Part shown: piece by piece, positions 1 to 34,870 of the stretch
Layout: each line of letters opens with the position of its first letter
Position numbering within the stretch: position 1 is the stretch's first letter
Assembly (NCBI GenBank): GCA_026129095.1
Contig: JAHCIT010000015.1
Coordinates: forward strand, 1-34,870
Length of the DNA stretch: 34,870 nt
Direction: 5' to 3'
Source: Deltaproteobacteria bacterium
Lineage (GTDB): Bacteria; JAGRBM01; JAHCIT01
The notes under the pieces: model-generated
Databases searched by the model: none
What the model saw: only the letters and a program-made list of their open reading frames with translations
Told to the model about the DNA's origin: nothing
Program-made: the position numbers and the translations under genes

Positions 1-267
1 AAGTTCACGAAAAATATTCAACCATGGCTAGAGCACGAGGCAGCGACGTTAGCGCACTGCGAGGAAATTCTGGAGGGAGCCGGCTGTTGGTCGCCGTTAT
101 TCCCGGCTCGTTGTGACGACGTGACGTTGGCGGCGGCGACGTGCGTGAAGGAGCTGGAAACGCTCATCGACAAAAGACCCACTCACGCTCGTTTCCGCGT
201 GTTTGTGCAGTCGTTGTCCGATGACGGTTTCCTAGGGTTCGCCCCTGAGAACGCCCCGCCGAAGTAG
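1..267 (+). CDS. C-terminal part of a ThiF/E1-like enzyme (Cap2-like); 5'-truncated by the window
   Basis: Frame 1 is open from base 1 to TAG at 265-267. It encodes ...EGAGCWSPLFPARCDDVTLAAA..., resembling the E-x-GC-x-x-P-x-FP catalytic-Cys region at the end of prokaryotic E1/ThiF proteins, and lies directly upstream of a JAB gene. Confidence 0.7.
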   Translation, partial: KFTKNIQPWLEHEAATLAHCEEILEGAGCWSPLFPARCDDVTLAAATCVKELETLIDKRPTHARFRVFVQSLSDDGFLGFAPENAPPK

Positions 268-272
268 GTGCG

Positions 273-770
273 ATGATGACCTGGAAGGGTAAGACCGAAG
301 GTGGTAGGTTTGCGGTGGAACTCCCGGATACTGTGATCAATGCGTTGGATCGTTACTGCCGCGAAGCGGGCTCTTCAGAAACCGGAGGGATCTTAATCGG
401 CCGCCACTCTGCGGACCTATCAGTGGCGACCGTGTACGAAGCGACGCCGCCTCCATCGGATTCTCGGCGAGGTCGTTCGTGGTTCTTGCGAGGCGTGAAC
501 GGCCTTCGGGAGATGCTCCATAAGCGTTGGCGGGCAGTGGAGCGCACCCACTACCTTGGCGAGTGGCATTTCCACCCCGTTGCCCATATCGAACCGAGCA
601 GCGACGACTTTGAGCAGATGATCGAGATTAACAATTCCAAGGATTACGACTGTAAAGAGCCGATAATGCTCATCCTCGGTACTGGGGAACGCCAACGGCA
701 GCGGCCGTTCCGTGCGTTCGTCTGTCCTGACGATGGTCCTCCACTGGAGCTGATAGCTATCCCGAACTAG
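273..770 (+). CDS. Mov34/MPN/JAB metalloprotease (Cap3-like, prokaryotic JAB)
   Basis: ETGGILIG, YLGEWHFHP and PSSDD give the JAMM E...HxH-x(7)-S-x2-D signature; it follows an E1-like gene. Confidence 0.88.
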   Translation: MMTWKGKTEGGRFAVELPDTVINALDRYCREAGSSETGGILIGRHSADLSVATVYEATPPPSDSRRGRSWFLRGVNGLREMLHKRWRAVERTHYLGEWHFHPVAHIEPSSDDFEQMIEINNSKDYDCKEPIMLILGTGERQRQRPFRAFVCPDDGPPLELIAIPN

Positions 771-838
771 AAGGACGGTAGTACCCCTCAAGTATCTCCC
801 ATATCATTCTCAGCCAGGCCGAACTGTTCGCCGAGAAG

Positions 839-865
839 TGGGCGGCGTAATTGGATGTCCGCCCA
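839..865. promoter_or_regulatory. 7-bp inverted repeat, possible operator upstream of the XRE gene
   Basis: TGGGCGG (839-845) and CCGCCCA (859-865) with a 13-nt spacer, in the intergenic region before the HTH regulator. Confidence 0.25.
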
Positions 866-898
866 AAAGTATCATTGTTGAGCAAATGACGAGTCTGC

Positions 899-1168
899 AT
901 GATTCCTCACATGAAGTGTGCGGAGAGCATACGGACTTTGCGAAGGCGGCTGGGACTCTCCCAGAAGGCCGTGGCCATCGAGGCGGACTTAAGACGGCAG
1001 ACGCTGTCTGGAATTGAATCCGGCCGGATCAACCCCACGAAGGTCGAAGCCGGAAAAATCGCAAAAGCTCTCTCCGTGCACACCCGTGAGGTGCTTGCAT
1101 GTCTACGGAATCAGCGTTCCCGTATCTGGACCAGCCGGAAGCAGCTGGACCGGAAGAAGAGACGATAG
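899..1168 (+). CDS. XRE/Cro-family helix-turn-helix regulator
   Basis: IRTLRRRLGLSQKAVAIEADLRRQTLSGIESGRINPT...KIAKAL is a typical HTH_3 pattern. The start could be ATG 911. Confidence 0.85.
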   Translation: MIPHMKCAESIRTLRRRLGLSQKAVAIEADLRRQTLSGIESGRINPTKVEAGKIAKALSVHTREVLACLRNQRSRIWTSRKQLDRKKRR

Positions 1169-2460
1169 AAGCGGACGAAACGGCCGCGGCCGCTGTGAGG
1201 GAACCGGTCAGGCCGTCCAGACCAGTTCCCACCGCGTCCCCGCTCACGCCGGAGGACGAGGAGGTGCTCCGCAAGATCGCCGAATCCCTCGGCGGTAACA
1301 CTGGTGGCAAGCTGTCCCTTCGCCTCCGGCGGTTCAGAAGGGGCGAGGGTCTGAAAAGCATCCGGGCAATTGCCCTGGAACGCTGGATGTTCGAGGACGG
1401 CTTTGATCTCGAAAAGGTGATCGGCGAGCACTATGGCGACGGCAAGTATCACTGGGAAATCCGGAACAGCGGGAAATATTTCAAGTCGGGCGTGTGCGAC
1501 ATCGAGACGTACGGCGCCTTTTCAGGCGACGACGAGGAAGATACGCAAGCTCCAGCGCCCGCCGGGGAACCTGTTCCTGTCGATCTTTCCGGCCTGACGT
1601 CCCGGATCAGGAGCGAGCTTCTGGCTGAACTGCGCCCCAGGGAAACGGCCCAGCCGCAGGTGGATATCGCCGGAATGGTCCGGTCGGCTCTCGAACCCGT
1701 GATCCGGGTTCTGGAATCGAAGGCGACGGAAAAGCAGTCGGATCCGTCCGTCGCGGCTGTTCTGGGACTTCTTTCCCAGCAGAACCAGACGCTGATGACA
1801 CTGATTGGCAAGGCACTGGAGACTCCCAGGGTGAATCCGGCGCCAGCGGCGGCCTCAGACCCGATCGATTCGTTTGGGAAGCTGCTAGACATAGCCAAAC
1901 AGCTCCAGCCGTCCATTTTCCCGATGCCTTCGATGACGGGTGGCAGCGATGACGACGGCTCCGGGGACGATGACGACGAGTTTTTACCGGAATCCCCTGA
2001 ACCTGTTCCAGCCGCATCTCTCGGCCAGCAGTTCCTGGACACGATCAAGGGTTCGGTTGGCCGGGTAGCTGAACAGTTCGTGCTCACAGGTGAAAAGGCC
2101 CTGACCGGCGGCCTTGCGGGTGGTCCTGAAACAGCGGGGCTTTCCGTCGCACCGCCGGCCGCAGCCGTACACCCTGCCCCGTCGGCCCCTCAGAACCCCG
2201 CCACGGTAGTCGAGGCCCTCCTGTGCGGCGTCGAGCAGTGCGTGAAAGAAAAGCGCCCTGTGAGTGAATTCCTGACGGCGCTCACCGCCGGAACGACCCC
2301 GGAGTTCATGGCATCCGCCCGTCAGCTCACCGTCGAGCAGATCACATCGTTTGGAGCGTCCATCGGACGCCCCGACCTCACCGAGCGGTTCCGCCAGCCC
2401 GACGTCCAGAAATACCTCGGCGAGGCCCTGTCGGCCCTCAAGGGAGGTGACGGCAAATGA
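1099..2460 (+). CDS. Hypothetical virus-associated protein (small N-terminal globular domain, then Pro/acidic low-complexity and helical regions)
   Basis: 453-aa ORF with RBS GAGGTG at 1088-1093, motif IGEHYGDGKYHWEI, and a stop overlapping the next ATG (ATGA). Confidence 0.75.
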   Translation: MSTESAFPYLDQPEAAGPEEETIEADETAAAAVREPVRPSRPVPTASPLTPEDEEVLRKIAESLGGNTGGKLSLRLRRFRRGEGLKSIRAIALERWMFEDGFDLEKVIGEHYGDGKYHWEIRNSGKYFKSGVCDIETYGAFSGDDEEDTQAPAPAGEPVPVDLSGLTSRIRSELLAELRPRETAQPQVDIAGMVRSALEPVIRVLESKATEKQSDPSVAAVLGLLSQQNQTLMTLIGKALETPRVNPAPAAASDPIDSFGKLLDIAKQLQPSIFPMPSMTGGSDDDGSGDDDDEFLPESPEPVPAASLGQQFLDTIKGSVGRVAEQFVLTGEKALTGGLAGGPETAGLSVAPPAAAVHPAPSAPQNPATVVEALLCGVEQCVKEKRPVSEFLTALTAGTTPEFMASARQLTVEQITSFGASIGRPDLTERFRQPDVQKYLGEALSALKGGDGK

Positions 2461-3599
2461 ACATTCCTGAAATCCCGGTCCGGCAGATCCCCTACAACAT
2501 GTCCCGGGGCATGAAGGGGACGAAGATCACGCTCGCGCACATGGCGCTGGTCATGTGGAAGACGAGCCATTCGACGCGGCTGGCGAGGTTCGCCCGCGAC
2601 GTGATTTCGCGGGCGAAGATCAGGGAGTACGACCAGCTTGGCGAGATCACGGCGCTCTTCTCATGGGTCCGGCGGAACGTCCGGTATACCCGCGACCCCC
2701 AGAACCACGAATGGCTACAAACGCCGCTCGTCACGGTCCTGTTCGGACACGGGGACTGCGACTGCCAGGCGATGCTTCTGGGGACGCTGCTGATGAGCAT
2801 TGGCTATCCAGTGCGTATCGTCATTGTCGGAAACGCGCCGGACCAGTTCTTTCACGTCTTTCTCGCCGCCCGTTACCGGAAGGACGGACAGGACCAGTGG
2901 ATTGATCTTGATCCCACGGTGGCTGACGGACTTGGCCTCAAGCGCATCTTCGCCGCACGGCGGGAGTTCGACGTCCTGGAACAGGGTGCACTGAAGGAAA
3001 CGAGCACAGCCCCAGCCTACGGCCTCGGGAACTTTCTCGGCGACCTGTTCGCCGGGCCGCCGAAGGTGATCTCGATGAAGGTAGGCTCAAAGGAAATCCG
3101 TGTGCCTTGGAGTGTCCGGGATATTCCGTATGTCTCGGACGCCGAATGGGACAACTGGTTCCGCCAGCTCAAGGAGACCCTGACTCCGGAGGAGATCCTC
3201 CAGGTCGAGGCAGGATTCGACCGGCTGGAGCAGGCAGGGGCGCTTTCGAATAAATCGCCTGAACTCTCCGGCCTCTGGGACAAGGTGAAAAAGGGGCTCA
3301 AGAAAGTGGCCGCCCCGCTGGCCGTCGTCGCCGCTCCCATCACCGGCGGCGCGTCGATCGCGGCCCTTGCAGCCTACAAGGGCGGGAAGGCGATGGCGGG
3401 GAAGAAGGCCGCCGCGCCCGGCCGGGCTTCCAAGGCGCCGCGCACGCCGAAGGCTCCCAAAGCCAGGGCGGAGGTCAAGGCCGACACCCCGGATGCCATT
3501 CCGGCCGTGAAGGCCGAAGCCGGCCGTAACTACCTCCTCATGGGCGGGGGGCTCGCCGCTGCCGGCGGCCTTGCGTACGTCGCCACCCGGGACTCCTGA
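2457..3599 (+). CDS. Transglutaminase-like (papain-fold Cys-His-Asp) protein with a C-terminal membrane anchor
   Basis: WVRRNVRYTRDP, GDCDCQAMLL (Cys ~2757), FFHVF (His ~2853) and WIDLDPT (Asp ~2910); hydrophobic C-terminus YLLMGGGLAAAGGLAYVATR. Confidence 0.85.
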   Translation: MNIPEIPVRQIPYNMSRGMKGTKITLAHMALVMWKTSHSTRLARFARDVISRAKIREYDQLGEITALFSWVRRNVRYTRDPQNHEWLQTPLVTVLFGHGDCDCQAMLLGTLLMSIGYPVRIVIVGNAPDQFFHVFLAARYRKDGQDQWIDLDPTVADGLGLKRIFAARREFDVLEQGALKETSTAPAYGLGNFLGDLFAGPPKVISMKVGSKEIRVPWSVRDIPYVSDAEWDNWFRQLKETLTPEEILQVEAGFDRLEQAGALSNKSPELSGLWDKVKKGLKKVAAPLAVVAAPITGGASIAALAAYKGGKAMAGKKAAAPGRASKAPRTPKAPKARAEVKADTPDAIPAVKAEAGRNYLLMGGGLAAAGGLAYVATRDS

Positions 3600-3616
3600 A
3601 AGCGAAAACGTTCACG

Positions 3617-4567
3617 ATGAAGAATTCCCGCCCCGTCACGCTGTCAGTCCGGATCGGCCCCAGGTCGCTGGTGTTTCCATGGTCATCCGGCGCGCTTTCG
3701 CAAAAGTCTGACGGCGAGATCGATGACTGGCTCATGCGCCAGAATCTCTCGGCAGGGGAGCTGGGCACGCTGGCAGAGCTGTTCGGAAGGCTTTCGTGTC
3801 CGAACGAACTCACGCCGCTTGGCGATCCGAACCTGGGGCGCGTGAGCAAGGTGGCCCAACGGCGGCTCCCGCCGCCGGTGGCAAGGCAATTAAGACAGAT
3901 CCAGGCGAGCCGGAAGAAACTGATCGCCGAGCGGAAAGCGCTCGCAAAAGCCCGGTCAGCGGCGCAGGCCGCACAATCGGCCGCAGTGACTGCGCCGCCA
4001 CACGTTTCCCCGTCGCCCGTTTCACTGCCGCCCGCTTCGCCGACTCCGGTTGTTACGGCTGCGCCAGCAGCTGAGCCTCCCAAAAGCCTGGAACCCGTCG
4101 TGGAGCCGCTGATTCCGCCGGTGGAAAGACAGGCGACGATAGCACCGGCACAGTCGCCGGTTACCCAGACGGCTTTCGTTCCGGACTATCTGCCGCCGCC
4201 AGCCGTGCCGCAGGTCGTCGTGCAGGTTCCGCAGATGGTCCAGGCGTCCCCGGCGGCCACTGCGCCGGAGCCGCCTGGACAGGCAGTTTTTGCGCCGCCG
4301 GGCGCCGCCGCTCACGCCGTCCCTTCACCGGCCACGCCGCCAGTGCCCATTGTGCCGGTTCCGGCGGTTTATTCCACTCCAGCATATCGACCGCCGGTTT
4401 ATCCCTATCCGTTAACAGAAGATGACGGCGCGTGGGACGAGGAGGACTATTCCGGCGACTACGAGGAGTTTGGAAACACGGAGCCGCAAAAGACGGTCTT
4501 TGGGGAACTTCTCGCCGGAGCCGGTTTGCTCGGAATGCTCGCCTGGCTGATTGCGAGGAAAACATGA
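3617..4567 (+). CDS. Pro/Ala-rich protein with a C-terminal transmembrane anchor (putative virion membrane protein)
   Basis: 316 aa; long Pro-rich stalk, acidic patch, C-terminal LLAGAGLLGMLAWLIARKT; ATGA overlap with the next gene. Confidence 0.7.
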   Translation: MKNSRPVTLSVRIGPRSLVFPWSSGALSQKSDGEIDDWLMRQNLSAGELGTLAELFGRLSCPNELTPLGDPNLGRVSKVAQRRLPPPVARQLRQIQASRKKLIAERKALAKARSAAQAAQSAAVTAPPHVSPSPVSLPPASPTPVVTAAPAAEPPKSLEPVVEPLIPPVERQATIAPAQSPVTQTAFVPDYLPPPAVPQVVVQVPQMVQASPAATAPEPPGQAVFAPPGAAAHAVPSPATPPVPIVPVPAVYSTPAYRPPVYPYPLTEDDGAWDEEDYSGDYEEFGNTEPQKTVFGELLAGAGLLGMLAWLIARKT

Positions 4568-5217
4568 TCCGGCTCATCACATCGGCAGTGGGACGTCTGG
4601 CCGACACGAAGGCCAGGATCGTGCTGTTGCTCCGGAACCAGTCGGTTCTGGCCCGGCAGACGCAGCGGATCGGGGAGTTTGCCAGACGTCATCCGGAAAT
4701 CCGCGTGGACTGGCTCGCCTACGGCACCGGGATCAGGGAGCTTGAGAGCAGGATCGACAGGATCATTGCCGACGAGACGGCCCTGAGGACTGACTTGAAA
4801 ACCTGGATCGACCGCAACTTCGGCTCCGAACCGGCCGTGAAGATCGATCTGGAGCCGCTCGGCATCCGGAACCTCTCTGGCGAGCTTCCCCTGGAGCCGC
4901 TTCTCAATCTCGGCGACGGCACCGTCACCTCGCTCGCCGGGCGGATATTCGATCTCCAGAGCCGGGTTCGAACAGCACTGGCTCTCATCGACAGCCTGCA
5001 GCACTCGCACGCGGAGACGCTCCGCCGGGTGCGGGAAGTCGTTGCTGGGAAGCCTGAAATCCTCAAGGACCTGGACGGCGTCATCGCCGCCAACGAAGCC
5101 GACCGGATCACCGGCATGGGGACCGATCCGGGCATTTATATCCTGTCGGGCCTTGCCGCGTGGTTTTCGTGGAAACTCTACCGCTGGGCCTCGAAGCCGA
5201 AAGAGACAAGTGCATGA
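4564..5217 (+). CDS. Helical/coiled-coil protein with a C-terminal membrane anchor
   Basis: Start reassigned to ATG 4564 (GAGGAA upstream, ATGA overlap); heptad-like helices; C-terminal IYILSGLAAWFSWKLYRW followed by basic residues. Confidence 0.7.
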   Translation: MIRLITSAVGRLADTKARIVLLLRNQSVLARQTQRIGEFARRHPEIRVDWLAYGTGIRELESRIDRIIADETALRTDLKTWIDRNFGSEPAVKIDLEPLGIRNLSGELPLEPLLNLGDGTVTSLAGRIFDLQSRVRTALALIDSLQHSHAETLRRVREVVAGKPEILKDLDGVIAANEADRITGMGTDPGIYILSGLAAWFSWKLYRWASKPKETSA

Positions 5218-5807
5218 AGCCGTATCCGGTCATGGAAGAGAAGGCGGAAGTGGTGCGGATGAATCCGGCAGATGCTCTCGCGCCGTCTGCTGCCGCTGAC
5301 AAAACGCCGGTCTCGCCGCCCCGGAAGGCCGCGAAAACGCGCGTGGGTGCGAACGTCCAGCTCTCGCTCATCGGGCTTCTCAAGGGGCTCGTCTACGTGG
5401 ACGGATACCACCGGCAGATATCCTACACCCCGAAGCGGGCGGTCCTCGTCTGTCAGGCTCCGAACAGGAAACTTGTCTTTGCCTACGGCGCAAGGCCGTC
5501 GAAACTTCCGCACGCGGCCATCTCGTCCGTTGTCCTCTCGAACTTCCAGGAGTTCAACGGCTTCCCGGTCCGCCGGATTCTGGATTCGGTCACGACCCGG
5601 AAATATGGCCAGACGAAATACCTCGGCCAGCTCACCGATATCGTCTACTGGTCGGACAAGTGCATTGACCCCGCAAGCTGCCGTTCGGCGGCCGACTATC
5701 ACCACAGGTTTGAGCCTGAATTTCCCAGGCTTTTCGTCAATCCCGGCGAGCTGCTCCTTCTCGAAGGAGGTTCGTACACCATCACCCGCCGGGGCATCGC
5801 CGGCTGA
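5214..5807 (+). CDS. Hypothetical virus protein with an internally duplicated beta-rich domain
   Basis: Start reassigned to ATG 5214 (ATGA overlap); RMNP near the N-terminus; C-terminal LGQLTDIVYWSDK...YHHRF...LLLEGGSYTITRRGIAG. Confidence 0.7.
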   Translation: MKPYPVMEEKAEVVRMNPADALAPSAAADKTPVSPPRKAAKTRVGANVQLSLIGLLKGLVYVDGYHRQISYTPKRAVLVCQAPNRKLVFAYGARPSKLPHAAISSVVLSNFQEFNGFPVRRILDSVTTRKYGQTKYLGQLTDIVYWSDKCIDPASCRSAADYHHRFEPEFPRLFVNPGELLLLEGGSYTITRRGIAG

Positions 5808-5822
5808 AGCGTAGACGCTTCA
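5805..5822 (+). other. Short hairpin over the stop codon
   Basis: TGAAGCGT-AG-ACGCTTCA, a perfect 8-bp inverted repeat with no U-tract. Confidence 0.35.
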
Positions 5823-5884
5823 CCCAGTTGGCTGGCGAAGCCCGGAGAACCAACCACTAATCACCCCTGAAAAGGAAACCCGCC

Positions 5885-7015
5885 ATGCCCAGCAAGAAGT
5901 CCCGCAAGAACCCCGCCCCGCTCGTTGGGAGCGTCATTGCCAATCCGGCCCTCTACACCAAGCGCCTCAAGGGAGGCGAGAAGGTCTATTTCAACGTTGG
6001 GCAGAACGCGAAGGTCGAGCGGAGCCAGACCCGGCCGCAGTATATCATCGTGACAGCACCACAGGACGCTCCCGGGCGGCCGAAAATGGCGCGCCGCCGC
6101 CCCCCGGCACCGCCCCCTCCGGCCCCGGTGCAGCCGGCTCCTGTGACGCCCCGCCCCGCGCAGCCTCGTCCCATGGCCCCACGCCCCGCACCTGGAGCAC
6201 GGCCCAGGGCAAAGCAATCGAAATCGCACAAAAAGCACCGTCGCCCCAAGCCGCCCTCGCCTGCAACAAGCTACCGTCCGCCGTTCCCGCCCTTTACCCG
6301 GCCTTCGGAACAGACGCGCCAGAACCCGCTCTTTGGCGGCGGCGATAGCGGAGCTGGCGAGATGGCGAAAACCGCCGGCGAGGCCTTGATGGTATTCGTG
6401 GCCCTGGGGCTCGGCATCCCGCTCGTGAAGCGGGTCCTTTTGAACGTCCTCAGGAAACCCGAGGCGGGGCCGGATGGAAAGCCGACGGTCGTTTCGCACG
6501 CCATCCAGGCGGGTCTTGCGGCCATCGCCTTCGGCGCGGCCGGGAAGGCGATAAAGGACTCCACGCTGAAGACTCTCGTCCAGGGAGCAGCCGTGGCGAC
6601 GGCGGTGGCCCCGGCCGTCAATCAGCTCATCGAAAAGATAAAACCCGGTGCGGGGCTGAGGCTCCTTGGGGATCCGGCCGATTCTGCTCCCATCAGCCTC
6701 AATTTCAATGTCGATCCGCTGCCGCTCACCGAAGGCCTTTCGGCTGACCTCCAGGACCTGGATACGAATCCCGCCATCGACCGGATGCTGACGGAAAAGG
6801 CCGCCGATCTGGGCGCTCCGCAGGTGGCCCCGGCCGGTGAGCCGCTGTTCCGCGGACTTGGTTCTCCGCAGGTCGCCCCCGCCAGTGAACCCCTTTTTCG
6901 CGGTCTAGGAGAAGCCGAAGAAAGGCTTCTTGACCCGGCCGACACCGATCCCGCTGGTCCCACATCCATTGCAGCCAGTGAGCCGCTCCATCTCGGGGCG
7001 CTCTACATCAACTGA
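5885..7015 (+). CDS. Basic Pro/Arg-rich membrane protein immediately upstream of the capsid gene (putative core/membrane protein)
   Basis: RBS AAGGA; basic N-terminal half with RKNP and RQNP; about three Gly/Ala-rich hydrophobic helices; C-terminal repeats ending in LG. Confidence 0.75.
   Translation: MPSKKSRKNPAPLVGSVIANPALYTKRLKGGEKVYFNVGQNAKVERSQTRPQYIIVTAPQDAPGRPKMARRRPPAPPPPAPVQPAPVTPRPAQPRPMAPRPAPGARPRAKQSKSHKKHRRPKPPSPATSYRPPFPPFTRPSEQTRQNPLFGGGDSGAGEMAKTAGEALMVFVALGLGIPLVKRVLLNVLRKPEAGPDGKPTVVSHAIQAGLAAIAFGAAGKAIKDSTLKTLVQGAAVATAVAPAVNQLIEKIKPGAGLRLLGDPADSAPISLNFNVDPLPLTEGLSADLQDLDTNPAIDRMLTEKAADLGAPQVAPAGEPLFRGLGSPQVAPASEPLFRGLGEAEERLLDPADTDPAGPTSIAASEPLHLGALYIN
6809..6910 (+). repeat. 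48-nt (16-aa) intragenic tandem repeat, two full copies plus a partial
   Basis: LGAPQVAPAGEPLFRG / LGSPQVAPASEPLFRG / LG; units start at 6809, 6857 and 6905 and differ mostly at synonymous sites. Confidence 0.9.
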
Positions 7016-7043
7016 ACCACCCCAACCAAAGGAAACCACAGTC

Positions 7044-7877
7044 ATGAACGACACCGACAATCTCTACGGACAGCTCCACGGCCTCTACGGCGACGAAGGC
7101 ATGAGGGAGATCGAGCCTGAACTGGGTGCGATGCCCCCGGCCGAGCAGAAGAAGGTCGCCCGGCACCTGGTGCGCCAGGGGCGCCTCATGCGGCTAGCGG
7201 CCCGGAAAAGCGTCGCCGACGAGCAGAAGACAAGGCGCATCGGCGGCTTCGACGAGGAAAACGTCATTCGCGACTGGGCGCGCCGCAAGGGAATCCCCTT
7301 CGAGCGGCTCAAGATCGAGAACGTCCGGTGGTTCCACCGCCGGTATGTGGACATCGGGACTCCGGCGGGCCTCCAGACGTCGCGCTACGCCTTCTTCAGC
7401 GAGGTGCCCAAGCCCGGCGCCCAGGACACGAACTTCGACATGTGGGGCGAGTGGCCGCAGACGACGCTCGTTCTGCTCCGGGGGATCATGAGCCAGGTGC
7501 TCATCCACTCGCTCGGCGCGGCGCCGGTCGACCGGTCGGCCAGCGGCTACCTCTCGATGGTGCAGCGGTTTCTGCACCACGCGACGGTCTCCTACAAGGT
7601 GGACCAGTCGACGACGGTGACGCAGCTCCTGAAAAACCTGCCCCCGGCGGGCGGAGCCAACGTTGTGAATATCCGCGACGAGTCGAATGGCTATCCGGAG
7701 GCGAACAATCTCCGGACATTCAAGCGCCCCGTCGTGATCGAGGGCGGCATCCAGTACCTGATCGAGATGAACGTCGATACCGGCTCGTTCCATAACGGCG
7801 GCACGCCGGTCTATACCGACTGCGTCCTCGACACGGTCCTTGAGCTCGATGCCACCTGGATCCGCCAGGCCGGGTAA
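7044..7877 (+). CDS. Putative major capsid protein (single jelly-roll type)
   Basis: Start reassigned to ATG 7044 (AAGGAAACC upstream). Pattern FF...DTN...G...LRGI...NGYPEANN...PVVIEGG...LELDATWIR of alternating beta strands recalls capsid proteins of uncultured tailless viruses; central position in the operon. Confidence 0.6.
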   Translation: MNDTDNLYGQLHGLYGDEGMREIEPELGAMPPAEQKKVARHLVRQGRLMRLAARKSVADEQKTRRIGGFDEENVIRDWARRKGIPFERLKIENVRWFHRRYVDIGTPAGLQTSRYAFFSEVPKPGAQDTNFDMWGEWPQTTLVLLRGIMSQVLIHSLGAAPVDRSASGYLSMVQRFLHHATVSYKVDQSTTVTQLLKNLPPAGGANVVNIRDESNGYPEANNLRTFKRPVVIEGGIQYLIEMNVDTGSFHNGGTPVYTDCVLDTVLELDATWIRQAG

Positions 7878-7898
7878 CTGGCATTACAGCGCACCTTC

Positions 7899-7944
7899 TG
7901 GCGAACTGAGAAAAAACCCTCAGGGCTTTACCTCACGTTCGCCA
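7899..7944 (+). other. Intergenic stem-loop 1 after the capsid gene
   Basis: TGGCGAAC-TGAG (7899-7910) pairs with CTCA-C-GTTCGCCA (7932-7944); inner CCC-TCA-GGG. Confidence 0.7.
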
Positions 7945-7960
7945 CTCCCTCCCTCCTCCT

Positions 7961-8028
7961 GCCGGACCGGGCAGCGGACGCTCCGCTAGCCGCCCAAGAT
8001 GGGTGCAGCCTTCGCTGCCCGGTCCGGC
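7961..8028 (+). other. Intergenic stem-loop 2 (perfect 16-bp inverted repeat)
   Basis: GCCGGACCGGGCAGCG (7961-7976) is the exact reverse complement of CGCTGCCCGGTCCGGC (8013-8028); inner hairpin GCCCA-AGA-TGGGT. Confidence 0.85.
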
Positions 8029-8052
8029 CCCTCCTTACCAAGGAAACCGGTC

Positions 8053-8532
8053 ATGGACTTCACGCAGCAGTATCCAAAGTGGTTTGTGGACGAGTTCGAG
8101 AGGATCCGTGCGAAGCACGGCGCCCGGAAGATCATCCAGCCCTCGTTCCATCCGGCGGCTTTCACGGACCTTACCGGAACCTTCACGGCGGCGAGCGAGC
8201 ACAGCACCGTCGTGACGATCCCGCAGAAGGAGATTTTCGTGCTCTTCGGCTTCCGCTACGCCACGACGGACATGGAAAGAATGCTCCAGTACCCGTTCCG
8301 GATGAAGGTGAGCGATCCGAGCCGCCAGGAGGCCTTGCTGCCCAGCTACGTCTTCGCGCCGTCGGTCTGCTCGACGGCGGCGTTTTTCTCCCCGCTCATG
8401 GTCCCGGTGGAGTTACCTGGCAGTTCGATCCTCAAGATCGACATCAAGATGCCGGAAGGGCTTCCAGGCGGAAACGAATACATCCCGGAGATCGTCCTCT
8501 GCGGCGTCTCGCTGCTCGAAGGCCTGCTCTGA
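8053..8532 (+). CDS. Putative second/minor capsid protein (single jelly-roll-like)
   Basis: Start reassigned to ATG 8053 (AAGGAAACC upstream); 159 aa with about eight beta-like segments: VVTIP..FVLFGFRY..FRMKVSD..PLMVPVELPGSSILKIDI..EIVLCGV. Confidence 0.55.
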   Translation: MDFTQQYPKWFVDEFERIRAKHGARKIIQPSFHPAAFTDLTGTFTAASEHSTVVTIPQKEIFVLFGFRYATTDMERMLQYPFRMKVSDPSRQEALLPSYVFAPSVCSTAAFFSPLMVPVELPGSSILKIDIKMPEGLPGGNEYIPEIVLCGVSLLEGLL

Positions 8533-8547
8533 AAGGCATTTTCCCTG

Positions 8548-9348
8548 GTGAAAGTCACCTATCAGACGCTCGACTTCAGCAATCCCTCAGGCTCGCCAAA
8601 GCGCCTGACGCGGAAGCTCTATTTCCCGCGTGACAGCGTCATCTGCCGTCTCGTGACCGAGCCGGCCGGGCCGTATTCCGGGGGTGATTTCTTTCAGTTT
8701 AAGGAAGTGACGATCGGCGGGAAACCGGCGCTGACGCAACCTGCGGCTGGCTTAAGGATGCTGATGCCCGGCGCCGGCAATACGCCCATACACCTGCCGG
8801 TCAAGGGCGGCTATTCGCTCGAAATCACGTCGGACGTTCCGGGGCTGACGAAGGTGCAGATATATCTTGCCTGGCGGGACGCCGGTCTTGAAGAGGACTT
8901 CAGCCACGAGACGTTCTTCTACGTCGGCGAGTTCGTCGATATCTATGCCATCGAAGGGATGACGCGGTTTGTCTTCCAGCGGGACTACCGGTGGGACGGT
9001 CTCAGCTATCTGGTCGGCGGCGAGGACGGCACGAAGGCCTGGAAATCGGCCCGGTATCCCCATGCGATGGAACCCGGCATAAGGTCCGGAGGGGTATTTG
9101 CCAGCGCGGGCCATTTCCCCTCCGTCGCGCTCCCCATGCGGCTTTCCTGCCCTCCCGAGGAGTGGCGCACACCCTTCATGCAGGAAGCAAGTTTCGCCTC
9201 GCACCTGTCGTTCGGAAAGTTTCCCGTCCCGATCTTCACAAAGGCCGGGGTGGCGATCGATGGCAGGTTCGGTTTGCTCAACTTTTCCCTTTTCGACTTC
9301 CCCCACACCCTCGTCACCGTCGGGGAACATTTGACGGGAAGAATTTGA
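8548..9348 (+). CDS. Putative minor structural protein with two tandem jelly-roll-like units
   Basis: GTG start; the second half (RFVFQRDYRWDGLSY..PMRLSC..FPVPIFTKAGVAIDGRF..LVTVGEHL) parallels the 8053 protein. Confidence 0.5.
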   Translation: MKVTYQTLDFSNPSGSPKRLTRKLYFPRDSVICRLVTEPAGPYSGGDFFQFKEVTIGGKPALTQPAAGLRMLMPGAGNTPIHLPVKGGYSLEITSDVPGLTKVQIYLAWRDAGLEEDFSHETFFYVGEFVDIYAIEGMTRFVFQRDYRWDGLSYLVGGEDGTKAWKSARYPHAMEPGIRSGGVFASAGHFPSVALPMRLSCPPEEWRTPFMQEASFASHLSFGKFPVPIFTKAGVAIDGRFGLLNFSLFDFPHTLVTVGEHLTGRI

Positions 9349-9352
9349 GATC

Positions 9353-10321
9353 ATGAAAAGCCCACTGGTGATCTTTGGCGATGTGACCGGCGGAAGGTTC
9401 AAACATATTCCGTTCGGGACCCTCTGGAAGCTGCTCCGCGCCATCGATACGGAAATACTTACCGGCTACGCCTATGCCGACCTTCAGGACCATAGCCGCA
9501 CGCAGCTTCTGGACTTCGCCGTCCCGGTCGATTGCCACCTTTTCTGCCACGAGATCGAGCTGGATATCGCCTGCCGCGCCGGCCGGGCCGTGCGGATCGA
9601 CCTTTTCGCCGGCGAGGAGCAACTGCTGCCGGCCCGCTCGGCCTTTATTGGCGGCACTGGCATCCTGGGGATGCACGCGCTCGGGCCGGAAAAACTCTCG
9701 CTCAAGGTTCGCCGGATGCTGGCGCCGGGGACCAGGCTGAGGATTTTCGGGACCCCTTTCCCGCCCTATCGCCTGAGGTTCGGTGACACTCCACTGACGC
9801 CGCAGGGGAGTTTGCCCCAGTACGACGTCTATAATGCCGACGATCCGGTACTTGGGTCGCTATCGACGCCGTTTGAGATCCTCGACTGGTCGCCCGGCAC
9901 GCCCATACCCGCCGGCTGGCCTTTACCGCCGCTGGAGCAGCGGGTCTATTTCAAGGGCAAGGGCCGGATCACGTTTTTTGCGAACCTCACCCTGTCGGCA
10001 CCGGACCCTGGCGTCATCACGGCTGTCCAGGCCTACAGTCCGGACTTCCCCTACGAAAGCGTCATTAACGAAACCGTCATTGGCACGAACGTCAATCCCT
10101 GGACGAAGTCCGAACGAATGCTGACGGTGACGCCCCGGATGGAGCTTGCCGAGTATGCCTTCCGCGTTCATGGCGGCACGGGCTCCAGCCTCAACAATCT
10201 CAAAGTCTACTGCATTTTCCAGGAAGCGCCCCTGAACTGGGAAAACAGCGTCGTCATCAATGCCCGCATCCGCGGCACCCGCATCCCCCGCGACATCTTC
10301 AGGACCTTCGGCGAGCTATGA
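9353..10321 (+). CDS. Putative minor structural protein: jelly-roll-like unit with an inserted beta domain
   Basis: FAVPVDCHLFCHEI..VRIDLF..LLP..VRRMLAPGTRLRI, then an insert, then the final strand INARIRGTRIP. Confidence 0.5.
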   Translation: MKSPLVIFGDVTGGRFKHIPFGTLWKLLRAIDTEILTGYAYADLQDHSRTQLLDFAVPVDCHLFCHEIELDIACRAGRAVRIDLFAGEEQLLPARSAFIGGTGILGMHALGPEKLSLKVRRMLAPGTRLRIFGTPFPPYRLRFGDTPLTPQGSLPQYDVYNADDPVLGSLSTPFEILDWSPGTPIPAGWPLPPLEQRVYFKGKGRITFFANLTLSAPDPGVITAVQAYSPDFPYESVINETVIGTNVNPWTKSERMLTVTPRMELAEYAFRVHGGTGSSLNNLKVYCIFQEAPLNWENSVVINARIRGTRIPRDIFRTFGEL

Positions 10322-10965
10322 ACAACCAGTATGACCACCTGATACGCCAGTTCGCCACGCGGCCGGACTTCCCGCCCCATTTTGTCAAGGGAATGATCCA
10401 CGTGGAAAGCGCCTTCAGGGCGGACGCAAGGGGCCCGGGCGGCGAACTGGGTCTGATGCAGTTTCTCGCATCCACGGCGAAAACGCTCGGCGTGGATCAC
10501 GCGTCGCTCGTGAATCCCGAGGCGGCCATCAGGGCCGGAACCCGCTACATAGCCCAGATCATCGACAAGTACGTGACGCCGAACCTTAAGGTCCCCATTC
10601 ATCCGCAGCTCAGGATCAGGTTCGTGCAGTTTGCCTACAACGCCGGCCCTTTGTTCACGGTGAGGCTCCTGAAGCGCTTCGGGGCAGATGCCGCCACCCT
10701 GTCCAGTCCCGGCTCCTTCAATCGCATGGTTGACACGCTGAAGGGCGATCCGGATGTACTGCGGCTCCAGAAGCTCACCAGGGAGGCCGATTTTCTGGCC
10801 GCCCGGAAGAAGGTCGTGGAGCGGTATCAGTACTGGGCCGGGCAGTATGCGAAAGACTTCGGCACAAACCCCGGCGCGAACCCACCGGCAGCCGTCCAGG
10901 CCTCCATGCCCCTCATCCCGCTCGCCATCGTGGGAGCCGCCTATCTCATCTGGAAACGGAAATGA
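10318..10965 (+). CDS. Lytic transglycosylase (SLT domain) with a C-terminal membrane anchor
   Basis: IHVESAF (catalytic Glu), GLMQF, NPEAAIRAGTRYI and AYNAG motifs; C-terminal LIPLAIVGAAYLIWKRK. Confidence 0.9.
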   Translation: MNNQYDHLIRQFATRPDFPPHFVKGMIHVESAFRADARGPGGELGLMQFLASTAKTLGVDHASLVNPEAAIRAGTRYIAQIIDKYVTPNLKVPIHPQLRIRFVQFAYNAGPLFTVRLLKRFGADAATLSSPGSFNRMVDTLKGDPDVLRLQKLTREADFLAARKKVVERYQYWAGQYAKDFGTNPGANPPAAVQASMPLIPLAIVGAAYLIWKRK

Positions 10966-11267
10966 CCCCCATGACGGACCTGCTCGAAATCCTGAACTCC
11001 AAGGTGGCCGTCGGCCTCTTTTCTGGCCTCTTTTCGATCCTGGGCGTGCTGGTCGGAAGCTACGTGCGCAGCTTCACCGACGAGCGCATCGAGCAGAAAC
11101 TGAAGCCGCTGCTCGAACGTTTGTGGCAGATCGAATCGAAGATCGCCGAAATACTCCGCGACGTGGTCGAAATACGAAAAGGCCAGGAAACAATGGACGA
11201 TCACCGCCGCCGGATCGAACGCCTCGAGAACCGCTCCATGTCGTCAAACGGCAATCATCGCCCATAG
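10962..11267 (+). CDS. Small membrane protein with a coiled coil (holin-like or lysis accessory)
   Basis: One N-terminal TM helix, then heptads ending HRRRIERLE; located between two muralytic genes. Confidence 0.55.
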   Translation: MTPMTDLLEILNSKVAVGLFSGLFSILGVLVGSYVRSFTDERIEQKLKPLLERLWQIESKIAEILRDVVEIRKGQETMDDHRRRIERLENRSMSSNGNHRP

Positions 11268-11276
11268 GAGGTAACC

Positions 11277-11696
11277 ATGCCGGTCGTCATCAGTTTCAAG
11301 ACCGCCGCCCTGAATCCGGACCTCGCAAAAATCGACAGCCGCATCAAAGCGCTCATCTTCGAGGCGGCGGACTGGCTCGCCCGCCTGAATCTTTCCCTTA
11401 CCATCACCTGTTTGCTCAGGGACCGGGCGACGCAGGAGGCCATTTTTCAGAAAGCCCGAAGCATCGGCGCCAGGGAACCCATTCGCTCGCCGCACGAGGA
11501 CGGCCGGGCGGTGGATATTTCCATTAAAGGGTTTTCCGAAGAGATTATCACCGGGCTTGTGGATCACCTGAATGAAACTTTCCCCTACGAGGGAAACCGT
11601 CTTTATAAAACGGCCATCCGCCATGACGTGGGACAAGGCGACCACATCCATATCCAGGTGGCCCCGCCTGCGGGCCGCTGGGGAGTCGCTGCGTGA
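11277..11696 (+). CDS. Peptidase M15-type Zn metallopeptidase (endolysin-like)
   Basis: ITCLLR..., SPHEDGRAVDI (H-x6-D) and DHIHIQ (HxH) motifs; RBS AGGAGG. Confidence 0.85.
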   Translation: MPVVISFKTAALNPDLAKIDSRIKALIFEAADWLARLNLSLTITCLLRDRATQEAIFQKARSIGAREPIRSPHEDGRAVDISIKGFSEEIITGLVDHLNETFPYEGNRLYKTAIRHDVGQGDHIHIQVAPPAGRWGVAA

Positions 11697-12475
11697 GTCT
11701 GGGCGGTTTTTACATGCTGCCCGGCGAGTCCGGGCCATCTGGACCGTCTGGACGTATGCCGGAAAGTCTTGAGCTTTCCGGCCTTACCGACTGGCTCACT
11801 TCGCCGGTCGAGCAGACGAAAAGGCTTATATCCGAGCGGGCCGCCCAGAAGGCCAGGGAAGAGATACAGAAGAAGGAAAACGAGAAGGCCGAGTGGGAAC
11901 GGACCGGGCAGCCGTGGTCGAAGAAGGCAGACACTCTTCTCACGGCCGCCAAATGGGGCGTCATTACCATCCCCCTCGGTATCGTCGCCGTGTCTTTAAT
12001 GCCGCTTTTCAGGGGTGCTGGTACAGCACTTGGCGGAACCGGCGCGGCCCTCTCTGGCATCGGAGCCGCCACGAAGGAAAGTGCGGCTTCGGTGCAGGCG
12101 GCAAGAGAGTCCTTAACCCGCCGGAACCCGGCCAGTGTCCGGTACAGTGAAAAGTGGACGCTCCTCCGGCGGCTCGGAGACCGCTACTGGCAGCTCGCCG
12201 GCTCGCACCCGGGCAAAAGCCGGCAGCGGGAGTTTTTCCTTGGTGTGTCGGAAGGGATCCACGAGGCCTCCGAACTCGCCCGGACAGAAAATGCGCGCCG
12301 TTATCTCCGCCGCCGGGCATCGCCGAAGCTGAAAAGCCTTGCGAGGGGCCGTCTCGTGGCGGCCCGCCAGGGCAACAGCCTCCTCCGGAGCCGTCTGGAC
12401 GGACGCCACCGCGGCCTTCTCGTCGCCACGGCATTTCTTGCCGACCCTCAAGCGTCGTTCCCGGTCTTTGGCTGA
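11693..12475 (+). CDS. Membrane protein with a basic C-terminal domain after an RRNP motif
   Basis: GTG start overlapping the previous TGA; ELSGL motif, TM helix WGVITIPLGIVAVSLMPLF, Gly/Ala stretch, RRNP, Arg-rich tail. Confidence 0.65.
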   Translation: MSLGGFYMLPGESGPSGPSGRMPESLELSGLTDWLTSPVEQTKRLISERAAQKAREEIQKKENEKAEWERTGQPWSKKADTLLTAAKWGVITIPLGIVAVSLMPLFRGAGTALGGTGAALSGIGAATKESAASVQAARESLTRRNPASVRYSEKWTLLRRLGDRYWQLAGSHPGKSRQREFFLGVSEGIHEASELARTENARRYLRRRASPKLKSLARGRLVAARQGNSLLRSRLDGRHRGLLVATAFLADPQASFPVFG

Positions 12476-12526
12476 TGCCACGGACCGTCATCCCCTCAAC
12501 CACCACCAAAAGGAGTGTTTGCAAAC

Positions 12527-12760
12527 ATGGAAACCATCAAACCCGGCCTCAAGACATCCGAGGGCAGGCTCACGCTGATCGCCATCCTCGTGCCCATCCT
12601 GATGCCGGTCGTGAAGGCGATTTTCGGCAAGTTCGGCCTCCACCTCGACGTCGATGCCAGTACGGTGAGCACGGCGCTGCTCGCCAACGCCGGAGTGACC
12701 GGGGCCTATGCCGCCGGCCGCTCCTACGTGAAGGCCACGGCGATGAAGGTGCTGGAGTAG
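12527..12760 (+). CDS. Small two-TM holin-like protein
   Basis: Start reassigned to ATG 12527 (AAGGAG upstream); KPGLKTSEG resembles the KPGxKTSEF start of small phage membrane proteins; two hydrophobic helices. Confidence 0.55.
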   Translation: METIKPGLKTSEGRLTLIAILVPILMPVVKAIFGKFGLHLDVDASTVSTALLANAGVTGAYAAGRSYVKATAMKVLE

Positions 12761-12788
12761 TCAGAAAAGACGCGCTGCGGAGTAACCG

Positions 12789-13196
12789 ATGCTCTGGGAA
12801 CTTAACAGACTGACAAACGTGCGGCTCGGGCCTTCGAAGGTCTGGGTCTCGCCGGTTCATCGCATAAATTCCCTGATGATCCAGAGCTTCGGAACGGGAG
12901 CGGATTTCGATCAGTACAACTCCGGGCAGGTGGCCCTGGAAGGGACGAACTGGTCCTGGGCCGAGGCCGGTTTTGCCAGCGAGGCCGCCTGGAAAGCTTC
13001 ACAAGCTCCGCAGCGCGTCTGGCTTCCAATCGATATACCGTCCGGTACCCCGTGGGTATTTGATGGAACGCCGGCAAAGCTTGCCTGCTATCTCGACCGT
13101 CTGCCGAGGTTCATACGCCTGAGGGAAACCGGCACGCTCACCGCAGGTAATTTCATCGACCTCGCCATCCACGCGAGGCTCTTTGGCGACCGGTGA
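12789..13196 (+). CDS. Small beta-rich structural protein (penton/vertex-like, tentative)
   Basis: 135 aa, beta-rich, C-terminal PRFIRLRETG...IDLAIHAR; immediately precedes the spike-like genes. Confidence 0.4.
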   Translation: MLWELNRLTNVRLGPSKVWVSPVHRINSLMIQSFGTGADFDQYNSGQVALEGTNWSWAEAGFASEAAWKASQAPQRVWLPIDIPSGTPWVFDGTPAKLACYLDRLPRFIRLRETGTLTAGNFIDLAIHARLFGDR

Positions 13197-13206
13197 GACC
13201 GGCGAG

Positions 13207-13695
13207 ATGGGATTCCCCGGCAATGGCGCTGAAAACACCGGCGGGCGAATCCTCGTTCACCGGGAAACGCAAATAAGCTGGTCCACGGGGACCGGCACAA
13301 ACACAGGGCCCGACGGCTCGATCGACTGGGTGAAAACAAGTGGCCTCTACCGCCTCGTCTTCCACTGCGCCGTCATGCAGGCCACAGGCACCCACAACGC
13401 CATCACGATCCGGGTCCAGACCGGCCAGCCGCTCGTGGCCACCAATCGCCTCACAGGAGTCCGGCGGACGGTCGCCGCCGCAGGTGCGGCGTTCATGACC
13501 TGGACCAGGGGAGCGGCAGTTGTTCAGGGCGACTTTGCGGCCTTCGAGAGCGGAGATATCCAGATGTACGCGGACGAATTTCTCCTGACCCAGCGGCTTG
13601 GCGGCGGAACGGCCTTTGCTTTCCGCGCCGTCTCGACCGGCGGTTCGGGCTCCGGAATCGGAAACAGTTCTGGCTGGTGGCTTTTGCCGGTATAA
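13207..13695 (+). CDS. Putative spike/vertex protein A
   Basis: Start reassigned to ATG 13207; begins MGFPG; Gly/Thr-rich beta protein. Confidence 0.5.
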   Translation: MGFPGNGAENTGGRILVHRETQISWSTGTGTNTGPDGSIDWVKTSGLYRLVFHCAVMQATGTHNAITIRVQTGQPLVATNRLTGVRRTVAAAGAAFMTWTRGAAVVQGDFAAFESGDIQMYADEFLLTQRLGGGTAFAFRAVSTGGSGSGIGNSSGWWLLPV

Positions 13696-13700
13696 GAAAC

Positions 13701-14717
13701 ATGGGATTCCCTGGAACATCCGAAAATGCGGACGGCGGTGCGCCGGAACTGGACCTGGAAGAGGCCGGCGAGGCCGTGACGGTCGACTGGACGCTTTCCC
13801 ATAAACAGGCCGTCACGGCCGGTGTCGATACGGTCTTTTCGTTCATTGCGCCACCAGCTGCCGGATCCGATCTCACGCTCCGCATCCGGCGCGGCGCCAC
13901 TTCTCCCACGGCGCTCTATTTCCCCTCAAGCTGCCGGTGGCCGGGAGGTTTTTCACCCGTTTTCGACTTTTCCGGTCCGGACAATATCCAGCTCGTCCGC
14001 ATCTACTACGACGGAGTGAGCTATCACTGCCGGACGGTTGCGGGTTTAAAAAAACTCCCGCCCGGGGTGAACCTCGCCGGCTATAGCGAGACGCGGATAT
14101 CGTTTGGCTATCCGTCGCTTTCATTGAATGCCGGAACCGGCCCAAGCCGCATCGCCTTTCTCGTCTTCAACGAGGTTTATAACACCTTCCTCGGCCCTGT
14201 GGGCAGCATCAGTTTCGCCGGGCAGCCCATGACAAGGCTCGTTCCGCCGTCGGACGACTACCGGGGGCTCCAGGTCTTTTTTCAGGTAAACCCTCCATCA
14301 GGCCTCGGTTTCTTCACCTTCACCGGTTTCAGTACGGCTGGATACCTCCTCCAGGCGTTTGTCCTGACCGGCTTAAACCAGGCGAATCCCGTGGAAACCG
14401 ACGACAGCCGGGTGGTGGCTGACGACTATGCCAATCCTTTCCACATCGGGACCATCCCGCCCTCATCCGGTTCTGACCGGTTTTTCCTGAACATCGCTTC
14501 CAGTTTCAACGGCGCCTACGGCGGTCCCTACAGTCCCGTCGATGGCCAGACGGTGAAAATCTTCGAGCAGGCTTTCCCGGGCCCCGAGCATTACCGCCGG
14601 CAGATTTGCGGCCTTCTGGGCCCCATCAATCCTCCCGGCTACCGCGAGACCGTCTGGCAGGGCTTAAGCGGCTTCGGAACCCGCATCGAGCGCCGGATTC
14701 TCCTGAACCCGGCCTGA
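13701..14717 (+). CDS. Putative spike/receptor-binding protein B
   Basis: Start reassigned to ATG 13701 (MGFPG). Contains VDW..Q..F...P..G..LTLRI...FP...RWPGG..P...IYYDG, a module seen in phage fibre/spike proteins, followed by a beta-sandwich-like head. Confidence 0.6.
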   Translation: MGFPGTSENADGGAPELDLEEAGEAVTVDWTLSHKQAVTAGVDTVFSFIAPPAAGSDLTLRIRRGATSPTALYFPSSCRWPGGFSPVFDFSGPDNIQLVRIYYDGVSYHCRTVAGLKKLPPGVNLAGYSETRISFGYPSLSLNAGTGPSRIAFLVFNEVYNTFLGPVGSISFAGQPMTRLVPPSDDYRGLQVFFQVNPPSGLGFFTFTGFSTAGYLLQAFVLTGLNQANPVETDDSRVVADDYANPFHIGTIPPSSGSDRFFLNIASSFNGAYGGPYSPVDGQTVKIFEQAFPGPEHYRRQICGLLGPINPPGYRETVWQGLSGFGTRIERRILLNPA

Positions 14718-14738
14718 ACGGCCCGAAAGGATTCAGCC

Positions 14739-15947
14739 ATGTCCGAACCGTTACTGGAATGCCGCATCGACCGAAACCAGTGGATCTGGAGCGGAAAGCT
14801 TCTGGGCAAAAAGGCCGCCGACAGGCTTGCCGGGCGGATGTTCGAGACCTGGCAAAGATTGAATGCCATGTGGCCAGGGATGCCTCAGAACGTGGAACGG
14901 ATGATCGTAATGGAGGAGGAAAAACTCCGGATTGTGCTGACGAAGCCGCCAAGGCGGTTCTCTTGGGGAGACGATCAAATCGGCATCGTGAACGGCTTCG
15001 ACGTGACGGTGGTGACCGAAGACGGGATATTCACCCCGCAGCAGCGGGCGGCCTATCTGCGGCTCTACGGTCAATGGCACCTTCGCCGGGCAATCGATGT
15101 GGCGCACACCGGCGGCCACTCGATGGCATTGATCCCAAGCCATGAGCCTTATGAAGCGAGTGACGAGGACCTGGAACTGGCGAAGCAGGCCGTGGGCTCT
15201 CTCTTTGCGGCAAAAGACCCGGACATGGCACTGGAAGTCTGCCCTCCCAGCGGAGAATACGAGGAGCAGTTCCCATCGAGGCGTCCGGATCCAGGGCTAA
15301 TCGAGCGCGACATTCTGGCGGCGCGGGCACTCTTGCCGTCAGTCGAAAAGGTGCTGTCCGGCAAGGAATCGCTTCGCCTCATGGAGCGAATCGAGGTGCG
15401 TCTCGCCTTCAGCACCCATCATGCCGCCCGGATCATCGAAGTCGCCCGTTCCATCGCCGCTCTCGACAGGGAAACGATCATCAGCCCGGCGCACCTCGCT
15501 GAAGCAGTACAGTACGCCCCGCCGGAGTGGCGCGGCCGGAAGAACCCCGGCGATGACGACGGATTCGACGGCTTCTGGGGCAAACCGGTCAGCGTCTATA
15601 CGCGGGCGCAGGCAATCGCCGACGGGACGCTCGTGGATCTGTCGGCAATCGTTCCCGACGTCTGCCTCCAGCACTACAAATACCCCATAGCCTGCACGGC
15701 CGCCGTCTGGGCTATCATCGACGCCGCCGTCCGCAGCAAGCACCACATGAACAGCGTTGCCGGAATCGTCCACGACATCCTCTGGATGAGCCGCGTCTAC
15801 AGGCGCCAGCTTTCGCCCGATACCGTCATCACGCGCGTGGCCATTACCGGCGCGGGCAGGAAGAAAGTCTACGGCTTCAAGTTAGTTGCCGGACCGGGCG
15901 ACGACGCCGGGCCCGTCATCACGATCATGCTGCCCGGGGAGGACTAG
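14739..15947 (+). CDS. Fusion: degenerate ComM/YifB (Mg-chelatase-like) homolog plus a DUF6573-like domain
   Basis: YGQWHLRRAIDVAHTGGHSMALI and RIIEVARSIAALD..ISPAHLAEAVQY match ComM motifs, but the Walker A is missing. After RKNP come SVYTRAQAIADGTLVD..AVW..DILWM..GPGDD..PVITIMLPGED. Confidence 0.7.
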   Translation: MSEPLLECRIDRNQWIWSGKLLGKKAADRLAGRMFETWQRLNAMWPGMPQNVERMIVMEEEKLRIVLTKPPRRFSWGDDQIGIVNGFDVTVVTEDGIFTPQQRAAYLRLYGQWHLRRAIDVAHTGGHSMALIPSHEPYEASDEDLELAKQAVGSLFAAKDPDMALEVCPPSGEYEEQFPSRRPDPGLIERDILAARALLPSVEKVLSGKESLRLMERIEVRLAFSTHHAARIIEVARSIAALDRETIISPAHLAEAVQYAPPEWRGRKNPGDDDGFDGFWGKPVSVYTRAQAIADGTLVDLSAIVPDVCLQHYKYPIACTAAVWAIIDAAVRSKHHMNSVAGIVHDILWMSRVYRRQLSPDTVITRVAITGAGRKKVYGFKLVAGPGDDAGPVITIMLPGED

Positions 15948-15949
15948 TT

Positions 15950-17203
15950 ATGGAATATGTTAACCCTGCCCGACCTTTGCTCATTTATCGGGTCATTGGC
16001 GGCGACTGGGTCTGGGGCGGCGCTCTGGCCGCCAACGCCAACAGGACAAAGGCCGACGAGGCCGCCGCGTGGGTAAAGTTCGCCTGGGATGGGGTTACGC
16101 AGGCGGAACCAGGTGAAATAGCCGGGAATATCCGGTCCATCGCCCTCGTTGCCGAAGGCGAGATCGAGATGGGCGTGGAAGGGCTCCGCCGGCCGAGACA
16201 AATCAACTACGTCCCCGGCCTCAAGATCCGCCTGATACCGGTGGCCACGGCCCACGCAGCGCCCGCGTTGGAAGCTTATCGGTCTGTCGTGGAACGCGGC
16301 GGATGGGCTCCCCCTGACGACACTCCAGCCCGAACGCTTTACCGTGCACTGGAGCGTGTTTCTCACAGCGCGGTCCACTCGAAAGAGGACGCCAACCGCG
16401 CCATGCGGCTCTCGAACGTGGCCTTTGAACGGGACGGCAGCGACATCCTCGTACTCACGACCGACGGCCACCGGCTCACGCTCCACCGGCTGGTGGGCTT
16501 TGCAAAGTACGTGAGCCGGTTACCGAAAGCCGATACGATCGTGCCCATCGCGGAGCTGAAAGCGCTCCTGCCGAAGCTGAAAACCGCCCGCAATGTCCAG
16601 ATCGACCTGTCCAGTCACGAGGGCGAACCGCAGGTCTATAATTACGGCTTCCAGGGGAGCTACGGCCCGGCGCTCGCCGATGCTTTTAGCGGCGCCATCG
16701 TCATCGATGGGGAGAGTTTTCATATCCCTGTTGTGAAGCACGAGTTTCTTGAATGGCGGCATGTTTTTCCGAAGCCTGAATGGAACGTGACGGTTGATTC
16801 TGGCGAACTGCTCGCCGCCATTTCGGACCTTTATGCCAGATGGTCCGAGACGATGAAAAACCGCCCCAAGCGCTCAGGGAAGAAAGAGCCTTCCGGGCGG
16901 CTCCAGTTCGACAGGAAGTCGGTACACATCGAGATCACGCCGGATATTCCGGATAAACCCGACACCTGCTCCGCCACTCTTTTGTCGTCCGGCATCAGCC
17001 AGAACCGGCCTGCGAGGTTTTACATGAACTTCCGGTACCTGAGGGACGCCTTGAGGCTGCTTCACGGACCGGTGGTGATCGCCGGCGAGAACGGCGGCAC
17101 GAACTCCATAGACGGCAATTCCTATCTCGTGAAGCCGGTAAGCCTTCTCGATCCTTCCGGACCTACCGAAATCCTCATCATGCCCATGCATCCGCCCCGC
17201 TAG
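15950..17203 (+). CDS. Protein with a DNA polymerase III beta-clamp-like C-terminal region
   Basis: LTTDGHRL, FLEWRHVFP, MNFRYLRDAL and ILIMPM parallel the ATDGHRL, YPDYxRVIP, FNxxYLLDAL and YxxMPM motifs of DnaN domains II-III; the N-terminus is unrelated. Confidence 0.7.
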   Translation: MEYVNPARPLLIYRVIGGDWVWGGALAANANRTKADEAAAWVKFAWDGVTQAEPGEIAGNIRSIALVAEGEIEMGVEGLRRPRQINYVPGLKIRLIPVATAHAAPALEAYRSVVERGGWAPPDDTPARTLYRALERVSHSAVHSKEDANRAMRLSNVAFERDGSDILVLTTDGHRLTLHRLVGFAKYVSRLPKADTIVPIAELKALLPKLKTARNVQIDLSSHEGEPQVYNYGFQGSYGPALADAFSGAIVIDGESFHIPVVKHEFLEWRHVFPKPEWNVTVDSGELLAAISDLYARWSETMKNRPKRSGKKEPSGRLQFDRKSVHIEITPDIPDKPDTCSATLLSSGISQNRPARFYMNFRYLRDALRLLHGPVVIAGENGGTNSIDGNSYLVKPVSLLDPSGPTEILIMPMHPPR

Positions 17204-17222
17204 AACGTAAAAGGAGTTCGCC

Positions 17223-17684
17223 ATGGAAGCCGCCGTCACTCCCGGAACCGTTTACTGGGTCCGGTGCGTCCTTGAGCGCCAGAAAGGCATCGGCGGCAAA
17301 CCCGCCGGACGGCTCTCCAACTCCCAGTCCGCTGTGAAGCTGCTGGAGTTCATCCGGAACACCGACCGGGAGCATATTGTCACGATCTCCCTCTCGACGA
17401 AGAACGAGCCGCTCGCCATCTCCGTCGAGGCGATCGGCAGCACGAACTCCGTAAAGTCCGGTCCTGCAGAGCTGTTCCGGGTGCCGATCCTTGCCGGGGC
17501 TGTCGGAATCATCATCGGCCACAACCATCCCTCCGGAGACCCCTCTCCGTCGTCCGCCGACCGGCTGTACACGCAGGACGTGGCTGCCTCGGCGAAGCTG
17601 CTCGGCATCAGGCTGATCGATCACATCATCGTCGCGCCGGGCAGCGCCTATTACAGCTTTCTGGACGAGGGGGCGCTGGCCTGA
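17223..17684 (+). CDS. radC: RadC-family JAB domain protein
   Basis: DREHIVTISLSTKN, GHNHPSGDPSPSSAD and LGIRLIDHIIV; RBS AAGGAG. Confidence 0.9.
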   Translation: MEAAVTPGTVYWVRCVLERQKGIGGKPAGRLSNSQSAVKLLEFIRNTDREHIVTISLSTKNEPLAISVEAIGSTNSVKSGPAELFRVPILAGAVGIIIGHNHPSGDPSPSSADRLYTQDVAASAKLLGIRLIDHIIVAPGSAYYSFLDEGALA

Positions 17685-17942
17685 AGCTCTTTCCCAACTG
17701 CCCGTTGGCAGACGTCTCCACACCGCTTTTCCTGCGGGCCCGAATTCCGGATTTCCCAAGGATATGGCTTCGTTACGGCCGACCCCATGCCTCTAGATAC
17801 CTGAAAACACCAAGAATTTCGTTGCTCCGAATCCCGCAGACTGATATATAAGCACCAGAGCCACACATCATCCGGCGGCAGAATGCCGCCAAACTGGCGT
17901 CCGGAAGCGGTGGGGACCGCTTCCGGTGGGGGAGTCTGGAAC

Positions 17943-20900
17943 ATGCGCCGTTTTTTGCCTGTTTTCGCGGGATTTCTGTCTGCCGGAATTTTCGTCCTTC
18001 CGCAAGCGGCTTCGGCCGATCCGGTCACGATTTCGATTGACGCTGGGGCCGACACATATGTCCGGAACGGTGCCGATAACACAAACGAGGGCGGGGCGGC
18101 ATTCTTGCGGATCCAGCAGTCCGGCAACAACCGTGCCTTGGTTCACTTTAGCCAAGTGGAACTCCAGGGCCCTCTACGCGGCCGCAACTTGATATCGGCC
18201 ACTTTAAAAGCGGATATCGTCCATAACGGAAACAATTGGGGGAGCACGGGACGGACGGTGGATGCCCACCGGATGCGTCAAGGTTGGTCCGAAGGAAATG
18301 GAAAAGTCGCGGGGATAAGTCCCAGCGACCGGGGCGATGGCCCGGGCGCCACATGGAACTGTGCCATTGACGCGAACATATCGAACCAAGCAAAAGACTG
18401 CACAGCCAATACCGCGTGGAACATGGGTGGCAGTGGCGAAAGACCGTGGGAACTGGTTCCCACCGGAACCGTCCTCATCCAGAACCAGCAGTCCGGCACG
18501 GTATCATGGGATGTGACGGCGGACGTGCAGGCATTTCTCGATGGCTCGGTCCCGAACCATGGTTGGCTGCTCCGCAAGACCAATGAAGGCCAGAGCGGCC
18601 TCGTGGAATTCGCGTCCAGGGAGAGCGGCAATCCGCCTAGTCTTGTGCTGGTGGTAGAAAACGCAATTTCACCGGAAGCGTCTGCCGTTATCGATGCGGA
18701 TACAGGCGGATGTATTGAAGTTGAAGACCCTCTCTCTCCCATAGTAGGGACGGGTATCTGCATTCCGCCGGGTGCGCTCGATGAAGATACAGAAATTTTT
18801 ATACGGGTGAGAAATGAAGATATCGTTCCCGATACGGAAGCATTCGATTGGACGCCCATTGGACCACCAGTAGAATTTGGTCCGGCTGGTCTGCTCTTCG
18901 ATATTCCTGCCGAGGTTCATCTCCGGTTTAGCATGATGGACCGGTTCCGTTTTGGAGGAACGGACGCCGAGATACACCTGCTGGGCCAGGAATCTCTTGG
19001 AGATACGCCATTTCTGGTCACAAGCTTTGATATCGACGAAGAAGATGAACTGATAACTTTTGATACCGGATCGTTCACTACCTTCCAGCCTTTCATTTTC
19101 TTCACTACAGCTGGACGGCCAGGGGCGTTCGCGGTTGGCGACCTGAACGGAGACGGCATTCAGGACATGGTGGTCGGAAGCGGCGGAGCAGTTATCGGAG
19201 ATGCCGACGGCCGGATAACAGTGTACCTTGGTAACGATGCCGATAATGACAGCAAGGGTGACGGTACGTTCTCAAGTTCCGAATATTTGTTGTCGGTCCT
19301 GCCTGTTCAGCGGACAGGCCCTGTCACCGGCGTAAACATTGCTGACTACACGGGCGATGGGATTCCTGACATCGCTGTCTACTATAATTCAATACTCTCC
19401 ACACCCGATAGTCATAAGGTACTGATCCGCATATTCAAGGGCCAGGATTCAAACAACGATGGATTTGGCGATGGGACATTTGAGCGAATAACCAACTGCG
19501 GAGGAACTCCTTATTATCTTACCGGTGACTGCGGGATCGGTGGATACGCAAACATGTCGGCCCAAATGGAAACCGCCGATATGAATAATGATGGGAAACC
19601 GGATCTTGTAATGTTAATGACAAACCAAAGTCCGGTCGTATATTGTGGAATGTGTAGCCCCAGGATCCACATGTACGTTATGTATAACGTTGGGACCGCG
19701 GCCAGGCTGTTTGCAGCCCCGGTTCGTCTCGACCGGTCATCGACGGATACTTCAGGGGCTCTCTACGGATGGCTGAGCCAGATACGCATAGCGGACTTCA
19801 ATGGCGATTCGAGGCCAGATATTGCAGCAATCAGCGTACCGAACAGTTCCATCCTGGAGATTTACCGGAATACCGGTGGCCGCGTCGACCTCGCCTGGAC
19901 CCAGCCCTTATGCCTGGCTCCTTTTGTTGGCAATACCTGCCCCAGCGGGCCCTTCGTCGGGTCGCCTGCCAATTTCGACGAATATGCCCCGCTGGACATA
20001 CTCACGACAGGCGGCATATTCCGTGGAAATGGAGATATCTCGTTTCAGCCACTTGAAAACCATTCTGGACTTACAATTAGCCCATTCTACGAAAGCGTTT
20101 CAGCGACCGGTCACATCAATCCGGATATGATACTGGATGTGGTTATTGGGAAAAAGCCAATTACAGTTCAGACCAACCCGTACAGGTATATCAATGCCCT
20201 TTCAGTTTTTATGGGAAATGAATCTTCAACCAGCCCCGGTATGGGTGATGCAAGTTTTCATTTCGATATAGATATAACGTACGGCTCCAACTTCAACCGG
20301 AAAGATATCCGGATTGCCGATTTCAATAACGACGGTTGCAATGATATAGTTTTGCTCAACGATCGGAACGCTCCCGCCGCATTTTTGCTTACGTTGAATG
20401 GGAGTACGGGCTGTGCGTTCGATGTACAGATAACGGTCTTCGAGGCTGACCCGGACATCGTGGCCCCCGGTGACACGTCTACTCTTTCTTGGGGCACCAT
20501 CAATGCGGATGCCTGCGAGATTCTGGCCGGCAGCGTCCTTCTGCATGTTCTGGATTCTGGTGAGCTGGCCGCCGGAAGTTTCGATGTATCCCCAAATGCT
20601 ACTACTACCTACACACTGACGTGCCAGGGACATAACGGGCCGGTGTCAGCCCAAGCGGAAGTCCGCGTGAACCGTCGGCCAGTAGGGACAATTCTTACCC
20701 CTGGCGGCGACGAACTGATCGCGGTCAGCGATGTTCTGGATTTTACGGCTAGCTGCATCGACCCCGACGGCGATACCGATCTGACGCACTCATGGCGGTT
20801 CAACGGGGCGGCACCGGACTCGTTAGTCCAGAATCCGGGGAGCATCCAGTTTGGCGAGACCGGTACGTACGTCATCACGTACATCTGCACCGACAGCTTT

Positions 20901-23900
20901 GGCTTTGGCAGCATTCCCTCGCAGCTGACTGCCATCGTCAACAGTCCGCCAGACGGAGTGATCAGCCTGCCAGCCGAACCAGTCGTGATCATTCCGGCCG
21001 GCGGCAGTATCGAGTTTACCGGCACATGCACGGATCCGGAAGACGACGTCCCGTTCGATCATCTCTGGACGTTCGGCGGTGGCGCTCCGGACTCCCTGTT
21101 GGAATCGCCCGGGCTGGTTGCCTTCGATTTTCCCGGCACATACCTGGTGACTTATTTGTGCATGGATGGCCTCGGTTTTGCCGATCCCGTTCCGGACACC
21201 CGGATGGTGATTGTCAATTCCCCGCCCGAAGGGGTCATTATTCAGCCCGATGGCGACCGCACGATCAGTGCTGGCGTTGCGCTGGATTTCGTTTCCAGCT
21301 GCACGGACCCCGATGACAGCCAGCCCTTCAGCCACCTGTGGGTGTTCAGTGGACCGGAGGATTTCACGTCCACCGACCAGGATCCGACAAATATCGTGTT
21401 CAATCTGACCGGCACCTATACGGTCACCTACATCTGCACTGATGGCTACGGTCTGAGCGATACGGACCCGCCGGGCATCCTGGTCACCGTCGAGGCTCCC
21501 GAGGCTGTGATAATCCGGTTCGAGATTTTTGAAAGCGGCCAGGGCTGCGCGCGGCTGGAATGGGAAACGGAGAACGCGGTCAGCTGCCAGATTACGAGCA
21601 GTCTTACCGGTGAACCGGACATGCCGTACAACATCCCCGATGACGGGCAGCATCTTGGCAATGTTAGCAGCGGCTCCCTTCCGGTTACACCCTGGGATGA
21701 CGTAACCTACGCGCTGACATGTCAGAACTCCGCAGGCCAGGCGGGGCAGTCCCATATTGCGCTGTTCAGCTCCAATGCCCAGCCGGGCATCCGGTATGTG
21801 CGGGCAAACCAGACCCTGCCATTGGACCGGCAGAACGGCAGGAGTTGGTGCACGGCTTACCGGCATATTTATGATTTACCACTACGCACGACAGGTAACC
21901 TGTATGACATGATGTGGATCGCCCGCGGCCGGTATACTGCCAGAATTCCCGACGGGATAATCGGGCCAACGAACCGAGTACCTCCGGTCCTAACAGCACA
22001 GGCGAATGTTGATGTTTACGGCGGGTTTATCGGCGACGAGACGCTGATTTCAGAACGTCCAGCGGTTCTGATCCCAGAGGTTGACGAAATTCCTGGCACT
22101 TGTCCGCTTGGCGATGAAGTCTACAACACCTCCGTAGTAACTTCACCAATGTTGCGGCCACAGTGTAATTGCAAATTTGCAGTCCGCAATAACGCGCTCC
22201 CGCTGTGGTCAGCTGCTACAGTTCTGGATGGAGATACATTCGACACTACACAGTTCGGTCCAGGCATTGAAGGTTGTGGGCTTATCGGTAACCTGGATAT
22301 CCATGATAGCGTTCATGTCGTGGAGATTCCCACTTTTGGGAATTTGCCGATTGTCACCCGACTCAATGGACTGGTAATTTCTGGAGGGGTCGCTCCAACA
22401 CCTGGTGGAATATCCGATACTGAGCCTTCTTCGCGAGGCGGCGGTGTGTACGTGGCACAAGGCAACGTGTTACGAGATGTTATATTCCGTGATTCGCTCG
22501 TTCTAGGCAATCATGCTGCAAGGGGTGGGGGAATTTGGGCCACAGGGAGTGGGCTTGTGATCGAAAACGTAGTTATACGAAATAATAGCGCAAGCTTCAG
22601 TGCCGGTGGATTGCTGAAACGTGGCGGTGCCGATAATAACAGAGATTTAATAATATCTGATAGTATATTTAGTTATAATTATGCCGATCAATTGGCTGGG
22701 GCAATCGAATTACAAAATCATAATAGTATCAGAGATTCTGTATTTTCATACAATCGTTCACAAGGCCAGGCTGGAGCGATTTTTGTAGAAGGATCTGCAA
22801 GAAACAGCGTCACCAATTCAGTATTCTTAGCGAACAAAGCTGCACGTGCCGGAATACCTTCTGGGGGTAACGGTGGTGCAATAAGTTTCGGAACAGCAAC
22901 TTATAGCCTCACGATAACAAATACCGCCTTCATTTTTAATGAAGCTTATTCTCAGGGAGGCGTCATCAATATTCCACTTCGGGCTTCAATAAACATACAT
23001 AACACGATTTTTTGGGGTAATAAGTTACTACGACCTCTTATTACCAGAGGAGACATAATATTTAGCGATGCGCAAACAAGCAACGTGAATATTTCCGGTT
23101 CATGCGCTACTTATTCCCATATCAGATTTCCACCAACCGGCGGCACGCCCTTTTCCAGCAGTTCTAATGTTGATATTTCATCACCAGCACAGAACCCGAT
23201 AGTTATTTCTGGAGATACATTTAGCCACCAGTCCGACCCGTTGAAAGTCTATCTCAAGCAAGACGGCAGCGATCCTGGAAGCGACTGCTTCAACGGCATC
23301 GCCGGGCTGGACTCTTCGGTCCACACAGAAATGGCGACTAATGCCGAGGCTGTCGGGCTCGTCTGGCAAAACCTCACGACGAACAGCGACCAGTCGACGG
23401 ACATGAGCCCGGTCGATCCAGGGGTGCATTATGTGCCTCAGGTGTCCGGAAGCGGCGCATTCTGGAGCCTCGCCTCGCTTACGGGACCGGAGGCACGGTT
23501 CGGGCATATTCTGGCTGATCCAGAGGGTGTCTTTGTCCTCTTTGGCGGCGAAAATGGAAATGGCGACCTGCTCGGAGATACATGGGAACTGGCTGATGGA
23601 ATCTGGACGGAAGTGGCGGGGGACGGCCCGCCGCCAAGAACCAAGCACGCCGCCGTCCACGACACCCTTCGAGACTCGATTATCATGTTCGGAGGACGGG
23701 GAACCGCCGGTACAAGCGGAGATACCTGGCTGTATGCCGATGGCGCCTGGCTGGAACTGTCAGTTACTGGCAATGTTCCGGACGCCCGCGAAGGTCATGC
23801 TCTCGCCTACGATGACAACCGGGATACCATCGTCCTGTTCGGTGGGATGGATGGCGGTAGCCGGTTCGGAGACACATGGGAACTCATCGAGTCCGCTGGA

Positions 23901-26900
23901 GACTGGGCATGGACTCCGGTGGACACATCTGCCTGTCCGGCGCAGCCGTCGCCACGGGACAATCATGCCCTCTCGTATGATGCCGCCGGTGGCGCGATCC
24001 TGCTTTTTGGCGGCCGTGACGATTCGGGTGCGCTGAACGATACATGGCATTTCGACGGCAGTTGCTGGTCGGAGCAATCGCCTGCCGGTTCTTCCCCCTC
24101 ACCCCGGTTCGGCCATGCGATGGCCCATGATTCCGCCGCCGGTGTCGTGATCCTGTTCGGCGGAGCCGGTGGCGGGCCGCTGACATGGGAATGGGACGGA
24201 ACCAGCTGGAACCCAACGCCTTCCACGGGCCCGGAACCCCGGCGGGATCACTCGATGGCATACGACGCGGCCCTGAACCGGACATTCCTGTTCGGCGGAA
24301 CAGAGCCCGGCGCCGCAGACGACCGGTTATATGGTGACACATGGAGCTATGGGGCCCGCAATCTGGAAATATTACATTTCGCAGCGAATCCCCGGACGAT
24401 ATTCCCCGGCGAGTCCGCAACCCTTGCCTGGCAGTGGATAAACGCAGACAGCTGCACCTTGGACGATGGGTCGGGGCCGGTGCCTTTGCTGGTCGGCAGC
24501 CCGCTCCCCGTCAGCCCCGCCACTTCGACGGCATATACCCTTGAGTGCGCGAATTCGGGTGGCAGTGTCTCCGCAACTGCCACGGTAACTGTGGATTACA
24601 ATGTAACGGTCCGTTCGTTTGCGGCATCGGCTGGGGTCATTTTGCCCGGAAACACAGCCGAGCTTTCCTGGCACGCAGCCAATGCCACTTCCTGTGAAAT
24701 CCTGCCCGCCGTCGGAATGGTCGATCCGCAGGGCGGTACAGCGACGGTTAGCCCCTCGGAGACCACGGTATATGAACTTGTTTGTGACGGGCCACAGGGC
24801 GGACCGGTATCGCAATTCGTCACCATCTCCGTCGCATTGCTGGACTGTGAACCCGGATTCGTCGATTTCGGACCGCTTCCCGTGGGCGAGCCCGCTCCGT
24901 CGGAAGTTATCACCTGCACCAACGTCAGCAGCGTGACGCTTGAAATCGATCTGGTGGCATCGCAGTTCCTGCAAGACGGCTCGGACTTCAGCATCATACC
25001 CCTTTCAGGATCCCCCCAGATTGCGCCGGGCGACGACCTCGTCCTGTCGGCCGATTTCACCCCGCAGCAAGGCGGGTACCGTCAGGCGCTTTTGATCATC
25101 GCATTCGAGGGCCATGCCGATAAGGTCATGGTCTCGCTTGCCGGGACCGGAGAGACGGATGAGTTTAATTCGCTCGTATGCGATGCCGAGACCATCTTTT
25201 TTGGTTCCGTCGTGGTCGGGGAGACCTCCGGCAGCATCATATGGACCTGCCAGAACCAGGGAACGGGCGATCTCACGATCGATCTTGATTCCATAGTCTC
25301 GACCGGCGATGTCGACGATTTCGATATCCTGACGACGAGCAGCCCGCCAGGAGAACCGATCGGTCCGGGCGAGATTTTCTATATCGACTGGATCTTCCAG
25401 CCAACTGAGGCCGGGCTCCGCTCCGCATCCGTTAGCTTCTCGTATCTGGAAAGCACGGCAGTAACGATGCTGCAGGCTTCGGGGACTGGTGTTGTACCTG
25501 ATGTCCAGATACTCAGTTTTACCGCATCTCCAGATGAGACCCTTTATGGCCAGGCTACTCAGCTTCTGTGGTACACGCAATATTCCCTTTCCACATGTAA
25601 TCTTTTCGATGGAGAAAGCATGATTTCTGTAAGTGCGGGCAATGACGTCGTCGAACAGATGGTTATCACTCCATTACGCACGACGACATACACCTTGACA
25701 TGCGATGGTCTCAACGGAATCTCCTCACAGCAGGCTCAGACCACCATTTCAATCGCCCCAGTATCGATTCTTGACTTTGTTACAAATCGCAGCCGGTTTC
25801 TGTTTGACGGCCCACCCACCATTGCTGAAGGCGAAACGGCCACGCTTTCCTGGCGAGCTTCGAGCGCCGCCTTCTGCCTGATTAACGGTAATTTGGCAGG
25901 TAGCGAACCGGTTGGGACATCGGAACAATCCCTGATTGTCCAGCCTTCAGGAAATACCCTGTATACACTCGAATGTCATGGGCCCGAAACAGTCGCTTAT
26001 TCGACTCTTCAAGTTAATGTCCGTGGTTTCGGTCCATCCAGGTACATCTCGGCCACCCCAATACCTGCCCGTGTCGACGTCATCCATACACTAGATGATG
26101 GTTCTTTCATCATCGCGGGAATGCTCCCCACAGGGACTCCGGTGGTATTTGGTCAAGGTCAGCCCAACGAAACCCTGATTCCGGCAGATGATGGCGGCAG
26201 GATATTCGTGGCTAAATATGATCCAAATCATACTTTTGAATGGATCGTGTATTCAAATTCACCCCAACATCCCTGGCATACTTCGTCCAGTAAAATCAGA
26301 GAATTAAGCGATGGATCATTTGTAATAGATGGACAATATATCGGACAGCTAATATTTAATGAAGGCACGGCGAATGAGTTTATCCTGCCATCATCAACAA
26401 TCCTAGAAACGTCAGTTTTTATAATCAATATAGCTTCAAATGGTGATCCAGTCTGGGGTGGATATATTCATGGAATTCCCAGCTCTGGAATTGGTCGAGC
26501 GAGCTATGACGTTGATTTAATCGATAATCTTCATGCTGTATTTTCGATAAGGTCAAATTCAAATTCCACTAACGTCGTCATCGGGACTACAAGCGGGGAC
26601 AACAGTTCCTATCAGATTTCTAATGGGCTTTACATGGTTCGTTTTGCCGTGGATGCCGTCGCATCGGTACCGCTGCTGCTGGCTACTGCCGATACCTTTG
26701 CGGAGACCGGTAGGTTATCCGTCGACATTCCGGACGATTCTGAAAGCATATATATTGCTAGCAACCTCACGCTGTCATCTGGTCAGTTCCCAGGAAACCC
26801 CGCTGTTTTCGGTCCAGGCAGCAACAATGAAATTGTAATAGACCCTCCGCCATTTCCTCACACAATCTCCCGAAAGGTTGTCTTGGCAAAATACGAACTG

Positions 26901-27575
26901 ACGGGCGAGCCATATTGGGTCAGCACGATAGAACCCCTCTTTGGTGGAATACCAAGCACATCGACCTTATTGGTCGACAACGATGATGTATACATAGCGG
27001 GAAGTATCGATGGTACGGGTGCTGTTTTTGGGCTTGGTGAACCCGGAGAAGTCGAGCTGGATCAACCTTTTGAAAGCATTACTAACTCATCTTATATTGC
27101 AAAATACAACAGCTTGACTGGTGCATTCGATGGCGTGAAGGAGCTTACCGCTCGCTCCATGTCACTGGGGGCACCGTATCCGGCGCAGAGCACGGACTTT
27201 TCTACTTTTATAGTTTCCATATCTTCTGTCTCTGCTGGACGGGTACTGTGCGGCGGGTATTTTCAGGGCGAGCTATTTATACGCAAGAATACGCCAGAAG
27301 AATACTCAACGGTTCCATACATCAGCCCACTTGCTGAATTTCCGGGCTCTGCGTTGACCGGCATAGTCAAGGATTGCGGGTTCGGATCAGTTTCGAATAG
27401 TATGATAAATATTGGTCCCGGATTTCTGCCTTCGGCAAGCTATAATTCGGGGAAATACCTGTCGGCAGTTTCTGTATCCACTCCATTTCATGTGGGTCCG
27501 TCATACGAAACTGAAGGTATTTTAATTACTCCTGATGCTCTGTCAGTGGTTGTTGAACTGGATGTGAACGAGTAG
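17943..27575 (+). CDS. Giant secreted multidomain surface protein (DNRLRE-like, ZU5-like, FG-GAP, PKD/Ig, beta-helix, Kelch, choice-of-anchor-D-like Ig, C-terminal propeller)
   Basis: Start reassigned to ATG 17943 (GGGAG upstream) with signal peptide ...PQAASA/D. Contains ADTYVR..NRALVHF, IPPGAL..VEFGPAGLLF, DLNGDG/DFNGD repeats, three PKD-like CxDPD..W..PGTY units, GGAI repeats and LFGG..DTW Kelch repeats. Confidence 0.9.
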   Translation: MRRFLPVFAGFLSAGIFVLPQAASADPVTISIDAGADTYVRNGADNTNEGGAAFLRIQQSGNNRALVHFSQVELQGPLRGRNLISATLKADIVHNGNNWGSTGRTVDAHRMRQGWSEGNGKVAGISPSDRGDGPGATWNCAIDANISNQAKDCTANTAWNMGGSGERPWELVPTGTVLIQNQQSGTVSWDVTADVQAFLDGSVPNHGWLLRKTNEGQSGLVEFASRESGNPPSLVLVVENAISPEASAVIDADTGGCIEVEDPLSPIVGTGICIPPGALDEDTEIFIRVRNEDIVPDTEAFDWTPIGPPVEFGPAGLLFDIPAEVHLRFSMMDRFRFGGTDAEIHLLGQESLGDTPFLVTSFDIDEEDELITFDTGSFTTFQPFIFFTTAGRPGAFAVGDLNGDGIQDMVVGSGGAVIGDADGRITVYLGNDADNDSKGDGTFSSSEYLLSVLPVQRTGPVTGVNIADYTGDGIPDIAVYYNSILSTPDSHKVLIRIFKGQDSNNDGFGDGTFERITNCGGTPYYLTGDCGIGGYANMSAQMETADMNNDGKPDLVMLMTNQSPVVYCGMCSPRIHMYVMYNVGTAARLFAAPVRLDRSSTDTSGALYGWLSQIRIADFNGDSRPDIAAISVPNSSILEIYRNTGGRVDLAWTQPLCLAPFVGNTCPSGPFVGSPANFDEYAPLDILTTGGIFRGNGDISFQPLENHSGLTISPFYESVSATGHINPDMILDVVIGKKPITVQTNPYRYINALSVFMGNESSTSPGMGDASFHFDIDITYGSNFNRKDIRIADFNNDGCNDIVLLNDRNAPAAFLLTLNGSTGCAFDVQITVFEADPDIVAPGDTSTLSWGTINADACEILAGSVLLHVLDSGELAAGSFDVSPNATTTYTLTCQGHNGPVSAQAEVRVNRRPVGTILTPGGDELIAVSDVLDFTASCIDPDGDTDLTHSWRFNGAAPDSLVQNPGSIQFGETGTYVITYICTDSFGFGSIPSQLTAIVNSPPDGVISLPAEPVVIIPAGGSIEFTGTCTDPEDDVPFDHLWTFGGGAPDSLLESPGLVAFDFPGTYLVTYLCMDGLGFADPVPDTRMVIVNSPPEGVIIQPDGDRTISAGVALDFVSSCTDPDDSQPFSHLWVFSGPEDFTSTDQDPTNIVFNLTGTYTVTYICTDGYGLSDTDPPGILVTVEAPEAVIIRFEIFESGQGCARLEWETENAVSCQITSSLTGEPDMPYNIPDDGQHLGNVSSGSLPVTPWDDVTYALTCQNSAGQAGQSHIALFSSNAQPGIRYVRANQTLPLDRQNGRSWCTAYRHIYDLPLRTTGNLYDMMWIARGRYTARIPDGIIGPTNRVPPVLTAQANVDVYGGFIGDETLISERPAVLIPEVDEIPGTCPLGDEVYNTSVVTSPMLRPQCNCKFAVRNNALPLWSAATVLDGDTFDTTQFGPGIEGCGLIGNLDIHDSVHVVEIPTFGNLPIVTRLNGLVISGGVAPTPGGISDTEPSSRGGGVYVAQGNVLRDVIFRDSLVLGNHAARGGGIWATGSGLVIENVVIRNNSASFSAGGLLKRGGADNNRDLIISDSIFSYNYADQLAGAIELQNHNSIRDSVFSYNRSQGQAGAIFVEGSARNSVTNSVFLANKAARAGIPSGGNGGAISFGTATYSLTITNTAFIFNEAYSQGGVINIPLRASINIHNTIFWGNKLLRPLITRGDIIFSDAQTSNVNISGSCATYSHIRFPPTGGTPFSSSSNVDISSPAQNPIVISGDTFSHQSDPLKVYLKQDGSDPGSDCFNGIAGLDSSVHTEMATNAEAVGLVWQNLTTNSDQSTDMSPVDPGVHYVPQVSGSGAFWSLASLTGPEARFGHILADPEGVFVLFGGENGNGDLLGDTWELADGIWTEVAGDGPPPRTKHAAVHDTLRDSIIMFGGRGTAGTSGDTWLYADGAWLELSVTGNVPDAREGHALAYDDNRDTIVLFGGMDGGSRFGDTWELIESAGDWAWTPVDTSACPAQPSPRDNHALSYDAAGGAILLFGGRDDSGALNDTWHFDGSCWSEQSPAGSSPSPRFGHAMAHDSAAGVVILFGGAGGGPLTWEWDGTSWNPTPSTGPEPRRDHSMAYDAALNRTFLFGGTEPGAADDRLYGDTWSYGARNLEILHFAANPRTIFPGESATLAWQWINADSCTLDDGSGPVPLLVGSPLPVSPATSTAYTLECANSGGSVSATATVTVDYNVTVRSFAASAGVILPGNTAELSWHAANATSCEILPAVGMVDPQGGTATVSPSETTVYELVCDGPQGGPVSQFVTISVALLDCEPGFVDFGPLPVGEPAPSEVITCTNVSSVTLEIDLVASQFLQDGSDFSIIPLSGSPQIAPGDDLVLSADFTPQQGGYRQALLIIAFEGHADKVMVSLAGTGETDEFNSLVCDAETIFFGSVVVGETSGSIIWTCQNQGTGDLTIDLDSIVSTGDVDDFDILTTSSPPGEPIGPGEIFYIDWIFQPTEAGLRSASVSFSYLESTAVTMLQASGTGVVPDVQILSFTASPDETLYGQATQLLWYTQYSLSTCNLFDGESMISVSAGNDVVEQMVITPLRTTTYTLTCDGLNGISSQQAQTTISIAPVSILDFVTNRSRFLFDGPPTIAEGETATLSWRASSAAFCLINGNLAGSEPVGTSEQSLIVQPSGNTLYTLECHGPETVAYSTLQVNVRGFGPSRYISATPIPARVDVIHTLDDGSFIIAGMLPTGTPVVFGQGQPNETLIPADDGGRIFVAKYDPNHTFEWIVYSNSPQHPWHTSSSKIRELSDGSFVIDGQYIGQLIFNEGTANEFILPSSTILETSVFIINIASNGDPVWGGYIHGIPSSGIGRASYDVDLIDNLHAVFSIRSNSNSTNVVIGTTSGDNSSYQISNGLYMVRFAVDAVASVPLLLATADTFAETGRLSVDIPDDSESIYIASNLTLSSGQFPGNPAVFGPGSNNEIVIDPPPFPHTISRKVVLAKYELTGEPYWVSTIEPLFGGIPSTSTLLVDNDDVYIAGSIDGTGAVFGLGEPGEVELDQPFESITNSSYIAKYNSLTGAFDGVKELTARSMSLGAPYPAQSTDFSTFIVSISSVSAGRVLCGGYFQGELFIRKNTPEEYSTVPYISPLAEFPGSALTGIVKDCGFGSVSNSMINIGPGFLPSASYNSGKYLSAVSVSTPFHVGPSYETEGILITPDALSVVVELDVNE

Positions 27576-27578
27576 CGG

Positions 27579-28946
27579 CTACTCCCCCCAAACCACGAAT
27601 GGCCACTCATCCCTGCGAATGTACGAGGTCGATATGCTTGTGGGGAAATCCCGGCGGAAAACCAGGCACGGAGAGCCATCCTTGGGACATTCTGGAGCAG
27701 ACAGTTTTCGTGGCGGGACCATCTTGAAGTCGTATTCGATAAGCTGCCAGTAGGGGAGTATCCGCGGCAGCCGAACTGCTGTAATCGCCTGCGCACCGAT
27801 GATGTCCGATTTACGCTGATGTAAAAGTTGCCGGGTTTCGGCATATAGCCGCCCCCACGTTATCCGGCATCTGATATCCCAGGCCAGGAACAGGACGGAT
27901 ACCAGAAGCCACAGGGCGATTCCGGAGCGAACGGCTTTCATGTGCAGCCGAGTGGCGGTGTCCGGCAACGCAAGCGCGACCATGCCGGAAGCAGCCAGAA
28001 GGTAGCCGCCCGTGGCAGGATACCCGTAACGGGAACCGGCGGCATCCGATACGAAGACGGGGATAGCCTGAATGCTGATGGCCCATAGCAGTCCGGTGCG
28101 GACCGCTGGCGACGGCAGCAGAAACAGCGCGAGAACGGCCGCCAGCGACAGGTAACCCGTCACCGGCACCTCATGGAGCGTCGAGGGGGAAAAGAAGACG
28201 AATCCCCGGAACAGCGCTTCTCCCATGCGGGAGAAAAAATCCCCGTTGGGAATCACCCGGGGATATATCGCCGCCCAGTAACCCGGACGAAAATAGGCAT
28301 TCAGCGCACAAACAAACCCCAAGCCGGACATCACGGCCAGCGGGGGAAGGATTCCGGAAACCCGGCGGCGCAGGGACTGGTTGTCTTCAAGAAACAGCGA
28401 CCACGCCAGGCAGATACCAACGATACCGGCAGCGGAGGGTTTCGAATACAGGGCAATGGCGTAAGGTGCAATTGCCACCCAGCGGAACCGGCGCGTCGAA
28501 CCACCTTTCGACCAGAGCAGAACCGTGCATGTGGTGAGCAGCCCCAGCAGAACGTCGTTGATCGCAGCCGCCCAGAGGAGCGCCTCGCTTCCGGCACGGT
28601 AGAATGAGGCCGCAATCGCCCAGAACAGCGCTGGCCGCCTCTGCATGAGCGGCCTGAACAGCATAAACAGCAATCCGCAGTGGGCGCCGTGGAGCAGGGC
28701 CGCGATCACATGGGCCGTGATGTGCGGATTTTCCGGATTGAGGGGAAGAAGCGCCTTCCAGTAGGCCATGTACAGGATGAATGGCCCGGCTTCGCCGGTG
28801 AAGATACTGCCCCAGGATGTTCTGGCCACCCAGGCCGAGAGTATCAGGTCATCGGCGAAAAGCCCGGCCGATAGTGCAATGGGGATCCACACCAGCCCGG
28901 CTGACAAAGCCAGCGTGACGGCTATCTTACGGTCAGTAAAGTGCAT
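27579..28946 (-). CDS. Multi-pass GT-C-type glycosyltransferase-like membrane protein
   Basis: DD after TM1 (LFADD), EALLWAAAIND, SKP and SRYGYP motifs; about ten TM helices. Confidence 0.7.
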   Translation of the reverse strand: MHFTDRKIAVTLALSAGLVWIPIALSAGLFADDLILSAWVARTSWGSIFTGEAGPFILYMAYWKALLPLNPENPHITAHVIAALLHGAHCGLLFMLFRPLMQRRPALFWAIAASFYRAGSEALLWAAAINDVLLGLLTTCTVLLWSKGGSTRRFRWVAIAPYAIALYSKPSAAGIVGICLAWSLFLEDNQSLRRRVSGILPPLAVMSGLGFVCALNAYFRPGYWAAIYPRVIPNGDFFSRMGEALFRGFVFFSPSTLHEVPVTGYLSLAAVLALFLLPSPAVRTGLLWAISIQAIPVFVSDAAGSRYGYPATGGYLLAASGMVALALPDTATRLHMKAVRSGIALWLLVSVLFLAWDIRCRITWGRLYAETRQLLHQRKSDIIGAQAITAVRLPRILPYWQLIEYDFKMVPPRKLSAPECPKDGSPCLVFRRDFPTSISTSYIRRDEWPFVVWGE

Positions 28947-28963
28947 GAAGCGGCAGCTTCCCC

Positions 28964-30406
28964 CTATCGGTCAATCCCTGACGGCGTTTCCCGGCCGGAT
29001 GTGCTGGCGGATACGAAGCGCACACCGGGGCCCAGCGCACGTGAGGGATATTTTCCGGTCGATCTCAGCTCTCCCTGATAGTAGTTCTCCCTGAACAGCA
29101 GGCATGGATCATCCTGTGAACTGCAAACCCCTTGTGACAACACCAGCGGCAACCGGAGTTTGAGATCGTACAGCAGGACTTGCTCGGTCCAGGACTCGTT
29201 GGGCTGCCCGGCGTTGACAACCTGCAACCGGCCGGCTTCCGCCAGTTCGGTCTTGTTGGCTTCCAGCACAAGACGCAGTTCCGTATAGGCCGATCCCCAG
29301 CTTCGCCGGAATGCAATGTCACGGCCGTTGGCTGCCAGATGGGCAAGCCCCCACAGCAGCGCCGCCGCCAGAAGCCACCGATTGCGGCGCGGGTGTTTCC
29401 TGGAAAAGCGGTGCGCAAGGTGCACCAGGACCACCAGAAGTCCCAGCATCCCGGAGTAGACGTATCGCCCGCCCATGAACCCCGACGCGACCAGGGGCGG
29501 CGCCAGAAATGCCAGAAACCAGCACAACCCGAAGCGGACCACGGGCGAAGCGAACACAAGCCAGAGAATAAAGAGCCCGGTGACGGAAAATCCGATGACT
29601 TCATGTTCGATGATCCCGACCGGCCGGACAAGAAGCAGCGACCGGAGGATCGACTCCCCCACCCTGACTAGCCCCATCATGAACAGGGGCTTTTCGGGAT
29701 AGACAACATCCCACAGGCCGCGCACCCTGAAGGCAAAGGCCGCATAACCGGCACCGGTGAACGCGATGACCGCAAACCACTTTGCCCGGTGCTGGCCAGT
29801 GTCTTTGCCAAACAGGGAAAAGCCGAGGTCATGAACGGCAAGACACGGGACAATGAATACCGCATTGGGCTTGGTGAGCATGGCGGCGGTGAAGGCAAGA
29901 AAGGCGGGCAGATAGAACCGGGAGTTCGTGGCCGACCGCCGCCAGCAGAAAAGGGTCAGGAGCAGAAACAGACAAAGCATTCCGTCGTTCTCGGCGGCGG
30001 CCCAGAGCCATGCCTCGTTTCCGGGCCGGTAGATCGCGGCAAGAACGGCACCGGCCGCAGCGTAAGCAGCCGGGAAGAAGTCCGACAGGAGCAGGAAAAT
30101 GAGGAGACAGTTGATGCCGTGAACGATACCGGCCCAGACGTGGGCCACCGCGTACGGCTCACCCGGATTCATGATAACGGCGAATTTCCACTTGAGCAGA
30201 TAGAGCGGCAGCGGGGCCGCCTTCAGCGTCAATATGTCCGTCCATGAATTGTCGCGGGCCCAGGCGGCCAGTAGCAGGTCGTCGGTATAAGGACCGCTCA
30301 GATAGCCAAGGAGGGCCGAGATGCATCCTGTGACGGCTGCAGCCGCCGCGAGCACCGGCCACCGGTACCCCAGGGAGCCCTGTCCGGTTGTCGCCGTCCC
30401 GTTCAT
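28964..30406 (-). CDS. Multi-pass GT-C-type glycosyltransferase-like membrane protein (paralog of 27579-28946)
   Basis: Start reassigned to ATG 30406 (ATGA overlap); PYTDD, EAWLWAAAEND, TKP and GRYVYS motifs. Confidence 0.7.
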   Translation of the reverse strand: MNGTATTGQGSLGYRWPVLAAAAAVTGCISALLGYLSGPYTDDLLLAAWARDNSWTDILTLKAAPLPLYLLKWKFAVIMNPGEPYAVAHVWAGIVHGINCLLIFLLLSDFFPAAYAAAGAVLAAIYRPGNEAWLWAAAENDGMLCLFLLLTLFCWRRSATNSRFYLPAFLAFTAAMLTKPNAVFIVPCLAVHDLGFSLFGKDTGQHRAKWFAVIAFTGAGYAAFAFRVRGLWDVVYPEKPLFMMGLVRVGESILRSLLLVRPVGIIEHEVIGFSVTGLFILWLVFASPVVRFGLCWFLAFLAPPLVASGFMGGRYVYSGMLGLLVVLVHLAHRFSRKHPRRNRWLLAAALLWGLAHLAANGRDIAFRRSWGSAYTELRLVLEANKTELAEAGRLQVVNAGQPNESWTEQVLLYDLKLRLPLVLSQGVCSSQDDPCLLFRENYYQGELRSTGKYPSRALGPGVRFVSASTSGRETPSGIDR

Positions 30407-32124
30407 TCGGTCAAAGACCTTCGCCGGAACAGAACCAGATAGTTTTCCGGACTGTCGGCAACGGGTGTCGGCGGGACGTTGACCTTCACCCGTTCCCAAT
30501 CATCACGGCTTTCCAGCTCGGCCTCGAACTCGTCATATTTCCACGGACATGCGTGCTGCATTCCCGGAAACCGGGCACAGTTGTCCAGCAGCACATGGTC
30601 GGCCCCGGTCTCCCGGAGTTTCCCGTCGAGCCTGGATTTGCTGTATACGTGCCGTCCCCACGGGAACAGTTTCCTGTCGCTACCGAACAGATCGTATTCA
30701 TAAGCGACACTGGAGCCCATGTAGAGGACTCTGGCATTTCCCGGCAGCCCGGATGCAACCGGCCTCAGCGAAAACATGGCGGTGGCGGGGTTCCCATCGA
30801 TCCGGTAGGACCGGTAATAATGCACGGTTCCTGCCAGAACCCCGCCGCCCTGTATCAGGGCGAGCGAAACAACAACCCAGATGCCAGCCTTGCAGCGGGC
30901 GGCCAGCGCGCCGAAGGGAATCATCCAGAGGGCCACTGCAAAAAACAGGATTCGCGTCAGCCCCGGCTGCCAGCGGATGAGATACAGGGCAAGCGCAATG
31001 GAAACTGCCGACACAAGGGAAACCTGGAAATGGAAGGGGGCCGGCCTCTCGCGGATGGACATCAGCGACCAGATGACGGCCCCAAGGCCGATGATATTGA
31101 AAAGCCCCATATTTCCCGCCCCGCCCTGGGCGACGTAGCGGAACGGCCCCGGCCACAGCCCTTCGGTTTCCTGGGGCAGTTCCCGGTGCATGCCAATCAA
31201 TGACGCAAACGAAGCAAGGAGCCGCTCAATCCAGTGCGACAGTTCCGTCAGCCACGGCATGCCGAGATGGCCTCCGGCTTCCGGAGTCAGCGGATTCAGC
31301 AGGGTGACAACGAAACGGAACAGGTGGACTCCAAATCGCCCGAGCGACGGATCCCGGTAAATCTCCGCCTCCATCGGTCCTATGGAAAACGGCCGTCCGA
31401 ACCATTTCCAGGTATAATAGGCAGTAAAGACAAGACCGCTGCCGATGGCGGCGATGACGACCGCCCCCGACATGTACAGGCACGTTTTGCGGAGTTGCGG
31501 CCGCTCGCGGATCAGCCAGTAACCTGCAAGAAGCATCACGGGAGCCGACACGGGTTTGGCCGAGATCGACAGCACTGCCAGACCGGCAGCCACGGCCAGC
31601 CAGACCGGCCGCCGGGATTCTTCCGCACTCCGGGCCCTGAGCCCGCAATAAAGGCAGCCGAATACCCATACGGTCTGGTAGAGTTCCGGCTTCAGGCTCA
31701 AGAGCAGGCCGGGAATGAGCCCGGCGGTGGCAACGAGCGCGGTCAGGGCTGCCCTGAGCAGCGGCGCCGTTCCCAGCAGGGTCAGGACACCCCATACCGC
31801 GAGGACCAGCAGCGGATGGGCGAGCCACATGGCCAGTTTCCCGGCGGTTTCCGAACCGGTGAGCGCCACGGCGCCAGCGAAAATCAGGTCCGTGCCGTAG
31901 GGCAATGCCATCATCTGGACCGTTGCCGACTCGACCGGCAGTATCGACCGGTTCTGGATGAAATACAGGGCCCTGGGTGCGTGGTACAGGCGGCCATCAC
32001 CGTCGACAGGCATCGACAGCGCGCCCCAGAATGTAACCAGCAGGTTCAGGCCGATTACAGTTATGAGTATGACCTTGAAGGTTTTCTCCAAGGCATCTGC
32101 CGAACGCTGGGAGTCGCCGATCAC
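30403..32124 (-). CDS. ArnT/GT39-like (GT-C) membrane glycosyltransferase
   Basis: DGDGRLYHAPRA...PYGTDL after TM1, SAKP, many TM helices and a soluble C-terminal domain. Confidence 0.65.
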   Translation of the reverse strand: MIGDSQRSADALEKTFKVILITVIGLNLLVTFWGALSMPVDGDGRLYHAPRALYFIQNRSILPVESATVQMMALPYGTDLIFAGAVALTGSETAGKLAMWLAHPLLVLAVWGVLTLLGTAPLLRAALTALVATAGLIPGLLLSLKPELYQTVWVFGCLYCGLRARSAEESRRPVWLAVAAGLAVLSISAKPVSAPVMLLAGYWLIRERPQLRKTCLYMSGAVVIAAIGSGLVFTAYYTWKWFGRPFSIGPMEAEIYRDPSLGRFGVHLFRFVVTLLNPLTPEAGGHLGMPWLTELSHWIERLLASFASLIGMHRELPQETEGLWPGPFRYVAQGGAGNMGLFNIIGLGAVIWSLMSIRERPAPFHFQVSLVSAVSIALALYLIRWQPGLTRILFFAVALWMIPFGALAARCKAGIWVVVSLALIQGGGVLAGTVHYYRSYRIDGNPATAMFSLRPVASGLPGNARVLYMGSSVAYEYDLFGSDRKLFPWGRHVYSKSRLDGKLRETGADHVLLDNCARFPGMQHACPWKYDEFEAELESRDDWERVKVNVPPTPVADSPENYLVLFRRRSLTE

Positions 32125-32245
32125 GGTATATCCCGAAGATTAAGTTCCGCCAGTGCCGGGGGCAATCTCCCAGATTTCCTGCTGACAACGGCCTTGGAAG
32201 CTGATCCGGGAGCGCCCATGCCGTCAGGTAACAGCCCTATCCGCC

Positions 32246-34477
32246 TCACGGCGCCGTGGCCCGGGCCACGGCCGGGTATGGAAGCCCGGTGCACCGGATC
32301 GTGAACGCCGTGCCCGGCGGCTGGCCGTGGCTCGTCGAGCCCGCGTCCAGATCGCCCGGCGGAACGTCGTAGAGAAAGCTGTCGTCCCTGCTTTCGATCC
32401 GGCACCCGTCCGCGTTGCGGGTGGTCCAGGCGAGTTCCGTCTCCCCGGCGCCGAACGTCAGCACCACCACCGCCGCCGGATCATGGTGGCGGCCCATGTC
32501 CACCGTGCCGGTATCGGGGCTGCCGTCCATGCGCGTCGTGAGGTTGCGCCAGTCGAGCCCGGCGGCAGGAAAGCCAGAGTCCGGATCGTCGGCGAGCCCG
32601 TCCGAACCGGCATCCACGCAGGGCGAGGCCGGATCGAGATACAGCTCGCCGCTGGCCGCCCGGATGAAAGGATCGGCGGAAAGGAGGATGTTGCCGGTGC
32701 CGGGGATCGGTTCGCCGGCACAGTTGTAGGAAGCTGCCAGGATGCTACTGCCGTAGCTTTCCAATGTTCCAACCCCTCCACCATGCCAGAACGCCGAATT
32801 ACTGACCGTGAGGGTTCCATCGCCGCTGCTCTTCAAAACATAGTCCCCGTAAAACGTGGAACTGGAAATGGCGAGCTCCGCGTTGGATACGCCCACTGTT
32901 CCGTGAGTCCATACGTTGCTGTTCTCGTAAAACGTAGAGTTTATAACTACGACTTGTGGTTTAATGCCTGTATGATCATTAACCTGAACCGCAGAGGCGT
33001 GTGTCTCTGAATACTTCCGGGAAATGATGACGCGATCGATCAATCCTGGATGATTCTCGATAAGGATTCCGCCGCCTGTGCCGCATGCATAAAAGGCCCA
33101 CGGCACCGGACAATCGTATCCGCCCTCGCCATCATCAGTGCTGGGATTCAACAGGGCAGAATCCGTGATCTCGAAGTAGGCGGGGTAGTTCTCGTCCCCA
33201 CTGGACCACAGATAAACTTCCGGGCCATCGTCCATTGAGTAGTTCCCGATAACCGTTCTCCGGATCTGAACCACCGAATCCGACCCGATGACTCCGTTGA
33301 TATCGAATAGGGTTATGTTCTCCCACAGCAGGGAATCTGAAAGCTCCATCTCGGACCTGTCGACGGAAATCGCCCCACCGACATAGGCATAATTGCGGGA
33401 TATCGTGAGCTGGTCCATGCGGACTAGGCTCTCCACAAAACCTACCGCTCCGCCTATTCCATTATGCAGGTTATTGAGAATACGGGTGTGCTCGATGCTG
33501 ACGTCGGAATGTTCCGCGTATATCCCGGAGCCCAACCCCCCGGATGTAATAAAATTCGGTATGCAGTTCCAGAGAACCTGGCTGTTGCGAATCGCCAGAT
33601 TCGCTTGACCGGAAATGAAAATGCCGCCACCCCCATAGTTGTAAGGATTCCACGGAATGATATCCCACGATATTGTATTTCCTCCGGTAACAACCAAACC
33701 GTCCAGTGTGGCATCCGATGCGGCCACCACCACATGCAGGCTGTTGTCGGGCTGCTGGCACTGTCCCAGCAAGAATTCAAAGAAATCCGCAGGCTCCGGG
33801 CCGTCATCCCCATTGAAATCCCCGCTGAGCACGGTGGCCAGCACCGGGTCGGGCCGTTCGGACAGGTCGCCCTCCGTTCCCGCGAACCCGCCATACACGC
33901 TCACCCCGTCCTTCATCACCAGAACCGGCTCACGGGCCGCCGGGCCCGTGTACCGCCCCTCGGCCACCCACACCTGCTGGCCCGCGATGGCCGCGTCCAT
34001 GCCCTGCTGCACGGTCCGGAACGCCGTCTCCCAGCTTGCGCCGTCTCCGCCCGGCGGGGCGTCGGCGCTCACATGCACCACATCGCCCGGCACCCCGTTC
34101 ACCGTGACCGTGAGCGGGGCCTCGTCCCAGGCCCCCTCCGGGTCGGTGCACCGGTAGGTGACGCCATAGGTTCCCGGCGTCCCGAAGGTGACGGCGCCGG
34201 GGTTTTGTACGAAATCATCCGGCGCTCCGCCGCCATAGGCCCACAGGTGCGTGAGGGGACTATCGCCGTCGGGGTCGGTGCAGTCGCCCGCGAACTCCAC
34301 CGCGTGACCGGCCGCTATCGTCACGTCCGTACCCGGCTGGACGATCCCGGCCACGGGAGGCTGGTTGTCAGATAACGACGCCCCATTTGCCGTGGCTGTT
34401 TGCGTCCACGGACAACCCGAAAGCGGTAGCAGAAGCGATAACCACCCGGCGACAGCAATGAGCGACGATGTCCGCAT
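32246..34477 (-). CDS. Lipoprotein with a PKD domain and right-handed beta-helix repeats
   Basis: Lipobox LSGC; PKD-like CTDPDG..W..PGTY; GASWETAF..VWVAEGRY..VYGGFAGTE; GGGI/GGAI repeats; SPCVDAG..VDMG cap. Confidence 0.85.
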   Translation of the reverse strand: MRTSSLIAVAGWLSLLLPLSGCPWTQTATANGASLSDNQPPVAGIVQPGTDVTIAAGHAVEFAGDCTDPDGDSPLTHLWAYGGGAPDDFVQNPGAVTFGTPGTYGVTYRCTDPEGAWDEAPLTVTVNGVPGDVVHVSADAPPGGDGASWETAFRTVQQGMDAAIAGQQVWVAEGRYTGPAAREPVLVMKDGVSVYGGFAGTEGDLSERPDPVLATVLSGDFNGDDGPEPADFFEFLLGQCQQPDNSLHVVVAASDATLDGLVVTGGNTISWDIIPWNPYNYGGGGIFISGQANLAIRNSQVLWNCIPNFITSGGLGSGIYAEHSDVSIEHTRILNNLHNGIGGAVGFVESLVRMDQLTISRNYAYVGGAISVDRSEMELSDSLLWENITLFDINGVIGSDSVVQIRRTVIGNYSMDDGPEVYLWSSGDENYPAYFEITDSALLNPSTDDGEGGYDCPVPWAFYACGTGGGILIENHPGLIDRVIISRKYSETHASAVQVNDHTGIKPQVVVINSTFYENSNVWTHGTVGVSNAELAISSSTFYGDYVLKSSGDGTLTVSNSAFWHGGGVGTLESYGSSILAASYNCAGEPIPGTGNILLSADPFIRAASGELYLDPASPCVDAGSDGLADDPDSGFPAAGLDWRNLTTRMDGSPDTGTVDMGRHHDPAAVVVLTFGAGETELAWTTRNADGCRIESRDDSFLYDVPPGDLDAGSTSHGQPPGTAFTIRCTGLPYPAVARATAP

Positions 34478-34627
34478 AATGGCTCAATGATTTTACAGCA
34501 AAATCCAGTCCACAATTGGATATTTCCATGCCAAAAATATCACCTGTAATTTCTGATAGTTGTCGAAACATATCCTCACCCGCTTCGGCGTGATCTTCGT
34601 CAATTAGATACATTTATGCGGTATTGG

Positions 34628-34661
34628 TGCCGTTATTTGTCAGCAGTGACAAATAACGGCA
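34628..34661. terminator. Perfect 15-bp inverted repeat (terminator-like hairpin or protein-binding site)
   Basis: TGCCGTTATTTGTCA-GCAG-TGACAAATAACGGCA, about 22 nt after the stop of the upstream minus-strand gene; no clear U-tract. Confidence 0.5.
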
Positions 34662-34683
34662 GTAGCGCCATTCCAAGAATCTC

Positions 34684-34869
34684 TTATGCGCCCTCACCGC
34701 CTGCTTTCCTCACCCTTCTCCAGATCTCCCCGTTGCGCTTCATCTTCTCCAGCCGCCTGACGAGGGAGCGGGGAAGCGGAGCGGTGGCTGCGGGGGGCGG
34801 CTTCCCGCCGGAACCGGCCTTCCCGTCACTGTCTGGCGGCCTTGCGGCCGCCGCCATGCGAAGCTTGCC
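34684..34869 (-). CDS. C-terminal end of an unidentified protein (truncated by the window)
   Basis: Minus frame open from the window edge: GKLRMAAAARPP...LVRRLEKMKRNGEIWRRVRKAGGEGA*, with TAA at 34684-34686. Confidence 0.5.
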   Translation of the reverse strand, partial: GKLRMAAAARPPDSDGKAGSGGKPPPAATAPLPRSLVRRLEKMKRNGEIWRRVRKAGGEGA

Positions 34870-34870
34870 A

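Follow-up and report, generated by a model that had tools for sequence, protein, structure and literature searches.

Hydrophobic-glycine motifs in the membrane-associated proteins of a probable tailless virus-like element from a deltaproteobacterium

Examination of a window of 34,870 nucleotides (contig JAHCIT010000015.1 of a Deltaproteobacteria bacterium) revealed that a hydrophobic residue followed by glycine, directly or after one intervening residue, is over-represented in part of a conserved, tightly packed gene block of ~17 kb (positions 899-17684). The bias is real but loose, and is confined to modular, helix-rich, membrane-associated proteins. Our preferred reading, which we hold tentatively, is that the conserved glycine sites are hinge or docking punctuation of these modular membrane proteins.

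All genes discussed lie on the forward strand and are named after their first position. The block opens with an XRE-type HTH_3 regulator (899..1168; Pfam HTH_3, E 5.8e-12), homologues of which also stand first in the blocks of loci L011, L018 and L019. It is followed by g1099 (1099..2460), an acidic 453-aa protein with orthologues in L018 (71%) and in L011 and L019 (about 25%) and no match in Pfam, PHROG or NCBIfam. Towards the other end, g12789 and g13677 (12789..14717), the latter variable and with no orthologue in L011 or L012, precede a right arm (14739..17684) in which Pfam and NCBIfam identify a Mg_chelatase_C and DUF6573 protein, a clamp-like protein and a RadC-like JAB protein. This arm is kept in L011 and L012, and the flanks past RadC vary among copies of the block.

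The synteny is directly observed, and the block probably represents an integrated tailless virus of jelly-roll type with an internal membrane, belonging to a previously unknown virus-like element. We infer this viral nature at the level of folds: jelly-roll proteins are encoded with tail-anchored membrane proteins on one side and a lytic transglycosylase, itself anchored in the membrane, on the other. That the flanks differ among copies also speaks for it. As judged from models, the element most likely encodes one double-jelly-roll (DJR)-like protein (g8548) and single jelly-roll or beta-rich proteins (g7044, perhaps g7999 and g9353), together with, from predicted topology, several membrane proteins with tail anchors and enzymes that are likewise anchored in the membrane. 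With PM2 (Corticoviridae), FLiP (Finnlakeviridae) and PRD1 (Tectiviridae) it has in common many small membrane proteins, a membrane-anchored transglycosylase and a block of about 17 kb. It shows no sequence similarity to these phages and, unlike them, carries RadC, the clamp-like protein and DUF6573 in its right arm and includes a transglutaminase-fold gene; no gene for packaging ATPase, integrase or replication was found in its assembled part, which counts against the viral reading, as does the fact that the structure matches of its proteins all fall in the range that the search tool calls common. The element is confined to a phylum with six genomes, and a search of IMG/VR returned no relatives.

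The most conserved protein of the block is g7044 (7044..7877), predicted to consist of a helical N-terminal region of 82 aa followed by a single jelly roll (aa 85-277). Its AF2 model, of moderate quality (pLDDT 71.5), is the only usable one among the six motif proteins; it matches satellite panicum mosaic virus (Z 8.1) and the SPV1 capsid (Z 7.5), yet also nucleoplasmin (8.3) and cupins (6-7), and CRESS capsids in BFVD. The preliminary description had taken g7044 for the capsid protein, but it is probably not the major one, and g8548 (8548..9348; 266 aa) is a better candidate for a double jelly roll. The ESM Atlas model of g8548 matches GH172 (TM 0.66), PNGase F (0.60), a Cu2_monoox_C cluster (0.52) and viral clusters (0.57-0.64), with a feature score of 0.94 to unannotated viral clusters. 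In these matches to GH172/DUF2961, PNGase F and PHM-type clusters it is like the DJR phages, the same three being the cellular DJR families that have been named (PMC8812541). The AF2 model of g8548 is poor (pLDDT 45.5), its N-terminal 115 aa forming a jelly roll with Z <= 7.2. Two further conserved proteins are g7999 (7999..8532; 177 aa), with orthologues in 6 loci and no significant PDB sequence match, and g9353 (9353..10321), a beta-rich protein of 322 aa with no informative ESM Atlas or PDB match, in which FGD (aa 8-10) and a C-terminal FGEL are conserved (F8, F319, G320 and E321 invariant).

The Pro-rich protein g3617 (3617..4567), predicted to be tail-anchored, has a C-terminal hydrophobic segment (294-312) and no Pfam or PHROG family match. 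Next come helical g4564 (4564..5217), whose conserved hydrophobic C-terminal stretch falls below the hydropathy threshold used, and g5214 (5214..5807), a conserved 197-aa protein with orthologues in 4 loci and no Pfam or PHROG family match. Protein g5885 (5885..7015) has a basic, Pro-rich N-terminus followed by central hydrophobic segments. The SLT lytic transglycosylase g10318 (10318..10965; PF01464, E 2.3e-16) matches PHROG endolysin and internal virion protein families and bears a hydrophobic C-terminal anchor (193-211). The small protein g10962 (10962..11267), with an N-terminal hydrophobic segment, gave only sub-threshold matches in Pfam and PHROG. The conserved 139-aa g11277 (11277..11696) has orthologues in 3 loci, no Pfam, PHROG or NCBIfam match, and an H..D and HxH pattern that may resemble that of LAS-type zinc peptidases. 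The predicted membrane protein g11693 (11693..12475) has a hydrophobic segment (88-106) followed by PLFRG.

The transglutaminase-fold protein g2457 (2457..3599), whose start is overlapped by the stop of g1099, scores 34.2 bits with PF01841, above the cut-off of 23. The core domain covers aa 59-153 (2631-2915) and is found in 8/8 family members. As the preliminary description had claimed, there is a Cys-His-Asp triad (Cys101, 2757-2759; His133, 2853-2855; Asp152, 2910-2912), invariant in all eight sequences together with GDCDC, and the enzyme is probably catalytically competent. Hydrophobic C-terminal segments (aa 288-306 and 359-377) likewise agree with the proposed membrane anchoring, and since g2457, like g10318, combines an N-terminal catalytic domain with C-terminal anchor(s), its probable location is the viral membrane. 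No PHROG family matched g2457.

The 20 motif strings cited in the preliminary description were all found in the translations of the genes named. In g2457, g3617, g4564, g5885, g7044 and g11693, [FLMY]G and [FLMY]xG together occur 78 times against 50.3 expected (ratio 1.55, z 4.5), so that the motifs are indeed commoner than composition predicts. Shuffling within 30 aa gave 59.5 expected (p about 0.004), and excluding hydrophobic segments left 60 motifs against 37.4 (local p 0.001). For 2646 ORFs of >= 250 aa, used as a stand-in for the proteome, the ratios were 0.98 and 1.03, and 5000 random draws of six such ORFs never reached the observed 1.57. The bias recurs in the orthologues of L011, a roughly 40%-identical sister element outside the original choice of proteins (72 vs 49.2, ratio 1.46, local p 0.004); for the four orthologues in L012 the ratio of 1.25 was not significant. 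The claim that nearly every structural protein carries the motif proved wrong: the ratio is 1.07 in the 15 proteins that were not named, 0.89 across the jelly-roll block (7999-10321) and 0.83 for the right arm. No single residue is significantly enriched after the motif glycine. Before it, Leu stands out at -1 (p 0.007) and -2 (p 0.0035), but neither signal would hold up once some 160 tests are corrected for. Different proteins have 22 5-mers in common, near the 14-15 expected by chance (p about 0.03); LSGL is present in four proteins, but so is LAAR.

Conservation was scored by strict column in homologues below 70% identity, and ten of the cited sites persist in the majority of them: YGLG and PELSG of g2457 (5/6 each), DPNLG of g3617 (1/1, a single homologue), NLSG and LNLG of g4564 (4/4 each), RLLG (5/5) and LHLG (4/5) of g5885, QLHG (3/4) and LYG(15) (4/4) of g7044, and LELSG of g11693 (2/2). 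The other ten are not: NFLG (3/6), PLG and EFG of g3617 (0/1 each; the latter within EEFG), GMG (1/4), DLG (0/5), both FRGLG (0-1/5), LYG(8) and PELG of g7044 (0/4 each) and MSLG (0/2). As a class, motif glycines are kept barely better than other glycines (243/454 cells, 53.5%, vs 333/703, 47.4%), and motif hydrophobics are kept in 356/500 cells vs 1484/2047 for the remaining ones.

Six sites form conservation islands in variable, indel-rich linkers. Five of these islands have the pattern [LY]-G-[DEA], in many cases with Pro as the next residue (LLGDP, PLGDP). In g2457, YGLGNFLGD (aa 188-196; 3018..3044) has Y188, L190 and L194 invariant in 8/8 and an identity of 0.67 vs 0.23 in its flanks (90th percentile). 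ELSGLWD (aa 269-275, 3261..3281; PELSGLWD from 268), before the Lys-rich hydrophobic tail, lies weakly above its flanks (0.43 vs 0.37), with L270 invariant and L-x-G in 5/6. In PLGDPNLG of g3617 (aa 67-74; 3815-3838), L018 retains both NLG and PLG, and L011 retains NLG alone. The island PLGIRNLSG...LNLGDG of g4564 (aa 98-119; 4855-4920) has LNLGDG in 4/4 and an identity of 0.79 vs 0.42 in its flanks (98th percentile). In g5885, LLGDP (aa 260-264; 6662-6676) conforms to LLG[DE] in 5/5 (96th percentile). Local alignment assigned its two EPLFRGLG repeats (aa 319-342; 6839-6910) to a repeat, [EQ]P[LI][FLV](x)G, present in 7/7 aligned family tails in 1-3 tandem copies, their number differing among lineages; the C-terminal LHLGALYIN (6986-7012) ends in an Asn also found in 7/7. 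At the N-terminus of g7044, LYGQLHGLYGD (aa 7-17, 7062-7094; LYGQLHGLYG 7-16) has L11 and G16 invariant in 7/7. ELSGLTDW of g11693 (aa 27-34; 11771-11794), after a variable N-terminus, has G30, D33 and W34 invariant in 12/12, L28 in >= 90%, and an identity of 0.57 vs 0.23. Conserved sites converge on L/Y-G-D/E or L-x-G-hydrophobic, one strict consensus being absent.

In the preferred reading, a hydrophobic residue and glycine would close one helix or module and an acidic residue would open the next; some sites might also act as short docking peptides linking membrane proteins to the shell. The conserved sites, which are found near termini or in linkers that vary and are rich in indels, would not form a set of cleavage sites. 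The restriction of the enrichment to the six modular proteins speaks for such punctuation, as do its persistence outside hydrophobic segments, its recurrence in L011, the islands between indel-rich stretches, the small conservation advantage of motif glycines and the near-chance sharing of exact motifs. The varying copy number of [EQ]P[LI][FLV](x)G fits multivalent docking better than processing. In the model of g7044, PELG is predicted at a helix end, since helices 3-28, 32-65 and 71-82 terminate on or shortly ahead of G28, G67-G68 and G83, but LYG/LHGLYG, with LHGLYGD as the best-conserved site, is placed within a helix. The helix-end reading thus comes from a single moderate model, for one of six proteins. 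Against punctuation, a generic capping signal would be expected proteome-wide, yet the proteome ratio is about 1.0; the mid-helix position of LHGLYGD also counts against it, and the location of conserved sites <=30 residues from the N-terminus in g7044, g9353 and g11693 also fits propeptide removal.

Such removal is part of the earlier proposal that g2457 is a cysteine protease maturing virion proteins by cutting after glycine at the conserved sites: short N-terminal peptides would be lost from these three proteins, membrane-protein modules would be separated and g2457 would free itself from its anchor. We judge this unlikely. The invariant triad, the enrichment, the conservation of half of the cited sites, the [LY]-G-[DEA] common to five islands, the position of sites in g7044 and g11693 after variable N-termini, the two conserved sites in the linkers of g2457 itself and its apparent translational coupling (by coordinates) to acidic g1099 are consistent with it. 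Adenain cleaves at (M/I/L)XGG-X and (M/I/L)XGX-G. As with adenain and the related clan CE proteases that mature eukaryotic double-jelly-roll viruses, the cysteine enzyme gene lies beside jelly-roll capsid genes, a hydrophobic residue precedes the glycine of the candidate sites by two or three positions, and [MIL]xGG (13 vs 4.7 expected in 16 structural-block proteins) and [MIL]xGxG (10 vs 4.8) are in excess. Unlike adenain, g2457 has a transglutaminase core with Cys-His-Asp order, the islands read L/Y-G-D/E and not GG, and a Pfam search with 20 proteins of the element found no viral cysteine protease family. Papain-like transglutaminase folds with this triad do perform limited proteolysis in C93 peptidases (PF06035, BTLCP) and in McjB (PF13471), which processes McjA (PMC10318531); these are not viral, and g2457 and its family (8/8) match PF01841 but not PF06035, PF13471 or PF12386 at E up to 10. 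The enriched instances, numbering about 60, greatly exceed any plausible set of cleavage sites, and several, such as IEGGIQ in g7044 and LEGGSY in g5214, belong to folded or conserved domains. Moreover, P1' and P2 are unlike between the two site classes, and the glycine of NFLG is replaced in 3/8 sequences although its Leu is invariant. The word protease is absent from the main text of the one membrane-phage review and one DJR survey examined, in which no precedent for such cleavage among prokaryotic membrane-containing phages was found. The sequence findings that the preliminary description named as refuting did not turn up, since the motif exceeds its compositional expectation and ten of the 20 sites persist in homologues. 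The viral look of the locus, the transglutaminase core and the triad are likewise supported; a strict consensus, a protease-family match, a helix-end position of every modelled site and a major-capsid role of g7044 are not.

It is somewhat unlikely that g2457 is instead a cell-wall peptidase or isopeptidase acting beside the SLT enzyme on the viral membrane and breaching peptidoglycan at entry or exit, the glycine motifs being unrelated. Both enzymes share an N-terminal catalytic domain and a C-terminal hydrophobic anchor, with no signal peptide seen, and many peptidoglycan amidases belong to the papain-like superfamily. Transglutaminase-like cysteine isopeptidases (C71) are encoded by methanogen viruses, namely the pseudomurein endoisopeptidases PeiW and PeiP (PMC10318531). 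Unlike these, g2457 is tail-anchored and not fused to wall-binding repeats; it lacks a match to C71 (PF12386), NlpC/P60 or CHAP, a cell-wall-binding domain and a PHROG match, and lies 7 kb from the SLT cluster. The host has ordinary murein genes, and SLT paralogues were seen. A true transglutaminase joining Gln and Lys side chains, tying membrane proteins to the shell or stabilising the particle, seems quite unlikely: PF01841 includes real transglutaminases such as membrane-bound TgpA (PMC10318531) and the tail of g2457 and its homologues is Lys-rich, but prokaryotic members are mostly uncharacterised and the glycine pattern would be left unexplained. Equally improbable is a pattern devoid of function, in which the recurrence of a degenerate motif, chosen by eye in six proteins, would reflect chance and the selection of those proteins. 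The motif does span about a third of all glycine contexts, half of the cited sites vary, shared 4-mers and 5-mers are near chance and position-specific enrichments are lost on correction; against this stand the random six-ORF sets, the local shuffles (p 0.001-0.004), the recurrence in L011 and the six clear conservation islands.

Examination of positions 899-17684 of the window revealed a conserved block of about 20 closely packed genes, all on the + strand, with six gene pairs that overlap start on stop according to their coordinates. Family searches identified an HTH regulator (899-1168, +), a Transglut_core protein (2457-3599, +), an SLT lytic transglycosylase (10318-10965, +) and, in the right arm (14739-17684, +), a protein with Mg_chelatase_C and DUF6573 domains, a clamp-like protein (g15950) and a RadC-like JAB protein. 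The other block proteins matched no Pfam, PHROG or NCBIfam family, and 16 of the 20 block proteins had no match of any kind in PHROGs. The HTH gene and the longest frame of g1099 (1099-2460; proteins are named here by the start of their gene) share 70 nt, read in different frames, and the actual start of g1099 may lie further downstream. Beyond 17684 come a 3230-aa surface protein (17883-27575) with CBM96, FG-GAP, PKD, Kelch and Ig-like domains, in DNA of lower G+C (0.49-0.56 locally), and then glycosyltransferase-like genes, all of which were taken to be host DNA.

The window lies at the beginning of contig C7 in a genome of 3.67 Mb (G000), from a phylum represented by six reference genomes, five of which carry homologues of g7044. 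Gene order from the HTH gene to the RadC-like gene is kept in two other genomes, at loci L011 (G005:C37, about 40% identity) and L012 (G002:C67), and partial copies of the element occur on six more contigs and on a JGI metagenome contig (L020). One of the six, the short contig G000:C15 (L016, 1-6376), belongs to the same genome as the window and has a diverged second copy that spans genes 4564 to 10962 with protein identities of 41-75%; two lineages each are likewise found in other genomes of the phylum. On G000:C22 (approximately 172.7-193.4 kb), at a distance of some 20 kb from each other, there are homologues of g11277 (45% identity) and g12789 (30%), which may belong to another mobile element. 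To the right of the RadC-like gene the DNA varies, with the surface protein in the window, a methyltransferase in L011 and UppS with IS66 in L012. The left flank also varies and is of defence type in each copy: a 5'-cut ORF followed by a Cap3-like JAB isopeptidase (273-770) at 1-770 of the window, the type I restriction protein HsdR in L018 (G005:C52), and AbiEi/AbiEii, an OLD-family ATPase, a UvrD helicase and a caspase-domain protein in L019 (G002:C113). Since the flanks differ on both sides between copies, the block moves. In three copies the contig stops at the HTH gene or shortly to its left; L018 and L019 extend further, into unrelated defence genes; the element either brings a variable defence cargo or resides in defence islands. 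The assembled part of the element yielded no integrase, no replication initiator and no Walker-A ATPase, and the only Walker A motif among the genes of 1-17800 is a weak AGSHPGKS in g11693.

The element is a more novel object than the motif pattern that it carries. When g7044, the most conserved block protein, was searched by word index against 5.8 billion proteins, this genome's two copies alone came back; a profile search of 1.84 billion representatives gave three 50%-identity clusters and one marginal match, and scans of IMG/VR found no relatives of the element.

Fold comparisons suggested that two block proteins may be capsid-like. The AF2 model of g7044 (pLDDT 71.5) comprises three N-terminal helices followed by an eight-stranded jelly roll (aa 85-277), which aligned with the coat protein of satellite panicum mosaic virus (Z 8.1 over 130 aa), the SPV1 capsid (Z 7.5 over 148 aa), FLiP (Z 6.9) and PRD1 P3 (Z 6.4), values below 8 possibly reflecting a common arrangement according to the tool's own warning. 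Nucleoplasmin-type proteins (Z 8.3) and cupins were matched just as well, and Foldseek also returned CRESS-virus capsids. For g8548 (8548-9348, 266 aa), the AF2 model (pLDDT 45.5) is readable in its N-terminal jelly roll only (Z at most 7.2). The ESM Atlas model (pTM 0.55) resembles GH172 over a length of 242 residues (TM 0.66), PNGase F (0.60) and a Cu2_monoox_C cluster (0.52), besides two viral clusters (0.57 and 0.64), and the 30 nearest clusters in feature space are unannotated and mostly viral (0.94). The cellular families matched are those that passages of PMC8812541 list as double jelly rolls (DUF2961/GH172, PNGase F and PHM). With these cellular and viral matches together, g8548 is plausibly a small double-jelly-roll capsid protein, and g7044 its putative single jelly-roll partner. 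PDB profile searches with g7999, g8548, g9353 and g2457 gave no significant match, and g9353 had no usable match in the ESM Atlas.

Clear hydrophobic anchors are present in five proteins, to which g4564 may be added with a stretch below threshold, and the SLT enzyme has a C-terminal anchor. On the strength of the jelly-roll matches, the five anchored proteins and the anchored SLT enzyme, the block is probably a tailless membrane-containing provirus. An FtsK/HerA-type packaging ATPase, looked for as a trait of PM2/PRD1/FLiP-type viruses, was not found in the assembled part of the element, whose left arm is truncated by contig ends in all copies; passages of PMC8812541 describe this ATPase as a late addition in the evolution of double-jelly-roll viruses. 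A conjugation or secretion machinery, considered in view of the SLT enzyme, the Pro-rich transmembrane proteins and RadC, was dropped because no ATPase was found in the assembled part and because of the jelly-roll folds.

The preliminary description had drawn attention to a hydrophobic-Gly motif, [FLMY]-x(0-1)-G, at module junctions of six proteins (g2457, g3617, g4564, g5885, g7044 and g11693), and all 20 cited strings exist in the translations. The six proteins contain 78 occurrences, against 50.3 expected after whole-protein shuffling (ratio 1.55, z 4.5) and 59.5 after 30-aa local shuffling (p 0.004). Their L011 orthologues have 72 against 49.2 (ratio 1.46, local p 0.004), and in four L012 orthologues the excess is not significant (47 against 37.7, ratio 1.25). 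None of 5000 random sets of six ORFs reached the observed ratio, and a proteome proxy of 2646 long ORFs gave motif ratios of 0.98 and 1.03. The claim that nearly every structural protein carries the motif did not hold: the 15 unnamed proteins have 118 occurrences against 110.5 (ratio 1.07), the jelly-roll block (7999-10321) 27 against 30.4 (0.89) and the right arm 20 against 24.1 (0.83). The motifs and their bias thus stand, the bias being a real property of modular membrane-associated proteins, and their wide spread does not. The bias is driven by Leu one and two positions before Gly (-1 and -2; 25 and 26 against 14.9 expected; p = 0.007 and 0.0035, lost if corrected for about 160 tests). Glycine-rich membrane segments were ruled out as its origin, the excess remaining outside hydrophobic segments (60 against 37.4, ratio 1.61, local p 0.001), as was a cause at the DNA level, the LSG sites being written in ordinary preferred codons. 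No 6-mer or 8-mer is over-represented in 899-17700.

Judged by strict alignment column, 10 of the 20 cited sites are retained in the majority of homologues of less than 70% identity and the remaining 10 are not. As a class, motif glycines are barely better conserved than other glycines (243/454 versus 333/703). Six sites nevertheless form islands of conservation amid variable surroundings, with site versus flank identities of 0.67 and 0.23 (YGLGNFLGD), 0.79 and 0.42 (LNLGDG), 0.72 and 0.38 (LLGDP), 0.57 and 0.23 (ELSGLTDW), 0.63 and 0.26 (LHGLYGD) and 0.50 and 0.21 (LHLG). Y188, L190, L194 and L270 are invariant in the g2457 family (8 sequences), in which the Gly following L194 is substituted in three; G30, D33 and W34 are invariant in the g11693 family (12 sequences), and L11 and G16 of g7044 are found in 7/7. 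The FRGLG pair of g5885 failed the column test, and local alignment placed it within an [EQ]P[LI][FLV](x)G repeat; all seven aligned tails of the family (five diverged lineages and the close copy L020) have one to three copies of it, and each ends in Asn. In the window this tail (6839-7012) contains tandem EPLFRGLG repeats, and the L011 equivalent of the repeat is QPILRG, three times; PLFRG also occurs after the membrane segment in g11693. As found, the motif amounts to a modest compositional bias plus a handful of conserved linker sites.

Particular strings stood out within this bias: [FLMY]G[DE] occurs 15 times, twofold above the 6.7 expected, and LSGL four times, in four proteins, against 0.2. 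In unbiased counts, 22 5-mers are common to different proteins against 14-15 after shuffling (p about 0.03), and two 4-mers occur in at least four proteins against 0.5 in shuffles, the unrelated LAAR being as widespread as LSGL. A candidate recognition motif, [DE]LSGL[TW][DS], in g1099, g2457 and g11693 was rejected: its variable residue does not co-vary between g2457 and g11693 orthologues in four elements, and the g1099 copy is missing in L011 and L019. As k-mer sharing is near chance and the g1099 LSGL is lost in distant orthologues, no common recognition sequence is claimed.

The proposed enzyme, g2457, matches PF01841 (Transglut_core) over aa 59-153 at 34.2 bits (cut-off 23), as do all eight family members (best E 2.1e-08). 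Its reported Cys-His-Asp triad was confirmed as C101 (within GDCDC), H133 and D152, in canonical order and invariant in 8/8, and C101 aligns with the GDC/GNC Cys of transglutaminase-like chains in the PDB. Two hydrophobic segments, aa 288-306 and aa 359-377, suggest that the protein is anchored in a membrane. Searches with the eight members at E up to 10, in which the HMMER filters could have suppressed very weak hits, gave no match to C93 (PF06035), McjB (PF13471) or C71 (PF12386), and a Pfam scan of the 20 block proteins found no viral cysteine protease family. As described in passages of PMC10318531, the fold includes transglutaminases such as the membrane-bound TgpA, the site-specific proteases C93 and McjB, and the virus-encoded cell-wall isopeptidases PeiW and PeiP; sequence alone does not decide among these three activities for g2457. 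A complex prediction of g2457 aa 1-200 with g7044 scored 0.13 (mark 0.32) and is uninformative in either direction.

The motif could serve as structural punctuation between modules of helix-rich proteins, the variable-copy tail repeats of g5885 acting as docking peptides. Punctuation appears to fit best because the pattern is restricted to helix-rich modular proteins, where it lies between indel-rich stretches, because several islands are of Gly-Asp-Pro form, and because in the one usable model, that of g7044, helices end at G28, G67-68 and G83. Against it, the g7044 site that is conserved best falls within a predicted helix, and capping of a generic kind would be expected to leave its signal in the proteome average, where it is absent. 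Gly-directed maturation proteolysis at these sites, as previously proposed, withstood the refuting condition named in the preliminary description, in that the motif is enriched and half of the sites are conserved, and has precedents within the transglutaminase fold; we nevertheless consider it unlikely. Adenain-type enzymes are the Gly-directed clan CE maturation proteases of eukaryotic double-jelly-roll viruses, whose genomes encode the protease, whereas Pfam revealed none among the 20 scanned proteins. Compared with their consensus sites, the element offers a 1.5-fold enrichment and ten conserved sites of 20 with no single strict consensus. The preliminary description is partly supported, in its viral setting, through the jelly-roll folds, anchored proteins and SLT enzyme. 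A double-jelly-roll-type bacterial virus maturing its virion proteins after Gly by means of a membrane-anchored transglutaminase-fold cysteine protease seems quite improbable.

If this were true, g2457 would be a functional analogue of adenain on a different fold, and membrane-containing phages of prokaryotes would have their first maturation protease. Cleavage at these sites would extend to prokaryotic jelly-roll viruses a maturation step hitherto associated with related eukaryotic viruses, and would add a viral protease role to the transglutaminase fold. Searches of the open-access literature found no report of a transglutaminase-like virion protein in membrane-containing or jelly-roll phages; the words 'protease' and 'transglutaminase' are absent from the main text of a survey of double-jelly-roll viruses (PMC5894146), and 'protease', 'proteoly' and 'cleav' from that of a review of membrane-containing phages (PMC6356626).

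Even without cleavage, this is an orphan virus-like element from a phylum with six reference genomes only; in it a double-jelly-roll-like protein is found together with an enzyme of the transglutaminase fold and with a RadC/clamp-like arm. The trio of this arm (Mg_chelatase_C with DUF6573, beta-clamp-like and RadC-like JAB proteins) is conserved and is unusual beside capsid-like genes. In the window, DUF6573 forms the C-terminus of g14739; in the L012 lineage (8566-9393, P0023-P0025) it is fused to the N-terminal module of g11693, with its motif, coiled coil and membrane segment.

Follow-up and report, generated by a model that had tools for sequence, protein, structure and literature searches.

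Recurrent R-x-N-P motifs at module joins in core and cargo-like proteins of a predicted tailless phage

Gene content of the window

The window, by which we mean the whole 34,870-nucleotide stretch of DNA analysed, carries a provirus-like block of virion and cargo genes assigned to a predicted phage, which is likely tailless and membrane-containing. The features considered below are given by position and strand.

899..17684, +, virion/cargo gene block of the predicted phage, with a gene order common to the elements G002:C37, G005:C67 and L029
1025..1036, +, RINP in an HTH regulator, found by translation; RVNP occurs in the HTHs of L012 and L028
1828..1839, +, RVNP in gene 1099-2460; strict in 1/2 homologues: present in L028 at 71% identity, missing from L012 at 23%
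2457..3599, +, transglutaminase-fold protein (PF01841, E 3e-8) with Cys-His-Asp motifs and C-terminal hydrophobic segments; homologue of SSIP-1 gp34
5214..5807, +, 'core' protein: short R-x-N-P leader and conserved C-terminal domain of unassigned fold (alignment of 16, 9 invariant columns)
5256..5267, +, RMNP tag; strict R-x-N-P in 14/16 homologues (x = M, A, P, S, R or I), with KRNP in one and one record beginning inside the domain
5885..7015, +, protein with basic stalk (10-147, net +23) and membrane segment (hydrophobic 168-186), directly before the capsid gene
5903..5914, +, RKNP tag opening an NP-hydrophobic-NP peptide; strict in 6/7 homologues, KKNP in the seventh
6317..6328, +, RQNP tag between basic stalk and membrane segment; strict in 7/7 homologues
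7044..7877, +, predicted single jelly-roll major capsid protein (AlphaFold pLDDT 75)
11693..12475, +, membrane carrier, RRNP, then swappable C-terminal domain; the same N-terminal part is fused to DUF6573 in L003
12119..12130, +, RRNP seam and swap breakpoint; strict in 3/3 homologues
14739..15947, +, multi-module cargo-like protein: small N-terminal module, ComM/Mg-chelatase C-terminal part, RKNP, DUF6573 (Pfam, comparison with L003 and L012)
15537..15548, +, RKNP seam; strict in 3/3 homologues, with an insert directly after it in L012
15950..15967, +, MEYVNP, a degenerate N-terminal form on a sliding-clamp-like protein; RENP in L003, SLNP in L061, LSNP in L029, none in L012 (NP in 3/4 homologues, Arg in 1/4)
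17223..17684, +, RadC, untagged in the window; RKNP leader in L012

Positions 927-17678 were covered by contigs of depth ~45-58 in run X1 and the adjoining contig beyond had a depth of 26, depth here giving no copy number. The element holds the predicted single jelly-roll capsid protein together with the transglutaminase-fold Cys-His-Asp enzyme, and its many hydrophobic anchors point to a membrane. The best structural matches of the capsid model (7047-7874), at middling Z scores, were SPMV (Z 8.4) and SPV1 (Z 8.2), with an rmsd of 3.2-3.4 over 127 residues; a single-sequence fold of the same protein was poor. The predicted fold agrees with the single jelly-roll capsids of Helvetiavirae/Singelaviria (Halopanivirales). 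The FtsK-HerA packaging ATPase, a trait of that group, was found neither among the window genes, where no packaging ATPase was seen and none had a Pfam ATPase match (the window's own element may be incomplete), nor in the 34.4-kb G002:C37 element, where a Walker A scan returned the helicase and one off-gene frame, the helicase being the only credible match. A capsid profile gave no significant match to another L003 or L012 protein that could represent a second capsid paralogue (genes 7999, 8548 and 9353 were not folded). No MPTase domain and no portal-terminase or conjugative context was found among the window genes in Pfam or PHROGs. G002:C37 showed no terminal repeats, and none of four loci contained a full tRNA.

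Relatives were also sought more widely. IMG/VR scans with capsid or core patterns returned no relative, and those with the transglutaminase-fold protein gave 0 loci, or 5 unrelated tailed phages when its alignment was used. From DNA-pattern searches, 4/7 and 4/12 matches were not members of the family and were dropped, while in another set 4/4 were members.

Distribution and conservation of R-x-N-P

An earlier note on this DNA had listed six R-x-N-P tetrapeptides and MEYVNP, all of which translate on the forward strand inside long open reading frames of five proteins. The domain positions that it gave for three of them were borne out by Pfam matches, hydrophobic segments and net charge: the 15537 site (residues 267-270 of the 14739 protein) lies between Mg_chelatase_C (209-259) and DUF6573 (284-402), the 12119 site (residue 143) follows a hydrophobic segment (88-106) ahead of a +14 domain, and the 6317 site (residue 145) ends the +23 stalk. 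The absence of the motif from the right half of the window also held (0 in 5,512 aa), yet with ~0.9 expected at the host rate this says little. A seventh site, RINP at 1025-1036, was absent from the earlier list and is probably a family-typical HTH turn rather than a tag. Xre HTHs often carry NP at this position; a regular-expression search for host HTH proteins found none, and the HTH-turn reading therefore draws on this general background.

In the window alone, 7 R-x-N-P were counted in 5,488 aa against 0.91 expected (Poisson p 5e-5). The motif tops the 8,000 possible A-x-B-C patterns, with Q-x-A-P nearly level, and once that number is corrected for, the excess loses significance, a point in favour of chance occurrence in Arg/Pro-rich proteins encoded by GC-rich DNA. 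Similarly, six of six window sites read G-AAY-CC, as might a recombination or restriction site acting at the DNA level. Against both stand the relatives. Eleven related elements, which were recruited via capsid or core-domain genes and not via R-x-N-P, and which are not independent samples, contain 53 R-x-N-P compared with 5.9 in composition-preserving within-protein shuffles; the observed count was reached by <=8/500 shuffles in 10/11 of them, L038 having 0. The L031/L032/L046 group was left out of this test (1, 2 and 0 R-x-N-P, respectively, by crude ORF calls). Over 76 sites, all six Arg, both Asn and all four Pro codons are used, and 18 different residues occur at x. Arg, Asn and Pro thus persist whichever codon encodes them, whereas the second position is variable, and selection acts on the protein and not on the DNA. 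This goes most of the way to refuting a DNA site or chance, sites 1025 and 1828 aside; as an account of the motif at large either is highly improbable.

The earlier note had looked to enrichment and positional conservation among homologous elements, and both were found, most window sites being kept. Its treatment of the window sites as one set stood for 5256, 5903, 6317, 12119 and 15537; 1828 is doubtful, and from its alignment probably not part of the R-x-N-P system. In the core and pre-capsid proteins, 32 R-x-N-P were present against 2.0 in shuffles, with Arg at -2 enriched 3.8-fold and Ala/Ser after Pro ~2.4-fold. A wider motif of any basic-Asn-small residue was rejected, as after basic-Asn only Pro was enriched (7.4-fold; G, A, S and T ~1), L040 excepted. 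Sites fall within the first 20 residues in 11/60 cases (4.6 expected), and the G002 provirus has 11 sites in 5,588 aa of its virion/cargo half against 0 in 3,357 aa of 11 tested replication-side genes.

The earlier note had called R-x-N-P a second tag. Its implied first, taken as G-L/M/I-G, was modestly enriched (87 vs 63), but GAG was enriched to the same degree, and G[LMI]G as a further address was not established.

Module swaps and a putative loading-and-cutting mark

Comparison of the window 11693 protein with L003 showed a match ending at the last letter of RANP/RRNP, with the DUF6573 match starting at the next residue; a natural domain swap thus breaks exactly at R-x-N-P. In L012, ~125 extra residues are inserted directly behind the RKNP of the 15537-type seam. 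DUF6573 in 6/6 unrelated genomes had no R-x-N-P upstream. The placing of the tag at domain fusions by the earlier note was therefore upheld; its expectation that non-structural cargo would be the main carrier was not, the motif being patchy on enzyme-like cargo (RadC, DUF6573, clamp-like) and densest on the products of two conserved genes immediately preceding that of the capsid: a core polyprotein and a membrane protein, both basic. The core C-terminal domain closes basic polyproteins of distant relatives, in which 6-11 NP split the chain into mostly basic pieces; neither core protein nor domain had a PHROG or PDB match, or a usable match in the ESM Atlas. At the N-terminus of the 5885 protein, both NPs are invariant in 7/7 homologues. 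When the core domain was modelled together with the 5885 RKNP peptide, the complex scored 0.00, which was counted neither way.

The element appears related to SSIP-1, a cultured phage of Salisaeta. The likeness comprises a transglutaminase-fold virion protein (gp34, annotated structural; E 2e-7, and E 2e-12 by blastp), a weak match of the gp43 end to the window core domain (E 0.0013 among 57 proteins), RENP motifs and a similar gene order. The SSIP-1 capsid proteins gave no match to the window capsid profile; SSIP-1 has two capsid protein types, according to the part of the source consulted (PMC6356626), against one predicted for the window, and differs also in its structural RadA/KaiC-like ATPase, gp40. 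RENP occurs in 2/13 SSIP-1 proteins annotated structural (gp41, at residues 2 and 254, and gp43, at residue 2153) and in 2/44 others. The viral setting assumed by the earlier note thus finds support in gene context and in these two structural proteins.

On balance we lean towards R-x-N-P being a loading-and-cutting mark carried by core and cargo modules on the DNA side, in the manner of the phage T4 capsid targeting sequence (CTS). At the start of swappable modules it would recruit them to the assembling DNA core, and it would also be the site where a virion protease cuts the modules apart. Basic pieces, such as the +23 stalk between 5903 and 6317, would condense the genome without a packaging motor, and enzyme-like modules (DUF6573, RadC, clamp-like, antitoxin-like) would be carried as passengers once they acquire the tag or are fused behind a membrane carrier, and would be released together with the DNA. 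Recognition is favoured because leader sites in the first 20 residues have nothing useful to release, and cutting because there is one mark per module and distant core proteins are split by their NPs. The transglutaminase-fold protein, which carries no R-x-N-P and whose Cys-His-Asp motifs are kept in relatives, is the best candidate for the maturation protease.

Two other readings bear on the same data. The motif, with the NP-x-hydrophobic-NP peptide, may only dock onto a scaffold (the inner face of the capsid, a membrane protein or the core domain), repeats providing avidity and nothing being cut. The tags at residues 2-9 (MRENP of SSIP-1 gp41, the RadC and MNT-like leaders of L012) fit this, as does conservation of that peptide across the window, L002, L003, L033, L045, L047, L050 and SSIP-1 gp44; a mark at every module join, even behind a membrane carrier already securing packaging (12119; the L003 fusion), does not, and we consider docking alone rather unlikely. 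Alternatively, R-x-N-P could be a DNA-binding or turn-forming linker, akin to SPKK or AT-hooks of basic chromatin proteins, with swaps marking a flexible joint only. Asn-Pro favours turns and the motif is densest in very basic proteins; however, in the core and pre-capsid proteins the equivalent turn formers RxDP (1) and RxSP (3), like RxQP (2), stay at shuffle level, and R-x-N-P also appears in acidic surroundings, in SSIP-1 gp43 and at window 15537, and has been added to RadC as a leader, making a mere linker improbable.

Several observations count against the loading-and-cutting model. Strict R-x-N-P is missing from L038 and L067, in which both gene order and core domain are present, and the available parts of L038, L040 and L050 showed no transglutaminase-fold gene; cutting before proline is, moreover, unusual for papain-fold enzymes. 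Window RadC is untagged, the clamp-like protein is degenerate at the tag position, and DUF6573 of L012 has lost its own tag after the insertion. In SSIP-1 the structural split is weak (3 sites in 5,709 aa vs 2 in 7,394 aa), gp43, with 2,319 aa and many domains, has a single R-x-N-P, the structural gp40 lacks the motif, and gp42, which carries it, has no structural annotation. A broader proposal is offered more tentatively, and we regard it as doubtful: an undescribed, widespread family of tailless membrane phages would possess a motorless, Asn-Pro-punctuated polyprotein core cut by a transglutaminase-fold protease of novel specificity for R-x-N-P, and tag gain would turn proteins into injected cargo in a plug-and-play code.

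Relation to known core and packaging systems

A four-residue code would explain both how ATPase-less tailless membrane phages condense their genome and how they select internal proteins. If true, R-x-N-P would to our knowledge be the shortest capsid-loading tag, its cutting would point to an unusual protease specificity, and the cultured SSIP-1 makes the model directly testable. A literature search, with subscription papers mostly outside it, found no published description of the motif. In adenovirus (pVII/pX) and ASFV (pp220/pp62), a cysteine protease of the virion cuts basic core precursors at short motifs, although these are eukaryotic double-jelly-roll viruses with Gly-based sites and clan CE proteases.

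We know of no R-x-N-P-like motif in Portogloboviridae, whose member SPV1, with its single jelly-roll capsid, was among the two best structural matches to the window capsid. SPV1 is described as having no packaging ATPase in the portion of the source consulted (PMC8812541); predicted fold and absent ATPase would fit the window element, whereas the archaeal host differs and no sequence-level link was seen.

Polyvalent proteins, as set out in the sections consulted of Iyer et al. 2017 (PMC5512222), consist of conflict domains (RadC, ParB, methylase) that have been shuffled and fused, and are predicted to be packaged and sometimes processed (P1 DarA/DdrB). SSIP-1 gp43 (methylase and ParB) and L040 fit this build, and two or more such domains per chain are likewise found in 14739 and its L003 and L012 variants. 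In those sections, however, polyvalent proteins belong to portal-terminase phages with MPTase processing, and no Asn-Pro seam is described (PMC5512222).

A close parallel is the T4 CTS of internal proteins IPI-III, which is cut by gp21. In the available part of its source it is a short N-terminal peptide that directs unrelated proteins, basic or anti-defence, into the core and is also removed (PMC9026906). R-x-N-P would resemble it as a short N-terminal targeting mark, with analogous cutting and packaging. T4 is a tailed HK97-fold phage with a 10-19 residue propeptide cut after Glu, in contrast to a four-residue mark that is repeated inside polyproteins too and belongs to a predicted jelly-roll virus.

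Gene content of the element

The element forms a single plus-strand gene block at window bases ~900-17,680, with genes named here by start coordinate.

Gene order in the element
Element start, + strand: HTH gene, 1099, transglutaminase-fold gene, two membrane-anchored genes, 5214 ('core'), 5885, 7047
Element middle, + strand: three unknown genes, lytic transglycosylase, small membrane and peptidase-like genes
Element end, + strand: 14739 (ComM-like part and DUF6573), sliding-clamp-like gene, RadC

Structure prediction from a 12-row alignment gave 7047 a putative single jelly-roll fold, with best structural matches, of middling Z, to SPMV (Z 8.4) and portoglobovirus SPV1 (Z 8.2). The transglutaminase-fold protein matches gp34, annotated as structural, of SSIP-1, the cultured Salisaeta icosahedral phage 1. 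A capsid-profile search found syntenic copies in four of five same-order genomes and in none of 55 others. One related contig (G002:C37, 34.4 kb) carries the block together with a primase, helicase and serine recombinase, the helicase holding the only credible Walker A in a scan of that contig. We interpret the element as a temperate phage that has no tail or packaging motor and likely contains a membrane; a motor is also absent from SPV1, according to an excerpt of PMC8812541.

In genome G000, contig C15 holds a second, diverged virion block (capsid 74% identical), and genes homologous to the repressor, primase, helicase and serine recombinase are found on C16 and at the end of C23. No replication genes adjoin the window block. 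This block has close counterparts (capsid 87-94% identical) in G001, G002 and locus L029, whose flanks differ and include a JAB gene, a type I restriction subunit and a TPR-like gene; the block (899-17684) may be mobile or domesticated. The Prok-JAB gene at the contig start (273-770), left of the element, may be where a defence operon ends. Gene 5885 contains a 48-nt tandem duplication (6809-6904) where contigs of other runs have joints, which suggests that its copy number varies. Positions 17883-34477 encode a 3,230-aa FG-GAP/PKD/Kelch surface protein, three membrane proteins (one with a PMT_2 match) and a 743-aa PKD/beta-helix protein.

RxNP in the window and in relatives

The earlier note had placed six Arg-any-Asn-Pro (RxNP) sites (1828, 5256, 5903, 6317, 12119, 15537) and MEYVNP (15950) in five proteins; all proved to be in frame, and the placements between domains that it claimed were borne out by Pfam domains and by hydrophobic and charge profiles. 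A seventh, RINP at 1025, lies in the HTH gene. The element holds 7 RxNP in 5,488 aa against 0.91 expected at the host rate (186 sites in 1.12 million aa, from crude ORF calls of the host's predicted proteins). Since RxNP ranks first among 8,000 possible patterns, with Q-x-A-P nearly tying, this excess alone is no proof. The right half is RxNP-free as claimed, including the host-like genes at 17883-34477, but with ~0.9 sites expected there its emptiness is uninformative.

Distant members were collected by three DNA-pattern scans of IMG/VR targeting the C-terminal domain of 5214, not RxNP, with 8 of 23 hits dropped as unrelated. They share an order of membrane-anchored genes, a basic protein with a terminal core domain, a basic membrane protein and a capsid-like gene, and most also have a transglutaminase-fold gene upstream. 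The core domain was alignable over 16 sequences and weakly matched the final 165 residues of SSIP-1 gp43, which start at RENP. Capsid profiles linked the near and distant groups only weakly (E 5e-4 to 0.02) and did not reach SSIP-1.

Hand-picked genes of 11 relatives, with the tag-poor L031/L032/L046 group left out, contained 53 RxNP against 5.9 in shuffles (35 against 4.4 in the eight distant relatives alone), counts that overstate independence, the elements being kin. Core and pre-capsid proteins, those of the window among them, gave 32 RxNP against 2.0 in shuffles, with RxDP, RxQP and RxSP at background. Nine transglutaminase-fold proteins had zero RxNP, and loci L038 and L067 had no strict RxNP. 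Conservation holds for window sites 5256, 5903, 6317, 12119 and 15537; site 1828 is absent from the distant homologue, and 15950 is a degenerate form. Judged from these sequences, RxNP is real and selected at the protein level. A DNA-level site was rejected, since the codons cover all synonyms and 18 different residues occupy the second position.

In the pre-capsid protein of L040 (10798-12204), the punctuation is RRRN with T, G or A after it in place of NP. A conserved NP-x-hydrophobic-NP peptide (~12 residues) recurs among very distant members, at window 5903-5947, in SSIP-1 gp44 (41-58) and in the core proteins of L045, L047 and L050; it could serve as a strand for docking or be released as a peptide.

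Module joins and the proposed action of the motif

Homology boundaries indicate that RxNP marks module joins. DUF6573 forms one protein with the membrane part of 11693 in locus L003: homology to 11693 stops on the Pro of RANP, and the residue after that Pro opens the homology to DUF6573. In L012, a module inserted directly after RKNP leaves DUF6573 without a tag, and RadC has gained an RKNP leader; the motif was absent from DUF6573 of unrelated genomes (6/6). Distant core proteins have 6-11 NP marks dividing mostly basic pieces, and the +23 stalk of window 5885 is bracketed by its two tags.

Window genes 14739 and 15950 both open with a small shared hydrophobic N-module with W-x-W-x-G (14739-14930 and 15950-16170), and in L012 it is re-inserted after RKNP. 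One provirus contains two similar gene pairs (L012:16876-17723 and L015:16760-17693), nucleotidyltransferase-like (our own reading) then HEPN-like; the first gene of the cargo-end pair has an RHNP leader, its paralogue elsewhere has none, and both HEPN genes are untagged.

By analogy with the T4 capsid targeting sequence, we somewhat favour RxNP as a combined recognition and cutting mark. Modules would be separated by cutting at their joins, which is favoured because each join bears the mark, also where a membrane carrier precedes it; docking alone, without that cutting, seems rather unlikely. Leaders would be recognised for loading, as favoured by their position at residues 2-9; 11 of 60 sites fall within the first 20 residues against 4.6 expected. 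A DNA-binding turn is a distinctly improbable account of the motif. For the cutting, the conserved Cys-His-Asp protein of transglutaminase fold is the likely candidate enzyme, with the core domain as an alternative candidate. The RENP proteins gp41 and gp43 of SSIP-1 are annotated as structural; against loading and cutting, however, gp40 is structural yet untagged, and gp42 is tagged without structural annotation.

Comparison with known systems

RxNP is a real feature, of which the literature searched gave no description. Halopanivirales have a packaging ATPase as a criterion, and none was recognised by Pfam among the window genes, although the element there may be incomplete. The RxNP proteins may work like polyvalent proteins, as these are presented in part of PMC5512222, yet are not members of that class. 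The T4 capsid targeting sequence both targets and is cut, according to a portion of PMC9026906; although no member of that system, RxNP would, as a recognition and cutting mark, work alike.
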